The notes: generated from the sequence alone by a model not told the origin. A DNA stretch of 64,000 bases from Chthoniobacterales bacterium (GCA_014879535.1 JACSRX010000029.1:17902-81901); one strand, 5' to 3'; shown: positions 1 through 64,000, counted from the stretch's first letter. Numbers and translations: made by a program.

Positions 1-350
1 ATGCGGGAGGCATGAACAAAGGCAGCAGCGTGCTCCTCGCCGGCGTGCCGGTCGGGCGCGTGGAATCCGTGCGCATGGACCCCTCGGACTACTGCGCCAT
101 AGCCACCCTGCGCCTGCTCAAGGAGGTGCGCCTGCCCACCGACACGATGGCGTCGATCAAGACCAGCGGGCTCATCGGCGACAAATACATCGCCCTTGCC
201 CCCGGTGCGGATGAGACGGAGATCGAAGAGGGGTTCAGGCTCACCCTCACGGAATCCGCGGTTGACCTTGAGTCGCTCATCGGAAAGATGGCATTCGGCA
301 AAGTCGAGGAAGCCCAGCCGACAGAAACATCCACCGAGCCCGCACCATGA
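1..350 (+). CDS. mlaD: MlaD-like MCE-domain protein, C-terminal part (5' end outside window)
   Basis: The frame of ORF 12..350 stays open to the window edge. VPVGRVESV...SIKTSGLIGDKYIALAPG matches the MCE-domain core. The stop overlaps the next start (ATGA at 347-350), and mlaC and mlaA homologues follow. Confidence 0.8.
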   Translation, partial: AGGMNKGSSVLLAGVPVGRVESVRMDPSDYCAIATLRLLKEVRLPTDTMASIKTSGLIGDKYIALAPGADETEIEEGFRLTLTESAVDLESLIGKMAFGKVEEAQPTETSTEPAP

Positions 351-937
351 TGACAAATCCACGCATCCTGATCCTCCTCCCCATGGCTGTCCTGCTTCTC
401 GCCAGAGCAGCCCAAGCATCCACCGCAGAGGCGGAACAGTGCCTGCAGGGGGCCGTCAACGAGGCTCTCTCCGTCGCAAAAGCCGCACCCGACAACCGCG
501 TCATGACCGTCAAGCTCCGGCCGGTCCTGCAGAAGCACATCAACTTCGAGACGATGACCCGGCGCGCCGTCGGTCCCGGATGGCGCCAGTTCTCGCCCGC
601 GCAACGGACCAAAGCCACCGACCTCTTCACCACGCTTGTCATCCGCTCCTATTGCGAGAAGCTCACCCCCGGGGAGTATCCGGTCATCAAGTTCAAGACG
701 GCGAAAGCACCCGAGTCCGGGCGTTGTGAAATCCCGACCACGCTCACCTACCAGGGGAGCAACTACGATGTCACCTACCGCTTGGAGGGGGCGGACAATT
801 GGCGCGTCTCCGACATCATCATCGAAGGCGTGAGCTTGGTGGCGAACTACCGGACCCAGTTCGACGCGGTTTTCAAGAAGGGCGGCGCGGAAGCGGTCAT
901 CGACTCCCTCACCCAGACGGTGGGCAGCCCGCGATGA
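347..937 (+). CDS. mlaC: MlaC/Ttg2D-family periplasmic phospholipid-binding protein
   Basis: 196 aa with a signal peptide (ILILLPMAVLLLARAAQA). INFETMTRRAVGPGWRQFSPAQR ... WRVSDIIIEGVSLVANYRTQF follows the Ttg2D/MlaC pattern. Confidence 0.85.
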   Translation: MMTNPRILILLPMAVLLLARAAQASTAEAEQCLQGAVNEALSVAKAAPDNRVMTVKLRPVLQKHINFETMTRRAVGPGWRQFSPAQRTKATDLFTTLVIRSYCEKLTPGEYPVIKFKTAKAPESGRCEIPTTLTYQGSNYDVTYRLEGADNWRVSDIIIEGVSLVANYRTQFDAVFKKGGAEAVIDSLTQTVGSPR

Positions 938-1785
938 GGCGTCCAGCGGCGGTTCTGCAGGGAGGCGGCATGCGCTGCTGGCTCATGCCATTGCTGGCGA
1001 TCGCCTGCCTTGCCACCCTCCCCGCCTGTGCGAGCCCCCGCAGGAAGACGCCCGAACCAATCGCATCACCCGTCGGCAGCGGCAAAGGCGTGTTGCCGTC
1101 CGCGACAGCCCCGGCAGCCACGACCGGGGATGCCCAAGAGGATGATCTGGATGAATATGATGTGGTCGAAATCGCCGATCCTCTCGAGCCGGTCAACCGC
1201 GCCATCTTCTCCTTCAACCACGTCCTCTACAAGGGCGTCCTGCGGCCTGCATCCAAGGGCTACGAATTCCTCGTCCCTTCGCTGGTTCGCAAGGGCATCC
1301 ACAACGCCTACGAAAATGTCCGTTTTCCCGTCCGCTTCGTGAACCACGCCCTTCAGGGCAAATTCGACCGTGCCGGCCGCGAGTTCGAAAAATTCCTCGT
1401 CAATTCGGTCCTCGGTGTCGGCGGCCTGATGAAGCCCTCGGACAAATTCCCCGCTCTGGCCGGTGTGCCTGCGGCCAGCACAGGACAGACTTTCTCGAAG
1501 TGGGGCATCGACCACGGGTTCTATTTTGTCATTCCCGTGCTCGGTCCCAGCAGCGTGCGCGACACCGCCGGTCTCGTCGGCGATGGAGCGCTGAACCCGG
1601 TGAGCTGGGTCGCCTTTGCATTCGGCGGATCTGCTTGGACTCTGGCCGTCACATCGCCGGACACCGTCCGGTCATGGCCCGACCAGATGGATCAATACGA
1701 CACCGTGACCAAGGAGGCCGTGGACCGCTACCTCGCCGCCCGCAGCAGCTACGTCCAATATCGCAAGGCGCTCAAGGAGCGGTGA
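934..1785 (+). CDS. mlaA: MlaA/VacJ-family lipoprotein
   Basis: Start chosen at ATG 934 (ATGA overlap with the mlaC stop); the track start at 799 would lie inside mlaC. Lipobox LPAC. DPLEPVNRAIFSFNHVLY...VRFPVRFVNHALQGK...LVNSVLGVGGL is the VacJ core. Confidence 0.85.
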   Translation: MRRPAAVLQGGGMRCWLMPLLAIACLATLPACASPRRKTPEPIASPVGSGKGVLPSATAPAATTGDAQEDDLDEYDVVEIADPLEPVNRAIFSFNHVLYKGVLRPASKGYEFLVPSLVRKGIHNAYENVRFPVRFVNHALQGKFDRAGREFEKFLVNSVLGVGGLMKPSDKFPALAGVPAASTGQTFSKWGIDHGFYFVIPVLGPSSVRDTAGLVGDGALNPVSWVAFAFGGSAWTLAVTSPDTVRSWPDQMDQYDTVTKEAVDRYLAARSSYVQYRKALKER

Positions 1786-1802
1786 ATGGGCCCTGTGGGA
1801 AT

Positions 1803-2351
1803 TCAGGGCCTGATCCGCGTGATCTTCGATCCGGTCAACCCCAGACCCGCCATGAAGCCGCGCTGGTTGAAACTGAAGGCGTAGATGTCCTTCGACAGCG
1901 TTGTCGTTGAGTAGTCCTTGGCGAATCCCTCATCAACCACCACGACACTGGGGCCGACCCCGAGCTCGAATCCCTCCGAGCGGTGCAGGTAGTCGAGCGC
2001 CTCCCGGTTCATGAAGAAAAGGGCGTATCCATAATCCTGGACGCCGGCCTGCAACCCATAGGACACGGAAGTTGTGTTGTAGTAGCCTGCAACCTCGCCA
2101 CCCTCGAAGAGGACGCCGTTTCCGGTCTGGCCTCCGTAGATGAACCCGCCCTTGATCACGCTCGGAAAGACCAGAACCGCGACGGCCTGCTCATCGAGGC
2201 GCCTGGCGCTGCGGTTCTGCTCGACGAGATCGTCCAAGGCCCCGCGTGCACCATCACGCAGGACGCTTGGATCGGTGCTGACGGACTTGAACACGGTTGA
2301 ACACCCGGCGAGAAGGCAGGCAACGACGAGGAAAGTGGCGGGACGGAGCAT
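1803..2351 (-). CDS. SYLF (Ysc84-like/DUF500) domain lipoprotein
   Basis: 182 aa with lipoprotein signal LLAGCS. GGFIYGGQTGNGVLF...SVSYGLQAGVQDYGYALFFMN...FELGVGPSVVV...FMAGLGLTGSKI resembles the SYLF lipid-binding domain. Confidence 0.7.
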   Translation of the reverse strand: MLRPATFLVVACLLAGCSTVFKSVSTDPSVLRDGARGALDDLVEQNRSARRLDEQAVAVLVFPSVIKGGFIYGGQTGNGVLFEGGEVAGYYNTTSVSYGLQAGVQDYGYALFFMNREALDYLHRSEGFELGVGPSVVVVDEGFAKDYSTTTLSKDIYAFSFNQRGFMAGLGLTGSKITRIRP

Positions 2352-2485
2352 GGGTTGAAGGGGTGTGTTTATGGACCATCAACGGCTCCCCCGCTATCCA
2401 TTTTGTGCAAAGCAGAAAGGTTTTGACTCCGCGTGGAGATCAGTCGAAAGAAGTGCCGCCGCGCCACCATCGCCGCACAATCTCC

Positions 2486-3910
2486 ATGAGTTTTCGCCCC
2501 CTGTTTCCGTCCCGTCTCCCGGGCCTCTTGTTTCAATCCGCGGCAGGAGGCGCTTGCGCCTCGGTGCTCCTGCTCGCTGGCTGCGTGAATCCCATCAATC
2601 CTCTCGGGAAATTCGATCCCACGCCGAAGGTTTCCTCCGTCCCCCCCCCAAAGCCGGCCGAGAGATTTGCATGGGGGATCTCAACGGCGAGCTACCAATA
2701 CGAAGATCCTGCGGTGAAACCGGGAAACCCCGACTTCTTCTCCACGGACTGGGATGTGCTCGTCGCCCGGAAGAAGGCGCCCCCTCGCGGCAATGCGCTT
2801 TATAGCTGGACCCGGTTCGAGAAGGATCTCGAGGCGCTCGCCAAGATACGGCCCACGCACTACCGGTTCAGCATCGAGTGGGCCCGGGTCGAGCCGCAGC
2901 CTGGTGTCTACAACGAAGCCGCCATCCGGGGTTATGTCGCCATGGCGCGACGCCTCAAGGCACTCGGCATCGAACCTGTCGTCTGCCTCTGGCATTTCAC
3001 ATTCCCGGGCTGGCTCTACGACAAGGAGAATCCGGGCCGGTCGAACTGGATGCATCCCCTCGTGCGGGAACGCTGGAAGGCTTATGTGGACAAAATGGTC
3101 CGGGCCATGGGCCCCGAGGTGAAGCTTTACGCGCCGCAGAACGAGCCCAACGGCCAGATCACCACCGCCTACATCGTCGCCCAATGGCCTCCGGCCATGA
3201 CGCTCGCCATCGGCCATTACTGGGAGGCGATCGATGCAAGCACGGGCATGTTCCGCGATGCGGCGGCGATCGTGAGGCGGCTCAATCCCAAGGCCAAGAT
3301 CGTCAGCGTCGAGGCCCTCCCATGGTGGCAGCGTGCGCCGCTCGACCCCGGCGGGCTCATCTACAATACGATGATCCACGGCAACACCGACCACCTCGAC
3401 AGGATTTACGACGTCTGCGACATCCTCGGAATCAACTACTACTATTCGCAGGCGCCCGGCCCGATCTCCCTGCTGGCGGGACCTTCGATGCGCGGAAAGA
3501 AATTCAGCATGATGGGGTGGCGGATCGATCCCAAGGGCCTGACCAAGGAAATCCTCCGGGTGGCCACGCGCTATGGAAAGCCCATGATGATCACCGAAAA
3601 CGGCATCGCCACATCAAATGACGCCAAGCGCGAGTGGTATATGCGCAACCATATTGCGGCGGTGGGGGACGCCATCCGCCAAGGAGCCGACGTGCGCGGC
3701 TACTTCGCCTGGTCTTTGGCAGACAATTACGAGTGGCATTACGGCTTCAAGGCGACATTCGGCCTTGCCACCATGGATCCCGCGACCAAGACCCGCGTGT
3801 TGAAGCCATCCGCCCGCAAGTTTTCGGAAATCATCCGTTCTCATCCGACGGTCGCTTCCGTGATGCAGATCACGCCGCAGAAGTCGTTCGCGCCCGACGC
3901 GCGCCATTGA
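2486..3910 (+). CDS. Glycoside hydrolase family 1 (beta-glucosidase-like) lipoprotein
   Basis: The internal ATG at 2486 gives a lipoprotein signal (LLLAGC). GH1 motifs are present: FAWGISTASYQYED, YAPQNEPNG (acid/base NEP) and MITENGIA (nucleophile ENG). Confidence 0.85.
   Translation: MSFRPLFPSRLPGLLFQSAAGGACASVLLLAGCVNPINPLGKFDPTPKVSSVPPPKPAERFAWGISTASYQYEDPAVKPGNPDFFSTDWDVLVARKKAPPRGNALYSWTRFEKDLEALAKIRPTHYRFSIEWARVEPQPGVYNEAAIRGYVAMARRLKALGIEPVVCLWHFTFPGWLYDKENPGRSNWMHPLVRERWKAYVDKMVRAMGPEVKLYAPQNEPNGQITTAYIVAQWPPAMTLAIGHYWEAIDASTGMFRDAAAIVRRLNPKAKIVSVEALPWWQRAPLDPGGLIYNTMIHGNTDHLDRIYDVCDILGINYYYSQAPGPISLLAGPSMRGKKFSMMGWRIDPKGLTKEILRVATRYGKPMMITENGIATSNDAKREWYMRNHIAAVGDAIRQGADVRGYFAWSLADNYEWHYGFKATFGLATMDPATKTRVLKPSARKFSEIIRSHPTVASVMQITPQKSFAPDARH
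2641..2649 (+). repeat. C9 homopolymer tract in the 5' part of the GH1 lipoprotein gene
   Basis: gtCCCCCCCCCaaag encodes VPPPK. It is tied for the longest homopolymer I found in the window. Confidence 0.95.
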
Positions 3911-3912
3911 GA

Positions 3913-4530
3913 ATGCCCCGCCAGCGAGTCCACTGCCACCACTGCGCGACGACAGTCTCCGTTCCGCCGCTGCAGCCCGGTGAATCGGTCCGCTGCGGGG
4001 TTTGCCGCTCCATCGTCCACCGCCGGGGGCGCACCGATTCCTTCCAGTCGGCCTGCGCCCTGGCCGTTGCCGGGCTCGTGTTCCTCCTTCTCGCCAACGT
4101 CTACCCCATCATGCTTTTCGGCGTCGCCGGCAACACCCAGACCAACGACATCGTCACCGGCATCCTGGTGCTTCGCGCCCAGGGGTATTGGCCGATTGCC
4201 GTCCTTGTCTTGTTCTGCGCCATCATCGCGCCGGCCCTTTATTTCGGAGGTGTGGCTTACGTCGCGGCTTCCTGCGGCATGTCCCGGCCGCTGCCATGTT
4301 CGGTGCGTGTGCTCGGGGTTGTCCGCCGGGTCGAGTCATGGAGCCTTGTGCCGGTCTTTGCCGCCGCCTGCTTTGTCGCGGTGGTCAAACTCGACCTGAT
4401 CGGCTACGTGGATTGGCAGGTTGGCATCTTCTGGATTCTGTGCCTCTCGCTTTGCTCGCTCGGCTTGGGATCCTTGTTTGATCCGGCGGCTGCGGCCCGC
4501 ATGCTGCATCTCAGGGAGGGGCGGTCATGA
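3913..4530 (+). CDS. PqiA/LetA-family membrane protein, equivalent to the N-terminal half
   Basis: Start at ATG 3913, just after the GH1 stop. Zinc-ribbon-like CHHC...CGVC, then a PqiA-type TM core (LLANVYPIMLFGVAGNTQTNDIVTGILVL). Stop overlaps the next start (ATGA at 4527-4530). Confidence 0.75.
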   Translation: MPRQRVHCHHCATTVSVPPLQPGESVRCGVCRSIVHRRGRTDSFQSACALAVAGLVFLLLANVYPIMLFGVAGNTQTNDIVTGILVLRAQGYWPIAVLVLFCAIIAPALYFGGVAYVAASCGMSRPLPCSVRVLGVVRRVESWSLVPVFAAACFVAVVKLDLIGYVDWQVGIFWILCLSLCSLGLGSLFDPAAAARMLHLREGRS

Positions 4531-5021
4531 CGGATCGCCAGCGGATGGAGTGGACCAAAGCGCTTGTTGTGGCGGGACTGATTTTCTACGTGCCTGCGAA
4601 TTTCCTGCCCGTGATGACAATCACCATAACCGGCGACGTCGAACCGCTCACGATCATGGGGGGAGTCCATGAACTCGCCGACTCCGGACTGGTGCCCGTC
4701 GCGCTGCTCGTCTTTTTCGCGAGCATTGTGATTCCGTTTCTCAAACTTGCGGTGATGTGCTGGTTGCTCATGCTCCACGGTTCGGACAAAGCCCGCCATG
4801 GCCGGGCCAAGGCCTTCCGCATCCTCCACCAGATCGGAACATGGTCGATGATCGACATTTTTCTCCTGTCCGTCCTTGCCGCCGTGGGACAACTCGGCAT
4901 CCTCGCCAGCGTGCGGGCCGAGCCGGGGGTCCTGTTCTTCGCCGCGGTGCTGCTCTGCACACTCTTCGCCGCCGAGCTCTACCAACCGCGCATGATCTGG
5001 AGACCCCAACCCGTCCGATGA
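4527..5021 (+). CDS. PqiA/LetA-family membrane protein, equivalent to the C-terminal half
   Basis: 164 aa. FYVPANFLPVMTITITGDVEPLTIMGGVHELADSG...FFASIVIPFLKL is the PqiA repeat core, with no CxxC motif. Stop overlaps the next start (ATGA at 5018-5021). Confidence 0.7.
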   Translation: MTDRQRMEWTKALVVAGLIFYVPANFLPVMTITITGDVEPLTIMGGVHELADSGLVPVALLVFFASIVIPFLKLAVMCWLLMLHGSDKARHGRAKAFRILHQIGTWSMIDIFLLSVLAAVGQLGILASVRAEPGVLFFAAVLLCTLFAAELYQPRMIWRPQPVR

Positions 5022-7285
5022 GTGCGGCGTCCCACCCGCCCGAGGAAGTCGAAGGCGAAATCCTCCCCGCGAAGTCCGGACGCATTTCGTGGGCGTGGTT
5101 GTTTCCGTTGCTTGCGCTCACCGCCACGATCTGGCTGTTCTGGAACAATTGGCGCACCCAAGGTCCCGAGATCACCATCCAGTTCGCCGAAGCCCCCGGC
5201 ATCCAGCCGGGCAAGACCGCCCTCATCTACCGTGGTGTCCAGGCGGGAAACGTGACGGATGTCCGCCTCGACACCGATCTCGACATGGTCGTCGTCAAGG
5301 TCCGTCTCAAGGCCTTTGCTTCGGAATTGGCCCGGGAAGGGACGGACTTCTGGGTCGAGCAGCCGATCATTTCGCTGCGCGAGATCGCCGGCCTCGAGTC
5401 GATCATCCAAGGCAACACCATCCATGCCCGAATCGGCCATGCCGGGGCGCCGCGGACGGATTTCACCGGATTGGCAACCGCTCCGCTCAGCCCCATGGAC
5501 GCTCCCGCCCTTGTTCTTTCGCTGAAGGCGGACTCCATACCCTTTCTGGGGCGCGGCACACCCGTCTACCACCGGGGAGTTCGGGTCGGTTGGGTTCGCG
5601 ACAAGCTTTTGGATGAAGCGGGTCGCGCCACCGCACAGGTGGTCGTCGAGCAGTCCTACGCGGACCGCGTGAAATCCAACTCCCGCTTCTGGGCTCTCCC
5701 GGCAACCGAAGTTGCTGCGAGCCCCGGACAATTATCCCTCAGCATCCCCGCAATCGAGGCGCTTCTCTACGGCGGTATTGAATTTGCCGAATTCAGCCCC
5801 GGCGGCTCGGAGGCGGCCAGTGGCACCGAATTCGAGCTCTTCCCGAACTTGGCCTCCGCACGGGCGGAAGGGGAGCCCCTGGAGATCACCTTTCCGGAAG
5901 CCGAGGGCTTGCGGGAGGGGCAAACCCGGGTCTGCTACCTCGGGCAGCCGATCGGTTTGCTGGACCATGTCGAGGTCGATCCCGGCTCCGGTGAGGCCGT
6001 CGCACGCGTCCGGCTCGAAGCGCCGTTCGCTTCGCGGGCGACGGCATCCTCGGTGTTCACCGTCGTGCGCCCCAGCATCTCGGCCCAGGGCATCACCGGT
6101 TTGGAAACCATCGTGACCGGACCTTACATCGATTTCGCGCCGGGCGGGGGCAATGCTCCCGCCACACGCTTCGCCGGGCGCGTTCTGCGCCAGATCGATT
6201 GGAATCTCGCCGACGAACAGCCCGGTTCGGTGCGTTTCACCCTCCGCGGCGGCTCGACTCCGTCGCTCGAGCCCGGCGCGCCGGTTTATCACGGCGGCAT
6301 CGTCGCCGGACGTGTGGTCGAGAAACGCCTGGACCCGAAGGGACTGGCGGAAATCGTGATTTCGATGCCCGCAGGGAACGCCGGTGCCGTCAAGGCCAAC
6401 TCGCGCTTTTGGTATGTCCCCGCCGCCTCGGTTGCCGCCGGTCCGGGGGTGCTCGACGTGCGCTTCGAGGGGATCGCGGCACTCTGGCAGGGTGGAATCG
6501 GCTTCGACATCTTCGGAACACCCGCCGAAACCGCGTTGCCTGGAAGCACCTTCGACCTGCACGCCTCGCGCCGCCTTGCCGCCGCCGTCTCGCCTCCGGT
6601 TCGCATCGAGGTGTTCAACGCCCAGGGAATTCTTCCCGGGCAGACCGAACTCCGCTATCTCGGCGTTCCTGCCGGAGTCGTGACAGGCATCCAGTCCTCG
6701 AAGGACAAGATCGAGGCGGTCGTCCGGTTTTTCGAGGGCTTCGATTTCCTCCGCCGCAAGGGGTCGCAGTTCGCCATCGTCCGACCCGAGATCTCCCTCC
6801 AAGGGGTGCACGGCTTGGAAGCCCTCGTCAGCGGCGTCTATTTCGTCTGTGTCGCCGGAAGCGGCGATGGCTATGCCGGGAATTTCACCGTCACCACCAC
6901 CACCACGCCCGAGTTGCTCGAGGACACGGGATTTGAAATCTACCTTCGGAGCGCAGCGACGCCCATCGGTGTCGGGGCGCCCGTTCTCTACAACGAAACC
7001 CCCGTGGGAGAAATCACCCAGAAGAACCTTTCCCCGGATGGACGGCAGATCCGCCTGACCGCCCGCATCAATGAGTCCCACCGCGACCTCGTCCGCAAGA
7101 ACTCGGTCTTCTGGAACGCCAGCTCGGTGGAAGCCCGTGTCGGCTTCCTCAAAATCCAGATCAAGGCGCCTTCCGTGGTCGCCCCTTCCGGACGTGTCTC
7201 CTTCTACACGCCCGACACCGGCGGGACCGCGGTCAAGGAGGGCAGCGAATTCGACCTCCAGGACAGGCGTCCGAGGAGATTCTGA
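5018..7285 (+). CDS. Multi-MCE protein with six tandem MCE domains (PqiB/LetB-like)
   Basis: Start at ATG 5018 with an N-terminal TM (WAWLFPLLALTATIWLFW). I count six MCE-type segments. Each begins like ITIQFAEAPGIQPGKTALIYRGVQAGNV, LSLKADSIPFLGRGTPVYHRGVRVGWV, ITFPEAEGLREGQTRVCYLGQPIGLL, FTLRGGSTPSLEPGAPVYHGGIVAGRV, IEVFNAQGILPGQTELRYLGVPAGVV or IYLRSAATPIGVGAPVLYNETPVGEI. Confidence 0.8.
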   Translation: MSAASHPPEEVEGEILPAKSGRISWAWLFPLLALTATIWLFWNNWRTQGPEITIQFAEAPGIQPGKTALIYRGVQAGNVTDVRLDTDLDMVVVKVRLKAFASELAREGTDFWVEQPIISLREIAGLESIIQGNTIHARIGHAGAPRTDFTGLATAPLSPMDAPALVLSLKADSIPFLGRGTPVYHRGVRVGWVRDKLLDEAGRATAQVVVEQSYADRVKSNSRFWALPATEVAASPGQLSLSIPAIEALLYGGIEFAEFSPGGSEAASGTEFELFPNLASARAEGEPLEITFPEAEGLREGQTRVCYLGQPIGLLDHVEVDPGSGEAVARVRLEAPFASRATASSVFTVVRPSISAQGITGLETIVTGPYIDFAPGGGNAPATRFAGRVLRQIDWNLADEQPGSVRFTLRGGSTPSLEPGAPVYHGGIVAGRVVEKRLDPKGLAEIVISMPAGNAGAVKANSRFWYVPAASVAAGPGVLDVRFEGIAALWQGGIGFDIFGTPAETALPGSTFDLHASRRLAAAVSPPVRIEVFNAQGILPGQTELRYLGVPAGVVTGIQSSKDKIEAVVRFFEGFDFLRRKGSQFAIVRPEISLQGVHGLEALVSGVYFVCVAGSGDGYAGNFTVTTTTTPELLEDTGFEIYLRSAATPIGVGAPVLYNETPVGEITQKNLSPDGRQIRLTARINESHRDLVRKNSVFWNASSVEARVGFLKIQIKAPSVVAPSGRVSFYTPDTGGTAVKEGSEFDLQDRRPRRF

Positions 7286-7338
7286 TCTCGGCCCGGACTT
7301 GACATCCCCCCTCGCCCGCATATCTTGGCGGCTTCAAT

Positions 7339-7415
<77 letters not shown>

Positions 7416-7571
7416 CCCCTCCTCGCACGCCCTGTGTCGCGTTGCGTGTTCCCGCCCTCGGGTGGAATTTCCCCGCATCGGAAGGAGATGGGCTCGCATT
7501 TCTGCTGGCGCAGCACGCTGAAGTTCGTTTGTTCAAGAAAAGCCGCCCGTGGATTGCATACGCGGGCAGCC

Positions 7572-10500
7572 ATGAACGCATCCAAGATACCGAAGATCAG
7601 TTCCCTCATGACCCCCCCCCGTTTGCATGTCTGCCTCTTTTCGGCAATGGCCCTGTTGTTGGTTCCGTTTGGAGCCTGTGCGGCGACGTATCACTGGGGC
7701 GGAGGGACGACGAACATTTCCGGGACCGGGACTCCAGGTGGCGGAACCGGCACATGGAACGCCACAAACCAGAACTGGACGCTCAGCAGTTATGCGGGCA
7801 GCGGGAGCGGTTATGTGGCTTGGACCAACTCGACCAATGACAACGCCGTTTTCGGTGGAACCGCCGGAACGGTCACGATCGGAGCCGCCGTTGCAATCGG
7901 CAATCTTGCCGTGGAGACGTCCAACTACGTCTTCACGATCGGAGGCAATATCACCCTCACCAACCAAAGTTTCAGCGGGGCCGGGCTCGCGAGTTCCACA
8001 TTCCAGGCAACCTCAGGGTCACGGACACTCATTTTCTCGGGGACTGGTGCCGCAACTTTTCCCGGCCTGTTGAGAAATGGCGGCGGGACGCTGGGCTTCC
8101 GGCTCGGTTCCAGTCGGGAGGTGAGCCTGACCGCAACCAACAGCGATTACACGGGGGCGACCGCGCTTTTCGCCGGCCAGCTCAACATCAGTTCCATTGC
8201 CAATGGGGGTGTGGCCAGCAGCATCGGGGCCTCTCCCTCGACTGCATCCACCTTGTCCTTTGGCAACAGCACGGCGTCGGCCACTCTCAATTACATCGGC
8301 ACGGGACACGGCACCGACAGGCTGTTCTCCCTCACCGGAACCACAAACACAGTCAACCACAGGATCCTGAGCAGCGGTTCGGGACCGCTGGTCTTCAGCA
8401 GCACCGGGACTGTGGCCCATGCGGGAACGGCCGATCTTGCGCGGACGTTCAGCTTGGGAGGAAACAACAATAACCAGAACACCTTCGCCCCACGGCTTGC
8501 CGACAACGGCACCGGAGCACTGAACTTGATGAAGATCCATTCCGGCACCTGGATCCTCACCGGCAGCAACACGTATTCTGGCACAACCACGGTCAGCGGT
8601 GGCACGCTTCTCATCGAAGGCAATCAGTCCGCCGCCGCGGGCGCAGTCACGGTTTCTTATGGCGCGACGCTCGGTGGAAGCGGGACGATCGGCGGCTCGG
8701 TGACCTTCGAATCCGGGGCTTCTGCTCTGCTCTCCGTGGGCAACTCGATGACCATCAACGGCAATCTGACGGCCAACACGAACACGGTGAAGGTGATCCT
8801 TCCCGACAACCTTCCGATCGGCACCTACCCCTTGGCGACCTTCGGCGGAAGTTTCTCAGGCTCGTTCGCCAGCGTCCCGACGGTGGCCAGCGGTTCCTTC
8901 GCGCCGGGCACGACGAATTACATCGCCACCGGCGGGGGCCGCGTGATCCTCCGTGTGCAGACAGCTCCACCGCCGACTCCTTCGGACACGACCATGACAA
9001 TCGACAGTTCGCTCAACCCCTCCTATTCCGGAAAGTCCATCACCTTCACCGCCATGGTCGCCCCCGCCCAGGGCTCCGCGGCGCCCACCGGCACGGTTCA
9101 GTTCAAGACCAATGGTTCGCCGTTCGGGGCGCCCGTCGCCGTCGTTCCCGGCGTCGGCTCTTTCGGCGTGGCTTCCATCAATACCAGCACGCTGCCCGTG
9201 GGCACAACGGCTGTCACAGCGGAGTATTCGGCGACGGGGCTCTTCAACAACAGTTCTGCCACCCTTCCCGGCGGACAGGTTGTGACGGCGTCCGCTCCGA
9301 ACGCGAACACGCTCATCCCGTATATCACGAATTTTCCGACCACACCCAATCCCTTGGTCATCCGCGACTGGAAGCAGACTGCCCTCGACTACCACGAACT
9401 GGCGCTCAGTCCCGCCAGCACCGGCCAGCATTTGCCTTTGCTGAACGAGTATAGCATCAGCACGGCAGCCGGTTATTTCGGACCTGCCTTCTCTCTGCCG
9501 AGCTATGTTGGAAGGCCTTCCGGCACCGGAGAGGCGCTCTCGGTGGTCGGTGCGGTCTTGGGAGGCACTTTGGCCGGTCGCGACATGGCAAACTTCAACG
9601 GCTCCGATCGCGTTGCGCAATCCGAGGTCTACTTCTCCGTGGTCAACGGACGCGGATTGGTCTTCAACGGCGTCGATTCGCAGGGCTCGGGTTCGGCTTG
9701 GTATGACATCTACCCCAGCATCCTTTTCTATGAACTCGGGTCGCGGTATCCAGCGCGCCCGACTCTGCAGACAAAGATGACTGCAATTGCCGACAGTTGG
9801 CTGGCTGCAATCCCCGTGCTGAGCAACAACTGGGAGCACACGGGCTTCAATTTCCAGACCATGACCACCACGGATTCCGCATGGCAGGAACCCGACATGG
9901 CCATCGGCATCGCGTGGCTCCAATACATGGCCTACGCACGCACGGGCGATCCCAAGTATCTGGCCGCGGCCGACACCTGCATGACGCAGATGAACAACCG
10001 CAGCTCCAATCCGGTTTACGAGGTTTTGGGCTACTACGGACCGCTGCTGGCGGCGCGCATGAAGGCGGAGGTGGGGCGCAATTACTCATCCAGCAAACAT
10101 CTCAACTGGGTGTTTGCGTCCACGTCAGCCGCCCGGACGGGATGGGGATGCATAAGGGCACGATGGGGAAGCTACGATGCCTACGGACTCATGGGCAGCA
10201 CCATGGACCAGGGCGGCTATGCGTTTTCGATGAATTCCTTCGCGGCAGCCGGAGCGATCGCACCAATGGTTCGATATGAACCGCAGTATGCACGCCTGCT
10301 GGGACGGTGGCTGCTGCACACTGCGGCGAACGCGAACTTGTTTTATTCAGGCACACTGCCAGCCAACATGCAGGCGAATGCGGCCTGGGTGCAATCGACC
10401 GGAGTGCAATGCATCGCGTATGAAGGCGTCCGCCGCAACGGCCCCACCGTTCCTTATGCATCGGGCGATGCCGATACCCATTGGCCGGGCCAATCGATCC

Positions 10501-11291
10501 TGAACTTCAATCCTTACGGTGCCTGGAGCAGCGGATACATGGCCGCGCTGTATCGAACTTCGAACATCGCGGGGATCCTGCAGGTTGATTGCGTCGCCAC
10601 GGAATCTTTTCCGCCCGCAACGCACCCGACCTACCTCTACTACAACCCGCATGGCACCACGCAGCAGGTCGCCGTGGAGGCCGGCGGCAGCCAAAAGCAC
10701 ATCTACAACCTCGTTACGGGCGCTTTCGTAGCCACGAATGTCACGGGTTCCCCCCTGATTTCTGTTCCATCGGATGCTTCAGTCGTTGCCGTGATGTGTC
10801 CCGCCGACAGTCCCATCACCCAATCGGGAAGACGTCTGATGGTCGGCGGAGTCGTGATCGACCATTGGAACGCCCTGCTTGACAGCGACAATGACGGACT
10901 CCCGGATTGGTGGGAGAGCCGCTACTACGGAAGCAGCACCGGCGCCCAACCCCAGGTGCTCGGGGCGAATCAGACCAGCAACCTGCAAAGCTACCGGTTG
11001 GGCCTGAACCCGACCGATCCGAATTCGCGATTCCGCGCGATGGTCGGACGCCAAGCCGGCACGGGCTTCCCGCAGATCAGCTGGTCGGCGGTCGGCGGCA
11101 AGCGTTACGCCGTCGAATACCGCAGCAGCTTCACGAATGCGACGGATTTTGTCCCGGCGCTCACCGTGACGTCCACAAATGCCGCGGCGGGCGCCGAAGG
11201 TTGGATGAATTGGGTGGATGACGGCACGTTGACCGGTGGCATCACGAACGCAACGTCACGCTTCTACAGGGTGAAATTGGTGGACCCGTAA
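7572..11291 (+). CDS. Large secreted multidomain protein: autotransporter-associated beta-strand repeats, an Ig-like domain, a possible (alpha/alpha)6 glycan-active region and a DSDNDGLPDWWE C-terminal module
   Basis: ORF 7434..11291. Likely start is ATG 7572 or 7608 (signal peptide LHVCLFSAMALLLVPFGACA). Repeats such as GGGTGTWNATNQNWT and SGGTLLIEGNQSAAAGAVTVSYGATLGGSGTIGG. Ig-like segment ITFTAMVAPAQGSAAPTGTVQFKTNGSPFGAPV. C-terminus DSDNDGLPDWWESRYYG...LNPTDPNSRF. Confidence 0.7.
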   Translation: MNASKIPKISSLMTPPRLHVCLFSAMALLLVPFGACAATYHWGGGTTNISGTGTPGGGTGTWNATNQNWTLSSYAGSGSGYVAWTNSTNDNAVFGGTAGTVTIGAAVAIGNLAVETSNYVFTIGGNITLTNQSFSGAGLASSTFQATSGSRTLIFSGTGAATFPGLLRNGGGTLGFRLGSSREVSLTATNSDYTGATALFAGQLNISSIANGGVASSIGASPSTASTLSFGNSTASATLNYIGTGHGTDRLFSLTGTTNTVNHRILSSGSGPLVFSSTGTVAHAGTADLARTFSLGGNNNNQNTFAPRLADNGTGALNLMKIHSGTWILTGSNTYSGTTTVSGGTLLIEGNQSAAAGAVTVSYGATLGGSGTIGGSVTFESGASALLSVGNSMTINGNLTANTNTVKVILPDNLPIGTYPLATFGGSFSGSFASVPTVASGSFAPGTTNYIATGGGRVILRVQTAPPPTPSDTTMTIDSSLNPSYSGKSITFTAMVAPAQGSAAPTGTVQFKTNGSPFGAPVAVVPGVGSFGVASINTSTLPVGTTAVTAEYSATGLFNNSSATLPGGQVVTASAPNANTLIPYITNFPTTPNPLVIRDWKQTALDYHELALSPASTGQHLPLLNEYSISTAAGYFGPAFSLPSYVGRPSGTGEALSVVGAVLGGTLAGRDMANFNGSDRVAQSEVYFSVVNGRGLVFNGVDSQGSGSAWYDIYPSILFYELGSRYPARPTLQTKMTAIADSWLAAIPVLSNNWEHTGFNFQTMTTTDSAWQEPDMAIGIAWLQYMAYARTGDPKYLAAADTCMTQMNNRSSNPVYEVLGYYGPLLAARMKAEVGRNYSSSKHLNWVFASTSAARTGWGCIRARWGSYDAYGLMGSTMDQGGYAFSMNSFAAAGAIAPMVRYEPQYARLLGRWLLHTAANANLFYSGTLPANMQANAAWVQSTGVQCIAYEGVRRNGPTVPYASGDADTHWPGQSILNFNPYGAWSSGYMAALYRTSNIAGILQVDCVATESFPPATHPTYLYYNPHGTTQQVAVEAGGSQKHIYNLVTGAFVATNVTGSPLISVPSDASVVAVMCPADSPITQSGRRLMVGGVVIDHWNALLDSDNDGLPDWWESRYYGSSTGAQPQVLGANQTSNLQSYRLGLNPTDPNSRFRAMVGRQAGTGFPQISWSAVGGKRYAVEYRSSFTNATDFVPALTVTSTNAAAGAEGWMNWVDDGTLTGGITNATSRFYRVKLVDP
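7612..7620 (+). repeat. C9 homopolymer tract at the 5' end of the giant secreted-protein gene
   Basis: ATGACCCCCCCCCGTTTG. The tract starts in codon 2 if ATG 7608 is the start, or codon 14 if ATG 7572 is. Confidence 0.95.
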
Positions 11292-11319
11292 GCGGTCCGC
11301 CTCCACCGCAAGGTCCCCC

Positions 11320-12813
11320 TCAGGGGCGCTCGATCCGGAACGGCGCGGCGGGAAGGCCATCCGAATTCCGAAGGAGCCCTTCGGGATTGTCCTTCCAAGC
11401 GTAGCGGATCACCTTGGGATCCTTGACGCCGTCGGCGCTGACGACCACCGAGTCACCATCGACGCGGGCCTCCGCGGGGGTGAACTTCCCTCCGTCTTCG
11501 CCCGCAACCTCGAAGCCCCCGGACACCGCGTCGAGTTTGAGTCCCTGCGCGACATGCTTGAAGCTGACCCGGGTGTTCGCCGCCGTCCATTCCGCCTCCG
11601 TGGGCTCGGGTCCGAAGGCTGGAATATCCCTGTCGTAGACCGTGGCAAGCGCGACCAAGGCCGCACGCCGCCCGGCCTCGGGCTTGTTGCGGGGATGAAG
11701 GTTGACCGCATCCCCGATGTCCAACGTGACCACGAGCCCGCAGTGCGGGGTTTCGCGGGCCACCCCGGCCTGCATCGCACGCAATTCCGCCCACAGCCCG
11801 CTGGCGCGAAGATATTTTTCGGTCTGCCCCCAATTCGCAAGTTGCACGATGAGGAAGGAAAGTTCGGGATCCTGCCATTCCCCTCGCCAGCTGGAAATGA
11901 GCCCCGCCAACAGGTCTCGGTAGGGTTCCGACCTCCAAGCGTTCGTTTCCCCCTGATACCAAAGCACGCCGCGGATTGCATAGGGCACCAGTGGCTGGAT
12001 CAGTCTTTCGAAAAGCTTGGAAAAATTCGCAGGATACTTCTCGGGGGACGGTGGTGCGTTCGGCTTGGCGCGACGCTTCTTCCCATCCGCCTCCTGCCAG
12101 GCGCGCAGATCCTTGGCATGATCCTCCATCCGGATCGCGTATTCCGGCCGGTAGGCCTCTACGGAGCGACGCTTCAGATCGTCGGACCAAACGGATGGCG
12201 CCACCCAGCTTTCAATGGGCGAGCCCCCCACCGCGGCTTGGAGCAAGCCCACGGGATGCCCCAATTCCTGATGGAGCTTTTTTCCGAAGAAATAGGCCAT
12301 GGCATAGGCAGACCCCACGGTTTCAGGGGAGCACACTTTCCAAGTCCCATCGAAAAAACGGATCTCAGGAAGGTCGGCGGCCTGCACTTCCTTTTCCTCA
12401 CCCACAACCCCGCCATAGTCGCACTTGGGGGTCGCGGAAACTGTCATCCTCATGTTGGACTGGCCGGAGCACAGCCAGACCTCGCCCGCGAGCACATCCT
12501 TGAGGACGATCCGGTTCTCTCCCTCGATGGTCAGGTCCGGAACCGGTCCGGGCGGCAAGGGAGGCAACTGCAGCTTCCAGTTGCCCGTGGAATCCGCAAC
12601 GCCCGACGCGACAACCTTGTCGCCCAGCAGAACCCGGACCGGCTCCCCTTTCGCCGCCGTCCCCCAGACTGGGACGGGACGGTCCTGCTGCAGGACCATG
12701 TGGTCGCCAAAGACAGCGGGCAAATCAACGGCCGCCAAAAGCGTCGGCCTTCCGCCCAGCCCCGACACGAGCACGACCATGGAAAAAAACAGCGTTCCGG
12801 AACGTGCCTTCAT
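11320..12813 (-). CDS. SASA-family (sialate O-acetylesterase-like) carbohydrate esterase
   Basis: The internal ATG at 12813 gives a signal peptide (LFFSMVVLVSGLGG). LPAVFGDHMVLQQDRPVPVWGTA plus the catalytic-type motif WLCSGQSNM are typical of 9-O-acetylesterase-like SGNH proteins. Confidence 0.75.
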   Translation of the reverse strand: MKARSGTLFFSMVVLVSGLGGRPTLLAAVDLPAVFGDHMVLQQDRPVPVWGTAAKGEPVRVLLGDKVVASGVADSTGNWKLQLPPLPPGPVPDLTIEGENRIVLKDVLAGEVWLCSGQSNMRMTVSATPKCDYGGVVGEEKEVQAADLPEIRFFDGTWKVCSPETVGSAYAMAYFFGKKLHQELGHPVGLLQAAVGGSPIESWVAPSVWSDDLKRRSVEAYRPEYAIRMEDHAKDLRAWQEADGKKRRAKPNAPPSPEKYPANFSKLFERLIQPLVPYAIRGVLWYQGETNAWRSEPYRDLLAGLISSWRGEWQDPELSFLIVQLANWGQTEKYLRASGLWAELRAMQAGVARETPHCGLVVTLDIGDAVNLHPRNKPEAGRRAALVALATVYDRDIPAFGPEPTEAEWTAANTRVSFKHVAQGLKLDAVSGGFEVAGEDGGKFTPAEARVDGDSVVVSADGVKDPKVIRYAWKDNPEGLLRNSDGLPAAPFRIERP

Positions 12814-13013
12814 GGGGTGATAACTATTCCTATCGCCGCCATGGGGCATCGGATTTCCGAAGCTGTCGATTATTGAACACGACCGGGCCTCGGATATGTC
12901 GGGGCATCGGCCCCCATTCAGGGGCCCGTCCAATCCGGGCATGTGGCCCTTGGGATAGAAGTCTCGCTTTCGGCGGGCTGCCCATTATGTTCCTCGGGCC
13001 AGTGCTCCATACC

Positions 13014-14636
13014 ATGCGATCGCCCTTGGTTGTTGTTGTATTGCTGGCGGGCTGCCTGCTTGCCGGTTCATCCACATTGTTCGCCTCGGGTGGTCATGGT
13101 GAGGCGGCAGTGCCCTCGTTCCCCCAGCCGTTGACCGACTACGAGGCTGTGGAAGCCCAGCGCGCCTCGGAGATCGGCCGTCCGCTTTCACTCGTCGAAA
13201 CTCTCGTCCTCCGGGCACAGGAGGACCCCTTCAATGTCGTGGCAACGGTCATCTTTTTGCTCGCCGTCATACACACGTTCCTGTGCGCGAAGTTCACGAA
13301 GTTGGCCCACCGGATCGACGAGGCGCATCATGCCGAACTGGTCGCATCCGGGGTGACGTATCCGGAAGGACGGGAGCCGGTCTCCTTTTCGGCCACCTTT
13401 TTCCATCTGCTCGGCGAGGTCGAGGCGGTCTTCGGATTGTGGCTGGTTCCCTTGGGGCTGTTTCTTTTCCTCGCCCCGCACCATGGATGGGGCGATTTGG
13501 TCAGCTACATCGACACACGCAACTTCACCGAGCCCATTTTTGTCGTCGTGATCATGGCGATCGCGTCCAGCCGCCCCGTGGTGTTTTTTTCCAGGACTTG
13601 CCTGCGCCAAGTCGCCCGTTTGGGGAACGAGAGCCCGATGGCCTGGTGGCTGTCCATCCTTCTCATCACCCCGCTGCTGGGGTCATTCATCACCGAGCCG
13701 GCTGCCATGACCATCGGGGCACTGCTGCTCGGGAGACAGTTCTACATCCACCGTCCCTCAGTCCCCCTGCAGTATGCCACACTCGGGCTGTTGTTCGTCG
13801 GAATCTCCGTGGGAGGCACCCTCACGCATTTCGCAGCCCCGCCGATCCTTATGGTTGCAGGAACATGGGAATGGACCATGCCGTTCATGCTTGCGCACTT
13901 CGGATGGCGCGCCGTCCTTGGCATCGCGTTGTCCGTGCTTGCCTATTTCATCCTGTTCCGCAAGCAACTCTGCGCCCTTGCGGCGACTGCTGCGAGACAC
14001 TCCCCTTCCGGAGGCGAAGATGACGAGGATGTCTCACCACCCGTTCCGTTCTGGGTCACGCTCGTGCACATAGGGTTCCTTGCTTGGACGGTCATCAACC
14101 TCCACCACCCCGCGCTCTTCGTCATCGGTTTCCTGTTCTTTCTGGCATTCGCACGGGCGACGGAGCATTACCAAGACGTATTGGTGCTGCGCGGCCCCGT
14201 GCTCGTCGGTTTCTTCCTCGCGGCATTGGTCATCCACGGTGGCCTGCAGGGCTGGTGGATTTCGCCGGTCCTTGCCGGCCTGGGGGAAGTTCCCCTCTTT
14301 TTCACCGGCGTGGTGCTCACGGCCTTCAATGACAATGCCGCCATCACCTATCTGGGATCGCAGGTTCCGGCATTCAGTCCCGAGCATATGGTCGGCGGGG
14401 TGATGGTGGCCAAGGAGGGCGCGGAACTGGTTGCCGCACAGGCGCTCCAATATGCCCTCGTGGCCGGGGCGGTGGCGGGCGGCGGCCTTACCGTCATCGC
14501 CAATGCACCGAACCCGGCCGGCCAGAGCCTGCTCGGGAAATATTTCGGCGACGGTGCGGTTTCCCCCGGAGGCCTGCTGCTCGGCGCACTTCTTCCCACG
14601 GTGATCATGATCATCTGCTTCATCGTGCTGCCTTGA
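13014..14636 (+). CDS. Polytopic inner-membrane protein (possible cation/proton antiporter-like transporter)
   Basis: About 540 aa with more than 10 hydrophobic segments. Start uncertain (ATG 12987 or 13014). The N-terminal region (DPFNVVATVIFLLAVIHTFLCAKFTKLAHRIDEAHH) recalls the putative Na+/H+ antiporter family, but the function call is weak. Confidence 0.45.
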   Translation: MRSPLVVVVLLAGCLLAGSSTLFASGGHGEAAVPSFPQPLTDYEAVEAQRASEIGRPLSLVETLVLRAQEDPFNVVATVIFLLAVIHTFLCAKFTKLAHRIDEAHHAELVASGVTYPEGREPVSFSATFFHLLGEVEAVFGLWLVPLGLFLFLAPHHGWGDLVSYIDTRNFTEPIFVVVIMAIASSRPVVFFSRTCLRQVARLGNESPMAWWLSILLITPLLGSFITEPAAMTIGALLLGRQFYIHRPSVPLQYATLGLLFVGISVGGTLTHFAAPPILMVAGTWEWTMPFMLAHFGWRAVLGIALSVLAYFILFRKQLCALAATAARHSPSGGEDDEDVSPPVPFWVTLVHIGFLAWTVINLHHPALFVIGFLFFLAFARATEHYQDVLVLRGPVLVGFFLAALVIHGGLQGWWISPVLAGLGEVPLFFTGVVLTAFNDNAAITYLGSQVPAFSPEHMVGGVMVAKEGAELVAAQALQYALVAGAVAGGGLTVIANAPNPAGQSLLGKYFGDGAVSPGGLLLGALLPTVIMIICFIVLP

Positions 14637-14657
14637 GCAGGACACGCCCTCCGAGGA

Positions 14658-14690
14658 GAAAGCAAAAAGGGCGCACCGAAGGTGCGCCCT
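14658..14690 (-). terminator. Intrinsic terminator closing the minus-strand glycan operon
   Basis: On the minus strand: AGGGCGCAC-CTTCG-GTGCGCCCT (9-bp GC stem, 5-nt loop) followed by TTTTTGCTTTC, 27 nt after the GT26 stop. It lies between convergent genes. Confidence 0.6.
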
Positions 14691-14717
14691 GCCCGGATAT
14701 CCAACCGTGGGATCACG

Positions 14718-15497
14718 TCATGGGAATGTGCCCGCATCCTGCTTCACGGGAGAGTGCTGGCGATGGCGCCAGACAAGCCCAAGCAGCGGCAGTGCGCTCC
14801 AATAGCGTGGAACAAATTTTCGAGGTTCACTCAAGCACCGCATCAACCATCCCAGGCCCGAGCGATCCGCCCATACGGGAATGGTGGCCTGGGTGCCTGC
14901 AAGAAAGGCGACCGCCGCACCGGTGCAGATGATGCCCGGACGGGGATCAAGCCGTTCCCTCAGCCAGGCGCCAAGCACCTCCTGCTTTCCGCCGGCGAGA
15001 TTGAGGAAGACGACCCGCGGCCTCGCCGACTGCAATCGGGCCAGCAAATCAGGGTCCTCGATGGGATAGGCCCGGTAAAACGGGGCCACATGGGTGTTGT
15101 CCTCGCCCACAGGAAAACCCCGGGCCCGCAGCCATCCTGCGATGGCGTCACCCTCCGCCTTGGTCGGCATGACCCAGAATACCGCCCCCGGCTCCTTCAA
15201 CTCCGGGCGGTCGAGAATCGCCTCGAGAAACTTCAGCCCCGAGTGCCGGGGAACGGCGATTCCCGTTGCCATGCGGAACACGGACACCATCACAGCGCTG
15301 TCGGTCAGCACGACATCCGCCGTCTCGACACTTCGGCGATAATGAGGGACCCGGCGCAATTCACCCGCCAGATTTGGGCCGGACGGCGCGACCACGAGCG
15401 CCCCTCTCAGCGCCTCCGCCACCGCTTCCTCCACGGAGCCGGTGAAAAACGGAAGCCCGAGTATGCGCTGCGTGCTGTTCATTCGGGAGTGCGTCAT
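14718..15497 (-). CDS. WecB/TagA/CpsF-family (GT26) glycosyltransferase
   Basis: Start at ATG 15497 (ATGA overlap with the upstream stop). RILGLPFFTGSVEEAV...VVFLNLAGGKQEVLGAWL...TGAAVAFLAGTQATIPVWADRSGLGWLMR matches the GT26 pattern. Confidence 0.8.
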   Translation of the reverse strand: MTHSRMNSTQRILGLPFFTGSVEEAVAEALRGALVVAPSGPNLAGELRRVPHYRRSVETADVVLTDSAVMVSVFRMATGIAVPRHSGLKFLEAILDRPELKEPGAVFWVMPTKAEGDAIAGWLRARGFPVGEDNTHVAPFYRAYPIEDPDLLARLQSARPRVVFLNLAGGKQEVLGAWLRERLDPRPGIICTGAAVAFLAGTQATIPVWADRSGLGWLMRCLSEPRKFVPRYWSALPLLGLVWRHRQHSPVKQDAGTFP

Positions 15498-16078
15498 GCC
15501 CCGGATGCGTCCTTCCAACGCGGGCCACGCTCCTTGGCCGGATTCCCGGAGCAGATCATCCCCGGAGCGAGATCCCTTGTGACAACCGCTCCCGCTGCGG
15601 CAACCGATTCCGCGCCGACGCAAACCCCCGGGCCGATGAATGCGGCCGCCCCGATCCATGCGCCCCCGCCGATGCTGATCGGCGCATTGCGGTAGGAAAA
15701 CGCCTCATCCCGGTAGTCATGGTTGCCCGTGCACAGGAAAGCCCTCTGCGAGATGCAAGTGTGGGCGCCGATCCGCACCGGCTCGAAGTTCAGAATGAAC
15801 ACCTCCTCGCCAATCCATGCATGGTCACCAATCTCCAGCTTCCACGGGAAATGAATGTTCACCCTCGGCTTGATCACCACGCCGTGGCCGATCTTCGCCC
15901 CGAAGGCACGCAGTAGCGTCACCCGCAGACCGGATGGCCAAGGCAGCGGGGACAGGAAAAACAGGCATTTCAGCAGATACCACACCCCCTCCATCCCCTT
16001 CGACCGCCCACGGTCGAGGCCCTTGCCGGAGTCAAACTTGTCGAGACGGGTTTTCATGGTCTTTGGATATTGTGACAC
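15494..16078 (-). CDS. WcaF-like hexapeptide-repeat O-acetyltransferase
   Basis: LRVTLLRAFGAKIGHGVVIKPRVNIHFPWKLEIGDHAWIGEEVFILNFEPVRIGAHTCISQRAFLCTGNHD aligns along its length with E. coli WcaF as I recall it. Confidence 0.8.
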   Translation of the reverse strand: MSQYPKTMKTRLDKFDSGKGLDRGRSKGMEGVWYLLKCLFFLSPLPWPSGLRVTLLRAFGAKIGHGVVIKPRVNIHFPWKLEIGDHAWIGEEVFILNFEPVRIGAHTCISQRAFLCTGNHDYRDEAFSYRNAPISIGGGAWIGAAAFIGPGVCVGAESVAAAGAVVTRDLAPGMICSGNPAKERGPRWKDASGA

Positions 16079-16138
16079 TTGGATTGCAGGTCATGCACTT
16101 TCCATTGAATGCAACACGGCTTGTCCGGAGGCCAAGCC

Positions 16139-16639
16139 CTACCTTTCGATCGCCTTCTTCGATTCCACTTCGTGGGACGGGGCCTCCCCGACCTTGCAGA
16201 ATCTTTGCACGCTCCACGCTCTGGCGAGTCCTGTCCTCAACGCCGCCCCCAAGGCGAGCCCGAGGGCGGCGCCGGCGGTTCCGTAGATTGACCCATGAAG
16301 CGTGCCGTGCCTTCCGGGGATGGGGCCTTGGATCAACTCCTTGATCACCGGCAGCAGCCACACAGCCAAAGTGCTCCACCGCCAATGGCCGCCGCGCCGT
16401 ATCCACCATGAGGCCCCGAGAAACGATGCGCAGTAGAATCCCAGCAGGCCGAAGGCCCAGAAATTCCGGTAATCCGTGATCTTCAGAATGCGCCTCGCCA
16501 TTTCGCGAGGCATCCAAGACACCGTGAAAAATGACGAATCTTGCCGGAATGCAAGATGCGCATAGGCTGCAAGAAGGAGGATGCACACCACCCATGCCAC
16601 CATCCGCCAAGGCGTCCAGTATTCGCGGGTGTTCAACAC
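16139..16639 (-). CDS. VanZ-like small membrane protein
   Basis: 166 aa with 4 hydrophobic segments. VIKELIQGPIPGRHGTLHGSIYGTAGAALG resembles the VanZ E..Q....R.....D...N..G motif. Overlaps the upstream GT4 stop by 7 nt. Confidence 0.5.
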   Translation of the reverse strand: MLNTREYWTPWRMVAWVVCILLLAAYAHLAFRQDSSFFTVSWMPREMARRILKITDYRNFWAFGLLGFYCASFLGASWWIRRGGHWRWSTLAVWLLPVIKELIQGPIPGRHGTLHGSIYGTAGAALGLALGAALRTGLARAWSVQRFCKVGEAPSHEVESKKAIER

Positions 16640-18138
16640 CCGCTCCCCTTTCCTCCCGAGGCGGCCTCAGCGGCTGCCAATACCTGACGGGCGAAGTTTT
16701 CGCAGCCGAAGTTTGCCACGATCTTGCGGGATTGTTTTCCCATCTCCCATCTTCCATCTCCCATCTCCACGATGCGCCTGAGCGCCTCGGCCAGCGCCTC
16801 CACGGAGGTCGGGTCGAACAGGAAGCCATTGGAGCGCGGCTCGAAGGAGTTTTCAGTGTTCAGTTTGCAGTTTTCAGCCACCGGCCCGCTTCCCGGAAGC
16901 AAGTCTTCCGCACATCCTGCCGTGCGGGAGACAATGACGGGAAGCGAGCATGCCATCGCCTCGTTCACCACCAGACCCCACTCCTCGTAGAGACTTGGAA
17001 GAACAAAAGCCTCGGCCAGCGCGTAGAAGATCGGGTTCTCGTCAAGCTGGCGGAAACCGTAGAAGAAGATCGCGCCGCGATCTTCTTGGTTGAGAGAAGA
17101 CCTCTCCTCTCCGCCTGGATTTCCGCTTTTCCATCCCCGCCGGTCAACCACCTCCAGTCCGAGCGATCTGGCTTGCGCCTCAAGCTCGCACTCCAGCTCT
17201 CCGCTTCCGACAAAAACCAGCGCCGGAACGAGGTGACGAGTCGCGAGTGACCGGTTGCTGCCAACAACATCCGAACCCTCACCCTGAGGAGGCGATGCGG
17301 CGGCTCCTGTTCCTTCGACCTTTAACCCGCCACCCTTTACTTCAACGCTTGCACGCGCGAACCGCGCGTAGGCCTCGACAAGCGTTGAAAGATTCTTCTT
17401 CGGCACCATGCGTCCGAGATTGAGGAAGTAGCGTTCGGGCAGGCCGCAAGCAGAGCGGGGGCCCTGCTTGGTTGAGTGCTGAGAGTTCAGGGTTGAGAGA
17501 TGTTTGGCGTCGTGCTCCATCCGGAGCGCTTCATCCGCACGAGCGGAAAAGAAGCCGTTGTCCACCGCATCGTAGCCCGTAAAAATCTTTCCCTCTGGAA
17601 TTCCCAGTGCGGAGAAGTGCCGCTTGTGGGGTGCGCCTCCCACGAAGGCGGCATCGAATTGCTTCACGATCTGTCGTTTGATCCATTTCTTGCAGCCCGC
17701 GGCCTTTTCCGTGCCGGCGTGGCTTTCGTTCATCATGACGGTTCTCAAGCCGAGCGACTTCGCAGCGGCGAAAAGCGCGAAATACCGCGCCGGGGAGTAG
17801 CTCGGCACAAAGACGACACCGACCCCCTCGTGCTTGAAAAGATTTCTCGCCCTGAAGAAGACTTCAACCGAGGAAGCCGTTTCCTCGATGCCCTCGCATA
17901 GTGTGCGCAAATCGTTACACCTTTTACCGTTTACCTTTGACTCGTTGCCTTCTTTCCACGCGTAAGTGCTCGTTGCATCCGCAATCTGCACAGGAATGAC
18001 TTTCGCTCGATGCTCCATGCTCGATGCCCCATGCTCTCGCCCGGCCCGCTGCAGAGCCGCGACCCGCGCGTGATGGTAGGGACCAAACTGCCCGAAGCAG
18101 ATCGCTAGTGTCTGGCTGCTATGGTCCGAACTCGCCAC
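16633..18138 (-). CDS. GT4-family glycosyltransferase carrying multiple short low-complexity insertions
   Basis: C-terminal GT-B motif LPSLYEEWGLVVNEAMACSLPVIVSRTAGCAEDLL. At 501 aa it is longer than typical GT4 enzymes. The extra segments coincide with heptad-repeat DNA modules (see the repeat features). Confidence 0.8.
   Translation of the reverse strand: MASSDHSSQTLAICFGQFGPYHHARVAALQRAGREHGASSMEHRAKVIPVQIADATSTYAWKEGNESKVNGKRCNDLRTLCEGIEETASSVEVFFRARNLFKHEGVGVVFVPSYSPARYFALFAAAKSLGLRTVMMNESHAGTEKAAGCKKWIKRQIVKQFDAAFVGGAPHKRHFSALGIPEGKIFTGYDAVDNGFFSARADEALRMEHDAKHLSTLNSQHSTKQGPRSACGLPERYFLNLGRMVPKKNLSTLVEAYARFARASVEVKGGGLKVEGTGAAASPPQGEGSDVVGSNRSLATRHLVPALVFVGSGELECELEAQARSLGLEVVDRRGWKSGNPGGEERSSLNQEDRGAIFFYGFRQLDENPIFYALAEAFVLPSLYEEWGLVVNEAMACSLPVIVSRTAGCAEDLLPGSGPVAENCKLNTENSFEPRSNGFLFDPTSVEALAEALRRIVEMGDGRWEMGKQSRKIVANFGCENFARQVLAAAEAASGGKGSGC
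16740..16767. repeat. Imperfect heptanucleotide module (4 x 7 nt)
   Basis: CCATCTC CCATCTT CCATCTC CCATCTC. Lies inside the GT4 CDS and encodes ..EMGDGRWEMG.. Confidence 0.9.
16851..16878. repeat. Imperfect heptanucleotide module (4 x 7 nt), TTCAGT family
   Basis: TTTCAGT GTTCAGT TTGCAGT TTTCAGC. Lies inside the GT4 CDS and encodes ..AENCKLNTENS.. Confidence 0.9.
17225..17252. repeat. Imperfect heptanucleotide module (4 x 7 nt), GTGAC family
   Basis: GGAACGA GGTGACG AGTCGCG AGTGACC. Lies inside the GT4 CDS (..RSLATRHLVP..). Confidence 0.8.
17318..17345. repeat. Imperfect heptanucleotide module (4 x 7 nt)
   Basis: ACCTTTA ACCCGCC ACCCTTT ACTTCAA. Lies inside the GT4 CDS (..VEVKGGGLKVEG..). 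Confidence 0.75.
17470..17497. repeat. Imperfect heptanucleotide module (4 x 7 nt)
   Basis: GGTTGAG TGCTGAG AGTTCAG GGTTGAG. Lies inside the GT4 CDS (..LSTLNSQHST..). Confidence 0.85.
17914..17941. repeat. Imperfect heptanucleotide module (4 x 7 nt)
   Basis: GTTACAC CTTTTAC CGTTTAC CTTTGAC. Lies inside the GT4 CDS (..SKVNGKRCN..). Confidence 0.85.
18005..18039. repeat. Imperfect heptanucleotide module (5 x 7 nt)
   Basis: GCTCGAT GCTCCAT GCTCGAT GCCCCAT GCTCTCG. Lies inside the GT4 CDS (..EHGASSMEHRA..). Confidence 0.9.
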
Positions 18139-18202
18139 TTGTTTGCCCTCGGCTTTGCCTCAACGCTGTCTTCGTCCCGCAGGAGCGGGACTCCGGCTCT
18201 TT

Positions 18203-18237
18203 TCACGCGTCACAATCCACTCGTCACAGCGCTCACT
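18203..18237. repeat. Imperfect heptanucleotide module, TCAC/GTGAC family
   Basis: TCACGCG TCACAAT CCACTCG TCACAGC GCTCACT. Intergenic, between the FkbM stop and the GT4 start. Confidence 0.8.
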
Positions 18238-18273
18238 GCGCGCTCGGTCCAAACTGCCCGCAATAGGTCACTC

Positions 18274-18301
18274 TTAAAACTTAAATCTGAACACTTCAAA
18301 C
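18274..18301. repeat. Imperfect heptanucleotide module (4 x 7 nt)
   Basis: TTAAAAC TTAAATC TGAACAC TTCAAAC. It spans the FkbM stop codon (18296-18298). Confidence 0.85.
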
Positions 18302-19024
18302 TCCCGCAGCGCCAGCTGCGGGCCTCGGCACTGCGTGCATCCATCGCATTTTGTAAGCCCTGCCCTCGTCCAACCGGCGTCTCACGGGAGGGAGCAATGA
18401 GCAGGCCAGCTTCCACCACGGCGAACACACATCCTCGAGACTCCGTGATCCTTTGGCCCAGATCAGTTCCACCGCGTGGGTCCTGCGGAACATCTCGGCC
18501 AAGGCGTCCCCCGGTTCGCGCGATTCGCTTTCATGCAATTCGACCAAAAGCTCGGCATGACCCAGCAGGGGCAATGTTTCCTCGTTGAGCAGGTCGAACT
18601 CCCCGCCCTCGATGTCCATGAGGATGAATATGGGCTCCTTCCCAGCCTCCCCCAAAAGCCGACGAAACTCCGCCGGGTCGCAAAATCCCCTCAAGTCGCA
18701 GCGCGAGGCCACGCCGTTCCTCTCAGCTGACCGCCTGATGCGATGTCGCCATTCCTCCTTGGCCTCATATGCGATCACTCGGACCCCGGGCACCGCCCTT
18801 GCGAAGGCCGAAACGTAAAACCCCTCTGCCGCACCGATGTCTACGAATAGCGCGGGCCTGTTGCGCATCGCCCTTTCGAAGGCCCGGTAGGTCTCCATCT
18901 CGTAAGTTCCGGCGAGCTTGGCCACGACGCCGTCCCCGGTTCCGGTCAATGAACAAAGAGTTCCACAAAACGGACCTGAGGACACCCGCCACGGCACGAC
19001 GTTAGCAAAAGATTTCAGAGTCAT
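18296..19024 (-). CDS. FkbM-family SAM-dependent methyltransferase
   Basis: FVDIGAAEGFYVSAFARAVPGVRVIAYE and ILMDIEGGEFDLL motifs. Start set at ATG 19024 to avoid a 38-nt overlap with the wzy-like gene; 19075 is the alternative. Confidence 0.7.
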   Translation of the reverse strand: MTLKSFANVVPWRVSSGPFCGTLCSLTGTGDGVVAKLAGTYEMETYRAFERAMRNRPALFVDIGAAEGFYVSAFARAVPGVRVIAYEAKEEWRHRIRRSAERNGVASRCDLRGFCDPAEFRRLLGEAGKEPIFILMDIEGGEFDLLNEETLPLLGHAELLVELHESESREPGDALAEMFRRTHAVELIWAKGSRSLEDVCSPWWKLACSLLPPVRRRLDEGRAYKMRWMHAVPRPAAGAAGV

Positions 19025-19037
19025 TACGGTGCCAATC

Positions 19038-20480
19038 TCACCCTCCACCTCTGGATGCAGGCGCAGCAATCTCATTACAGTTGGCCATGCCGAGCTTTGG
19101 ACTTCTCGCTCGCAGTAGCTGCCGCTTTTGGTGGCGCCGGAAGAACCACGCTAATGCGAGAATTGGAATCATCGCATACATCATTTGATAAAAATACTGC
19201 CAAAGAAAGAAGCGTGTCAAAAACATGGCATTCACAGTGATAATCCCGACCATCAGATACCGCAGGTAGCCGCGCGGCATAGTTAGAATGAACCAGTCGA
19301 GCAAACTGATTAGGAAACCCAATACCAGCATGCTCAAGAGCATCCATACAAGTCCACCGTCAAGCAGGAAGAAGCCAGCCACTCCAGGAGAATATGGTGC
19401 CCCACGCAGGAACCGAAGATCTTGTGTCACTCCTCGAGGAGGCTTTCCGGACCACAGCGTCCGCGGAATAAGGTGCAAAGGCACGTAGGCCCATGACCAT
19501 ACATAGGGATAGAAGGAGGGTTCCGCGGCTTTGGCTGCTGCAAAGGTGTCAAAAATGTTCATATCGCCGTTCGACCTGTAGAAGTTCCAGTAGGCTTCGC
19601 TCAAAGTTTGTTCCTCTGCCACTTGTTCCAACACGCTCTCTTCTTGAAACTCCTCGTTTTGAACACCTCGCGCTTGCCCCAGATGCTGGAAGAACGGCTG
19701 AAGAATCACAACAGGCAGAATCAGCCATGCGTAGCCCGCTCGTCCCCTGAGTTCCATGATCACTGTAAGTCCGGCGACCATCAACCCGGCGACGTAGAAT
19801 CCGCGGAACAGAGTTACGTCGCGCATTAGCCACGTGAAGTAAAGCAGCATCAAGCCCGAAACGCTGAGAAGAGCAAGATTCACAGCATCCCTGCGCTGCA
19901 TGTAGCGCTGAAGGATCACGAGGACGCCCATAATGTGGATGGCTTGAAGCGGAACTGGAAGATCGTAAAAATATGCTCCTGCCGAACTTCCATAAACACC
20001 ACGGCCGATACCCGCAAGACGCAACATTATGGGCAAAGTGATTAGCTGTAGACCTAACAGCAATCCAACCATGTTGTTCGTCACCAATGCTGCTGCCAGT
20101 GGTCGAGCATTGCGAGCGTGGCGACGGGCGAGCTGGCGACGAAAAATGCGTGGCGCTATATCGGCACCTACGGCGAAGCAAAAAGTGGCAGCACTTGCCC
20201 ACCACATTGCGCTGGTCACACTTTCCATGTCTGCCCTAATCAGGAATAGGCGCGTGAATAACGAGTAGTCACTTTGCATCACCATGTAGATCGGCCGAAC
20301 CCCGAAGAACAGGAAGGACATGAAAAGAAATCCGCCGACCCCGGTCACCTGTCCCCGAGATACCTCGCGCACAAGCAGGAGAAGCTGGCTAGCAACAAGG
20401 ACCCAGACCGTTGCGACTGTGCCGCCAACCATGGGGTAAGCGATCACTAGGAGGAATGCGGAGGCGAAAAGGAAGGGCAT
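19038..20480 (-). CDS. Wzy-like polysaccharide polymerase / O-antigen-ligase-like polytopic membrane protein
   Basis: 480 aa with more than 10 TM segments and no soluble domain. It sits in a wzx/GT context and in a visibly AT-richer segment. The function is inferred from context and topology only. Confidence 0.5.
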   Translation of the reverse strand: MPFLFASAFLLVIAYPMVGGTVATVWVLVASQLLLLVREVSRGQVTGVGGFLFMSFLFFGVRPIYMVMQSDYSLFTRLFLIRADMESVTSAMWWASAATFCFAVGADIAPRIFRRQLARRHARNARPLAAALVTNNMVGLLLGLQLITLPIMLRLAGIGRGVYGSSAGAYFYDLPVPLQAIHIMGVLVILQRYMQRRDAVNLALLSVSGLMLLYFTWLMRDVTLFRGFYVAGLMVAGLTVIMELRGRAGYAWLILPVVILQPFFQHLGQARGVQNEEFQEESVLEQVAEEQTLSEAYWNFYRSNGDMNIFDTFAAAKAAEPSFYPYVWSWAYVPLHLIPRTLWSGKPPRGVTQDLRFLRGAPYSPGVAGFFLLDGGLVWMLLSMLVLGFLISLLDWFILTMPRGYLRYLMVGIITVNAMFLTRFFLWQYFYQMMYAMIPILALAWFFRRHQKRQLLRARSPKLGMANCNEIAAPASRGGG

Positions 20481-20488
20481 GGCGGAGA

Positions 20489-20516
20489 GCGCAGACTTCA
20501 GTGTTCAGTTTTCAGT
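20489..20516. repeat. Imperfect heptanucleotide module (4 x 7 nt), TTCAGT family
   Basis: GCGCAGA CTTCAGT GTTCAGT TTTCAGT. It begins 9 nt upstream of the wzy-like start codon (20480). Confidence 0.9.
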
Positions 20517-20625
20517 GGCCGCAAGAAGAGCAACAAATCGCACCGTTGTGGACTTTTTGTGATTCCCCGAGTTATTGCATTACGTGCTCAGTTGGCAGAC
20601 TCGGCGCACGGTGAACAGGAAAATG

Positions 20626-21828
20626 TCAACTTGCCAACGCCAGCAACGCCGGCGCGAGGTGGCGGGGATGGAACTTGTCGGGCACGCGGGCCCCGGCTTT
20701 GAGCCGCGCCAGCAAATCCTGGTCTCGCATGAGGGACATGATGGCTTCGGCGATGGCCTCCGGAGTGACCATGCCCAGCACCAACCCGCTCACACCATGC
20801 TCAACAACCTGGCCACAGTTAGTGGATGCGATTACAGGGAGACCGTGACCGAGTGCCTCCAGTTGGGTCAAACCGAACCCGTCGGACAAGGTTGGAAACA
20901 AGAAGACATCCGATTCGCCATAAAGCTGTTCCGCGGTCGCTCGGTCCACTGCGCCGAGAAAGCGGACGTTGGGCATCGCCCGCACGTCGTCCGGAATATT
21001 CACGCCCACCGGACCCGCGAAGGTGAAATCCACAGGCTCGTTCCTGATGATGCGGATCGCATCAAGCAGCTGCCCTACCCCTTTGCGCAGGATCACGCTG
21101 CCGAGAAACAGTGCGCGCAGACGGCTCGGCGCGCTAGTGACGGGTGACCAGATCCGAGTGACGAGATGATCTCCTGATGACGAGTGACTACTGTCCCACC
21201 CCGGCTCGTAAACCAGCGGGACTTCAACCATCTTGCCGACCGGAACCCCTGCCTCTTCGAGCAATGAGGCCGACCAAGCAGAGTTGACGATGATGCGGTC
21301 CGCCAGTTCGACCTCCCCTCGCCACAGCTGCCAATATGAGGACGGCGGGCGCGACTCGGGCTGTGCAAGACTCTCGTAGCCCTTTGCAGCTTCGGCGACA
21401 ATATCATGCTCCCTTGGCCCCGGATCGATTTGCCCGAGGATTCTGCGTCCATTAAAACTCTGGAATGGCTGTAGGGCCGTGTAGCTGTAGGAGAAAAACA
21501 CGTTGCCAGGCAGCGCGGCCACCTCATCCGCCACCCAACCGCCAAACCAGCTATTCCTTAAAAGAATTGTCTCCCACGGACCTACAAGCTTAAGCCGCAT
21601 CTTTGCATCAAATAGCAATCGACTCAGGGTCCGGCTCCGGACTTTCACGTCCGGCACATCATCACAACGGCGATGAGCCAAAGCGGGATGAATGCCGCTG
21701 GCTAATGCTGCGAGTCGTCTTGAGAGCCACACATCCGTGAGCAAGAAGCCGAGAAGGCCTGCGGAATGCAGAGCTGAGGGAACACTGTAGTGTTCGCGAG
21801 ACCCCAATTGAGCAGATAACCACATCAA
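20626..21828 (-). CDS. GT4-family glycosyltransferase
   Basis: FLFPTLSDGFGLTQLEALGHGLPVIASTNCGQVVEHGVSGLV is the EX7E-type GT4 motif. Confidence 0.8.
   Translation of the reverse strand: MMWLSAQLGSREHYSVPSALHSAGLLGFLLTDVWLSRRLAALASGIHPALAHRRCDDVPDVKVRSRTLSRLLFDAKMRLKLVGPWETILLRNSWFGGWVADEVAALPGNVFFSYSYTALQPFQSFNGRRILGQIDPGPREHDIVAEAAKGYESLAQPESRPPSSYWQLWRGEVELADRIIVNSAWSASLLEEAGVPVGKMVEVPLVYEPGWDSSHSSSGDHLVTRIWSPVTSAPSRLRALFLGSVILRKGVGQLLDAIRIIRNEPVDFTFAGPVGVNIPDDVRAMPNVRFLGAVDRATAEQLYGESDVFLFPTLSDGFGLTQLEALGHGLPVIASTNCGQVVEHGVSGLVLGMVTPEAIAEAIMSLMRDQDLLARLKAGARVPDKFHPRHLAPALLALAS
21135..21190. repeat. Two adjacent heptanucleotide modules, GTGAC family
   Basis: TAGTGAC GGGTGAC CAGATCC GAGTGAC followed by GAGATGA TCTCCTG ATGACGA GTGACTA. 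Lies inside the second GT4 CDS (..SSGDHLVTRIWSPVTS..). Confidence 0.8.
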
Positions 21829-21907
21829 GCAGTCTCAAATGCCATCTTGCGCTCAATGGAGCGCCAAACCACACAAGACAATGACAGATGGATTAAGGTT
21901 TTTCTTG

Positions 21908-23185
21908 TCAACCCCGATAATACTTTTGTGGAGGCCGTGCAACACAGTTTCGTGTGTCCACAACCGGGCACTTGAAATGGCTGAAGTCGAAATCGGTGTA
22001 GGCATCATGGTGTGTGGCGAGGAGGATGCAGTCGTAGGTGTCAGTGATGGCGGCGACCGAGGTCCGGCCGGCATAGGCGGGGTGCTCCCGGGTCATCGGG
22101 ATGACGGGGACTAACGGATCATGATACTGAACTGTGGCGCCCCGGGCTTCAAGAAGCTTCATCAAGGTGTAGCTCGGAGACTCCCGGTCATCGTCCACGT
22201 TGGGCTTGTAAGCGAGACCCAGCAAAAGAATCTTGGATCCCTTGAGAGCCTTGGCATCCTCGTTCAACGCATCTGCCACCTTTTGCACAACATAGTCGGG
22301 CATGGACCGGTTGATCTGTCCGGCGAGTTCGATGAAACGGGTGTGGACCCCGAACTCGCGCGCCTTCCAAGTCAGGTAAAATGGGTCAATCGGGATGCAG
22401 TGACCGCCCAAGCCCGGCCCGGGGTAGAACGGCGTAAATCCGAAAGGCTTGGTGGATGCGGCACGAATGACTTCCCAAATGTCGATGCCCATGCGATCCG
22501 CAACGATCTTCATCTCGTTGGCCAAGCCGATGTTCACCGCACGGTAGATGTTTTCGAGAAGCTTCGAGAGCTCCGCCACCCGCGTGGAAGAAACAGGGAC
22601 CACGGTGTCGAACACGGCTTGGTAAAGCGCCACCCCTTTCGCAAGGCAAGCGGATGTGTGTCCGCCGACGACTTTCGGGATGTTGGTGGCGTGAAATTTC
22701 CGGTTGCCGGGATCTTCGCGCTCTGGCGAATAAACGGCAAAGACGTCCTGCCCGACCTTGAACCCGGCCTTCTGAAGACGCGTGACTAACTCTTCGTCCG
22801 TCGTGCCGGGATACGTGGTGGATTCAAGACTGATCGTCTGGCCCGCGCGAACGTGGGGTAGCATGGCATCGAGCGTGCCGGTGACGTAGGAAAGATCGGG
22901 CTCCAAGTGATGATCGAGCGGCGTCGGGACACATAGGATGATCGCATCGGCCTCGGATACGCGGGAAAAACCAGTGGTGGCATCCAGCTTGCCGGCCGCA
23001 AGAGCCTCCGCGACCTCTGCATCGGGAATGTGCTTGATATAGGAACGACCGTCGAGCAGGGCCGCGGGCTTGGCGGAGTCGATGTCGATGCCGATGCTGG
23101 TGAAGCCCTTGCGGGCATACGCGAGAAGCAGGGGAAGCCCGACGTAGCCGAGCCCGATGATGGCAATGGTGGTGGATGATGGCAT
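21908..23185 (-). CDS. Nucleotide-sugar 6-dehydrogenase (UDP-GlcNAc/ManNAc dehydrogenase-like)
   Basis: N-terminal Rossmann [18 protein letters not shown], catalytic-Cys motif [11 protein letters not shown]. 425 aa, typical of the WecC/WbpA/TviB subgroup. Confidence 0.85.
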
Positions 23186-23222
23186 GGCAAAAAAAGGCGA
23201 TGACGCAAAGCCTAAGCGGCTG

Positions 23223-23987
23223 CTATGAACCTAAGCGCGATAGCTGTGTATTTGCTTCGATAACTTGCTGGGAAACAAAAACTGGATTTGTCCGGCGCAA
23301 ATGAGCCTCGCCAGTGATGAATTCATGCTTCTGCTCGTAGATGCCAAAAAGACGATATCCATGCGATTCAAGGAATGCCTTGAGTGCTTCAAAAGGCACG
23401 AAGCAGTTCGTGTGGGGATTCATTCCTGCCTCGACCTGCACAAGGTCGATCCTCTGATCGCCCAACATGCCCACAGATCCCTTCAAGACATCAAGATCTC
23501 CCCCCTCCGTGTCGATTTTTAAGAAGTTAATATGGGGAACTTCATTTGTCCTACAATAGCCATCGATAGTGTCGACGTCCACAGAGTCGATGTCCAGTTC
23601 CGCACTTGTTGCATTGTCTCGCGACTGGCCATCCAAGAAGGAGATGTCTGAAGTGCCTGCCAAGACCATTCTTCCCCGGCCCTTCGTGGCACCAAAAGCC
23701 AACTGGTAACAATCCACACGCGCGTTGCCTTGGAATGTCTGTTTAAGCTCGTTGAATGCCTTGCTTACAGGCTCGAAGCAACGGATGTGAGCCAGCGGAA
23801 ACTCGTCAAGAAACACCCTCGCCGACTGACCTACATTCGCGCCAATGTCAAAGACGCTCTCGATATGGCACTTTGGTAATGAAAAGGCGATGTCTTGAAC
23901 GAAGTCAATGCCGCGGCGGTGCCTACGGACGATGTGAGTATCGGTCAAGCGCTCGACTGTTTTAATAGCTCTTTTTCTCCAACTCAT
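23223..23987 (-). CDS. FkbM-family SAM-dependent methyltransferase
   Basis: [29 protein letters not shown] and [16 protein letters not shown] motifs. AT-richer than the flanks. Confidence 0.8.
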
Positions 23988-24046
23988 GGCTCGTGGTGGG
24001 TGTTGCTTGATGTGCGTGGCAGGGCTTCAGTCATCATATTTTTGTT

Positions 24047-25588
24047 TCATGACCGGCTCCGTGACCGGATGAGGGACATCACAACACTGCGAATGACATG
24101 AATTTCATGTCTCCCCCCCGGCAAAATTAGCAGAGTCGCTGAGAAAATGGTTACGAACACGCCGCCGCCAACCGCAACATGCACAGCGACTGCCAAGTGA
24201 CTCCATTGCACCGCGAGGACGCTGGTAATCCCAGCCGCAACAACGCTCGCAATAAATGGCCGTGCAACACCAGCAAAAAAGTCAACCAAACGGACAGGGG
24301 TGCCGAGAAAGGCCCACATGAGAGTAGGGATGGCAGTCACGTAAGTCGCGATAGCGTATCCGGTGGCCACACCGATAACGCCCCACGGAAGTCCAGCCAC
24401 AAAGCCTATGGCGCTACTCATCGTGTTGAAGACACCTATTTGAACATACCGCCGCCCCATCCCTCGACTGAGAACAACAATCCCCCACAATGTGATCACC
24501 GGCTGGATGAGGGCTACAAGGGCCAGAATCGCGAAAATCGGAACGGCGCCGGCCCATGCCACACCCAAGAGGAGTAGCACAATCTCGTCGGACGCGACAA
24601 AGAGAAAAGCCGTCAGGGGCATGGACACCAAAGCAAGCATATGAACAATCTTGCGGTAATACTCGCGAAAAGCCCCAGGCTGATTCTGAAGTCGGCTAAG
24701 TGCCGGGAAGCCCACAGAGCTGATAGGGATGCGGAGGTTGCTTATCGGAAGCATGAGCAGTGCATAAGCGCGGCTGTAAAGCCCCAAGGCATCAGCACCA
24801 ACAAACTTGCCAATAAGCACGTTGTCCAAGTTGCGATGGAAGTAGTTGATGAAGTCGAACGCGGTCACATTCGCTCCGAATTTGACCATTTCAAGGGTTC
24901 CGGCACGAAGACGGAACCACCCTGGACGGAACGGTGAAAGAACGAACAGCAACGCAGTCGTCACGACCGCCATAGATAGGTTTCCCCAGACCAGCGCCCA
25001 ATAGGACCATCCACGCAGGGCAAGAAAAATGGAGACCACGAGCCCCGCGAGAGCGCCAAGGATACCGGGGATGGCGTTTCTCCCAAATTGCATGTTCCGC
25101 ACAAGCAACGCGCCATGCTGACTGCCGAAGCTGCCTATGAGAAAGCTGAACGACAGCGCAATGGTGACCCATAGCAACTCCGGCTTGCCGTAGAACCAGA
25201 CAACAAGCGGCGAGGCGGCGGACACGACAAGCGTGAGCATCCCGCCCACCGCGACATTGAGCCAAAAGAGGTTTGTCTGCTGGGCATGCGTGAGATTCTG
25301 CTTTTGGATCGCCGCGGAAGAAAGGCCAAGATCGCGAAAAACCCCGGCAAAATTCGCCACGGCCATGACCATTGCAATAATCCCGTAATCCGTGGGCGAG
25401 AGCAACCGTGCCAAGGTGACCGTGGAAGTGAGTTGGATGCCAATAGTAAGCCCTTGGCCAACCACCGTCACCAAGCCACCACGCGCTGACTTGCGCTTGA
25501 GGTCGGCTACATCAACGACCGGCCCAAGGACTGTTTCATCGTCAACCCCAGGCTTGTCGCGGGAGAAGTCCTCTGGGGTGTTTTTCAA
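24047..25588 (-). CDS. wzx: Wzx-type (MOP superfamily) polysaccharide flippase
   Basis: 513 aa with about 12-14 TM segments. The N-terminus VVGQGLTIGIQLTSTVTLARLLSPTDYGIIAMV is typical of polysaccharide biosynthesis/export (PST) proteins. Confidence 0.75.
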   Translation of the reverse strand: MKNTPEDFSRDKPGVDDETVLGPVVDVADLKRKSARGGLVTVVGQGLTIGIQLTSTVTLARLLSPTDYGIIAMVMAVANFAGVFRDLGLSSAAIQKQNLTHAQQTNLFWLNVAVGGMLTLVVSAASPLVVWFYGKPELLWVTIALSFSFLIGSFGSQHGALLVRNMQFGRNAIPGILGALAGLVVSIFLALRGWSYWALVWGNLSMAVVTTALLFVLSPFRPGWFRLRAGTLEMVKFGANVTAFDFINYFHRNLDNVLIGKFVGADALGLYSRAYALLMLPISNLRIPISSVGFPALSRLQNQPGAFREYYRKIVHMLALVSMPLTAFLFVASDEIVLLLLGVAWAGAVPIFAILALVALIQPVITLWGIVVLSRGMGRRYVQIGVFNTMSSAIGFVAGLPWGVIGVATGYAIATYVTAIPTLMWAFLGTPVRLVDFFAGVARPFIASVVAAGITSVLAVQWSHLAVAVHVAVGGGVFVTIFSATLLILPGGRHEIHVIRSVVMSLIRSRSRS

Positions 25589-25631
25589 GGTGGCTTTAAT
25601 ATGGTGTTTCTTGGCTTTTTGGCGACCAGCC

Positions 25632-26489
25632 CTACGCTACCGCACGCGCACGCTGCAACGCCAGCACCCGACGCAACGCTCTTCTAATCCAAAAGAGACG
25701 TCCCGCCTTCTTGCCGCCCTTTAGAATCTCCACCGCCGAAATCCTGTTCAATTCTTTCCATTCCTCAAGGGTCTTCACGCCATTTCTTTTGGCAGTCAGT
25801 GGAGTAAACTTCTCGAAGTCCTCCTGTGTTTTGAGGATGCAGTGGGGCGAGCGGGGGTCATCCATGTGCTCGGCGAGAAGAAGCGGCAGCAACCAGCCGT
25901 TGATCCAACCGTCCCACGCCAGTCGCACGCAATATTGCGGGAACGTGTCGTCCGGAGACAGCACCCCATTTTGCTGCACGCAGGCACGCTTCATGAGATA
26001 CGCAGAACCCGCCATCCAAGGGTTTTCCAAAATCTTCACGCCCCCAAAACGTGAAATCTTCTTACGGGCCGCCCCTTCATCATAGTCGGTCTCTGGATGC
26101 ACCCAGCAGCCCAAAACTCCGAACTGACGATACCTCTCGTGGGCAACACGAAGGGTCTCCAACCACTCGCGGGGCACAAGTGTGTCGTCATCCACTTTAC
26201 CGACGTAGGGCGCATCGGATTCGCTCCACAACCAGTTGGTGGGCTCCCTGAGCTTGGCATTGTGCGTTGAGCGGTGGACACGATGAAGCCTCGGATGTCC
26301 AATGTGCTTATCGATGATCTCCGTGACCTGTTGGTATGCCTCGTTCTGCCAAACCCACACCCGCAAGGTCTCGTCCCCGCTCTCCAACAAAGCAGGCAAG
26401 GCCAATTCCAAGTATTCCGGGCGATTGTGCGCGATCATCAGAACATCGCAGAGGCTGCCTTCTTTTTTGGTCTTCGGGCAATGCTTCAT
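25632..26489 (-). CDS. GT2-like glycosyltransferase
   Basis: Start at the internal ATG 26489; the upstream extension overlaps the GT8 gene and looks non-coding. VLMIAHNRPEYLELALPALLES and a VGKVDDDTLV (DXD-type) motif. Confidence 0.6.
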   Translation of the reverse strand: MKHCPKTKKEGSLCDVLMIAHNRPEYLELALPALLESGDETLRVWVWQNEAYQQVTEIIDKHIGHPRLHRVHRSTHNAKLREPTNWLWSESDAPYVGKVDDDTLVPREWLETLRVAHERYRQFGVLGCWVHPETDYDEGAARKKISRFGGVKILENPWMAGSAYLMKRACVQQNGVLSPDDTFPQYCVRLAWDGWINGWLLPLLLAEHMDDPRSPHCILKTQEDFEKFTPLTAKRNGVKTLEEWKELNRISAVEILKGGKKAGRLFWIRRALRRVLALQRARAVA

Positions 26490-26509
26490 AACGACACGAT
26501 ATCTATCGA

Positions 26510-27454
26510 TCACGCTTTGTGCCCCAGCACACGCTTGCGGAAGAGGCGTACAAGTCTGATGCAGTGCTCCTTGACGATGGCAGGACTTGCAACGGGGAGA
26601 ACGCACTGCCGCACAAAGGCTTGGGCACGACGAGGCGGATTGGCCATGTGAGGGGCAAATCCGCTGCGCTCGAAGAAGTCCCACCAGATTTCCTCCAACC
26701 CGCGGTAGTGGCACTCGCGGAATGTTGTGACCTCGCGGTTGTTGGTCCAAGGCTTCACACCCACAAAATGCATCGTCTTGATCCGGTCCATCCGATCCGC
26801 AATCCAACGACGGCCAAGAAAGTCCTGGTAGCGTTTCGCAAAATTCCATTCCGAGCCGAGCAGATGGACAGCAACGCCGCGCTCACGGACCCAGAGATTG
26901 AACACATCCTGATCGCCCTTGTGCGTGCGCTCGTGGTGACGGAGACGGTAAACTTCCTGCAACTCCGCGAAAATCCGGGCACTGGGCTCAAAAACAAAAA
27001 GTCCCGTGTTGTATTCGAACTCGGGGTCGGCCAGCGGGTCGGTCGGCAAATCGGCCTCCATCATCGGCATGTCCGGAGCCGCGGTCAGGGCAGGAAAGCC
27101 CCCGAGCCCGCAGAGCGACCCAAGGCAGACGACATCCGAGTCGATGAAGATGCATTTGCCCCAATCCTCCGGCAACGCGAATACCCCGAGCTTTTGCAGG
27201 GCGTTTTCCATCCGTGCCCCTTGGTTCTGGGCGGAGAGCAATTCGATTTTCGGTAGATCGGAGAGCGGGAAAATGGAGATTCTCTCGGCGCGGCTGTCCA
27301 ACCAAGTCCTTGGCGCCAGCGTCTCATCGCAGATCGCGACCAATTCGAAGCCTCCCTCGCCCAGCCCGGCGTTCTCGGTCAAGCTCTGCACGAGCGCCGC
27401 GAACCCGGGCCAGAACTCGGGGGTGACGATGGTGACAAAACGGACGGGAGGCAT
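26510..27454 (-). CDS. GT8-family (glycogenin/LPS glycosyltransferase-like) glycosyltransferase
   Basis: Start at ATG 27454. FVTIVTPEFWPGFAALVQSL, CIFIDSDVVCLGSL (DXD) and HKGDQDVFNLW motifs. Confidence 0.7.
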   Translation of the reverse strand: MPPVRFVTIVTPEFWPGFAALVQSLTENAGLGEGGFELVAICDETLAPRTWLDSRAERISIFPLSDLPKIELLSAQNQGARMENALQKLGVFALPEDWGKCIFIDSDVVCLGSLCGLGGFPALTAAPDMPMMEADLPTDPLADPEFEYNTGLFVFEPSARIFAELQEVYRLRHHERTHKGDQDVFNLWVRERGVAVHLLGSEWNFAKRYQDFLGRRWIADRMDRIKTMHFVGVKPWTNNREVTTFRECHYRGLEEIWWDFFERSGFAPHMANPPRRAQAFVRQCVLPVASPAIVKEHCIRLVRLFRKRVLGHKA

Positions 27455-27479
27455 GGAGCGGAGGGTGCGAGGAATCGCT

Positions 27480-27514
27480 ACTGAAAACCGCCAACTGAAC
27501 AATGAACACTTTCC
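27480..27514. repeat. Imperfect heptanucleotide module (5 x 7 nt), TTCAGT family in opposite orientation
   Basis: ACTGAAA ACCGCCA ACTGAAC AATGAAC ACTTTCC. It nearly fills the spacer between the SDR stop (27516) and the GT8 start (27454). Confidence 0.85.
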
Positions 27515-27515
27515 T

Positions 27516-28346
27516 TCACCACGCCGTGCGTCCGCCTTCCATCGGGATGACGGCCCCGGTCATGTAGGCGGATGCCTCCGAGCAGAGGAAGGCGACGACG
27601 GCCCGGTATTCCTCGCGCCGTGCCATGCGGCCCAAAGGAATCAGGGACGTCAACCTTGCCACGAATGCCGGATCCTGATTGTTCTCCACGCCCCCCGGAC
27701 ACAGGGCATTGCAGCGCACACCATCCGCCGCCCAGTAAGTGGCGAGGTATCGTGTCAGACCCACCAGGCCCGCTTTGACCACGGAGTAGGTCACCGGCTT
27801 TACCGGCTGATTTTCCGGGGCGAGACCGTCCTGCCGGTAAATCCTCTGGTCGGGGCCGATGAGAGCGAGATCGGAGGCGATGTTCAGGATCACGCCGCCA
27901 CGGTGCGCCGCCATGTCGGCCCCGAAGATGCGGCTGCAAAGAAAAGCTCCGGTGAGCCCAACGGCGACATCCAAGTTCCAGGCATCGACGGGAAAATTTT
28001 CCAGCCGTGACCATGGCTTGTCGGCACGCCCTTCGACCTTCGGATTGTTCGCCGCATTGTTGACGAGGATCGAAACGGGGTCACCAATTTTCTGCTTGGC
28101 CCGCTGGACGGCGCGCTCATCGGTGATGTCGCAGACCGCGGTGAGTGCTCGGACGCCGGTGGCGGCATGAATTTCCTCCGCCGCGTCCCGTAGCGCGGAC
28201 TCATGAATGTCCAGCAACACCGGCGTTGCCCCGCATCCCGCCAAGGCGATGGCATGCTCGCGCCCCAGCAGCCCCGATCCGCCGGTGACAACTGCGAGCT
28301 TGCCCGATAGATCGAACTTGGATGTGAGGTCGTCGGAGAGGTTCAT
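27516..28346 (-). CDS. Short-chain dehydrogenase/reductase (classical SDR)
   Basis: KLAVVTGGSGLLG cofactor motif and YSVVKAGL (YxxxK). Confidence 0.8.
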   Translation of the reverse strand: MNLSDDLTSKFDLSGKLAVVTGGSGLLGREHAIALAGCGATPVLLDIHESALRDAAEEIHAATGVRALTAVCDITDERAVQRAKQKIGDPVSILVNNAANNPKVEGRADKPWSRLENFPVDAWNLDVAVGLTGAFLCSRIFGADMAAHRGGVILNIASDLALIGPDQRIYRQDGLAPENQPVKPVTYSVVKAGLVGLTRYLATYWAADGVRCNALCPGGVENNQDPAFVARLTSLIPLGRMARREEYRAVVAFLCSEASAYMTGAVIPMEGGRTAW

Positions 28347-28359
28347 TCGAACAAATTAC

Positions 28360-28947
28360 TCAGGAGACCACCAGCAACGCATCTTCCACCACCTCGAGAA
28401 TGGCATGCCCCGCCGTGATGTGGACTTCTTGGATGCGACCTGTTTCATCCGAGGGGACCACCAAGGCCTCGTCGCAAAATGGCAGCGCCGGACCGCCACC
28501 GCATCCGAGAAAGCCGACCGTCCGGATGTCCATCGCCCGCGCCCTCTCGAAGGCTTTGATGACATTCGGGGACTTTCCCGAGGTGGTGATTCCAAGCACC
28601 ACGTCGCCCGGCCTTCCAAGCCCCTCGACCATCCGGGCGTAAAACTCCCCGTAGGAATAGTCATTGCCACACGCCGTCATGCTTGAGGAATCCAGAGCCA
28701 GCGCCAGCGCGGGAATGGGCGGCCGGTTGACATGAGGACGCAGGCGGACCAGCAGCTCCGCTGCCAAGTGCTGTGCATCCGCCGCCGATCCCCCGTTGCC
28801 GCAGAAGAGGATCTTGCCGCCACCCCTCAGGGACGCCGCCAGCATCCCGGCGATACGGACCATGGCCGGGAGACATTCATTGAGCGCGGCCCGCTTGGTT
28901 TCAATTGAGCGCTCGAAGAGCCCTCCGATGTGCTGTTCTGCTGTCAT
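28360..28947 (-). CDS. SIS-domain sugar-phosphate isomerase (GmhA/KdsD-like)
   Basis: Start at the internal ATG 28947. GGKILFCGNGGSAADAQHLAAELLVR and GDVVLGITTSGKSPNVI are GmhA-type SIS motifs. Confidence 0.8.
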   Translation of the reverse strand: MTAEQHIGGLFERSIETKRAALNECLPAMVRIAGMLAASLRGGGKILFCGNGGSAADAQHLAAELLVRLRPHVNRPPIPALALALDSSSMTACGNDYSYGEFYARMVEGLGRPGDVVLGITTSGKSPNVIKAFERARAMDIRTVGFLGCGGGPALPFCDEALVVPSDETGRIQEVHITAGHAILEVVEDALLVVS

Positions 28948-28950
28948 GGG

Positions 28951-28977
28951 TTTCAGTGGTTCAGTGGTGTCAGTTGG
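28951..28977. repeat. TTCAGTGG tandem module (period 8)
   Basis: T TTCAGTGG TTCAGTGG TGTCAGTTGG. It starts 4 nt upstream of the SIS-isomerase start codon (28947). Confidence 0.85.
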
Positions 28978-29081
28978 CTTTGCTTCGCTGCAGCCTGTTG
29001 GCCGTGGGGCTATCTGCGGCTCGCTCCTCCGCTCGGCACAGTTTTCAGCGGATTCGAAGGGGTTGGGCGCGCTCCCGGCAC

Positions 29082-29102
29082 CTTGCTCCATGCTCTGCGC
29101 TT
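29082..29102. repeat. Heptanucleotide module (3 x 7 nt)
   Basis: CTTGCTC CATGCTC TGCGCTT. It ends 2 nt before the SDR stop codon (29104-29106). Confidence 0.65.
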
Positions 29103-29103
29103 T

Positions 29104-29859
29104 TCACAAGTGGCTCCTTACCTGCCCGCCATCGGCGACGAGGACCGTGCCTGTGATGAAGGACGCCTTGTCCGAGGCGAGAAACAGCACGGCATCCGCA
29201 ATCTCTTCGGGGCGTCCGAAGCGCCCCATGGCGACCTCCCGTTTCAGCATGGACTCCACGCCGGAGGGATCATTCCGGCGCTTCTCATCCCATGCCCCCT
29301 GCGGAACCAGGATATTGCCCGGAGCCACGGCATTGATGCGGATGTTTCGTGCTGCAAGCGGGCGGCACATGCCGGAAACGTAGGCATTGAGCGCAGCCTT
29401 GGCGGCCGAGTAGGCAACCGGCGCCCCCAGGGTTTCGACGCCGCAGATCGAGGAAACGCAAACGATGCTCCCCCCATCCGCGGGAAACATGGGAAGGCAT
29501 GCTGTCACGAGATTCGCTGCCGAAAGCAGGTTCACCGAAAGCATGTGATTCCATTCCTCCGGAGTCTCGCTGCCGGGAGGGACCGAGCGTCCGCTACCCA
29601 CGTTGCAGACAAGGATGTCGAGGCGCCCCCACGCGGCCCTGATGGCACCCGCCACATCCTCCGCACCGCCCGCGGTGGACACATCGGCGGAAACCGGCAG
29701 CGCCGCGAGTTCACCGGCCGCTGCGGCAACGCGGTCCTTGTCCCGGCCATTGACCGCAACCCTGGCGCCTTCACCCGAGAAACCCCGTGCGACGGCCAGC
29801 CCGATGCCCGCCGTGGAGCCCGAGACCAACACGCATTTCCCGGAAAATGAATTGCTCAT
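29104..29859 (-). CDS. Short-chain dehydrogenase/reductase (classical SDR)
   Basis: GKCVLVSGSTAGIGLAVA (TGxxxGIG) and YSAAKAALNAY (YxxxK). 4-nt overlap with the upstream gene. Confidence 0.8.
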   Translation of the reverse strand: MSNSFSGKCVLVSGSTAGIGLAVARGFSGEGARVAVNGRDKDRVAAAAGELAALPVSADVSTAGGAEDVAGAIRAAWGRLDILVCNVGSGRSVPPGSETPEEWNHMLSVNLLSAANLVTACLPMFPADGGSIVCVSSICGVETLGAPVAYSAAKAALNAYVSGMCRPLAARNIRINAVAPGNILVPQGAWDEKRRNDPSGVESMLKREVAMGRFGRPEEIADAVLFLASDKASFITGTVLVADGGQVRSHL

Positions 29860-30701
29860 GAGTTCTCCACTTCCGCCGATTTCCAGGCAGTTTCGACAAA
29901 ATCACGGTAGCGCGCCAGCGCTTCCACATGTCCACCATCCGCGGCACGCGCTGTCTGGAGGATCATGCTGCCCGTGTAGTTCCGCCTTTTCACGGCCCGG
30001 AAACAGCCGGTGAAATCGCAATCCCCCTCGCCCAGCGGCACGGTGGTCCCGCCGACCGCGCGATCCTTGATATGCACGTTGAGGATGCGACGTCCGTAGA
30101 GTTCCCACTCGGTTTCGGGTTCGAACCCCAAAGATGCGCTGTTGCCGGTGTCGTAGTTGACGCCGAAGACATCCTCCGGATAGCCCGCGATCCAGGAAGC
30201 AACCTCTTCGGGAGGAAGGTCGGTCTCAAAGGCGATCTTCACGCTCAGATCCCGCAGTGCCGCGGCACGACCGGTCAGATGCTCGCGGAGCGCCTTCTCC
30301 TGATCCATGGTCGCAACGCTTCCGTTGTCAACCAGCGGCACGACGACAATGCCGATCTGCATGGCTGAGCAGGCGTGCAGGATCGAGTCCAGTTCGTCGA
30401 GCAGAAGCGCCCGCTCCGCAGGATCCTCGACCTTCCAGAACGGCGCCTGCATGAAGCAGTCGCCGGTCAGTGACGGGATGGAGACACCGTGGGCGGCGCA
30501 GAGCATCCGGATTTCCGTTCGTCCCGCAGGCGTCATCAGCGGATTGTCCTTCAGGCCTTCGTGGTCGAGCGTCCATTCCATGCAGTGGAGGCCCAGTTTC
30601 TGCGCAGCGGGAAACTCACCTCTCCAATGCGCTGCAGGAAATGCCTGGATTTTGCCGCTCACCTGCGGGCTCAATCGCCCCTGCATGAATCCCAGAGTCA
30701 T
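29856..30701 (-). CDS. Xylose-isomerase-like TIM-barrel sugar(-phosphate) isomerase/epimerase
   Basis: 281 aa. The pattern LGLHCMEW...IPSLTGDCF...IGIVVVPLVDNGS...KIAFETDL...GVNYDTGN is typical of the AP-endonuclease-2/UlaE-like TIM barrels. Confidence 0.65.
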   Translation of the reverse strand: MTLGFMQGRLSPQVSGKIQAFPAAHWRGEFPAAQKLGLHCMEWTLDHEGLKDNPLMTPAGRTEIRMLCAAHGVSIPSLTGDCFMQAPFWKVEDPAERALLLDELDSILHACSAMQIGIVVVPLVDNGSVATMDQEKALREHLTGRAAALRDLSVKIAFETDLPPEEVASWIAGYPEDVFGVNYDTGNSASLGFEPETEWELYGRRILNVHIKDRAVGGTTVPLGEGDCDFTGCFRAVKRRNYTGSMILQTARAADGGHVEALARYRDFVETAWKSAEVENS

Positions 30702-31336
30702 GCGCGCCGGATGCCCAAGGCCAGCCTTTGGACCCTCACAATGCCGGGTGCGATCTCGAACGGCTCGGACTTGGTGTAGCGATCCTCCAGAAACCGGATG
30801 TCGAACCCCTGCGATTCAACAGCCGCGGCGAATTCGTCCTGCGTGAATTGGCGGATCCGGTAAGGCGCCGAAGCCCCGGGCTTTTGCAGCCATTGGTCGA
30901 GCGCCGTCCCATCGATGAAACTCCGCGCCAGAAAAATGCGGTTTGTGCTGGCGAGCAACCTCGCCACCGCCAGAAACGGATCGTTCAAGTGCTCCAGTGT
31001 GGCTGAAACAATCGTGATGTCGGCCTGCGGTGGTGGTGATTGTTCCACATCGAGTGTGCTCACCGAATCCTTCAGCTCGGGAAAATACCGGCAAGCAATC
31101 TCCAGATATGCCGGTTCGATGTCGAAACCACGGTAGCTTACCGGAAGATTCCGGCGCTTGAGGCTCTTGTAAAACTGCCCTGCACAGCACCCAATGTCAT
31201 TGAGCGTGCAGGACATTCCGGCCTCGAGCTGCCCGGAGATGATGTCGAGGAATTGTTCGCACCACGTGAGATATTCACCCTCGATCCTCCTTGAAACCGT
31301 CTCCAAGTATGCGTCGTTCTGTGTCGCTTGGAACAT
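30698..31336 (-). CDS. Class I SAM-dependent methyltransferase
   Basis: Motif I-like LNDIGCCAGQF and post-I FDIEPAYLEIA. 4-nt overlap with the downstream gene. Confidence 0.65.
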   Translation of the reverse strand: MFQATQNDAYLETVSRRIEGEYLTWCEQFLDIISGQLEAGMSCTLNDIGCCAGQFYKSLKRRNLPVSYRGFDIEPAYLEIACRYFPELKDSVSTLDVEQSPPPQADITIVSATLEHLNDPFLAVARLLASTNRIFLARSFIDGTALDQWLQKPGASAPYRIRQFTQDEFAAAVESQGFDIRFLEDRYTKSEPFEIAPGIVRVQRLALGIRRA

Positions 31337-31348
31337 GGGCGGTGAAGG

Positions 31349-32029
31349 TCAGGCTGCGGCCGGCTTCAAGCCGGTGCCGAGGATCATCAACTCGACCGAC
31401 CAGCGGACAAAGGAGGACTTTGGACGGTATTCCGGTCTCACCAGGCAGCGAAGCAGCCGCGACACGACCTTCAGGGATGGGTGCCTCCATAGAACCGGAA
31501 GTTGGTGGAACAATTCGGCTTGGACATCCTGAAACCCGCAGATCACCAGCAAATCATGCAGGCCGACCTGGGTGTAGGGGCGGCGATGCGTGTGGTCGTC
31601 GAAATAAATGCCCATCTGCGAGATCCAATCGGGCACAAGCGCAATGAGCCGCCCCCCCGGCCTCAGCACGCGCAGGGTTTCGTCCATCAAGGGCTCGGGA
31701 TCATCCAAATGCTCCAGCAGGGACTTGTGGAAGACGACGTCAAAGGATCCGTCCGGAAACGGCAGCCGGTCGCTCCCCGCACAGCAGGGATGCACGTCCA
31801 AGTCCGCACAACTCTGCAAAGCCGACGGACTCTGATCCACCCCCGAGACCTTCAAACCCAGCCGCGCGAACGCGCGCAAGAAGTCTCCGCGACCGAAGCC
31901 GACATCCAAGAAGCTCTGCCCCGGCTTCATGCCGAAACGACCGGCCAAATGGGACGCCAACTGGTCCGGATACTGCGTGACCGGCCGTGTGGTGGTGTCG
32001 TAGATGACGGAAACGTAGTCCTTTTTCAT
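31349..32029 (-). CDS. Class I SAM-dependent methyltransferase
   Basis: Start at ATG 32029, directly after the upstream stop. SFLDVGFGRGDFLRAFARLGLKVSGVD (motif I) and LRPGGRLIALVPD. Confidence 0.75.
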   Translation of the reverse strand: MKKDYVSVIYDTTTRPVTQYPDQLASHLAGRFGMKPGQSFLDVGFGRGDFLRAFARLGLKVSGVDQSPSALQSCADLDVHPCCAGSDRLPFPDGSFDVVFHKSLLEHLDDPEPLMDETLRVLRPGGRLIALVPDWISQMGIYFDDHTHRRPYTQVGLHDLLVICGFQDVQAELFHQLPVLWRHPSLKVVSRLLRCLVRPEYRPKSSFVRWSVELMILGTGLKPAAA

Positions 32030-32466
32030 TCGGCGGAAGGTTCGACCAGTTCTATCAGATTGCCCTCGGGATCGCGGCAAAAGGCGACGAAGGCGAGACC
32101 GTCAGGGGATTTCCGGGGCTCGGAGAGAAATGGCGTGCCGCCGGCGGAGAGGCTCTCATGAAGCGTGTTGAGGTCGTCCACCGTGAGCGCAAAATGGGTG
32201 ACGCCGGTGCGGAACAATGAAGGCATTTCCGCTTCCCCGGGTTTCGGTGCCTCGAAGTGCAGCAATTCCAGCAACGTCGGCCCCTCTTCGGCGGCCAGTT
32301 TCACCGTCGTGACCCTGGTGCCGGGCGCGGCAAGGACCGCATCCAAAAAGGCCCCGCTTTCCTCCATGCGCCGGGAAACCGAGAGCCCGAGTTTGCCGCA
32401 ATAGAACTCCAAAGCCCGGTCAAGATCCTTCACCACGATCCCGAAATGGCGCAGGCATCGGGTCAT
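32026..32466 (-). CDS. VOC-superfamily (glyoxalase/dioxygenase/epimerase-fold) protein
   Basis: 146 aa. LRHFGIVVKDLDRALEFY...GVTHFALTVDDLN...DPEGNLIELVE is the paired beta-alpha-beta-beta-beta VOC pattern. Confidence 0.75.
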   Translation of the reverse strand: MTRCLRHFGIVVKDLDRALEFYCGKLGLSVSRRMEESGAFLDAVLAAPGTRVTTVKLAAEEGPTLLELLHFEAPKPGEAEMPSLFRTGVTHFALTVDDLNTLHESLSAGGTPFLSEPRKSPDGLAFVAFCRDPEGNLIELVEPSAE

Positions 32467-33845
32467 GACCTTGCAATCTCATCGCGCACAACCTCGCGCA
32501 GAACCTGGAGCCCCTCGGAAAGGGCGTCCGGCTCGATGCAAAGCGGCGGGGCGATCTTGATGGATTCGCGCCCTGTGTGGACGAGAAGCAACCCGCGACG
32601 CATCGCCTCCTCGCAGATGCGGTCGCAAAGCCCCGACAGCGGGCGTCCCTCGGGATCGTTGAAAATCAGGGCGGCGAGCAAACCCCGCCCGAGCACATGG
32701 GCAAGGTGGGAGGGATGATCCCGTTGGATGTCGCGCAGCCCCCCGTGCAACCGGGTTCCGAGTTCCTCGACGCGTGAGAGCATCCCGCCATCGAGAAGAA
32801 CATTCAAATTTGCCAATCCGGCAGCACAGACGAGCGGATTCGCCGAATGGGTCGAACTCATCGAGCCGATGTCGGGAAGGTCCATGATTTCCCTGCCGCC
32901 GAGCACGAGGGCCAAAGGCACGCCGGAAGCCGCCCCTTTTCCGCAACAAAGCAGATCCGGTTCCACGCCATAGTGCATGTATCCGAACAGGCGCCCGGTC
33001 CTGCCGAAGCCCGCCTGCATCTCGTCAAACGCGAGCAACAGGTCATGCTTGCGGCAAAACCGCTCGACGGCCTGGACGAAGACCTCAGGATAGAACACGG
33101 CACCCCACCCTTGGAACGTCTCCATCATGACCCCGCAAAGATCCGTGGAGGGATCGAGCCCGTTCTCCGCACAAAGCACGGCCATGGAGCGCTCGAAATA
33201 CCCTGCGGGGTCGCTCATGGCCTCCTCGCGCCACGGATACGGGAAAGGAAGATGAAAAATGTTGGGATCGAGAAAGCCGATCCATTCCTTCTGGGCCGGA
33301 TTCCAACTCAGCATCTGGGCCCCCATCGTCCGCCCATGCCAGTTCCCCTCGAAGCAAAGGATTCCCGGGCGCTTCTTGCCGGCCTTCGCGGCCTGCAACC
33401 GCATCAGTTTCAGGGCGCACTCGGTCGCCTCGGTTCCCGCAGAAAGAAGGAAAGCCTTCTCGAACTGGGCCGGAGTGACCGTGACAAGCCGCTCGATATA
33501 ATCCGCCCGTTCCTTGGTCGCATAGGTGTAGGAATGCAGCAGCGGTTTGCGGAGCACCGCCTGCAGGCTGTCGATGATCTCCGCATTCCCATGTCCGGCG
33601 TTCGTGACGAAGATCGTCGAGGTGAAATCGATCCATGTGTTGCCCCAAGCATCGTGCACCTGGAAGCCCTCGGCGCGGTCCCACACCACGGGCAGTTGCC
33701 CGTGCATGGAGCGGGACTCGCAATCGTAGAGCTTCTGCAGGATCGGCAACGATTCTGGAACCGGTAATGCCGTCTGGATGGTCCGGTAGCGGGTTCGCAC
33801 CGCCGGAACTTCAACTGGAGTGTGGGAAAATCCGTGTCCTGCCAT
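32463..33845 (-). CDS. Class III PLP-dependent aminotransferase
   Basis: Start at ATG 33845. FVTNAGHGNAEI, SAGTEATECALKL, FDEMQAGFGRTG and the PLP-lysine context LLCCGKGAASG. Confidence 0.8.
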   Translation of the reverse strand: MAGHGFSHTPVEVPAVRTRYRTIQTALPVPESLPILQKLYDCESRSMHGQLPVVWDRAEGFQVHDAWGNTWIDFTSTIFVTNAGHGNAEIIDSLQAVLRKPLLHSYTYATKERADYIERLVTVTPAQFEKAFLLSAGTEATECALKLMRLQAAKAGKKRPGILCFEGNWHGRTMGAQMLSWNPAQKEWIGFLDPNIFHLPFPYPWREEAMSDPAGYFERSMAVLCAENGLDPSTDLCGVMMETFQGWGAVFYPEVFVQAVERFCRKHDLLLAFDEMQAGFGRTGRLFGYMHYGVEPDLLCCGKGAASGVPLALVLGGREIMDLPDIGSMSSTHSANPLVCAAGLANLNVLLDGGMLSRVEELGTRLHGGLRDIQRDHPSHLAHVLGRGLLAALIFNDPEGRPLSGLCDRICEEAMRRGLLLVHTGRESIKIAPPLCIEPDALSEGLQVLREVVRDEIARS

Positions 33846-33850
33846 GATGT

Positions 33851-34603
33851 TCAGACTTTGGAGGCTGATTCCGCAACCATCCCGACCAAGGGATGAGTCT
33901 GACGGCCCAATTGCCATTCAAGAAAGGCAAAATCCTCGAAGGAATCAATTTCTGCGCTGATCTCGGTGATGAAAGGCAGCATGTCCACCCCGTAGAGTTG
34001 TCCCGCGGACAGCACGAATCCGCTTCGGCAGATGTCCACATAGCCGTTGGGTTGGTAGGCGGCGGGAAAGGATTGCCTCGGGAGGTTGAAATACTCGGGC
34101 CGGGGGTCGTCAGGGAAAAATCCCGTGAACCTGTTGTCCACGATCTGCAGCATCTTGTGCGGAGACTCGTTGAGGAGGTGGGCCGAGCGCAACGACGACG
34201 CGGCCTCGTCAGCCACCAGCGCCTGGATCGCCTCCTCCAGCTTCCCCGGATGACGCAATGGCGTGGTGGGACGCAGCTGGACCACAAGACCCGGTCGCCA
34301 TCCCTCCTCCGATTCGAGCCATTCCAAGGCGTGCCGGACGTAGGCGAGATCAGGCGCGGTGTCCGTGGCGAGCTCTTCCGGCCTGAGGAAGGGGGTCTCT
34401 GCCCCATAGTGTCTCCCGATCCTGGCGAGCTCCGGGCTGTCCGTGCTCACGATGACACGGGTGATCGCGGGGCATTTTTTGCCGGCGACCACCGCATAGG
34501 CGATCAAGGGATGGCCCGCAAGAAGATGAACATTCTTGCCGGGAACGCCCTTCGAACCCGCCCTCGCAGGAACTATCGCCAAAACGTCGGTATTAGCCAT
34601 CAA
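33851..34603 (-). CDS. NeuA/KdsB-type cytidylyltransferase (CMP-sugar acid synthetase family), copy 1
   Basis: N-terminal LAIVPARAGSKGVPGKNVHLLAGHPLIAY is the acylneuraminate cytidylyltransferase P-loop-like motif. Confidence 0.8.
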   Translation of the reverse strand: MMANTDVLAIVPARAGSKGVPGKNVHLLAGHPLIAYAVVAGKKCPAITRVIVSTDSPELARIGRHYGAETPFLRPEELATDTAPDLAYVRHALEWLESEEGWRPGLVVQLRPTTPLRHPGKLEEAIQALVADEAASSLRSAHLLNESPHKMLQIVDNRFTGFFPDDPRPEYFNLPRQSFPAAYQPNGYVDICRSGFVLSAGQLYGVDMLPFITEISAEIDSFEDFAFLEWQLGRQTHPLVGMVAESASKV

Positions 34604-34622
34604 TCCTCACTCCGGACTCCGT

Positions 34623-35279
34623 TCAGGGTATTTTCTCACTCAAGAACACCACCCAATCGTCATTGCCTCCATTTGCCGTTCGGTCCGCAAAACGGCAGTC
34701 AACGAGCGTCTTGAAAGCTGGGGCGAACAGTCCGACGAGCGCTTCGGGGCACGGCAGGATGTCCTTTCCGATGAAATCGCGATCCAAGGGGGGAAAGTTT
34801 TGCGCCACAAGAAGACGTCCGCCGGGGGCAACCAAGGCCGTCAGATTGGACACCACCATGTCGATGGCATCGAACAGATACCAGAAGCACCCGCGGATGA
34901 CCACGAGGTCGTAGGGTTCGGCCGCTTGCATCGGCTTCTTGAGGTCGGCCACCGAGAACCCGATGCCCGGGAACATGGAACCGGCGTTGTGAACGGCCGT
35001 GGGTGAAATGTCGCAACCGAAGATCCGTGCTTGGGGGAGTCGCTTGGCGAGGAGATCGGCGAAATACCCGAGCCCGCATCCCGCCTCGAGCACCTTCCCA
35101 TGCCCGGGAAGCGCGAACTCCGCGATGCCGAGGGCGATTTTGCAGTCAAGCCGGGCGCCATCCTCGTCCTGATGCCACGGTGCCACTGAGGACTTCGAAT
35201 ACATCTGCTCGAACTCCCCCACCAGTCTGCCGTCCTTGAAGACGAAGTCGTGGTAATCGGCGGACTCGATTTCAGCCAT
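34623..35279 (-). CDS. SAM-dependent methyltransferase (NodS-like)
   Basis: Start at ATG 35279 or 35288. APWHQDEDGARLD...GKVLEAGCGLGYFADLLA...YDLVVIRGCFWYL resembles NodS-type methyltransferases. Confidence 0.65.
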   Translation of the reverse strand: MAEIESADYHDFVFKDGRLVGEFEQMYSKSSVAPWHQDEDGARLDCKIALGIAEFALPGHGKVLEAGCGLGYFADLLAKRLPQARIFGCDISPTAVHNAGSMFPGIGFSVADLKKPMQAAEPYDLVVIRGCFWYLFDAIDMVVSNLTALVAPGGRLLVAQNFPPLDRDFIGKDILPCPEALVGLFAPAFKTLVDCRFADRTANGGNDDWVVFLSEKIP

Positions 35280-36279
35280 TGTCGTCATCCGTGAACGAGT
35301 AGGGTGTCGCGGCGCCGGGTTTGGAGGTTTCAGCGTCACCCCAGCCTGCGATCTGGCCGACGATGTCCACCCCGACATTCGAGCTCCATGCATCGATCAG
35401 TCTCCGGTAAATCGGCCCGACGGTGCCCGCGCCGAGCGGGCGCCCCAAATACGACGTGGCCGGCACCATGCAGAACGGCGTGCATGTGAAGAAGGCCTCG
35501 TCGGCCGTCATCACGTCGTAGGGCTCGAGGTTCACCTCGCGGAATGGAATGCCGAGGCCGGCGGCCAGTTCGATCACGTATTGCCGGCTGATCCCCCGAA
35601 GCATGTTGCGGGGCTCCGCGCTGAGAAGTTCCCCGTTTTTGACGATGAAGAAATTCGAGCCTGTTCCTTCCGTCACAAAGCCATCGGGATCCACGAGGAG
35701 CGCCCAGGCATTCTTTCCATTGTAGCGGGAAGCCTCGATGTTCGCCATGAGGTAGTGGATGCGGTTGCGGTTTTTGACCTTGGGTTCGAGAAGCTGGGCC
35801 GGGATCATCCGCTGGGACGGGATGAAGATGTCGATGCCCTCCCGATACAGGTGCTCACTGCCCCGCACGGTCCAGCGCAAGGGGAAATCCGCGACGATGA
35901 GGTTCGGGCCGGAAGGGACATTCACCCGCCCGTCATAAATGCCGAGCAGTCCCCGTGTGACATTGATCAGAAGCCGGTGTTCGTCGTCATCGGCAAAAAG
36001 CGGCTCATTGGCACGCACCACCTCGTCGCAGATCGATTCCAATTCTTCCACGGTCTCGCGCAGTGGGATGCGGAGCCAAGCCGCCGAGGCGACAAGGCGT
36101 TCCAGATGCCCGCGCAGTTTGAACTGCTTCCCGTTGAACGAGCGTGTCATCTCGAAGGCGACATCGCCGAACATCAGTGCGCTGTCATAAATTGAAAGGC
36201 GCGCTTCCGGCTCCGGAACCAGTTTCCCGTTCCAATAGACGAGGCGTTCGCCGCCCCGCTTGCTGTCAGTGTGGCTCAT
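35272..36279 (-). CDS. Class IV PLP aminotransferase (branched-chain/D-amino-acid aminotransferase fold)
   Basis: Start at ATG 36279. SIYDSALMFGDVAFEMTRSF and VTEGTGSNFFIVKNGELLSAEPRNMLRGISR fit the class IV pattern. Confidence 0.8.
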   Translation of the reverse strand: MSHTDSKRGGERLVYWNGKLVPEPEARLSIYDSALMFGDVAFEMTRSFNGKQFKLRGHLERLVASAAWLRIPLRETVEELESICDEVVRANEPLFADDDEHRLLINVTRGLLGIYDGRVNVPSGPNLIVADFPLRWTVRGSEHLYREGIDIFIPSQRMIPAQLLEPKVKNRNRIHYLMANIEASRYNGKNAWALLVDPDGFVTEGTGSNFFIVKNGELLSAEPRNMLRGISRQYVIELAAGLGIPFREVNLEPYDVMTADEAFFTCTPFCMVPATSYLGRPLGAGTVGPIYRRLIDAWSSNVGVDIVGQIAGWGDAETSKPGAATPYSFTDDDNG

Positions 36280-37010
36280 TGGTGTTTGGTCGGAGGATCG
36301 GGAATGGAGGCCTGAAGTTTGGAGGCAAAAAGCAGGCGGCACAACTCCAAGCCGTCCGCACTGTCGATCTCGAACGCCTTCCACGGCTCGACTTCCTGCA
36401 CCCCGATGCGGCCGTGCAGCCGGTTCCGGGTTCGTCTCAAGCCCTCAAGATCCGTGAGATAGAACGATCCCGTCTCGATCCAGAGCGGCTCATCAGGCCT
36501 GTCCTGGCGCCGCCCCCGGGCACGATGGTCGAAATTCAGGCTTTCGAGTTCCTCACCCCTTTGCCTCCAGATGCAGAAGTCCTCCGCCGGAGCCGCGCTG
36601 AACAGAGAATCGAACTTGCGGGCTTGGAATGTCTCCACAGCGGCATTGAGCTCGGCAACTTCGCGCAGCGGCGAAGTTGCCTGGAGGAACATCAGATGAG
36701 TCGGGTCGAAACCTCGGGCTTCCACCTCTCCGGCCGCATGGATCAGGGCCGATTCGGAACTGGCCGTGTCACCGCTCAATTCCGGCGGCCGATCGACCAC
36801 CTCAGCTCCATACCTGCGGGCAACCGCCGCAATGTCGGCATCATCCGTCGAGACCCAGACTCCCCGGACCGCGGCGCAGCAGCGCGCGCAGGCAATGCTC
36901 CAAGCCAGCAGCGGATGACCGCAGAAATCCGTGATGTTCTTGCCGGGGAGCCCCTTAGAGCCACCGCGTGCGGGAATGATGGCGTGGATGTTCAAGCGGA
37001 CGCCGGCCAA
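36276..37010 (-). CDS. NeuA/KdsB-type cytidylyltransferase, copy 2
   Basis: HAIIPARGGSKGLPGKNITDFCGHPLLAW. The start overlaps the 3' end of the NeuB-like gene by 19 nt. Confidence 0.8.
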   Translation of the reverse strand: MAGVRLNIHAIIPARGGSKGLPGKNITDFCGHPLLAWSIACARCCAAVRGVWVSTDDADIAAVARRYGAEVVDRPPELSGDTASSESALIHAAGEVEARGFDPTHLMFLQATSPLREVAELNAAVETFQARKFDSLFSAAPAEDFCIWRQRGEELESLNFDHRARGRRQDRPDEPLWIETGSFYLTDLEGLRRTRNRLHGRIGVQEVEPWKAFEIDSADGLELCRLLFASKLQASIPDPPTKHQ

Positions 37011-37891
37011 TACCTGAGCTTGCCGGCCACGGCCTTCTCGGCGTCGCTGACGCGCTTGATGCCGTCGCCGAGCACCGCCGGCAACTTGCGTATCTGGGAC
37101 ACAAGCGTTTCAAGCCCCGGCTTTTCAAGCGAGGCGGCCTGGTCGCTGCCATACATGGCGCGATCGAGGGTGATGTGGCGCTCGACGACCACGGCACCGA
37201 GGGCGGCCGCCATGACCGAGGGTGAAACGCTCACCTCATGCCCGCTGTAGCCGACGGGGACACCGTAGCGCTTCCTGAGCTCCTGCATGGCGAGCAGATT
37301 GAGGTCTTCCTCGGCGCACGGGTAGGTGCTGACCGTGTGCATGATGGTGAAGGGACAGTTGTGCTTGCGCAGGATGGCGACGGCCTTGTCCACATCCTCG
37401 TAGGTGCACATGCCGACGGAGAGGAACGTCGGCTTCTTCTCCGAGGCGACGGCTTCCACAAACTCCGGATGCGTGGCCATGGCCGAGGCGATTTTGTTGT
37501 AGGGGAGATCGTAGGATCGGAGAAATTCCTGACTGGGGATGTCCCAAGCCGAGGCGAACCATGCGATGCCCTTGTCGCGGCAGTAAGCGTCGATTTCGTC
37601 GTATTGCGCCTTGCTAAACTCGAGGCCTTCCTTCTGTTCCTTTGTCGTTGTTCCCCACGGGCTCTGCCGCGGCGTGGCCAGAACCTCCGGGCTGTAAACG
37701 ATGTCGATCGTCCTCTTCTGGAACTTGACCGCATCGCATCCCGCCTCCGCCGCCATGTCGATCAGCTGCTTGGTGATGCCCATGTCACCGTTGTGGTTGA
37801 TGCCGATCTCGGCGAAAATCAGGCATTTCTCCGGGACGCTGAAGGCATCGACGCTGACGGCATTCCCGCTGTTTTGTGTGCTTTTTGTCAT
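36992..37891 (-). CDS. NeuB-family PEP-condensing sugar-acid synthase, TIM-barrel domain only (no SAF domain)
   Basis: LIFAEIGINHNGDMGITKQLIDMAAEAGCDAVKFQKRT and YSGHEVSVSPSVMAAALGAVVVERHITLDRA are NeuB/PseI/LegI motifs. At 299 aa it ends before the C-terminal SAF/antifreeze-like domain of canonical ~345-aa NeuB. Confidence 0.75.
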   Translation of the reverse strand: MTKSTQNSGNAVSVDAFSVPEKCLIFAEIGINHNGDMGITKQLIDMAAEAGCDAVKFQKRTIDIVYSPEVLATPRQSPWGTTTKEQKEGLEFSKAQYDEIDAYCRDKGIAWFASAWDIPSQEFLRSYDLPYNKIASAMATHPEFVEAVASEKKPTFLSVGMCTYEDVDKAVAILRKHNCPFTIMHTVSTYPCAEEDLNLLAMQELRKRYGVPVGYSGHEVSVSPSVMAAALGAVVVERHITLDRAMYGSDQAASLEKPGLETLVSQIRKLPAVLGDGIKRVSDAEKAVAGKLRYWPASA

Positions 37892-37904
37892 AGGGTTGTT
37901 GGGT

Positions 37905-38414
37905 TCAGAGATTGGTGGCCCGGGAGCCGTTCAGTTGGGCGTCCATGTCGATGGACAGGATCTGCTCGACGATCTCGCGGACGATTCCAGAGCCTCCCGG
38001 GGTTGACAAGCAATACGTGGCCATCGCCTTCACGCTCGGATGTGCATCGGACGGACATGCGACAAAGGCGCACAAGGCTGCCGCAGGAAGGTCGTTCACG
38101 TCATTCCCGACATAGAGCGTGCGATCCAGGGGAAAACCCTCTTCTTTCGCCAAGGCCCGCAGGCTGGCGGCTTTGTCGGAGGCTCCATGGACAGCGCGGA
38201 TCCGCAGTTTCTCCGCACGCCTGGCCACAACCGTGTTCTTCTCCGTCGAGAGAATGAAGAGCTTGAGATGGGTTTTGCGCAGGACGTCGAACGCCAATCC
38301 GTCGCGCCGGGAGCAACTGACCGTTTCCCGGCCATCCTGGTCGACCCAGACCCGGTCGTCGGTGAGAACGCCGTCAAAATCGAAAACGATGGCCTCGAGT
38401 TCGCTGAGGGTCAT
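37905..38414 (-). CDS. KdsC-type HAD-IIIA sugar-acid phosphate phosphatase
   Basis: Start at the internal ATG 38414. DxDxT motif VFDFDGVLTDD, then RRDGLAFDVLRK...YVGNDVNDLPA as in Kdo-8-P/KDN-9-P phosphatases. Confidence 0.75.
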   Translation of the reverse strand: MTLSELEAIVFDFDGVLTDDRVWVDQDGRETVSCSRRDGLAFDVLRKTHLKLFILSTEKNTVVARRAEKLRIRAVHGASDKAASLRALAKEEGFPLDRTLYVGNDVNDLPAAALCAFVACPSDAHPSVKAMATYCLSTPGGSGIVREIVEQILSIDMDAQLNGSRATNL

Positions 38415-38466
38415 GAAATTGTTCGCGGGGACTGGAGACGGGAGGCTAACTCTCCCCCGCGGCGTG

Positions 38467-39507
38467 TCAAGGGATCGGCAGCCCGGCCCCGGCGGTGGGG
38501 GTGTAATCCCTAACCACCACCATGCCCGGGGAGCGTCCGTAGTTCGCATAGCATGTGGCAGCCATGACTTTTTCAATGGGGGTGCGGATTTCTTCGCTTG
38601 CGACGTGGAACGAGATCAAGCGTCCGTCCGGCGCCACCCCGCTCAAGCGGAGCGTGTCCAGCACCGTCGAGTAGAACCCCGCCACGAACGAGGGCTTCTG
38701 CCCCCCCTGCAGCATGCTCATCTCGAACGGCAGTTCGCCCAGGACGATTTCAATGCGGAGTTCCGCAAAAACCGACTCTTTGAGGTGCATGTGCTCGGTG
38801 CGATGGGCGTAATACCGGATTGGCCTCGAGCCGAAATGGGCGCGGATCCCGCGCATCAGTTCGAAGAATCTTGGATAGGACATCTCCTCGTTGTCCGGAA
38901 GGTTCGAACCGACGAACAGGACAGGGCCTGCGTCGTCGAATTCGATGCTCCTTCGGACAAAGCCGAGGCGGTTCCTCTCGAGCCTGTCGGGGGGGTGGAT
39001 TTCGAGATCATAGATCGAGAAGAATGTCAGCGCCGGAGGGAGCTCGGGATCGAATTTCAGAAGTCTGTTGGCGCCCTTGGCGGGATAGCGGGCATCCCTC
39101 ACCCCGCGGTATCGGAAGTCGGAGAATGAAAGGGACGACGTGCCGTCATCCACAAGATGGAACTCTGCACCAGTGCAAAGATTCGCCGCCGCAACCATCA
39201 TGCCCAGCGCATATTCGCCCACATGGACTCTGGCAACGGGCTGCAAACGAGAGATCCAGTGGCGCAGCACCATCCAGTTCCAGAGCTTTCCGAGCGTTGA
39301 TGTCCTGCACGGCAGTCGGTGCAAGGGCTGCCACTTCAGAAAGCGCAGGGTGTTTTCAACCAGCCTGTTGTGGTAGGCATTCTCTTTCTCGAGAAGGATC
39401 AGATCGTGCTCCACGCCATCCCCGTCCCGCTCCCTCGCCTCGAAGGCGTTCAAAATCTGGAGGGGTGACTGGGCGAGATAAAGATGCCTGACTTTGGTTG
39501 CCTTCAA
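38467..39507 (-). CDS. Putative sialyltransferase-like GT-B transferase (CMP-ulosonic acid transferase candidate)
   Basis: There is no in-frame ATG near the conserved N-terminus. A TTG at 39507, 6 nt after the upstream stop, is proposed as the start (..KATKVRHLYLAQSPLQILNAFEA). A D-D-G motif (HLVDDGTSS) and YYAHRTEH sit where bacterial GT38/52/80 sialyltransferases carry D/E-D/E-G and H-P. The call is tentative. Confidence 0.4.
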   Translation of the reverse strand: MKATKVRHLYLAQSPLQILNAFEARERDGDGVEHDLILLEKENAYHNRLVENTLRFLKWQPLHRLPCRTSTLGKLWNWMVLRHWISRLQPVARVHVGEYALGMMVAAANLCTGAEFHLVDDGTSSLSFSDFRYRGVRDARYPAKGANRLLKFDPELPPALTFFSIYDLEIHPPDRLERNRLGFVRRSIEFDDAGPVLFVGSNLPDNEEMSYPRFFELMRGIRAHFGSRPIRYYAHRTEHMHLKESVFAELRIEIVLGELPFEMSMLQGGQKPSFVAGFYSTVLDTLRLSGVAPDGRLISFHVASEEIRTPIEKVMAATCYANYGRSPGMVVVRDYTPTAGAGLPIP

Positions 39508-39512
39508 CGGAT

Positions 39513-40667
39513 TCAAACAGACCGGCTGCTGCAGAGACCCTGCAGGTCGGCAGCGAGCCGGCCCCAAGTGTAGCGCGTTTCGATGAGATTGCGTGCCGCG
39601 GAACCGCGCTCCCGGCGTTCCGCATCGTCCGCCGCCAAGGCTTGCCGCAACGCCCGTTCGAGGTCCCCGGACTCCGGAAGACACTCCCACGCGCCACCGG
39701 CGGCGGTCAGCTCGGGGAAGTTGCACTCGCTCGTCTGGACCGCGGGAACTCGGTGCGCGGCGGCCTCCAACACGGCCATCGGGAAGCCCTCGGAATACGA
39801 CGGGAGCACGAACATGTCCGCCGTGCGCAGCAGCGCGTGCTTCTCGGCGCCAGCCACCGTGCCGCAAATCCGGCAAGCGTCGCCGCCACCCGTCTCGGAG
39901 ATCATTCGTTCGACTTTCGCACGGTAACCGCCTTCATCCGGCCCCACGATGAGGAGTTCCCAATCCGGAAATTCCCCCACCAGCCTCCCCCACGCCGGCA
40001 CCAGCAGGTCGAGCCCCTTCTTCGGATGGATCCGCGACAAGAAAAGGAGACGCTTGGGACGCTTGCGCGTCGTCCAAGCGGAGGGACATGCGGAGGGTGA
40101 CTCCTCGTCGTTACTCTTCACTCCCGCCGAGTCACACTCGGCGAGGTCAACCCCGTTCGGGATGACTTCGATCTTTGCCTGCTTGCCAACCACGGCACGG
40201 ATTTGGTCCGCCTCTTTTGCCGACAGTGCCCGCCACCAGCGGACGTGCGAGAAATTCCTGTCCTCGAAGAGCCAATGCGCGAGCTGCTTTTTTTTCTTGG
40301 AGCGGCGGAGGATCCACGGGTCGAAAAAACCGTGCGGATGATAGACAAGCGGGCGTCCTCGCCGCCGGGCCTCGCCGCCGAGCCACATGTTGGTCCACAC
40401 GTAGAGCCCGTGTCCGTGGAACCACTCGGCGCCGGCGACCGCATCCGCGGCGAGCCTCTTCAACTCCGGCGCATAGAAAGCCCTCGCCGGTGCCCTGCGC
40501 ACACCTTGGATGACGTCCGGCCAAGTCTGCGCAAAATCGGAGGAACGAGTGGAAAGCAACTTGCTCCCTGCCCCTGCGGCTTGCATCGCAAGATGCAGCG
40601 AAAGCGCCGCTTGGCCGAGACCCGCCCCCTGCAGCGGTTCGAGCGACTGGACAAAATGGAGGTGCAT
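39513..40667 (-). CDS. GT4-family glycosyltransferase
   Basis: FVLPSYSEGFPMAVLEAAAHRVPAVQTSECNFPEL motif. The interdomain linker holds a low-complexity insert. Confidence 0.8.
   Translation of the reverse strand: MHLHFVQSLEPLQGAGLGQAALSLHLAMQAAGAGSKLLSTRSSDFAQTWPDVIQGVRRAPARAFYAPELKRLAADAVAGAEWFHGHGLYVWTNMWLGGEARRRGRPLVYHPHGFFDPWILRRSKKKKQLAHWLFEDRNFSHVRWWRALSAKEADQIRAVVGKQAKIEVIPNGVDLAECDSAGVKSNDEESPSACPSAWTTRKRPKRLLFLSRIHPKKGLDLLVPAWGRLVGEFPDWELLIVGPDEGGYRAKVERMISETGGGDACRICGTVAGAEKHALLRTADMFVLPSYSEGFPMAVLEAAAHRVPAVQTSECNFPELTAAGGAWECLPESGDLERALRQALAADDAERRERGSAARNLIETRYTWGRLAADLQGLCSSRSV
40097..40138. repeat. Imperfect heptanucleotide module (6 x 7 nt), TCAC/GTGAC family
   Basis: GTGACTC CTCGTCG TTACTCT TCACTCC CGCCGAG TCACACT. 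Lies inside the third GT4 CDS (..GVKSNDEESPSAC..). Confidence 0.75.
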
Positions 40668-40676
40668 GAGGTGCAG

Positions 40677-41738
40677 CTACTTCGCGTCATGAACGCGCGC
40701 CTTCCATGCATCCACGATCTGCCGGATGGTCTCCTCCAGCGAAACGGTGATGTCCCAAGCGGGATAATGGGCGCGCATTTTGGCGAGGTTGCTGATGTAG
40801 CAGATGTGGTCGCCGATGCGGTTCTCGTCCACGTATTGCCACACCTGCTTTTTGCCGCTGAATTTTTCCGTGATGGCGAAGGCTTCCAGGATCGAGCACG
40901 AGTTGTCGCGGCCTCCGCCGATGTTGTAAACCTCCGCCACGCGCGGGGCCTTCAGGAACTCCTCGATGAAACGGGCCACGTCGTGGCTGTGGATGTTGTC
41001 GCGGACCTGCTTGCCCTTGTATCCGAACACCCTGTATTCCCGCCCCTCCAGGTTGCATTTGACCAGATAGCTGAGGAACCCGTGCAGTTCGACGCCGGAA
41101 TGATTCGGGCCGGTGAGACATCCGCCCCGCAGGCAGCAGCAGGGAATACCGAAGTAGCGCCCGTATTCCTGAACCATGATATCCGCCGCGGCCTTCGAGG
41201 CGCCGAACAGCGAATGCTTCGACTGGTCGATGGAAAAGTCCTCGGCGATGCCGTCCGCATAGGCGGGATCGTCGTAGTCCCAGCGCGTCTCGAGCTCGCG
41301 CAAGGCAATGGTGTTCGGGCGGTCACCGTAAACTTTGTTGGTGGACATGTGGACGAACGGCGACTCCGGGCACGACCGCCGCACCGCCTCGAGGAGGTTC
41401 AGCGTGCCGGCGGCATTGGTGTCGAAATCATCGAAAGGAATCGCGGCCGCCCGGTCATGGCTCGGTTGCGCAGCGGTGTGCACGATGGCATCGGGTCTCA
41501 AGTCCGCGATGAGCCGAAGAACCCCTTCCCGGTCGCGGATATCGAGTTCGTGGTGCAGGAAGCCCCTGATCCGCCCGGCCAGGCGGTTCTGGTTCCAACG
41601 CGTGTCCCCCTGCGGTCCGAAGAACACGGCCCGCTGGTTGTTGTCCAAACCGTGGATTTCCCAGCCGAGATCGGCAAAATGCAGGCACACTTCGGACCCG
41701 ATCAGGCCCGACGAACCGGTGACGAGGAGTTTGTTCAT
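40677..41738 (-). CDS. Extended-SDR NAD-dependent epimerase/dehydratase (CDP-tyvelose/paratose 2-epimerase-like)
   Basis: Start at the internal ATG 41738. [24 protein letters not shown]. The SDR YxxxK position reads FGASK (see findings). Confidence 0.75.
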
Positions 41739-41784
41739 GGCAACCGAGTTGAGAGCTGGATACTGAGGGATGTGGGATCCGGAT

Positions 41785-42303
41785 TCATCGGTCTTCCGCA
41801 ATCTGTTTGACCATGGGGAGAAGCCCGGACACGACGCGATGCCATGCCCGGATCTTGTCGAGGCGTTGGCTCTGGAATTCGGCCTCGGCATCGCTCGGGT
41901 CGATGGAGTCCGCCAACTCCCCGATATGATCGGCGCCGTTCTCGACATGGGGCTCAACCTTGAGCCGCAGATATCCCGCCGCCAGCTTGCGCAGGTTGAG
42001 TTCGGCACGGTAGTGCTCTTTGCGGACCCCCGGAAGATGCACCCGTTCGACGGCTCCGATGTGCATGAGCCACTTGATGGCATCATGGGTCCCTCCCCGG
42101 CTCGATCCGAGCATGGCGATGAGTTCGTCGAGATTGAGCGGACGCGGAGTGGCAAAAAGGAGCCCGTAAACCTGGCCGATGGACCGGGGGAGCGAAAACA
42201 CCGCCGCGGCGCGCACGAACAGGGTGATGCACCGGGATTGGAACTCCCCCGGTTGCGAATGCACCATGCGCCTTTTCCGGGGCTCGATTTGCAGGCGTTT
42301 CAC
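41785..42303 (-). CDS. GbsR/MarR-like winged-helix transcriptional regulator
   Basis: 172 aa. [50 protein letters not shown] resembles the GbsR/MarR wHTH. It is the first gene of the minus-strand operon. Alternative start at 42267. Confidence 0.6.
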
Positions 42304-42426
42304 GGCACGGATGCAAGCTGCCGCCCTTGGTCGGCCCTTTCGTGGCCGGCCATGGCAGCGAAACTGCAGTGGGCTGCATTCATCAGGAATCCCGATGCAA
42401 CAGGCTCAGTGAACAGGACTTTCCCA

Positions 42427-42465
42427 TTTCATTCAATATTTTCCGAATGAAACGGAGGAAATATT
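42427..42465. promoter_or_regulatory. AT-rich interleaved inverted repeats in a divergent control region
   Basis: TTTCATTC (42427-34) pairs with GAATGAAA (42445-52), a perfect 8 bp. AATATTTTCC (42435-44) pairs with GGAAATATT (42457-65), 9 bp with a 1-nt bulge. This is the only strongly AT-rich island between the regulator gene and the PhoD-like gene. Confidence 0.4.
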
Positions 42466-42507
42466 CCTTCTTTTTCCCCGCGTGTTGGCAGGCCACGCTG
42501 GACCGGC

Positions 42508-43581
42508 ATGAAATCCGCCCCCAGTCTGCTTCTTGTCGTCCTGCTCGCCTGCACCTCCCAGGCCACACCTGAAACACTTTCAAAAATCGGATTCGGATCG
42601 TGTGCCAACGAGAAGCGGCCGCAGCCGATCTGGGATGCGGTCAACGCACTTGGTCCGGATTTGTTCATCCTGGCCGGCGACAATGTCTATGCGGACAGCG
42701 GCGATCCTGCCGTCTTGGAGGAGTCTTACCGGAAATTCGGCGAGGTGCCGGGGTGGGCCAAGCTGCGCTCGTCATGCCCCGTCGTTGCCACTTGGGACGA
42801 CCACGATTTCGGCGCCAACGACGGCGGGGCAGAATGGGAGGGGAAGCAGGCGGCCAAGGATGCCTTCATGAATTTCTTCAAGACTCCGGAGGATTCTCCC
42901 CTGCGCTCCCGTGGAGGCATCCATGATTCACGGGTGTTCGGTCCGGAGGGACGGCGGGTTCAGGTGATCCTGCTCGACACCCGGTGGTTCCGGGGGCCTC
43001 TGGAGAAGCTTTCGGCCAAGGAGCACAAGGCGCTGAAGGATGCGAAGGGCCCATGGAACGGCCCCTATATCGAGTCGGAGACGGGCGATTCCACCATGCT
43101 GGGGGAGGAGCAATGGGCGTGGCTGGAGGGTCAGCTCAAGATCCCGGCCGAACTGCGCCTGATTGTGACAAGCATCCAGGCGGTGACCATCGACCACGGA
43201 TGGGAGAAATGGGGCAACCTGCCGCGGGAACGGCGGAGACTGTTCGAACTCATCCGCACGACCGGCGCCAACGGCGTGATGTTTCTCTCGGGCGACCGGC
43301 ACACCGCCGACGTCTCGAAACTGCCCGCTTCGACGGACAGCGGCCCGGACTATCCGCTTTTCGACATCACCTCGAGCGGGTTGACCCAAGGCGGGTTCAG
43401 CCGCGAACGCAACCGCTACCGTGTCGGCACCGCGGATCCCTTCGGACAACAGAACTTCGGCTGGATCACGGTCGATTGGGATCGGGAGGATCCGGCGATC
43501 CGGATGGAGATCCGCGATGCCGACGGCAAGGTGGTGCGGGAGGCCGCGACCACGCTCGGGGAACTGAAGGCTCCTATTTGA
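42508..43581 (+). CDS. PhoD-like metallophosphatase (alkaline phosphatase D family)
   Basis: Signal peptide, then [26 protein letters not shown] and [11 protein letters not shown] metallophosphoesterase motifs. Confidence 0.8.
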
Positions 43582-45580
43582 GCAACGGGGCGATCACGAG
43601 GCTCACGATCGACATCACGTTGATCAGGATGTTCATCGACGGACCGGCCGTGTCCTTGAGCGGATCACCGACCGTGTCGCCGACGACCGTGGCCCGGTGG
43701 GCATCCGAGTTCTTGCCGCCGTAATGGCCGTGCTCGATGTATTTCTTCGCGTTGTCCCAAGCACCGCCGGCGTTGGCCATGAACAGCGCGAGGAGAACGC
43801 AGCCGAGCAGCGCCCCGACAAGCATCCCCCCGAGCGTGGCAGCGCCGAGGCCGAAGCCGACCACCACGGGGGTTGATACCGCAATCATTGCGGGAAGGAT
43901 CATGCGCCGGATGGCGGCGTCGGTTGCGATCCTGACGCATGAGGCGGAGTCCGGCTTGCCCGTGCCTTCAAGCAGTCCCGGAATTTCGCGGAACTGACGC
44001 CGGATTTCTTCGATCATCTCCTGGGCTGCCGCCCCCACCGCAGTCATGGACAGGGCGCTGACCAGGAACGGGACAAACCCCCCGATGAAAACGCCGGTGA
44101 GGACACGCGGGTCGTTCAGGAGCAGTTGGAAGCCCGGGTTGTTGATCCTGACGACATTGATGAATGCGGCGATGATGGCCAGGGCCGCCAACGCGGCCGC
44201 CCCGATGGCGAATCCCTTCCCGATGGCGGCGGTCGTGTTGCCGACTTCGTCGAGGGCGTCCGTGATGGTTCGTGTCTGCTTGCCCAATCCGGCCATCTCG
44301 GCGATGCCCCCCGCATTGTCCGCGATGGGACCGTAAGCATCGATGCTCATCGTGATGCCTATGGTTGCAAGCATTCCGACCGCGGCGATCCCCACCCCGT
44401 AAAGCCCCGCAAAATGACTCGCACCGAGGATGACAAAGGCCACCACGGCCAAGGGAATGACCACCGACACCATGCCGACAGCAAGGCCGCGGATCATGAC
44501 AGTGGCCACGCCGGTGAGCGCCGCCTTGGAGATCGAACGCATCGGGGCGCCTCCGGTGTAGAATTCCGTGGAGAGTCCGATGACAATTCCACCAACGGAG
44601 CCCAAGAGAACACACACCCAGACATTCAGGTTGATCCCCAAGCCGTAAATGACGGCGGCCGCAGCGGCGACAAAAAGCGCCGCCGCGCCGACGGTCCCCG
44701 TGCGCAATGCACGTGCCGGCTGCTTGCCCGAGGAGACACGAACAAGGGTGATGCCTGCGAGGGAACAAAGCAGTCCGGTCGATGCGAGCGCCAGCGGGAG
44801 GAACATGATGCTGTTCCGTGCCCCGGCAATCTCCCCCCATTGCGCGATGGTCAGGGTCGCCGCTATGGCCATCGAGGCGATCATGGCGTTGCAATAGGAC
44901 TCGAACAAGTCGGCCCCCATGCCGGCGACATCACCCACGTTGTCACCCACGTTGTCGGCAATGACCCCCGGATTGCGCGGATCGTCCTCGGGAATGCCGG
45001 ATTCCACCTTGCCCACGAGGTCGGCCCCGACGTCCGCCGCCTTGGTGAAAATGCCGCCGCCGATGCGGTAGAAGATCGCCACCATCGAGGCGCCCATGGC
45101 GAACCCGTGGATGATGTGCACGTCCTTCTCGGTCTCGCCGAAGAAGAGGAAAAGGCCGCCCACCCCCAGCAACCCCATCGAGGCCACCGTGAGCCCCATG
45201 ATCGTGCCGCCGAAAAACGCGGTGGTCAGGGCCGCACCCGAGCCCTTGTTGTGCGCCGCCATCGCGGTGCGGACATTGACATGGGTTGCAGAATACATGC
45301 CGATGTAGCCGGCGATCGACGAGGCCGAGGCCCCGAGGAAGAACGCAAGCGACTCCCACGGGTCCTTGAAGACCAGCAGCCCGCCGACCACGACAGCGAA
45401 TCCGGCGATGAGCGACAGCTCGCGACGCATGAAAACCATCGCCCCGGAGTGGATCTCCCCGGCGATTTCCGCCACGCGCCCCTCCCCGCCGGATTCGGCG
45501 ACGAGGCGGCGATACGTGATGAAGGCGATGGCCAACCCGGCAATGCCGAGCAACGGAACGATGAGGTGCAACTTTTCCAT
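43574..45580 (-). CDS. hppA: Membrane-bound ion-translocating pyrophosphatase
   Basis: 668 aa. [39 protein letters not shown] and [14 protein letters not shown] motifs. The Ala in [10 protein letters not shown] suggests the K+-dependent subclass. Confidence 0.9.
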
Positions 45581-45611
45581 AAAGGGGGGGATTCTGCGGG
45601 ATGGACGGACG

Positions 45612-46388
45612 TCAGTAGCCGCGCAACGCCTGCGCCGAATGCCACCACAGGTTGTGCTTACTCTCGAGTTCGTCCTCGGACAACATCGGGAAATAGCGGA
45701 GGCCGGTTTTGTCCCCCACGAAGAGTCCCTTGCGAATGAACGAAAACAGGATGTCCGGCCGGAGCCCTCGGTTGACGATCTTGGTCATGCGCTCCGGATT
45801 GTCGCGCAACGACAACAGGCATTCCCGCAGGTGGTCGATGTGCTGGTATGGCATCCGCCCATCAAGTTCCGCAGACGGATCCTTTCCGAGAGCACCGAGT
45901 TTCATGTCTATGAACGCAAGGCGCGGAATCGACACCATTTTGTCCGGCGAGGCGACCAGTTCGCAGAAGGCACGCGGCTCGAGTCGGCTGGCGACCCGCG
46001 GGTAAACGGGGCCGAGCTCCTGATAGAGGAAAAACTTGTCGCCACCGTCTGCCTTCCACTCGGCAGGTTCAAGGGCGAGCGTCAATCCCGCCGGCGTCGT
46101 CAAATACGCCCTGCGCAACGCCGCCAAGGGCACCTGGGGCAGCACATTGAACACCGCGATGTAGATGGAGCGGCGCAGGGAGCCGTCCTTGTGCGCGATG
46201 CAGCGCTGCTCGGCCTCGGCGATGCGGAAGGCCGAAAGATCGCCCCCGGGATCCACTTCGAGGAAGACTGCAGGTCCCTCGATCTGCCTCTTGGAGCCGG
46301 TGGCCATATACGCCCCGAATTTCTCCGGCGGCAGTTGCGACATGATCAGGGCCTCGGGAATCAGGGAGAGGTAGAGGTATCTTTGCAT
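45612..46388 (-). CDS. Conserved-looking hypothetical protein (no family recognised)
   Basis: 258-aa ORF with coding-like composition, tightly packed between the exonuclease gene and hppA on the same strand. I recognise no motif. Confidence 0.6.
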   Translation of the reverse strand: MQRYLYLSLIPEALIMSQLPPEKFGAYMATGSKRQIEGPAVFLEVDPGGDLSAFRIAEAEQRCIAHKDGSLRRSIYIAVFNVLPQVPLAALRRAYLTTPAGLTLALEPAEWKADGGDKFFLYQELGPVYPRVASRLEPRAFCELVASPDKMVSIPRLAFIDMKLGALGKDPSAELDGRMPYQHIDHLRECLLSLRDNPERMTKIVNRGLRPDILFSFIRKGLFVGDKTGLRYFPMLSEDELESKHNLWWHSAQALRGY

Positions 46389-46454
46389 GGGAGGAAGCAG
46401 GGAGGTTATCCATCACGCATCCTCCAAGGCAAAACACAAAATTCGCCCGCAAAC

Positions 46455-47114
46455 TCAGCGCCCCGCCTGCCAGCCGGCACCCCGGGCGGCATCCAAGACA
46501 CCGCGATGCCGCCGGTAAGCCGTGGCATCAAGCCCGAGCAACTGCCCCACACGCATTCCCCCAAGATCCAGCTGGTGCACCATCCGCCTCAGGAAAACGA
46601 GGCATGCCACCGCGTCGAAAAGCGCATCATGCCAGGACAGCCGGGGGCACAACCCCCTGACTTCATCCTCCAAACCCAGTGCGCCGACCACCGTTCCAAG
46701 CGCATGGTCAGGCAGGTTGGGCAGCAGCGCGCGCGCGATCGGCAGCGTATCGATCCACGGACCGAACCCGTGCAACGGGAATGCCCGCAGGAAGCGCCTC
46801 TCCGTTCCCGCACCATGGGCCACCACCGCCGCCCCGGCGAGCCGCGATTTGACCTCCGGCCACAGCGAGGCCATCAACGGCGCCGAAGCAACATCCTCGT
46901 CGGTGATCCCGTGAACCACGCGTGCGGCCCGCGTGATGCGCGCGCCGGAACGCACATGGCTGCGGAAAAAGTCCCCCGGGGGGGCATCCCCTCCCCGCCA
47001 CACGGCAATGCCCACCTGGACCGGTTCGTCGGTGCGCCCGGGGGCGGTGCCGGCACTTTCAAAATCCACCGCGGCCCATGCCGCCTCCCGCACCGGCGTG
47101 TCGAGCACGCTCAT
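46455..47114 (-). CDS. DnaQ-like DEDDh 3'-5' exonuclease
   Basis: Start at ATG 47114, directly after the upstream stop. AAVDFESAG (Exo I), VVAHGAGTERRFL (Exo II-like) and WHDALFDAVACLVFL (Exo III HxxxD). Confidence 0.7.
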   Translation of the reverse strand: MSVLDTPVREAAWAAVDFESAGTAPGRTDEPVQVGIAVWRGGDAPPGDFFRSHVRSGARITRAARVVHGITDEDVASAPLMASLWPEVKSRLAGAAVVAHGAGTERRFLRAFPLHGFGPWIDTLPIARALLPNLPDHALGTVVGALGLEDEVRGLCPRLSWHDALFDAVACLVFLRRMVHQLDLGGMRVGQLLGLDATAYRRHRGVLDAARGAGWQAGR

Positions 47115-48217
47115 CGCACCGCAAGCCGCAGACCTCCCCGGATTTTGCGCTCGCTGGCCGCCGCGGACCGCAGGAGCCTTTCGGTGGTCTTCCAGTCGAT
47201 GCAACCGTCGGTCACGGAGACCCCGTAGCGCAGGTTGACGCCGGTCAGGGGCTGGTTGCCCTCCTCGATGTAACTCTCAAGCATGGCTCCTATGATCGAG
47301 GTGCGACCACGGCGCCGCTGGGCGAGCACGTTGCGCCACACGATGGTTTGGCGGCGGGGGCTCTTGGCGGAATTTGCATGGCTGCAATCGATCATGAACC
47401 CGGGCTGCAATCCGGCCGCACGCAGGCGGCGCTCCGTCTCCGCCGTGTGACGCGAGCGGTAGTTCGCCCCCTCACGTCCACCCCGGAGAACGACATGGCT
47501 GTCGGGATTTCCCGCCGTGCTGACCACGCTCGAGAAGCCATCCTGATCGATGCCGAGAAAGCTGTGCGGAGAGCGGGCCGCCAACAGGGCATCCAACGCG
47601 GTCTGGATGCTGCCATCGGTGCTGTTCTTGAAGCCGACAGGCATGGAAAGCCCGCTGGCCATTTCCCGGTGGGTCTGCGACTCGGTCGTGCGTGCACCGA
47701 TCGCCGACCAACTCACCACGTCGCCGATGTATTGCGGCACGATCGGATCAAGGAACTCGGTCCCCGTGGGGAGCCCCATCGACGTGATCTCGAGAAGGAT
47801 CTTCCGCGCCAGCCGCAATCCGGCCTCCAAGTCGCAGGAGTCGTCCATGCGCGGGTCGTTGATCAACCCTTTCCACCCCACCGTGGTGCGGGGCTTTTCG
47901 AAATACACGCGCATGAATATGCACACCGCGTCGGCGAGCTCCCCGCGGAGGGCGGCAAGACGCTGCGCGTAATCGAGTGCTCCGGCGGGATCATGGATGG
48001 AGCATGGCCCGACAATGGCCAGCAACCTCGTGTCGCGACCATGAAGGATCGCTTGGGCTTCCGCGCGGCCGCGGGCGACCGTCTGGAGCGTGGCCCGCGG
48101 GACCTTCAGCTCCCTCTTGACCTGCCGCGGTGTGGTGAGACGGACAAGCCGGCGCACCCGGACGTCTTCGAGTGGATGCTGTGCAGCGGTTTTGGCGGGA
48201 CTGACTTTTCTTGGCAT
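47111..48217 (-). CDS. aroG: Class I 3-deoxy-7-phosphoheptulonate (DAHP) synthase
   Basis: LAIVGPCSIHD, VYFEKPRTTVGWKG and FMIDCSHANS motifs. The isozyme type (G/F/H) cannot be told from sequence alone. Confidence 0.85.
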   Translation of the reverse strand: MPRKVSPAKTAAQHPLEDVRVRRLVRLTTPRQVKRELKVPRATLQTVARGRAEAQAILHGRDTRLLAIVGPCSIHDPAGALDYAQRLAALRGELADAVCIFMRVYFEKPRTTVGWKGLINDPRMDDSCDLEAGLRLARKILLEITSMGLPTGTEFLDPIVPQYIGDVVSWSAIGARTTESQTHREMASGLSMPVGFKNSTDGSIQTALDALLAARSPHSFLGIDQDGFSSVVSTAGNPDSHVVLRGGREGANYRSRHTAETERRLRAAGLQPGFMIDCSHANSAKSPRRQTIVWRNVLAQRRRGRTSIIGAMLESYIEEGNQPLTGVNLRYGVSVTDGCIDWKTTERLLRSAAASERKIRGGLRLAVR

Positions 48218-48326
48218 GAAGCGTTCCTCGTGAAACCCGCCATTAAGCCCCATGATCCGTCGCGGCGCAATTCACGACTTGCGCAAAGACTTTGCCGCCA
48301 GTCACCGGCACGGTTAATTTGCCGGC

Positions 48327-51300
48327 ATGGCAGTCGGCAAATCCCAGCGACCAGCCGGCTTAGGACGCCGGTTGGAGGGCACGCTGCGCAATTTTTACCG
48401 GGCCCGCCGGGCCGGCGAATCCCTGCTGCGTCGCGCACTCAGGCGCCCACGCACGGTGACCGAGGGGCCCAACCTTCTCCCGCTTCTCATCAAGGTGCTT
48501 GCCGGATTTGCAAAAGTGGACGGCGAGCTGCTTGAGGAAGAGATCGATTCCAGTCTCGGGTTCCTGCGCTACGACTACCCGGAGGCGGTCTATTCCGAAC
48601 TGCGCCAGCTTTTCCGTCAGGCCCTGCATGAGAAATCGGATTTCTCGGCCATGGCGAGGGAGTTGCGCGGCAAACTGAGCGAGGACCGGAAAATCCTGCT
48701 GGGCATCCAGCTTTACGACCTTGTGCACCGTGCCGGGATGAACCGGGACAACATGGCCGCCTACTACTCGTTCATGGAGCAGTTGGGGACAGCCTCGCAG
48801 GCGATAGACATCGTCTATCAGCTCAACAGCGATACCCCCACCCCTCCGGGCGACTTCCTCGATCCGGGATCCTCGCCGCTGGAGGTCATAACATTCGGTT
48901 CGGACAACGACTCGGACGTGCAACTGCGGGAACTTTCCGGCGACAACCGCATCGCCGCTTACCGTCACGGCGAGCTGCTTCTGGTGAAGAACCTCTGCGA
49001 CCATCCGATCTCGGTGCAGGGGCGGGCGCTGCGCCCGAAGGAGTTTTCCCGGGTCTATCCCGGCCAGCGCATCGTGGTGGACGAGAAGGTTCTCACCCAC
49101 CAGGACCTTGTCTTTTATTTCAACGCCAAGAAGAACCTTTCGCTCGCCCATATCTTCATCACGGTCTCCAAGGAGAACGAAATCCAGCTCGAGAAATCGC
49201 GCACACGGGACAGCAGCCTCGAGGTCAGTTTCGGACTCAAGGTCAAGGTGACCGCGCTCAAGGATGTCGCGGCGGAACTCGACGGCACCAGACTCAGGGC
49301 CGGCGCCGAGGTCGAAACCACGCTCGAGGACAAGATCATCTTCGACAACGACACCGAGCTGGCCCTCAGTGACCTGCGCCGGCACGCGCGCTCCTACGGG
49401 GGGCGATTCCACCTCAAGCACTCCAAGACAACTTATCTTGTTTCAAACAACCCGTCCCTCCTCGACGAGGACGACATCCTTCTCGCCCCCGGGGCGGGCG
49501 GGGACATCCTTCTCCGGATCTTCTGCGACTTCGAGGAGAAGGTCGGGCGCCTCGAGGTCCTCAAAAGCGACCATCCCATCCTCGTTGGCGACCTCCCTGT
49601 GCGCAACGCGACCCCCCTTCGCGACGGGGACCGCATCCAGATCGATGCCAACCAGGCCCTGCACTGCAACTTTTCGGAGCGCCTCATCGAGGAGGAGCGC
49701 AATGTCATCCATCATCTCGACGCGCGCGACCTCGTCTGCCGCTTCAAGAACGGCGAGGTGGGCCTCGATGGCATCACCTTCTCGGCGACGCGAGGCGAGA
49801 TGATCTGCGTGATGGGCGCCAGCGGCTGCGGCAAGAGCAGCCTGCTCCGCGCTCTTTCGGGCCAGCTTCCCCCGGTGCGCGGCGAGGTGCTTTTCAACGG
49901 CCTCTCCCTCTACGAGAATTTCGACAGCCTCAAGCAATACGTCACCTACATCCCGCAGTTCGACGCCTTCGACGAACATCTGACCATCGGGGAAAACCTC
50001 GATTTCGCCGCGGCCATCCGCTCGCCCTACCTCTCCAACCGCGAGCGCTCGCGACGCATCGACGGCAAGCTGGCGGAACTCGGACTCAACGAGCGCCGCG
50101 ACAGCGTGGTGGGCGCCAGCCACAAGAAGACGCTCAGCGGCGGCGAGCGCAAGCGGCTCAACATCGGCCTCGACATGATCGGCTCCGCCGACATCTACCT
50201 CTTCGACGAACCCACCTCGGGTCTTTCCTCGAAGGACTCCGAGCACGTGATGGAGATCATCCGCGCGATGGCGCACAACAAGATCGTCATCGTCACGATC
50301 CACCAGCCGAGTTCGAAGATCTTCCAGATGTTCAACAAGGCCATGCTGCTCGACCGCGGCGGCCGCATGGTCTTCTTCGGCACTCCCGGCGAGATGCTTT
50401 CCTATTTCGCCGAGGCAGAGCACCAGCAGCACTTCGGCACGCCGCTCGGCGGGTGCCCCGCCTGCGGCACGACACGGCCGGAGTTCGTGTTCGACGTCCT
50501 CGAGACCCCCCTCCGGGATCTGGGCGGCGACGTGATCTACGAGGAGAACAACCGGGGCCAGCTCGTGCCCGTGCGGCGCTATTCCCCGGAGTTCTGGAGG
50601 GACAAATACGAGGCGTGGCGACTGATGCGGGATGTCCGCCAGCCGTCCGCCGAACCTCCAGCCCCCGATGCCGGCGCCGTGTTTGCCGAGCCCGTCCGTT
50701 CGTGGCGGGCATTCTTCCGGGAGGAATTCCTGCAGCTTCGCACGCTGTTGGCTCGGGCCTTCATCAGCAAGCTCCGCAACCGTGGCAACCTGCTCACAAC
50801 CATGGTGGAGGCGCCGCTGCTGGCCGCCCTCATCGGCGCCGTGCTGCGGTATTCTGAGGACGGCAACTACGATTTTGCATCCTCTTTCCATATCCCGACC
50901 TACCTCTTCCTTTCGCTCGTGGTCGCCATGTTCCTCGGATTGACCAACAGCGTGGACGACATCATACGCGACCGCCCCGTCCTTCAGCGGGAGCGAAACC
51001 TCAACGTGCGTCTCGGGTATTACATCCTGGCCAAGGTGTTGACCCTTTCGCTTTTCGCCGTCGTGCAGTGCGTGCTTTTCATCCTCATCGGCAACCAGAT
51101 CCTCGAGGTGCGCGGGATGTTCTGGATCTTCCTTGCGGCGATGGTGCTCACGGCGGTGAGCGGCATCGCCATCGGCCTCCTCATCTCGAGCCTCGTCAGC
51201 GAGGGCAAAACCGCCGTGAACATCATCCCGATCGTGCTGATCCCGCAGATCATCCTCGGGGGGGCCCTGATCAAATACGAGGAGATGAACAAGAACCTGG

Positions 51301-51926
51301 ACTTCGTTTACTCGATCAGCCGCTGGTTTTCCGAGCATCCGGACGCCGGTGTTCCACGAAGCGACCTCCAGGTGCCGCTCATTTGCGAGTTCATGCCCAT
51401 GCGCTGGTCGTATGAGGCCCTTGTTTACGCCCAAGCCAAGCTCAATCCGCTGACGGGACGCCAAGAGCAGATCCAACACCAGATCAACACCCTGGCAAGG
51501 ACACCCGACCTCGCTGCGGCCGAGCAGGAACGCTTGGAGGATCTGAAGGAGCTCCTGGCGGCCCTGTCCGGGCTCCAAGGACGTGACGTCGCCCACGTGG
51601 AGAAGCGCATGCGTCGCATCGATCGGGTGATCGCCGGCGAGGCGTTGCCCGGAAATCTGCTCGATCCGTTCTACGGGGGCGTTTCTGCCGAGCGGCTTTT
51701 CGTGAACCAGAAGATCACCGACCTCGTCAACAAGGCCGAGATGGAGCAGAGTGATTACCGCGAGAGCCGTTTCCTCAACGTGTTTTTCGGACCCGAGAAG
51801 CGCTACTTCGGCCTGCAGGCCAACGTGCTGGCATTCAACGCATGGGTTCTCGTCATTTCTTCCCTCGCGATGTTCCAGGCGCTCTACTTCATCCTGCGCC
51901 ATCAATTGAAGACCCGGGTTGTATGA
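48327..51926 (+). CDS. Fused ABC transporter (ATPase + ABC-2/ABCG-type permease) with an N-terminal TerB-like domain and FHA-like segments
   Basis: 1199 aa. N-terminus LIKVLAGFAKVDGELLEEEIDSSLGFL (TerB/DjlA-N-like). Two beta-rich FHA-like stretches. Walker A GASGCGKSS, signature LSGGERKRL, Walker B IYLFDEPTSGL. C-terminal 6-TM ABC-2 region. Confidence 0.8.
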   Translation: MAVGKSQRPAGLGRRLEGTLRNFYRARRAGESLLRRALRRPRTVTEGPNLLPLLIKVLAGFAKVDGELLEEEIDSSLGFLRYDYPEAVYSELRQLFRQALHEKSDFSAMARELRGKLSEDRKILLGIQLYDLVHRAGMNRDNMAAYYSFMEQLGTASQAIDIVYQLNSDTPTPPGDFLDPGSSPLEVITFGSDNDSDVQLRELSGDNRIAAYRHGELLLVKNLCDHPISVQGRALRPKEFSRVYPGQRIVVDEKVLTHQDLVFYFNAKKNLSLAHIFITVSKENEIQLEKSRTRDSSLEVSFGLKVKVTALKDVAAELDGTRLRAGAEVETTLEDKIIFDNDTELALSDLRRHARSYGGRFHLKHSKTTYLVSNNPSLLDEDDILLAPGAGGDILLRIFCDFEEKVGRLEVLKSDHPILVGDLPVRNATPLRDGDRIQIDANQALHCNFSERLIEEERNVIHHLDARDLVCRFKNGEVGLDGITFSATRGEMICVMGASGCGKSSLLRALSGQLPPVRGEVLFNGLSLYENFDSLKQYVTYIPQFDAFDEHLTIGENLDFAAAIRSPYLSNRERSRRIDGKLAELGLNERRDSVVGASHKKTLSGGERKRLNIGLDMIGSADIYLFDEPTSGLSSKDSEHVMEIIRAMAHNKIVIVTIHQPSSKIFQMFNKAMLLDRGGRMVFFGTPGEMLSYFAEAEHQQHFGTPLGGCPACGTTRPEFVFDVLETPLRDLGGDVIYEENNRGQLVPVRRYSPEFWRDKYEAWRLMRDVRQPSAEPPAPDAGAVFAEPVRSWRAFFREEFLQLRTLLARAFISKLRNRGNLLTTMVEAPLLAALIGAVLRYSEDGNYDFASSFHIPTYLFLSLVVAMFLGLTNSVDDIIRDRPVLQRERNLNVRLGYYILAKVLTLSLFAVVQCVLFILIGNQILEVRGMFWIFLAAMVLTAVSGIAIGLLISSLVSEGKTAVNIIPIVLIPQIILGGALIKYEEMNKNLDFVYSISRWFSEHPDAGVPRSDLQVPLICEFMPMRWSYEALVYAQAKLNPLTGRQEQIQHQINTLARTPDLAAAEQERLEDLKELLAALSGLQGRDVAHVEKRMRRIDRVIAGEALPGNLLDPFYGGVSAERLFVNQKITDLVNKAEMEQSDYRESRFLNVFFGPEKRYFGLQANVLAFNAWVLVISSLAMFQALYFILRHQLKTRVV

Positions 51927-52726
51927 TTCCCTTGGAAGACAACTTTGCCGATGTGCTCGGAAAGGCCCTCGCCGGACTGGGACTCACGGAGCATGCCGCG
52001 GCGGCCAAGGCGGGGCTCGCTCCCCGCGATGTGCAGTCCCTGCTGTCGGGGGAATTCTGCGAGGAGAAGGCCCGCGCGCTGGCCTCCGCACTTTCGCTCA
52101 ATGCCGAGGCCCTCGTCCGTCTCGGCCGCGGGGAATACCATCCCGACGTCGCCCCCCCGGGAAACCTCGCATGTGTCACGACAGACTTCCAGGGGATGTC
52201 AGTGAATGCCTACGTGTTGTGGGATCCGAACAACCACGATGCGGCCATCTTCGACACGGGGGCGGATGCCGCGCCGGTTCTGGATATCGTGCGGGCCGAA
52301 GAACTCAATGTTCTGGGCCTGTTCCTGACCCACAGCCATGCCGACCACATCCATGCCTTGGCGAAGCTGAAGACCGCCTTGGGCATTGATGCCTGGTCAT
52401 CCGTGTTCGACCCGGTGCGCGGGACTCACACTTTCCGTCCCGGAGATCTCTTCACGGCCGGCTGCCACTTCATCAGGACGCGTCACACCTCCGGCCACAG
52501 CCCCGGAGGGGCAACCTTCGTCATTGAGGGGGCCGAAGTTGGCGTGGCCATCGTGGGAGACGCCTTGTTTGCCGGCTCGATCGGCGGAGCGCGCAACAAT
52601 TACGAGGAGGCCCTGACCAACATCCGCCGGGAGATCATGACCCTGCCCGACGACACCATCCTTTGTCCCGGGCACGGGCCCCTGACCGCGGTCGGCCTGG
52701 AAAAGGCCAACAACCCGTTCCTGTAG
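51923..52726 (+). CDS. MBL-fold metallo-hydrolase with an N-terminal HTH-like segment
   Basis: Start at ATG 51923 (ATGA overlap with the ABC stop). N-terminal LGLTEHAAAAKAGLAPRDVQSLLSGE looks XRE-HTH-like. LFLTHSHADH is the metallo-beta-lactamase motif. Confidence 0.7.
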   Translation: MIPLEDNFADVLGKALAGLGLTEHAAAAKAGLAPRDVQSLLSGEFCEEKARALASALSLNAEALVRLGRGEYHPDVAPPGNLACVTTDFQGMSVNAYVLWDPNNHDAAIFDTGADAAPVLDIVRAEELNVLGLFLTHSHADHIHALAKLKTALGIDAWSSVFDPVRGTHTFRPGDLFTAGCHFIRTRHTSGHSPGGATFVIEGAEVGVAIVGDALFAGSIGGARNNYEEALTNIRREIMTLPDDTILCPGHGPLTAVGLEKANNPFL

Positions 52727-52731
52727 GCCGC

Positions 52732-55587
52732 TTACTGCCCGAGAAGCTTGCGGAACTCGGGCGTTCCCCTGATGCCCGTGTAGAGGGGATCGTTCGCCAG
52801 TGCGACTTTCGCCTGCATGCCGCCGAGTTGGATCGCCTTGCCGGCGGTTTCAAGGAATTGCTGCATTTGACGGTTGGTGAACTCGAAACGCGCCAAAGTC
52901 AACAGCACGGACACATCATTGGGCGCCAAGGATGCCAGCTTGCGTGCGGGTTCGAGCCCCGCCTGCCAGAGGCCGTTCGCATTGCAGAAGTCGACAGCGA
53001 ACCGGATGAAATCGGGATTGTCTCCGAACACGGAGGCGGCCTGCTCCAACTGCTGCCGCGCCGCATCCTGCTGGCCGGTCTCCATGTAAAGGCGCAGGAG
53101 GTTGGAAAGCGCCTCGGGATTCTGCGGGTGGACCTGAAGCTCGCGCCTCAGAACCCCGATCTCGCGGTCGGCCTCGCGCAAGCGGGTCACGCGTTCGCGT
53201 CCCTTTTGCACGCCGCGGTTCGCCGGATCCCCTTCCACCGCGCGATCCCAGATCTTGTTCATTTCGTCCCAGCGCTTCTGAGCCCGAAGAATGTCGCTCA
53301 GGGCGATGAGCGCCTCCATGTTGTTCGGATGCAGTTGGAGGGCCTGGCGGTAGGCGCGCTCGGCCTCCCCATACATCTTGCGCCAGCGGTAGATGTTGCC
53401 GGTCGAGTTGCGCAATTTCGAAAACGACCGCTTGGCGTCGAAATCCTCGTGGAAATTTTTGTCCGCCAGCAGCTTCTCGACGTAGGCATTCCAGAAGCGG
53501 AAATCCTCCGCCACGGCCTCGGGCGGCAGGCTCTCCAGCGGCTCCTTGTTGAGCCGGTAGCTCAGGCCGTTCGGCACGGCGTAAGCATACGTCCACTCCA
53601 TGGGGAAGCTTTCCTCGATGAAAAATTCGCGCTTGTCCTTGTTGTTCTCGAAGATCCACTGCGCGATGGCCGCGTGGAAAAGGATGCCGACATTCGGATC
53701 CTGCGGGTTCGCTCCCGGCGGCATGTTCATCGAAACCTTCCGCACGATGTCCACCAGTTCCTGCTCGCTGGGCATCTTGGTCGTGTCCGGCGGATAATGC
53801 TTGTCGCGCTCCAGCCATTTCTCAAACCATCCCTTTGCCGGCGGCCGTCCCGGCGCATAATGGTCGTGGATGTATTTCTGGTAAAATGCGTCAGCCAATG
53901 CGTTCTGCGTGACGATGACAAGGTCGCGCCGGTCGAAATCCGGATCCCTGCGGTGCTTCGGATCCACGAAGCTCTCCCCGAGGATCATGTAGGTCGGGAC
54001 GAAGCGCCCGGGATCGGTGCCGCCGAAGACAAAGGCATCCTTGGGGAGATCCTTGAGCATGTCGTGCCCGTATTCCCAGCCGAACCAATGGCCGCGCTGG
54101 CTGCAGGAGGGTTCGTTCTGCCATGCCGTCCACAAGGGGAGCAGCGGGAGAACCCATGCCGCGTGCCGGAAGCCGGGGCGCACGGACATCAACCGCGCCA
54201 GCACATAGGCAGTGCCTGCGGCGCAAAGCAGCGCAAAAAGAAGGTAGGCGTAGCCGTGATACGGAAACTGCAGCGACCATGCATCAATCGTGGTTTCCGT
54301 GCGTTCCATGATCGGCTGCAGGAAGGCAGCGAGCACAAACCCGAAAAAGACCAGGTAAAGAAAGGTTCGCTGCCTCAGCGGCAGCCTGAAAATGGCCAGC
54401 ACCCCGGCGAAAAATGCGACGATGCACCACGGGGTGAAGTTCTCCACCAGCTTGCGCCAGTAGAAGACGCTGAACTCCCTTCCGAGTTCCAGTGTGGAGA
54501 TGCGCTCCGGATCTTCGGGCTCCGGCGGTTTCTCCGGAGCTGTCCCCATGCCCTTGCCGAGGGTCCGCACAATCAGGTCGGACAGACTGCCTGCATATTG
54601 CGTGCGGTTGATCGAGTAAAAGAAGCCCTCCGGTGTGCGGGTGTAACCCCAATTCATCGGCGGGTTGGTCGAGGAAGCCAGCGGCATGTAGGCGTAGGGC
54701 AGCAGACCGAGGATCACGGCCACCGGAACCAGCAACACGATGCGCACATCGGTGCGTCGCCATTTGAGCACGAGCAGCACAAGCAACCCGAGCATGGCGA
54801 AATAGAAAAACCGCATCGCCGTGGACCATGTCGTCGCGTCATTCGACAACCATGCGAACCCGAGATAGACGAGCGCGGCGCTCACGAGCGCGGCCACCAG
54901 CACCTCCCAGAATATCGAGCGCCTGACCAGCAACGGCACCAGCAGCGGCAGGGGCGCCAACGCCAGCGTCAGGTGGTGGTTGCTCATGCAGAGTGAAAAC
55001 GCAAAAAATGTCGCCAGAATCGGAAGGTCGCGCTCGGGCCTGCGAACCCACCAGTAGAGGGACAGCAGGAACAGGCCCACGAGCAGTCCATGCAGGGTGT
55101 AAACCTCGGCGATGACCGCCTGCGTCCAGAAGGAGAAGCTGAAGGCGAAGAGCAACCCGAAGCTGCCTGCCACCAATGCGGCAACCATGGCGTTGGCGCG
55201 CTCCGAGGCGCCTCCCCATGACGGCATCATCCATCGGAGCATGCTGGAGGCCAGCAGCGTGGTCACGCCGACGGCCAGCGCACCACAGAATCCGCTGAAG
55301 AGATTGATCTCCCAAGCGGCATTGCCGAGCGGAAGCAGTTGAAAGAGCCAAGCCAGGAGAGTCCACAACGGATACCCCGTCGGGTGCGGGACACCGAAAT
55401 GCTGGGCTGCCGTGATGAACTCGCCGGAGTCCAGCAAGCCGACATTCGGCTGCGCCGTGTAAAAATACACCGCGCCGCTGATCAGCGTGGCGGCAACGGC
55501 GACGAGCCAGTCGGCCCGGAGAAACATGGGGCTGGAACCGGACGCCTCCACCGAAGTTTGGGGTTCCTCTTCGATTGCTTGAACCAT
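52732..55587 (-). CDS. DUF2723-family membrane glycosyltransferase-like protein with C-terminal TPR repeats
   Basis: LLDSGEFITAAQHFGVPHPTGYPLWTLLAWLF is the DUF2723 signature. Many TM segments follow, then TPR-like repeats (AERAYRQALQLHPNNMEALIAL...). Start uncertain (55587 or downstream). Confidence 0.75.
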   Translation of the reverse strand: MVQAIEEEPQTSVEASGSSPMFLRADWLVAVAATLISGAVYFYTAQPNVGLLDSGEFITAAQHFGVPHPTGYPLWTLLAWLFQLLPLGNAAWEINLFSGFCGALAVGVTTLLASSMLRWMMPSWGGASERANAMVAALVAGSFGLLFAFSFSFWTQAVIAEVYTLHGLLVGLFLLSLYWWVRRPERDLPILATFFAFSLCMSNHHLTLALAPLPLLVPLLVRRSIFWEVLVAALVSAALVYLGFAWLSNDATTWSTAMRFFYFAMLGLLVLLVLKWRRTDVRIVLLVPVAVILGLLPYAYMPLASSTNPPMNWGYTRTPEGFFYSINRTQYAGSLSDLIVRTLGKGMGTAPEKPPEPEDPERISTLELGREFSVFYWRKLVENFTPWCIVAFFAGVLAIFRLPLRQRTFLYLVFFGFVLAAFLQPIMERTETTIDAWSLQFPYHGYAYLLFALLCAAGTAYVLARLMSVRPGFRHAAWVLPLLPLWTAWQNEPSCSQRGHWFGWEYGHDMLKDLPKDAFVFGGTDPGRFVPTYMILGESFVDPKHRRDPDFDRRDLVIVTQNALADAFYQKYIHDHYAPGRPPAKGWFEKWLERDKHYPPDTTKMPSEQELVDIVRKVSMNMPPGANPQDPNVGILFHAAIAQWIFENNKDKREFFIEESFPMEWTYAYAVPNGLSYRLNKEPLESLPPEAVAEDFRFWNAYVEKLLADKNFHEDFDAKRSFSKLRNSTGNIYRWRKMYGEAERAYRQALQLHPNNMEALIALSDILRAQKRWDEMNKIWDRAVEGDPANRGVQKGRERVTRLREADREIGVLRRELQVHPQNPEALSNLLRLYMETGQQDAARQQLEQAASVFGDNPDFIRFAVDFCNANGLWQAGLEPARKLASLAPNDVSVLLTLARFEFTNRQMQQFLETAGKAIQLGGMQAKVALANDPLYTGIRGTPEFRKLLGQ

Positions 55588-55651
55588 ACGGAAGTGACCG
55601 CACAGCAAACACGAACCCGGGCCCCTCCGCAAGCGCCGTGAACCGGGGCGA

Positions 55652-58600
55652 TCAGGACAAAAGCAGTCCGTTCAGGGCGGCGCGCAGTTTTTCCTCGTGC
55701 CCGACCTTGAACCGGGACGCGGCATGCAGGCGGCGCACCCTGCCGTCCCGGGCCACAAATTCCAGCACCAGTGGACGCCGTCCCGGGAAATCCAGCACGC
55801 ATGAACGCAGGTCCTCCATCTCCCTGCGGCCGGCACGTCCGCAGGGCAACCGGAGCACCACGGGTGTTTCATGCTCCTCCCCCCTCGGCAGCGCCCGGAT
55901 CTCGGATGCCGTGACGGCAGGTTTGTCGTCCCGCTTGTCAAGACGACCGGTGATCTGCACGACCTTGCCCGCCTCAAGTTGCCCCATGTGCTTCTCGAAC
56001 GTCTCGCTCCAAACCCGGACCTCCACCTTCCCGGTGAAATCCTCGAGGACGAGGAAAGCACAGGGCTTGCCCCCCGATTTCGTGAACTTCTTCTCCACCG
56101 AATCGAGCAGTCCCGCCACCTTCACCGTGGCGCGGTCGTCCATTTCCTCCAGGGAGGCGACCGCGGTGAATTTTCCACCCTCCAGAGGGCCCCGATAGGC
56201 ATCGAGGGGATGTGCGGTCACGTAAAAGCCGAGCAACTCCTTCTCGAAGGAAAGCATCTCCGCTTCGGTGAACGGCCGGGCGCGGTGACGCCCCCCCGCC
56301 CGGGCGGTGACAGGCAGACTCTCCGCTCCGAAGAGGCTTTGCTGGCCCGCCGACCGGTCCCGATGTTGCGAGGCGCTGGCTGCAAGCACGGGCTCGAGAT
56401 CCTCGGTCAATTGTGCGCGGTCCTCGCCCGTGAAGTCGAAGGCACCGCATTTGACCAGGCACTCCATCGATTTGCGGTTGATGGCGCGCGGATCCATGCG
56501 CGAGGCGAAATCCTCCAGTGAAGCGAACACTCCTTTCGCCTCCCGCTCGGCAACCGCCTCGGCCATGGCCGCCTCTCCGACGTTCTTGACGCCGCTGAGC
56601 CCGAACCGGATGGCGGTGTGTCCTGCATGCTCCTCGGGCGAAAATTTCAGCACACTGCGGTTGATGTCAGGCGGGAGGATCACAAGTCCCATCCGCTTGG
56701 CTTCGTCCACGTAGAATGAAATCTTGTCCGTGTCGCTTACCTCGTTGCTGAGCACGGCGCACATGAACTCGACCGGATGGTGCGCCTTGAGCCAGCACAT
56801 GCGGTAGCTGATGAGCGAATAGGCGGCACTGTGGCTCTTGTTGAACCCGTAGTCGGCGAACTTTTCCAGCAAATCGAAAATGGCTGCCGCCTTCTTGGCC
56901 GGGATCTTGTTGTGCTTTTCGCATCCGGTGATGAAGACCTCCCTCTCCTTGGCCATCTTTTCCTTGTCCTTCTTGCCCATGGCCCGGCGGAGAAGATCGG
57001 CCTGCCCGAGGCTGTAACCTGCGAGAAGATTGGCCGCCTGCTGCACCTGCTCCTGGTAGATGAGGATGCCGTAGGTCTCCTTTGCGATCTTCTCGAGCAG
57101 CGGGTGATCATAGTTGATCTTCATCTCGCCCTTCTTGCGCTTGATGTAGTCGGGGATCAGGGCCATCGGCCCCGGACGGTAGAGGGCGCAGAGGGCGTTC
57201 ATGTCGTCGAGGCTGCTGAAGCCGAATGCCTTGCAGTATCGGGACATGCCGCCTTCAAACTGGAATATGCCCACCGTCTCACCGCGGTTGAGAACATCGA
57301 ATGCCGCCTGGTCGTCCACTGGAACGGCCTCGATGGAAAAGTCCGGAACCTTCCGCCGGATCAACTCCTCGGCGTCGCGGATGACCGTGAGCGTCTTGAG
57401 GCCGAGGAAGTCCATCTTGAGCATCCCGAGGTCGGTCAACGGCTCCATGGAGAACTGGGTGACAACCTCGTTTTCCTTGCCGCGGCAGAGGGGGATCATC
57501 TCGGAAAGATCGCGGTCGCCGATGACGACGCCCGCAGCATGGATTCCGGCATTGCGCGAGAGTCCTTCCAGCACGGTCGAGTAGCTCCAGAGTTGCTGGG
57601 TCCCCGGCTCGGAAGAAATGGCATCGCGCAGTTCGGGGTTCTTCTCCCGCGCCGATTCCAGGGTGATGTTCAGCTCGTTGGGGATCATCTTGGCGATCCG
57701 GTCTCCATCCCCGTAGCTCAGCCCCAGAACACGCGCCACATCGCGCACGACGCTCTTCGCCCCCAATTGGTTGAAGGTCACGATCTGCGACACACAGCGC
57801 TCGCCGTATTTCTGGCGCACATACTCGATGACCTCCCCACGCCTTGCCTGGCAGAAATCCACGTCGATATCCGGAGGACTCACACGCTCCGGGTTGAGGA
57901 AACGCTCGAAAATGAGGCCGTAGCGCACCGGGTCGAGATCCGTGATGCCGAGCACATACGCAACCATGCTGCCTGCGGCCGAACCGCGCCCGGGTCCCAC
58001 GGGAATCCCCCTGCCCTTGGCGAAATGGATGAAGTCCCAGACGATGAGGAAATAGCTCGTGAACCCGAGCTTCTCGAGGACGCCGAGCTCATAGTCCATG
58101 CGTTCCTTCAGTTCCGGCGCGGCCTCCGCCCCGTAGCGGCGGTGGAAGCCCTCCTCGCACAGTTCGCGCAGGTAACCCTCGCGCGTGCGGCCTTCCGGGG
58201 GATGAAAGACGGGGAACCGCGATTTTCCGAACTCCATGCTGACCTCGCACCGCTCCGCAATGAGCACCGTGTTCGTCAGGGCGTCCGGGTAGCCTCCGAA
58301 GACCTCCGCCATTTCCGCCGGGGATTTGAGATAAAGCTCCGGAAGGTAGCGAAGACGGCGTTCGTCCTGCACCATCGCCCCTGTGCCGATGCAGACCATC
58401 ACATCGTGGGCCTCGTGGTGGGAGCGCTCGAGGAAATGCACGTCGTTGGCCGCGACGAGCCCCAAGCCCATGTCGCGTCCCCACCGGATCAGTTGCGGAT
58501 TGCACTCGCGCTGCGCATCCATCCCATGGTCATGGATTTCCATGAAGAAATTGCCGGATCCGAAAATATCCCGGTATTGTCCTGTCAACTCCCGCCCCCG

Positions 58601-59068
58601 CTTCGGATCGCCTGCAAGCACGGCACTGCTGATTTCCCCCTTCAGGCAGCCGCTCAAGCCGATCAGGCCCTTCGCATGGCGCGCCAGCAGTTCCTTGTCG
58701 ACCCGCGGCTTGTAGTAGAACCCCTCAAGGTGGGCGGCGCTCACCAGTTTGATGAGGTTGGCCCACCCCTCATTGTTCTCCGCAAGCACCGTCAGATGGA
58801 ATGCGGCGTCACGTCCCGAAGATGCCTTCTTGTCGTGCATCGAACCCGGCGCCACATACAGCTCGCACCCGAGCACAGGTTTCACCCCGGCCTTGCGCGC
58901 CTCCTTGTAGAACTCCACCGCCCCGTAGAGCACCCCGTGGTCGGTCATCGCCACGGATTTCATCCCGCGTTCCGTGACGCTGCGCATGAGGTCCGCAATG
59001 CGCACAGCCCCGTCCAGCATCGAGTATTCCGTATGCACATGCAGGTGCGCGAAATCGGGAACGGCCAT
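55652..59068 (-). CDS. dnaE: DNA polymerase III alpha subunit
   Basis: 1138 aa. PHP domain FAHLHVHTEYSMLDG, polymerase core (PDIDVDF, GLLKMDFLGLKTL) and an OB fold. Confidence 0.95.
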   Translation of the reverse strand: MAVPDFAHLHVHTEYSMLDGAVRIADLMRSVTERGMKSVAMTDHGVLYGAVEFYKEARKAGVKPVLGCELYVAPGSMHDKKASSGRDAAFHLTVLAENNEGWANLIKLVSAAHLEGFYYKPRVDKELLARHAKGLIGLSGCLKGEISSAVLAGDPKRGRELTGQYRDIFGSGNFFMEIHDHGMDAQRECNPQLIRWGRDMGLGLVAANDVHFLERSHHEAHDVMVCIGTGAMVQDERRLRYLPELYLKSPAEMAEVFGGYPDALTNTVLIAERCEVSMEFGKSRFPVFHPPEGRTREGYLRELCEEGFHRRYGAEAAPELKERMDYELGVLEKLGFTSYFLIVWDFIHFAKGRGIPVGPGRGSAAGSMVAYVLGITDLDPVRYGLIFERFLNPERVSPPDIDVDFCQARRGEVIEYVRQKYGERCVSQIVTFNQLGAKSVVRDVARVLGLSYGDGDRIAKMIPNELNITLESAREKNPELRDAISSEPGTQQLWSYSTVLEGLSRNAGIHAAGVVIGDRDLSEMIPLCRGKENEVVTQFSMEPLTDLGMLKMDFLGLKTLTVIRDAEELIRRKVPDFSIEAVPVDDQAAFDVLNRGETVGIFQFEGGMSRYCKAFGFSSLDDMNALCALYRPGPMALIPDYIKRKKGEMKINYDHPLLEKIAKETYGILIYQEQVQQAANLLAGYSLGQADLLRRAMGKKDKEKMAKEREVFITGCEKHNKIPAKKAAAIFDLLEKFADYGFNKSHSAAYSLISYRMCWLKAHHPVEFMCAVLSNEVSDTDKISFYVDEAKRMGLVILPPDINRSVLKFSPEEHAGHTAIRFGLSGVKNVGEAAMAEAVAEREAKGVFASLEDFASRMDPRAINRKSMECLVKCGAFDFTGEDRAQLTEDLEPVLAASASQHRDRSAGQQSLFGAESLPVTARAGGRHRARPFTEAEMLSFEKELLGFYVTAHPLDAYRGPLEGGKFTAVASLEEMDDRATVKVAGLLDSVEKKFTKSGGKPCAFLVLEDFTGKVEVRVWSETFEKHMGQLEAGKVVQITGRLDKRDDKPAVTASEIRALPRGEEHETPVVLRLPCGRAGRREMEDLRSCVLDFPGRRPLVLEFVARDGRVRRLHAASRFKVGHEEKLRAALNGLLLS

Positions 59069-59163
59069 GCCCCGACCTTACGCCACCGGTCAAGGCACGG
59101 CCACCGCGGTCTGCCGGGTTTTCCTCGTGGCCAAATGCCCGGCGATGGCTACGCTCCACCGGC

Positions 59164-59784
59164 ATGTCCGCTCCCGAAGAAAACATCCTCGCCATTCCGC
59201 GAACCGTCCTCGAAAAGCTCGGCGTCTTCCAGGGTTTGAGCTTCGAGGTGGACCGCTACGTGCCCGGCCTGCTCGACCCGCGGAACAACCTTTTCCTGCC
59301 ACGCTCGTCCGCGGAGGGCGACCCGTCCCACAAACAGTTGATCCCCTACCTCGTGATCCGTCACGGAGACCGGGTGCTGCACTACACCCGCGGGAAGGCC
59401 GGCGGGGAATCTCGCCTTCACGCCAAGGGCTCGATTGGCATCGGCGGTCACATCAACGACGGCGACACGACAGCCGCGCATTTCGACCCAGCCGCCTACC
59501 ACCGCGCCGTGGAACGCGAACTGCACGAGGAACTCGTGATTCCCGCCGGCTACCGACAGACGATTGCAGCCCTTCTCAACGACGACACCACCGAGGTGGG
59601 GCGCGTCCACATGGGAATCGTCCACATCGTGACAGTGGAATCGACGGAGATCCTGCCACGGGAGGACGCCATCCGTGACGTCGAATTCATGACGGCTCAC
59701 GAGTTGGCCGCCAGGCGTGGACACCTCGAAACGTGGTCACAGATCGTCTTCGACGGGATCGAGCGCCTGCTCGGGGCTCGCTGA
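59164..59784 (+). CDS. NUDIX-fold hydrolase-like protein
   Basis: 206 aa with a degenerate Nudix-box-like stretch GGHINDGD...YHRAVERELHEEL. The assignment is tentative. Confidence 0.45.
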   Translation: MSAPEENILAIPRTVLEKLGVFQGLSFEVDRYVPGLLDPRNNLFLPRSSAEGDPSHKQLIPYLVIRHGDRVLHYTRGKAGGESRLHAKGSIGIGGHINDGDTTAAHFDPAAYHRAVERELHEELVIPAGYRQTIAALLNDDTTEVGRVHMGIVHIVTVESTEILPREDAIRDVEFMTAHELAARRGHLETWSQIVFDGIERLLGAR

Positions 59785-59816
59785 TTTCACCCCTGCGGCC
59801 CGGCTCCGGCTCCTTA

Positions 59817-61103
59817 CTACGCGCCCTGCAACTCGCTGATGATGCTGATGAGCGGGAGGAACAGCGCGATGACAATCGTGCCGACGACCACCGCAAGGAA
59901 CACGATCATGACCGGCTCGAGCAGTGAAGTCAGCCCCGCCACCGTGTTGTCCACCTCGTCGTCGTAGACATCGGCGATCTTGAGAAGCATCTCGGGCAAC
60001 TGGCCGGTTTCCTCGCCGACGTCGATCATGCTGACCACCATCGGCGGGAAAATGCCGCTTTTCTCCAGGGGCGACACGATCGATTCACCTTCTTTCACGC
60101 TGTCATGGACATGCTGGATCGCATCCGCCAGAACCACGTTTCCCGCCGTGTCACGCGTGATGTTGAGAGCCTGGAGGATCGGCACGCCGCTTGTCACGAG
60201 TGTGCCGAGGGTCCGGCTGAAACGCGAAATCGCGCTCTTCTTGATGAGATCCCCGAAAAGCGGCGTGCGCAGCTTGATGGCGTCGATGATTTTCCGTCCC
60301 TTGGCGGTCTTGCCGATGAGATTGAGGATCACAAACAAACCCACAATGCTGCCGATGATGACCAACACCTGATCCTGCACGAATTTGCTCACAGCGATCA
60401 CAAATTCCGTCAACCCCGGCAACGGTTTTCCTCCGAGCATGTCCGCAAAGATTTTCTCGAATGTCGGAACGATGTAAACCAACAGGAACCCCATGATCGC
60501 GACGGCGATGACGAGCACGATGATCGGGTAGAACATCGCGGAAACCACCTTGTTCTTCAGCTTCTGCGCTTTCTCCTGGAAGTCCGCCAGCCGGACGAGC
60601 ACCAGTTCCATCACGCCGCCCAGCTCGCCGGCTTTGACCATGTTGACGTAAAGTTTATTGAAAATCCTCGGATGTTGCCCCAAGGCGTCGGAAAACGTGC
60701 TGCCGCCTTGGACGGTGTCGGCCAACTTTCCAATCGTCTTGCGAAGCACGGGGTCCGGCTCCTGCTTGCCCAGAACCGTCAGCCCCCGGAGCAACGGAAG
60801 CCCGGAATCGATCAGGGTGGCAAGCTGGCGGGTGAAGATCATCAGCACCTTCGGTTTGATGGTCTTCCTCTCGAGGAAGGGAATGCTGATGTTGATCTCC
60901 TTCTTGAGACCCGCTCCCTTGGCCGCCTTCGGCGCCTTCGCGCGCCCCGCCGCTTTCGCCCCGTGGCCCCCCGCCGTAACACTCGTAGGGTAGTAGCCCG
61001 CCTGCCTCAACGCCTGGATGGCTTCCTGCTCGTTGCCGGCTTCGATGGTGTTGTTGACTTCCTGTCCGCGGGCGTCAAGGGCGGTGTAGGCAAAGGTTGG
61101 CAT
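59817..61103 (-). CDS. GspF/PilC-family platform protein (type II secretion / type IV pilus)
   Basis: 428 aa. FAYTALDARGQEVNNTIEAGNEQEAIQALRQAGYYP N-terminus and two T2SSF repeats (LATLIDSGLPLLRGL; LGTLVTSGVPILQAL). Confidence 0.85.
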   Translation of the reverse strand: MPTFAYTALDARGQEVNNTIEAGNEQEAIQALRQAGYYPTSVTAGGHGAKAAGRAKAPKAAKGAGLKKEINISIPFLERKTIKPKVLMIFTRQLATLIDSGLPLLRGLTVLGKQEPDPVLRKTIGKLADTVQGGSTFSDALGQHPRIFNKLYVNMVKAGELGGVMELVLVRLADFQEKAQKLKNKVVSAMFYPIIVLVIAVAIMGFLLVYIVPTFEKIFADMLGGKPLPGLTEFVIAVSKFVQDQVLVIIGSIVGLFVILNLIGKTAKGRKIIDAIKLRTPLFGDLIKKSAISRFSRTLGTLVTSGVPILQALNITRDTAGNVVLADAIQHVHDSVKEGESIVSPLEKSGIFPPMVVSMIDVGEETGQLPEMLLKIADVYDDEVDNTVAGLTSLLEPVMIVFLAVVVGTIVIALFLPLISIISELQGA

Positions 61104-61181
61104 AAAACGTTCCGACTGTGGGGGTGCTGAGCATTGATAAGCAGCAGAGGGGCATTCTCCAAGAGCAAAAAGCTCCCGGTC

Positions 61182-61865
61182 CTACAGACGAAGAAACGGG
61201 TTGCCCTCCCGCTCCTCGCCGATCGTGGTCAACGGCCCGTGGCCCGGAAGCACCATGGTCGCATCGGGCAACGGCAGAATTTTCTTCCGGATGCCGTCAA
61301 GCAGCAACTCCCCGTCACCTCCCGGAAGATCCCATCGCCCGATCCCTCCCCGGAACAACACATCGCCCCCGACCAGCAATCCCGTCTGTGGAAGATGAAA
61401 ACACAAGCTGCCGGGGCAGTGACCCGGAACCTCCAGAACATCAAAGCGCCACCCCAACAAATCCTGCCCGGCCCCCTCGCAGACAAGCTTGTCCGGTTCC
61501 AACGGTTCAACCCCCACGGGGAACCCCACCCGGCGGAAAAAATTCGCGTCGGTTATCATCGGCACCGTGTCTTCGTGGCACATTACAGGGCACCCGTGAC
61601 GGCGTTTGATGGCCGCCGCGTCCTGTGTGTGGTCCCAGTGTCCGTGGGTCAGAACAAGGAGTCCCACCGGCTCGTTCGCAAAATGCGCATCGGCACCTTC
61701 CGGGGCATCAAACAGGATCCCGCCCCGGGGGGCCTGCAACAGAAAGGAGTTGGTTTCGTAGTCCCCGCCGGTGAAAATTTTGAACTCCTCCATATGTTGG
61801 TGGTCAAACCTAAACAACTCATTTTCCTTGCGCAATGGGTCACTCGAAGCGACCAGTGAGTCCAC
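61182..61865 (-). CDS. MBL-fold metallo-hydrolase
   Basis: LVLTHGHWDH motif and GHCPGSLCF. Start at 61865 or at the internal ATG 61793. Confidence 0.75.
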   Translation of the reverse strand: MDSLVASSDPLRKENELFRFDHQHMEEFKIFTGGDYETNSFLLQAPRGGILFDAPEGADAHFANEPVGLLVLTHGHWDHTQDAAAIKRRHGCPVMCHEDTVPMITDANFFRRVGFPVGVEPLEPDKLVCEGAGQDLLGWRFDVLEVPGHCPGSLCFHLPQTGLLVGGDVLFRGGIGRWDLPGGDGELLLDGIRKKILPLPDATMVLPGHGPLTTIGEEREGNPFLRL

Positions 61866-61870
61866 ATCTC

Positions 61871-64000
61871 ATGCGATATCCATCAATGCTCCGCCTGGCG
61901 CTGCTTGGCGTCGCGCTCTGCACCAGCCCCGTCCACGCCGCTCCAGACGAAAAAAGTGCGGCGGACATGGGCGAAATCGCCCGCACCGTGGCCCGCATGC
62001 TCGAAAGTGCGCACTACAATCGTCAGCGCCTGAACGACGAGATCACCCCCGGCGTCACTCAGGCACGCCAAGCGCTCGACAGGTATTTGGAGACGCTTGA
62101 TTACAACCGCCTGTTCTTCACCCAGGCCGACATCGATGAATTTGTCCGGCTCCACGGCGAGGGCATCCAGGACGACATCATGCTCGGCAACCTGGAACCG
62201 GCCTACAAAATCTACGACAGGTTCTTGCAGCGGGTCGCCGAGCGGGTCGGCAAGATCAAAGTCGCACTTGAACAAGACCTCGATTTTGACAGCAACCGCG
62301 TCGCCCAGATCAACCGCGACAAGCTGCCATGGCCCGCCGACGAAGCGGAGGCGGACAAGATCTGGTCCACCCGCATCGAGGCTGAGGTCCTCCAGGCAAC
62401 CTTGGCCGAAAAGGCGCTCGAAGAGGCGGCAGCCAAGAAAAAGAAGAGCGGCGATGCCGCCCCTGACAATGCGGCTTCCGCATTGCCCAAGCGCACGCCC
62501 AAGGAGCAGGTCCTCCGCCGTTACGAGCGCCTCCTCAAATCCCTGCGCGAGGAGACCCGCGAGGACCATGCCAACACCTTCCTGACCGCCCTGACCCAGA
62601 GCTACGACCCGCACTCGGACTACATGAGCCAGCGCGCGCTGGACAACTTCAACATCATCATGGGGCTCTCGCTTGTCGGCATCGGCGCCGAGCTTCGCAA
62701 CGAGGATGGCTACGCCAAGATCCAGCGCCTCGTGCCCGGGGGACCGGCCGAACGTGGCGGAAAATTGGCGGTCAACGACCGCATCGTTGCCGTCGCTCAG
62801 GGCAGCGGCGAATTCGAGGATGTCGTGGACATGAAACTCGATCGCGTCGTCGAACGCATCCGCGGAAAGAAGGGCACCACCGTCCGCCTGCAGGTGATCC
62901 CCGCCGCCTCGTCCGATCCGTCGAAACTCGAAGTTGTCACCATCGTCCGTGACGAGGTGAAGCTCAAGGACGAGGAGGCCAAGGCCCAAGTCATTGAGGC
63001 CGCCGATCCGGATGGAAAACAGTCCAAGATCGGATGGATCACGCTGCCGAGCTTCTATGCAAACATGGACCGCCGGGGCGCCCCGAAAAGCACCACGCAG
63101 GATGTGGCCGCCCTGCTCAAGCGACTCAAGCGCGAAGGCATCGAAGGCCTTGTCATCGACCTTCGCAGGGACAGCGGAGGATCACTCGACGAGGCCGTGC
63201 GCCTCACGGGCCTTTTCATCCCCAAGGGGCCCGTTGTCCAGGCCAAGGACACCAACGGCAACATCAATGCCCTGAATGACCCCGACCCCAGCGTCCTTTG
63301 GGATGGACCACTCATCGTGCTGACCAATCGCCTCAGCGCGTCCGCCAGCGAGATCTTTGCCGCCGCACTTCAGGACTATGGCCGGGCCGTCATCGTCGGT
63401 GACGAGCAAACCTTCGGGAAGGGCACCGTGCAGACCCTTCTCGAGGTGGACCGTTTCATGCCCCTCTTTGCGTCCTCGGGCAAGTCCGGGGCCGTCAAAC
63501 TCACCATCCAGAAGTTCTACAGGATCAAGGGCGGCTCCACGCAGCTCCGTGGCGTGAATTCGGACATCGTGCTGCCCTCACTCACCGATCAAGCCGATGT
63601 CGGGGAAGGAGCCCTGAAGAATCCTCTGGATTATGACGAGGTTCCAGCCCGCTCATTCACGGCGATCGGAAGCGTCGGCTCCCTCATCCCCCGTCTGCGA
63701 GCCGCCAGTGCCGCCCGTCTCGCGGTCGACCCCGAATTTTCTTATATCCAGGAGGACCGCGAGCGACTGCGCAAACGGCTCGACGAAAACGCCGTCAGCC
63801 TCAACAAACAGATCCGAATCGAGGAAATCGAACAGGACAAGGCCCGTCGGGAAGCCCGGCTCGCCGAACGGAAGGCGCGTGATCGCCACGAGTTTGCGGC
63901 TGTCGAGGTCACCTTGGACAGCGTCAATGCCCGGGAGTTGCAGAAGGTGTCCCTTGACAAGCCTCCGAAGCGAACCGGGCTCGAGGAGTTCGAGGACGGC
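61871..64000 (+). CDS. prc: S41 tail-specific (C-terminal processing) protease, N-terminal 710 codons (3' end outside window)
   Basis: Not in the ORF track because it has no stop in the window. My own translation from ATG 61871 gives MRYPSMLRLALLGVALCTSPVHA...YLETLDYNRLFFTQADIDEF, then a PDZ-like segment, then LIVLTNRLSASASEIFAAALQDYGRAVIVGDEQTFGKGTVQ (S41 Ser/Lys motifs). The frame stays open to 64000. Confidence 0.85.
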   Translation, partial: MRYPSMLRLALLGVALCTSPVHAAPDEKSAADMGEIARTVARMLESAHYNRQRLNDEITPGVTQARQALDRYLETLDYNRLFFTQADIDEFVRLHGEGIQDDIMLGNLEPAYKIYDRFLQRVAERVGKIKVALEQDLDFDSNRVAQINRDKLPWPADEAEADKIWSTRIEAEVLQATLAEKALEEAAAKKKKSGDAAPDNAASALPKRTPKEQVLRRYERLLKSLREETREDHANTFLTALTQSYDPHSDYMSQRALDNFNIIMGLSLVGIGAELRNEDGYAKIQRLVPGGPAERGGKLAVNDRIVAVAQGSGEFEDVVDMKLDRVVERIRGKKGTTVRLQVIPAASSDPSKLEVVTIVRDEVKLKDEEAKAQVIEAADPDGKQSKIGWITLPSFYANMDRRGAPKSTTQDVAALLKRLKREGIEGLVIDLRRDSGGSLDEAVRLTGLFIPKGPVVQAKDTNGNINALNDPDPSVLWDGPLIVLTNRLSASASEIFAAALQDYGRAVIVGDEQTFGKGTVQTLLEVDRFMPLFASSGKSGAVKLTIQKFYRIKGGSTQLRGVNSDIVLPSLTDQADVGEGALKNPLDYDEVPARSFTAIGSVGSLIPRLRAASAARLAVDPEFSYIQEDRERLRKRLDENAVSLNKQIRIEEIEQDKARREARLAERKARDRHEFAAVEVTLDSVNARELQKVSLDKPPKRTGLEEFEDG

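Follow-up and report, generated by a model that had tools for sequence, protein, structure and literature searches.

What would a gene run built around a NeuB-type synthase make if it also encodes two cytidylyltransferases, two aminotransferases of different fold and three methyltransferases, and do these enzymes serve one pathway or two? The window analysed here is a 64,000-nucleotide stretch from a Chthoniobacterales bacterium (GCA_014879535.1 JACSRX010000029.1:17902-81901), in which positions are counted from the first letter. The initial annotation had read the run as one linear, non-canonical route to a CMP-activated ulosonic acid.

Operon layout and genomic context

ORF listing and translation recover 15 intact genes at 27516-39507, all on the minus strand and transcribed from high to low coordinates (Table 1). 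Seven junctions overlap, by 4 nt at 36992/36995, 36276/36279, 32463/32466, 32026/32029, 30698/30701 and 29856/29859 and by a short stretch at 35272/35288; the remaining gaps are 5-52 nt, except that between G03 and G02, where the choice of G02 start codon gives either 12 or 156 nt. The Pfam families represented are adh_short (twice), SIS_2, AP_endonuc_2, Glyoxalase/VOC, Aminotran_3, Aminotran_4, class I methyltransferases (three), CTP_transf_3 (two), NeuB and HAD. The gene order and close spacing described in the initial annotation are thus recovered, as is every family that it named, except that the 15th protein (G15) has no Pfam or NCBIfam match. None of the 15 genes reaches an NCBIfam equivalog cut-off, each match falling below its curated threshold, which agrees with the view of a non-canonical CMP-ulosonic acid locus with isomerase, KdsC-type phosphatase and cytidylyltransferases around a NeuB-type synthase.

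The interval first assigned is right for these 15 genes but too narrow for the operon, which runs from 41738, through G17 and G16, down to about 16.6 kb. The 15 genes are part of a Wzx/Wzy-type polysaccharide locus of ~26 kb, whose downstream assembly genes (16633..27502, minus strand) were assigned by Pfam scan and hydropathy count. The best NCBIfam match of G17 is dTDP-glucose 4,6-dehydratase (123 bits against a cut-off of 365); assignment to the PseB/LegB (Polysacc_synt_2) type was ruled out by its Pfam Epimerase score and a LegB score of 45 against 475. Pfam and NCBIfam searches of the 16-42 kb cluster revealed no PseB/LegB, DegT-type aminotransferase, N-acetyltransferase or NeuC, consistent with the earlier statement that the canonical Pse/Leg/Neu feeder enzymes are missing, and no N-acyltransferase was found at the locus.

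Table 1. Predicted genes of the polysaccharide operon, in order of transcription.
Gene	Predicted product	Position	Strand	Basis or remark
G17	NAD-dependent epimerase/dehydratase	40677..41738	-	First operon gene; Pfam Epimerase 144 bits
G16	GT4 glycosyltransferase	39513..40667	-	Glycos_transf_1 + Glyco_transf_4
G15	Sialyltransferase-like GT-B protein, putative CMP-ulosonic acid transferase	38467..39507	-	AlphaFold2 model
G14	KdsC-family HAD phosphatase (trunk)	37905..38414	-	Pfam HAD; DFDGV and GNDVND motifs
G13	SAF-less NeuB-type PEP-aldose synthase NeuB1 (trunk)	36992..37891	-	Pfam NeuB 237 bits
G12	Cytidylyltransferase CT2 (module A)	36276..36995	-	CTP_transf_3
G11	Fold-type IV (class IV) aminotransferase (module A, slot X)	35272..36279	-	Aminotran_4 151 bits
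G10	Class I SAM methyltransferase MT10 (module A)	34623..35288	-	Methyltransf_25/12/11
G09	Cytidylyltransferase CT1 (module B)	33851..34600	-	CTP_transf_3
G08	Class III aminotransferase (module B, slot X)	32463..33845	-	Aminotran_3 276 bits
G07	VOC/glyoxalase-fold protein (module B)	32026..32466	-	Glyoxalase 79 bits
G06	Class I methyltransferase MT6 (module B)	31349..32029	-	Methyltransf_11 77 bits
G05	Class I methyltransferase-like MT5 (module B)	30698..31336	-	Weak Methyltransf_12/11 matches
G04	Xylose-isomerase-like TIM barrel (trunk, cassette signature)	29856..30701	-	AP_endonuc_2 82 bits
G03	Short-chain dehydrogenase SDRa (trunk)	29104..29859	-	adh_short_C2 180 bits
G02	GmhA-like SIS isomerase (trunk, optional in family)	28360..28947	-	SIS_2
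G01	Short-chain dehydrogenase SDRb (trunk)	27516..28346	-	adh_short_C2 126 bits
	GT8	26510-27502	-	Assembly gene
	GT2	25632-26849	-	Assembly gene
	Wzx-type flippase	24047-25588	-	Assembly gene
	FkbM methyltransferase	23223-23987	-	Assembly gene
	UDP-sugar dehydrogenase	21908-23185	-	Assembly gene
	GT4	20626-21828	-	Assembly gene
	Wzy-like protein	19038-20480	-	Assembly gene; 480 aa, ~9 TM
	FkbM-like protein	18296-19075	-	Assembly gene
	GT4	16633-18138	-	Assembly gene

One trunk, two modules and a putative transferase

The window combines one trunk with two modules, each with its own cytidylyltransferase and methyltransferase(s). In the trunk, NeuB1 (299 aa) has no SAF domain by Pfam, carries the motifs EIGINH, KFQ, GYSGHE and ERHIT, and scores below threshold against TIGR03569 (242 versus 400) and PseI (178 versus 340); its homologues across phyla are 65-89% identical. 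The HAD protein is best matched by the Bacteroides KDN-9-P phosphatase model (91 bits against 180), followed by KdsC (84 against 208). The GmhA-like isomerase is about 50% identical to solved GmhAs and retains the motifs CGNGGSAADAQH..AEL, TSGKSPN and RIQE.H, with NCBIfam scores of 179 against 276 (PRK13936) and 170 against 209 (TIGR00441). The signature TIM barrel, whose family comprises 407 clusters at E<=1e-30, finds UlaE as its best PDB match in a profile search (E 2.5e-19); a weak match to IolE (28 bits) and one to IolI were also obtained. Its residues E159, D184, H210 and Q249 are invariant in all 82 family members compared, with Q249 standing in each in place of E251, the second catalytic Glu of UlaE; R9, K212, R214 and R252 are also invariant. 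SDRb best matches gluconate 5-dehydrogenase and mannonate oxidoreductase types, below cut-off.

Module A consists of CT2, the fold-IV aminotransferase and MT10. CT2 scores 122 against 206 for PseF and is 71% identical to the cytidylyltransferase of a locus carrying this module alone (L001). The fold-IV enzyme, 75% identical to its L001 counterpart and 61% to that of a Bacteroidota locus (L005), falls below the cut-off of every NCBIfam BCAT and DAAT model, and in the PDB it is closest to archaeal BCATs, followed by (R)-selective amine transaminases. MT10 (NodS model, 34 against 300) has homologues confined to loci with module A (L001, L007, L016). Module B consists of CT1, the class-III aminotransferase, the VOC protein and MT6/MT5. 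CT1 scores 114 against 206 for PseF and is 73% identical to the cytidylyltransferase of a module-B locus (L003); its resemblance to CT2 (40% identity) extends only over the N-terminal 126 residues, the nucleotide-binding half. The class-III enzyme, 78% identical to that of L003, is below cut-off for every NCBIfam model, with GABA-aminotransferase-like proteins as nearest PDB entries; a metagenome scan returned 80 relatives, essentially all in module-B cassettes, where the VOC gene almost always follows that of the aminotransferase. MT6 homologues are confined to these loci, and MT5 is 55% identical to the L003 methyltransferase. The modules thus match by type (CT2 and fold-IV enzyme 70-75% to L001, CT1 and class-III enzyme 73-78% to L003), whereas the shared genes match both.

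G15 has no sequence similarity to bacterial sialyltransferases detectable with Pfam or NCBIfam, and its homologues, only 19 clusters, are all unnamed or annotated 'hypothetical'. Its AlphaFold2 model (pLDDT 87) adopts a GT-B fold, as first proposed, and Foldseek ranks polysialyltransferase (5wcn/5wc6, E 2e-8, TMq 0.56) first among PDB entries, the matches also including sialyltransferases from Pasteurella and Neisseria. The D-D-G motif noted earlier (D120-D121-G122) is invariant in 19 of 19 aligned sequences (the window protein and 18 homologues); the conserved His-Pro motif was not found in G15, an invariant H235-R236 being present instead. G15 is also 47% identical to the product of a gene adjoining a second NeuB/CT-HAD pair in L001.

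A widespread modular cassette

A further 165 loci, spread over many phyla, carry the gene set in the same order, so the arrangement is not a product of chance. A TIM-based scan places the cassette in the genomes of at least 291 species. Among these are Verrucomicrobiia, cyanobacteria such as Prochlorococcus, Alpha-, Beta-, Gamma- and Deltaproteobacteria, Nitrospira, Chlorobium, Acidimicrobiales and Acidobacteria. In one Prochlorococcus locus (L085), a KpsS/KpsC-like Capsule_synth protein adjoins the cassette. By sequence comparison, the invariant trunk is the TIM barrel with its E-D-H-Q site plus SDRa, which adjoins the TIM gene in nearly all loci, and SDRb, also found in nearly all. The synthase is either SAF-less NeuB1 or a NeuB-SAF-TIM fusion of 630 aa, the two forms being interchangeable. 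Among loci that have NeuB1 only, 17 of 33 yielded a HAD gene, against none of the 35 that have the fusion only.

A variable slot is filled by a third SDR (flavour C, 35 loci), the fold-IV aminotransferase (flavour A, 21 loci) or the class-III aminotransferase with VOC protein (flavour B, 21 loci), and, in the window alone among the loci of this first set, by A and B together. The cytidylyltransferase type co-varies with the slot, CT2 being nearest in 15 of 15 flavour-A and 20 of 22 flavour-C loci and CT1 in 19 of 19 flavour-B loci. The cassette is widespread yet apparently unstudied: neither a paper on this gene set nor a published pathway was found in the open-access full texts searched, in keeping with the initial impression that it matches no known pathway. 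What sets the window apart is its two alternative amination branches, a rare composite rather than a one-off.

A model for the composite locus and its alternatives

The best explanation, about as likely as not, is that the locus provides the sugar precursors within a Wzx/Wzy-type surface-polysaccharide operon and is a composite member of a widespread, modular and apparently uncharacterised CMP-ulosonic acid cassette, the mechanism of which we infer. The cassette probably builds a Kdn-like nine-carbon sugar acid and then modifies it, and the window probably makes two activated amino-sugar acids for surface polysaccharide, likely both aminated and methylated. Gene content suggests how the steps follow one another, which carbon is oxidised or aminated and what each trunk enzyme may do. 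The isomerase would supply a manno-configured aldose phosphate, which NeuB1 would condense with PEP before the HAD enzyme strips the phosphate, giving a Kdn-type 3-deoxy-2-ulosonic acid. SDRb would oxidise one hydroxyl, the TIM barrel would catalyse a one-base reaction beside the resulting ketone, most likely beta-elimination of water (compare IolE or 3-keto-sugar eliminases), and SDRa would reduce one resulting carbonyl. The slot enzyme would act on the remaining carbonyl, by reduction in flavour C and by transamination in flavours A and B. In flavour B, the ketone may first be shifted or epimerised by the VOC protein, after which amination by the class-III enzyme would fall on another carbon or face; this would account for the cytidylyltransferase being of another type. 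Module-specific methyltransferases may act on the new amine or a neighbouring hydroxyl, CT2 and CT1 would yield two different CMP-sugars, and G15 would attach one or both of these to the repeat unit.

That CT1 and CT2 most likely activate two different products follows from the modules almost always occurring singly elsewhere: they are apart in 163 of 166 loci (84 of 85 and 78 of 80 in the two sets scored, the first leaving out L002 and L004 as copies of L001 and L003) and together in three, including the window. The other two composites (L161 and L162, from marine metagenomes) differ in gene order and represent an independent recurrence, so the combination appears selectable, if rare; both cytidylyltransferases are kept in the window and in L162, and L112 also has both. 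This recurrence, the single operon with overlapping stops and the chance that a trunk-derived diketone could offer each aminotransferase a carbonyl fit the linear route first proposed, in which 15 enzymes in series yield one ulosonic acid, aminated twice and methylated up to three times, with one cytidylyltransferase redundant or activating an intermediate. We nevertheless consider that route improbable: the separation of the modules, the tie of each to its own cytidylyltransferase type and the restriction of CT1/CT2 likeness to the N-terminal half argue for two different sugar substrates, and comparative genomics reveals a shared trunk with two alternative, separately evolving amination modules. 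Against the two-product model stands the single sialyltransferase-like gene for two proposed donors, and a single sugar aminated twice is another possible product of the composite.

The remaining alternatives concern the trunk. Since its closest solved relative, UlaE, is a sugar-phosphate 3-epimerase acting on a pentulose 5-phosphate, the TIM barrel could act on a ketose phosphate before NeuB. Extended to the whole cassette, this would have the isomerase, TIM barrel, SDRs and aminotransferase remodel a ketose or aldose phosphate, as in kanosamine or GlcN-6-P synthesis, before NeuB condenses the finished amino-sugar phosphate with PEP and the phosphatase and cytidylyltransferase follow. The SIS and HAD proteins are indeed phosphosugar enzymes, and the invariant Arg and Lys residues of the barrel could bind phosphate, though equally a carboxylate. 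A NeuB accepting a hydroxyl, an amine or regio-isomers would, however, be expected to co-vary with the slot, whereas both NeuB forms occur with all three flavours and NeuB1, TIM and SDRb distances are the same within and between flavours A and B (NeuB1 means 0.41, 0.41 and 0.40), indicating that the trunk, unlike the cytidylyltransferase, is not adapted to the slot; modification before condensation is thus unlikely. NeuB1 may also not be a plain Kdn-9-P synthase, because it is only 33% identical to the second NeuB of L001, which sits with a CT-HAD fusion. The resemblance of the SIS protein to genuine sedoheptulose-7-P isomerases makes a heptose (C10) precursor no less plausible than mannose-6-P. 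With a true GmhA, NeuB1 would join D-glycero-D-manno-heptose-7-P and PEP into a 3-deoxy-dec-2-ulosonic acid 10-phosphate, followed by dephosphorylation, tailoring and CMP activation as in the preferred model. All seven cyanobacterial loci not cut off upstream have their own SIS gene, and heptose is generally absent from the LPS of cyanobacteria. In favour of this backbone there is also mass-spectrometric evidence that environmental bacteria contain higher-carbon ulosonic acids (PMC8157484). It nonetheless appears doubtful, as about half of the loci lack the SIS gene, the best HAD model is a KDN-9-P phosphatase and the NeuB fusion architecture is linked to KDN (C9) in Serratia. Moreover, GmhA paralogues such as Campylobacter PtmF occur in nonulosonic-acid clusters without making heptose.

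Comparison with known systems

The two-product model shares elements with several characterised systems. With the pseudaminic and legionaminic acid pathways (PseB/C/H/G/I/F; LegB/C/H/G/I/F) it has in common that an amino-deoxy ulosonic acid arises with NeuB-type condensation, is activated with CMP and is passed to a surface glycan; the locus differs in lacking a PseB/LegB-type NDP-sugar 4,6-dehydratase, DegT-type aminotransferase, N-acetyltransferase and NeuC/PseG hydrolase, its PseI and PseF matches are below cut-off, and amination would instead fall to fold-IV and class-III enzymes. Bacterial GT-B sialyltransferases (GT38 polysialyltransferase, GT52, GT80) are the best fold match of the G15 prediction, but at a TM-score of only ~0.56, and G15 has the invariant D-D-G and H235-R236 in place of His-Pro. 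Xylose-isomerase-like TIM barrels take part in oxidise-eliminate-reduce chemistry as IolG/IolE in inositol catabolism and as 3-keto-sugar eliminases in levoglucosan and glycoside pathways. Like the cassette, these systems pair a dehydrogenase with an AP_endonuc_2 TIM barrel that has a metal site, although sequence likeness is marginal and the fourth metal/base position is an invariant Gln in the cassette enzyme.

The Kdo pathway (KdsD, KdsA, KdsC, KdsB) has the same order of isomerase, PEP condensation, HAD phosphatase and cytidylyltransferase, but the condensing enzyme here is NeuB-type rather than KdsA, the isomerase is GmhA-like without CBS domains rather than KdsD, and KdsC and KdsB models score far below cut-off. 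In Kdo8N synthesis in Shewanella, KdnB oxidises the free ulosonic acid and KdnA then transaminates it. The same oxidation-then-transamination logic is proposed for the window, with SDRs in place of an iron alcohol dehydrogenase and different aminotransferase folds. The 'Kdo-like logic' of the initial annotation is better termed Kdn-9-phosphate-like, given the SAF-less NeuB, the best HAD model and the fusion architecture. Synthesis of Kdn via KDN-9-P (KDN-9-P synthase, KDN-9-P phosphatase and CMP-Kdn synthetase of Bacteroides thetaiotaomicron; neuA-neuB of S. marcescens KL1/KL2) has in common with the cassette a NeuB-family enzyme that condenses PEP with a sugar phosphate, a HAD phosphatase of the KdsC family and a cytidylyltransferase of the CTP_transf_3 family, and neither route needs nucleotide-sugar feeder enzymes. 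The KDN capsule of Serratia marcescens needs a NeuB with NeuB + COG1082 domain architecture together with NeuA (PMC9000132), and the cassette NeuB fusion has this same architecture, as matched on the paper's domain description rather than by sequence comparison. Relative to this route, the cassette HAD remains below the KDN-9-P phosphatase equivalog cut-off, and the cassette adds a TIM barrel, two SDRs, an SDR/aminotransferase slot, methyltransferases and a GmhA-like isomerase.

Gene content and family assignment

The genes at 27516-39507 most probably (probability about 0.85) form a locus for CMP-ulosonic-acid biosynthesis and transfer belonging to a conserved, uncharacterised family. The initial annotation had described 15 closely packed genes on one strand, and the listing of open reading frames confirmed this: all 15 are intact, lie on the minus strand and are transcribed from high to low coordinates, and at most junctions the stop and start codons overlap by 4 nt or neighbouring genes are 5-52 nt apart. 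They are numbered G01-G15 from low to high coordinate, with start codons trimmed against homologues. Pfam agrees with each protein family that the annotation had named, and a search of the operon with Rfam found no riboswitch or other Rfam element.

Genes of the ulosonic-acid cluster, in order of transcription
Gene	Product	Position	Strand	Assignment
G15	GT-B protein	38467-39507	-	no family match in Pfam/NCBIfam
G14	HAD phosphatase	37905-38414	-	Pfam
G13	NeuB, 299 aa, without SAF domain	36992-37891	-	Pfam
G12	cytidylyltransferase CT2	36276-36995	-	Pfam CTP_transf_3
G11	class IV aminotransferase	35272-36279	-	Pfam
G10	class I methyltransferase MT10	34623-35288	-	Pfam
G09	cytidylyltransferase CT1	33851-34600	-	Pfam CTP_transf_3
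G08	class III aminotransferase	32463-33845	-	Pfam
G07	VOC protein	32026-32466	-	Pfam
G06	class I methyltransferase MT6	31349-32029	-	Pfam
G05	class I methyltransferase MT5	30698-31336	-	Pfam
G04	xylose-isomerase-like TIM barrel	29856-30701	-	Pfam AP_endonuc_2
G03	SDR (SDRa)	29104-29859	-	Pfam
G02	SIS isomerase	28360-28947	-	Pfam SIS_2
G01	SDR (SDRb)	27516-28346	-	Pfam

All NCBIfam matches of the 17 proteins G01-G17 (which include two encoded upstream, G16 and G17) score below the curated cut-offs, and therefore no curated product name can be transferred to any of them. NeuB (G13) reaches 242 against a cut-off of 400 for NeuB_NnaB (TIGR03569) and 178 against 340 for PseI, and the two cytidylyltransferases reach 114 and 122 against 206 for PseF; the KdsB model gives at most 51 against 193 and the KdsC model 84 against 208. 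The SIS isomerase falls short of the equivalog cut-offs of the GmhA models (TIGR00441, 170 versus 209; PRK13936, 179 versus 276), and the best match of the HAD phosphatase is the KDN-9-P phosphatase model NF058599 (91 bits versus a cut-off of 180).

A conserved modular cassette

The SAF-less proteins of ~280-300 aa to which NeuB (G13) belongs form a very large family, and relatives across phyla are 65-89% identical to G13; such SAF-less 'environmental' NeuBs have been remarked upon in a NeuB phylogeny paper. The contexts of five NeuB homologues display two gene orders, termed flavours A (NeuB - CT - class-IV aminotransferase - (MT) - TIM - SDR - (SIS) - SDR) and B ((HAD) - NeuB - CT - class-III aminotransferase - VOC - (MT) - TIM - SDR - (SIS) - SDR). 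In flavour C, a third SDR (SDRc) fills the aminotransferase position, as in the Prochlorococcus locus L085 (SIS-HAD-NeuB-CT-SDRc-TIM-SDRa-SDRb). The 87 loci assigned comprise 35 of flavour C, 21 of A, 21 of B, one A+B (the window) and nine that are unclear. The TIM barrel and the two SDRs of the G03 and G01 types occur together essentially always and, with NeuB, the HAD phosphatase and an optional SIS isomerase, constitute a trunk whose synteny holds across phyla around this variable slot.

The cassette is widely distributed. An alignment scan with the TIM barrel, sampling one genome per species, recovered relatives in at least 291 species genomes, from which 80 loci were fetched, and all-against-all HMMER comparison placed the family in 407 clusters (50% identity) at E<=1e-30. 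Carriers include Verrucomicrobiia (the best match, 60%; the metagenome-assembled genome carrying L007 is among the best relatives), cyanobacteria including Prochlorococcus and Cyanobium, Alpha-, Beta-, Gamma- and Deltaproteobacteria, Nitrospira, Chlorobium, Acidimicrobiales, Acidobacteria, SAR86 and SAR116. Among the carriers in culture are Chlorobium phaeovibrioides BrKhr17, Chromobacterium sphagni, Terasakiella sp. A23, Bradyrhizobium sp. OK095 and isolates of Cyanobium/Phormidium. NeuB, TIM and SDRb are no more alike within flavours A or B than between them (mean NeuB distances within and between flavours A and B of 0.41, 0.41 and 0.40), and by this measure the trunk is not adapted to the slot. 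A search of open-access papers and preprints found no description of a cassette combining the TIM barrel, two SDRs and a slot; a paper on Accumulibacter contained nothing relevant to it, and one on Rubrivivax EmbRS deals with GDP-heptose genes and has no bearing on it.

Several variations accompany the cassette elsewhere. The closest metagenomic relative, the flavour-A locus L001, carries inside its cassette two small genes for '23S rRNA intervening sequence proteins' (PF05635; L001:5438-5713 and L001:15579-15938; also in L002) that are absent from the window, one between a CT-HAD fusion and a second NeuB, the other between SIS and SDRb. In one Prochlorococcus genome, a protein with a weak KpsS/KpsC-like Capsule_synth domain (L085:12448-13737) comes after the flavour-C cassette, suggesting that the product is there handled by a transferase of a different family. 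Some members of the TIM family (P0260, P0267 and P0380) are fusions of ~520-560 aa with the TIM domain N- or C-terminal, whose partner domains could reveal functional coupling.

Two aminotransferase modules in one locus

The window contains both aminotransferase modules. CT2, the class-IV aminotransferase and MT10 are 71, 75 and 52% identical by BLASTP to their counterparts in the flavour-A locus L001, and CT1, the class-III aminotransferase, the VOC protein and MT5 are 73, 78, 64 and 55% identical to those of the flavour-B locus L003, while NeuB, HAD, TIM, both SDRs and SIS match loci of the two flavours about equally. Judged from these identities, the window is best described as a composite of a flavour-A and a flavour-B cassette. 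The cytidylyltransferases follow the slot: the nearest type is CT2 in 15/15 A loci and 20/22 C loci, and CT1 in 19/19 B loci. CT1 and CT2 share 40% identity, confined to the N-terminal 126 residues; a recent duplication was rejected because the identity is restricted to the N-terminal half and because each is closer to the orthologues that other phyla carry in the corresponding module. The methyltransferases are likewise module-specific (MT10 with A; MT6 and MT5 with B). In flavour-B locus L003, a 52-aa ORF (L003:13484-13642) with 70% identity over 23 residues to MT6 seems to be what is left of that methyltransferase gene after decay.

A metagenome scan with the class-III aminotransferase yielded 80 flavour-B loci, and the marine contigs L161 and L162 also encode the class-IV enzyme and both cytidylyltransferases; both cytidylyltransferases are present in L112 as well. 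The gene order of L161 and L162 differs from that of the window. Found in 3/166 loci, the window included, the A+B composite is therefore rare, yet it has arisen more than once. The nearest relatives of the class-IV enzyme are archaeal branched-chain aminotransferases, then (R)-selective amine transaminases, and those of the class-III enzyme are GABA-aminotransferase-like proteins; neither is of the DegT type used in known nonulosonic-acid routes.

Synthase forms, phosphatase and isomerase

The window NeuB retains the conserved motifs EIGINH, KFQ, GYSGHE and ERHIT and lacks the SAF domain; no curated KDN-9-P synthase model in NCBIfam matched it. A second NeuB form of ~630 aa, in which NeuB and SAF domains are fused to a second AP_endonuc_2 domain, takes the place of the SAF-less NeuB in other cassettes (e.g. 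L047:3963-5855; also L028, L056 and ~35 other loci). This fusion family is itself very large and highly conserved, its best 120 matches being at least 78% identical to the query. Both forms occur with every flavour, and a GmhA-like SIS gene is found in about half of loci with either form. A KdsC-like HAD gene accompanies the SAF-less form in 17/33 loci having this form alone versus 0/35 fusion-only loci; in the window protein, the HAD motifs DxDG and GNDxxD are intact. Because the fusion is never accompanied by a HAD phosphatase, its TIM domain may possibly be a phosphatase, or alternatively prepare the substrate. Endonuclease IV belongs to the same superfamily as this domain. The idea that the domain duplicates the cassette TIM barrel was rejected, as the two have no significant sequence similarity. 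In Serratia marcescens, a NeuB with an extra COG1082 domain is required, together with NeuA, for a KDN-containing capsule (PMC9000132).

The SIS isomerase (G02) shares ~50% identity with phosphoheptose isomerases of solved structure and, when aligned to 1tk9 and 2xbl, shows conservation of CGNGGSAADAQH..AEL, TSGKSPN and RIQE.H..H, which we take to be the catalytic, metal-binding and phosphate-binding motifs of GmhA. Locus L001 additionally holds a second ulosonic-acid set (L001:4161-7899), consisting of the CT-HAD fusion and a NeuB 33% identical to the cassette NeuB, beside a G15 homologue and a Wzx gene; in that organism, separate synthases probably give rise to two different ulosonic acids, and either set may include the G15-type transferase.

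The TIM barrel and a candidate transferase

The nearest solved relative of the TIM barrel (G04) is the L-ribulose-5-P 3-epimerase UlaE (profile E 2.5e-19); it scores 46 versus 317 with the corresponding NCBIfam model. E159, D184 and H210 are invariant among the cassette TIM barrels (n=82), and where UlaE has the second of its two catalytic/metal glutamates, E155 and E251, all 82 carry a glutamine (Gln249). This replacement makes a two-base 3-epimerase unlikely, and a one-base reaction, for example elimination or isomerisation next to a carbonyl, would fit better.

The GT-B protein (G15) has homologues in only 19 clusters, all unnamed or annotated as 'hypothetical'. Its AlphaFold2 model (pLDDT 87) adopts a GT-B fold, matched best in Foldseek by a polysialyltransferase with bound CDP and by further bacterial sialyltransferases. 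Enzymes of the latter kind carry a D/E-D/E-G and an H-P motif; in the G15 family, the D-D-G motif (120-122) and H235-R236 are invariant, and the HP pair of the window protein (171-172) is not conserved. On the basis of this predicted structure, G15 is a candidate CMP-ulosonic acid transferase for at least one of the window's products.

Polysaccharide locus and flanking genes

The operon extends beyond 27516-39507. Upstream lie genes for a GT4 glycosyltransferase (G16) and an NAD-dependent epimerase/dehydratase (G17), and downstream, according to Pfam, those for GT8, GT2, a Wzx-type flippase, an FkbM methyltransferase, a UDP-sugar dehydrogenase, GT4, a Wzy-like protein (480 aa, ~9 hydrophobic segments by hydropathy count), an FkbM-like protein and another GT4. 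G+C content falls to 0.56-0.57 across 18-26 kb of the window, a dip common in polysaccharide loci, and housekeeping genes lie on either side (H+-pyrophosphatase, DAHP synthase, ABC transporter). Pfam and NCBIfam searches of the 16-42 kb cluster detected no DegT-type aminotransferase, PseB/LegB-type dehydratase, NeuC, N-acetyltransferase (GNAT), PseG or Polysacc_synt_2, bearing out the earlier remark that the canonical Pse/Leg/Neu feeder enzymes are missing. G17 was considered for a PseB/LegB-like step and rejected on family grounds (LegB, 45 versus 475).

A 540-aa protein (11320-12942, minus strand), encoded some 4 kb past the polysaccharide cluster, has a SASA domain of the sialate O-acetylesterase-type carbohydrate esterases and may be unrelated to the locus or act on an acylated ulosonic acid. 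A 1285-aa protein (7434-11291, plus strand), just downstream of a tRNA-Met gene (7339-7415), combines Big_3_5 domains with passenger-associated transport repeats (PATR). Large surface proteins in Verrucomicrobia and Planctomycetes typically have this architecture, which fits with a metagenome-assembled genome of Verrucomicrobiia giving the best cassette match. A 1199-aa protein (48327-51926, plus strand) has an unusual architecture of an N-terminal TerB-like domain, an ABC ATPase and an ABC-2 membrane domain.

Proposed pathway and alternatives

Since all flavours share the trunk enzymes and the slot is occupied by a reductase or by either aminotransferase, what the trunk hands to the slot must be a carbonyl-bearing intermediate. 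As the cytidylyltransferase co-varies with the slot and NeuB does not, the slot reaction most likely occurs after condensation and before CMP activation. A Kdn-9-phosphate-type start is suggested by the restriction of the HAD phosphatase to the SAF-less NeuB form, by its best-matching model and by the KDN capsule that depends on the COG1082-NeuB of Serratia. In flavour C, a hydroxyl would be oxidised by SDRb, the beta-hydroxyl eliminated by the TIM barrel to give a deoxy-diketone, and both carbonyls then reduced by SDRa and SDRc; IolG/IolE and the 3-keto-sugar eliminases offer parallels for oxidation followed by elimination. For flavours A and B, transamination would replace one of the reductions, yielding an amino-deoxy ulosonic acid. 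Since A and C share a cytidylyltransferase type and B has its own as well as a VOC protein, A and C may act on the same carbon, and B, once the VOC protein has catalysed a ketol shift or an epimerisation, on a carbon next to it or on the opposite face. With no N-acyltransferase found, the module-specific methyltransferases are candidates for N-methylation (or O-methylation). The window would accordingly make two CMP-sugars from one trunk. We give this model, in its full mechanistic detail, even odds.

The initial annotation had inferred one sugar acid made by a route unlike known pathways; its view of the pathway as non-canonical and its family names stand, and the locus reads better as a composite of a common cassette, branching to two products, than as a unique linear route. 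A single linear pathway to a doubly aminated sugar appears quite unlikely, given that the two aminotransferase modules are separate in all loci but the window, L161 and L162 and that each is paired with its own cytidylyltransferase. It is also conceivable that all tailoring takes place on the sugar phosphate, prior to NeuB, as might be suggested by the resemblance of several enzymes to UlaE and to phosphosugar enzymes; NeuB nevertheless shows no co-variation with the slot, and we disfavour this order of events as unlikely.

Another possibility concerns the length of the backbone. The GmhA-like isomerase could feed heptose-7-phosphate to the SAF-less NeuB, creating a ten-carbon backbone and a hitherto unrecognised route, without NDP-sugars, to a new class of amino-deoxy higher ulosonic acids, by which the window would make two CMP-decosulosonic acids differing at the aminated carbon. 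Higher-carbon ulosonic acids have been reported by mass spectrometry (PMC8157484; also the SugarBase preprint), G02 closely resembles true GmhA, and an SIS gene is present in 7/7 cyanobacterial loci not cut off upstream. However, half of the cassettes are SIS-less and the Serratia link is to KDN, and we regard both the ten-carbon backbone and the route built upon it as improbable. Trunk reactions from a Kdn-9-phosphate-type start, with the slot acting after NeuB, are the reading we prefer.

Significance and relation to known pathways

Sialic-acid-like sugars shape the recognition of cells by phages, predators and immune systems. To our knowledge, few biosynthetic routes to them have been described (Neu, Kdn, Pse, Leg and epimers), and those we know of, bar that via Kdn-9-phosphate, start from nucleotide sugars and use DegT-type aminotransferases. 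The cassette represents a further variant of CMP-ulosonic-acid biosynthesis that is widespread, modular and directly testable, and it is carried by lineages abundant in the ocean and in fresh water, such as Prochlorococcus, SAR86, SAR116, Nitrospira and Verrucomicrobia. Its design, a common trunk with one slot for a hydroxyl or an amino group and a matching activating enzyme, predicts three families of new CMP-sugars, which DMB-based or CMP-sugar mass spectrometry should detect, and five to eight small soluble enzymes should be enough to reconstitute the pathway. If this is borne out, the cassette would constitute a new branch of ulosonic-acid biosynthesis, provide enzymes for non-natural sialic-acid analogues and might account for unassigned ulosonic acids of environmental surveys; were the ten-carbon reading true, it would also supply a genetic basis for 'higher-carbon ulosonic acids', hitherto seen by mass spectrometry only.

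Comparison with the Pse, Leg, Neu5Ac and Kdo pathways places the locus in none of them, in keeping with its non-canonical character. PseB, PseC, PseH and PseG of the pseudaminic acid pathway are absent, and the PseI and PseF models score below equivalog level. The legionaminic acid and Neu5Ac pathways employ SAF-bearing NeuB/LegI and the feeder enzymes LegB, LegC, LegH and LegG or NeuC, whereas the locus has neither SAF domain, NeuC-type epimerase nor DegT enzyme. In the Kdo pathway, KdsD combines SIS and CBS domains and KdsA has a DAHP-synthase fold; here, the SIS protein is GmhA-like without CBS and the operon contains no KdsA. At the level of transfer, the bacterial sialyltransferases of GT38, GT52 and GT80 have the GT-B fold of the G15 model in common with it. 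The locus resembles the Kdo8N and Pse/Leg routes in its logic of oxidation followed by transamination, and the Kdn-9-P route at its start; unlike the latter, in which three enzymes, namely a NeuB-family KDN-9-P synthase using a hexose 6-phosphate, KDN-9-P phosphatase and CMP-Kdn synthetase, produce unmodified Kdn, it adds 11 conserved, co-transcribed biosynthetic genes.
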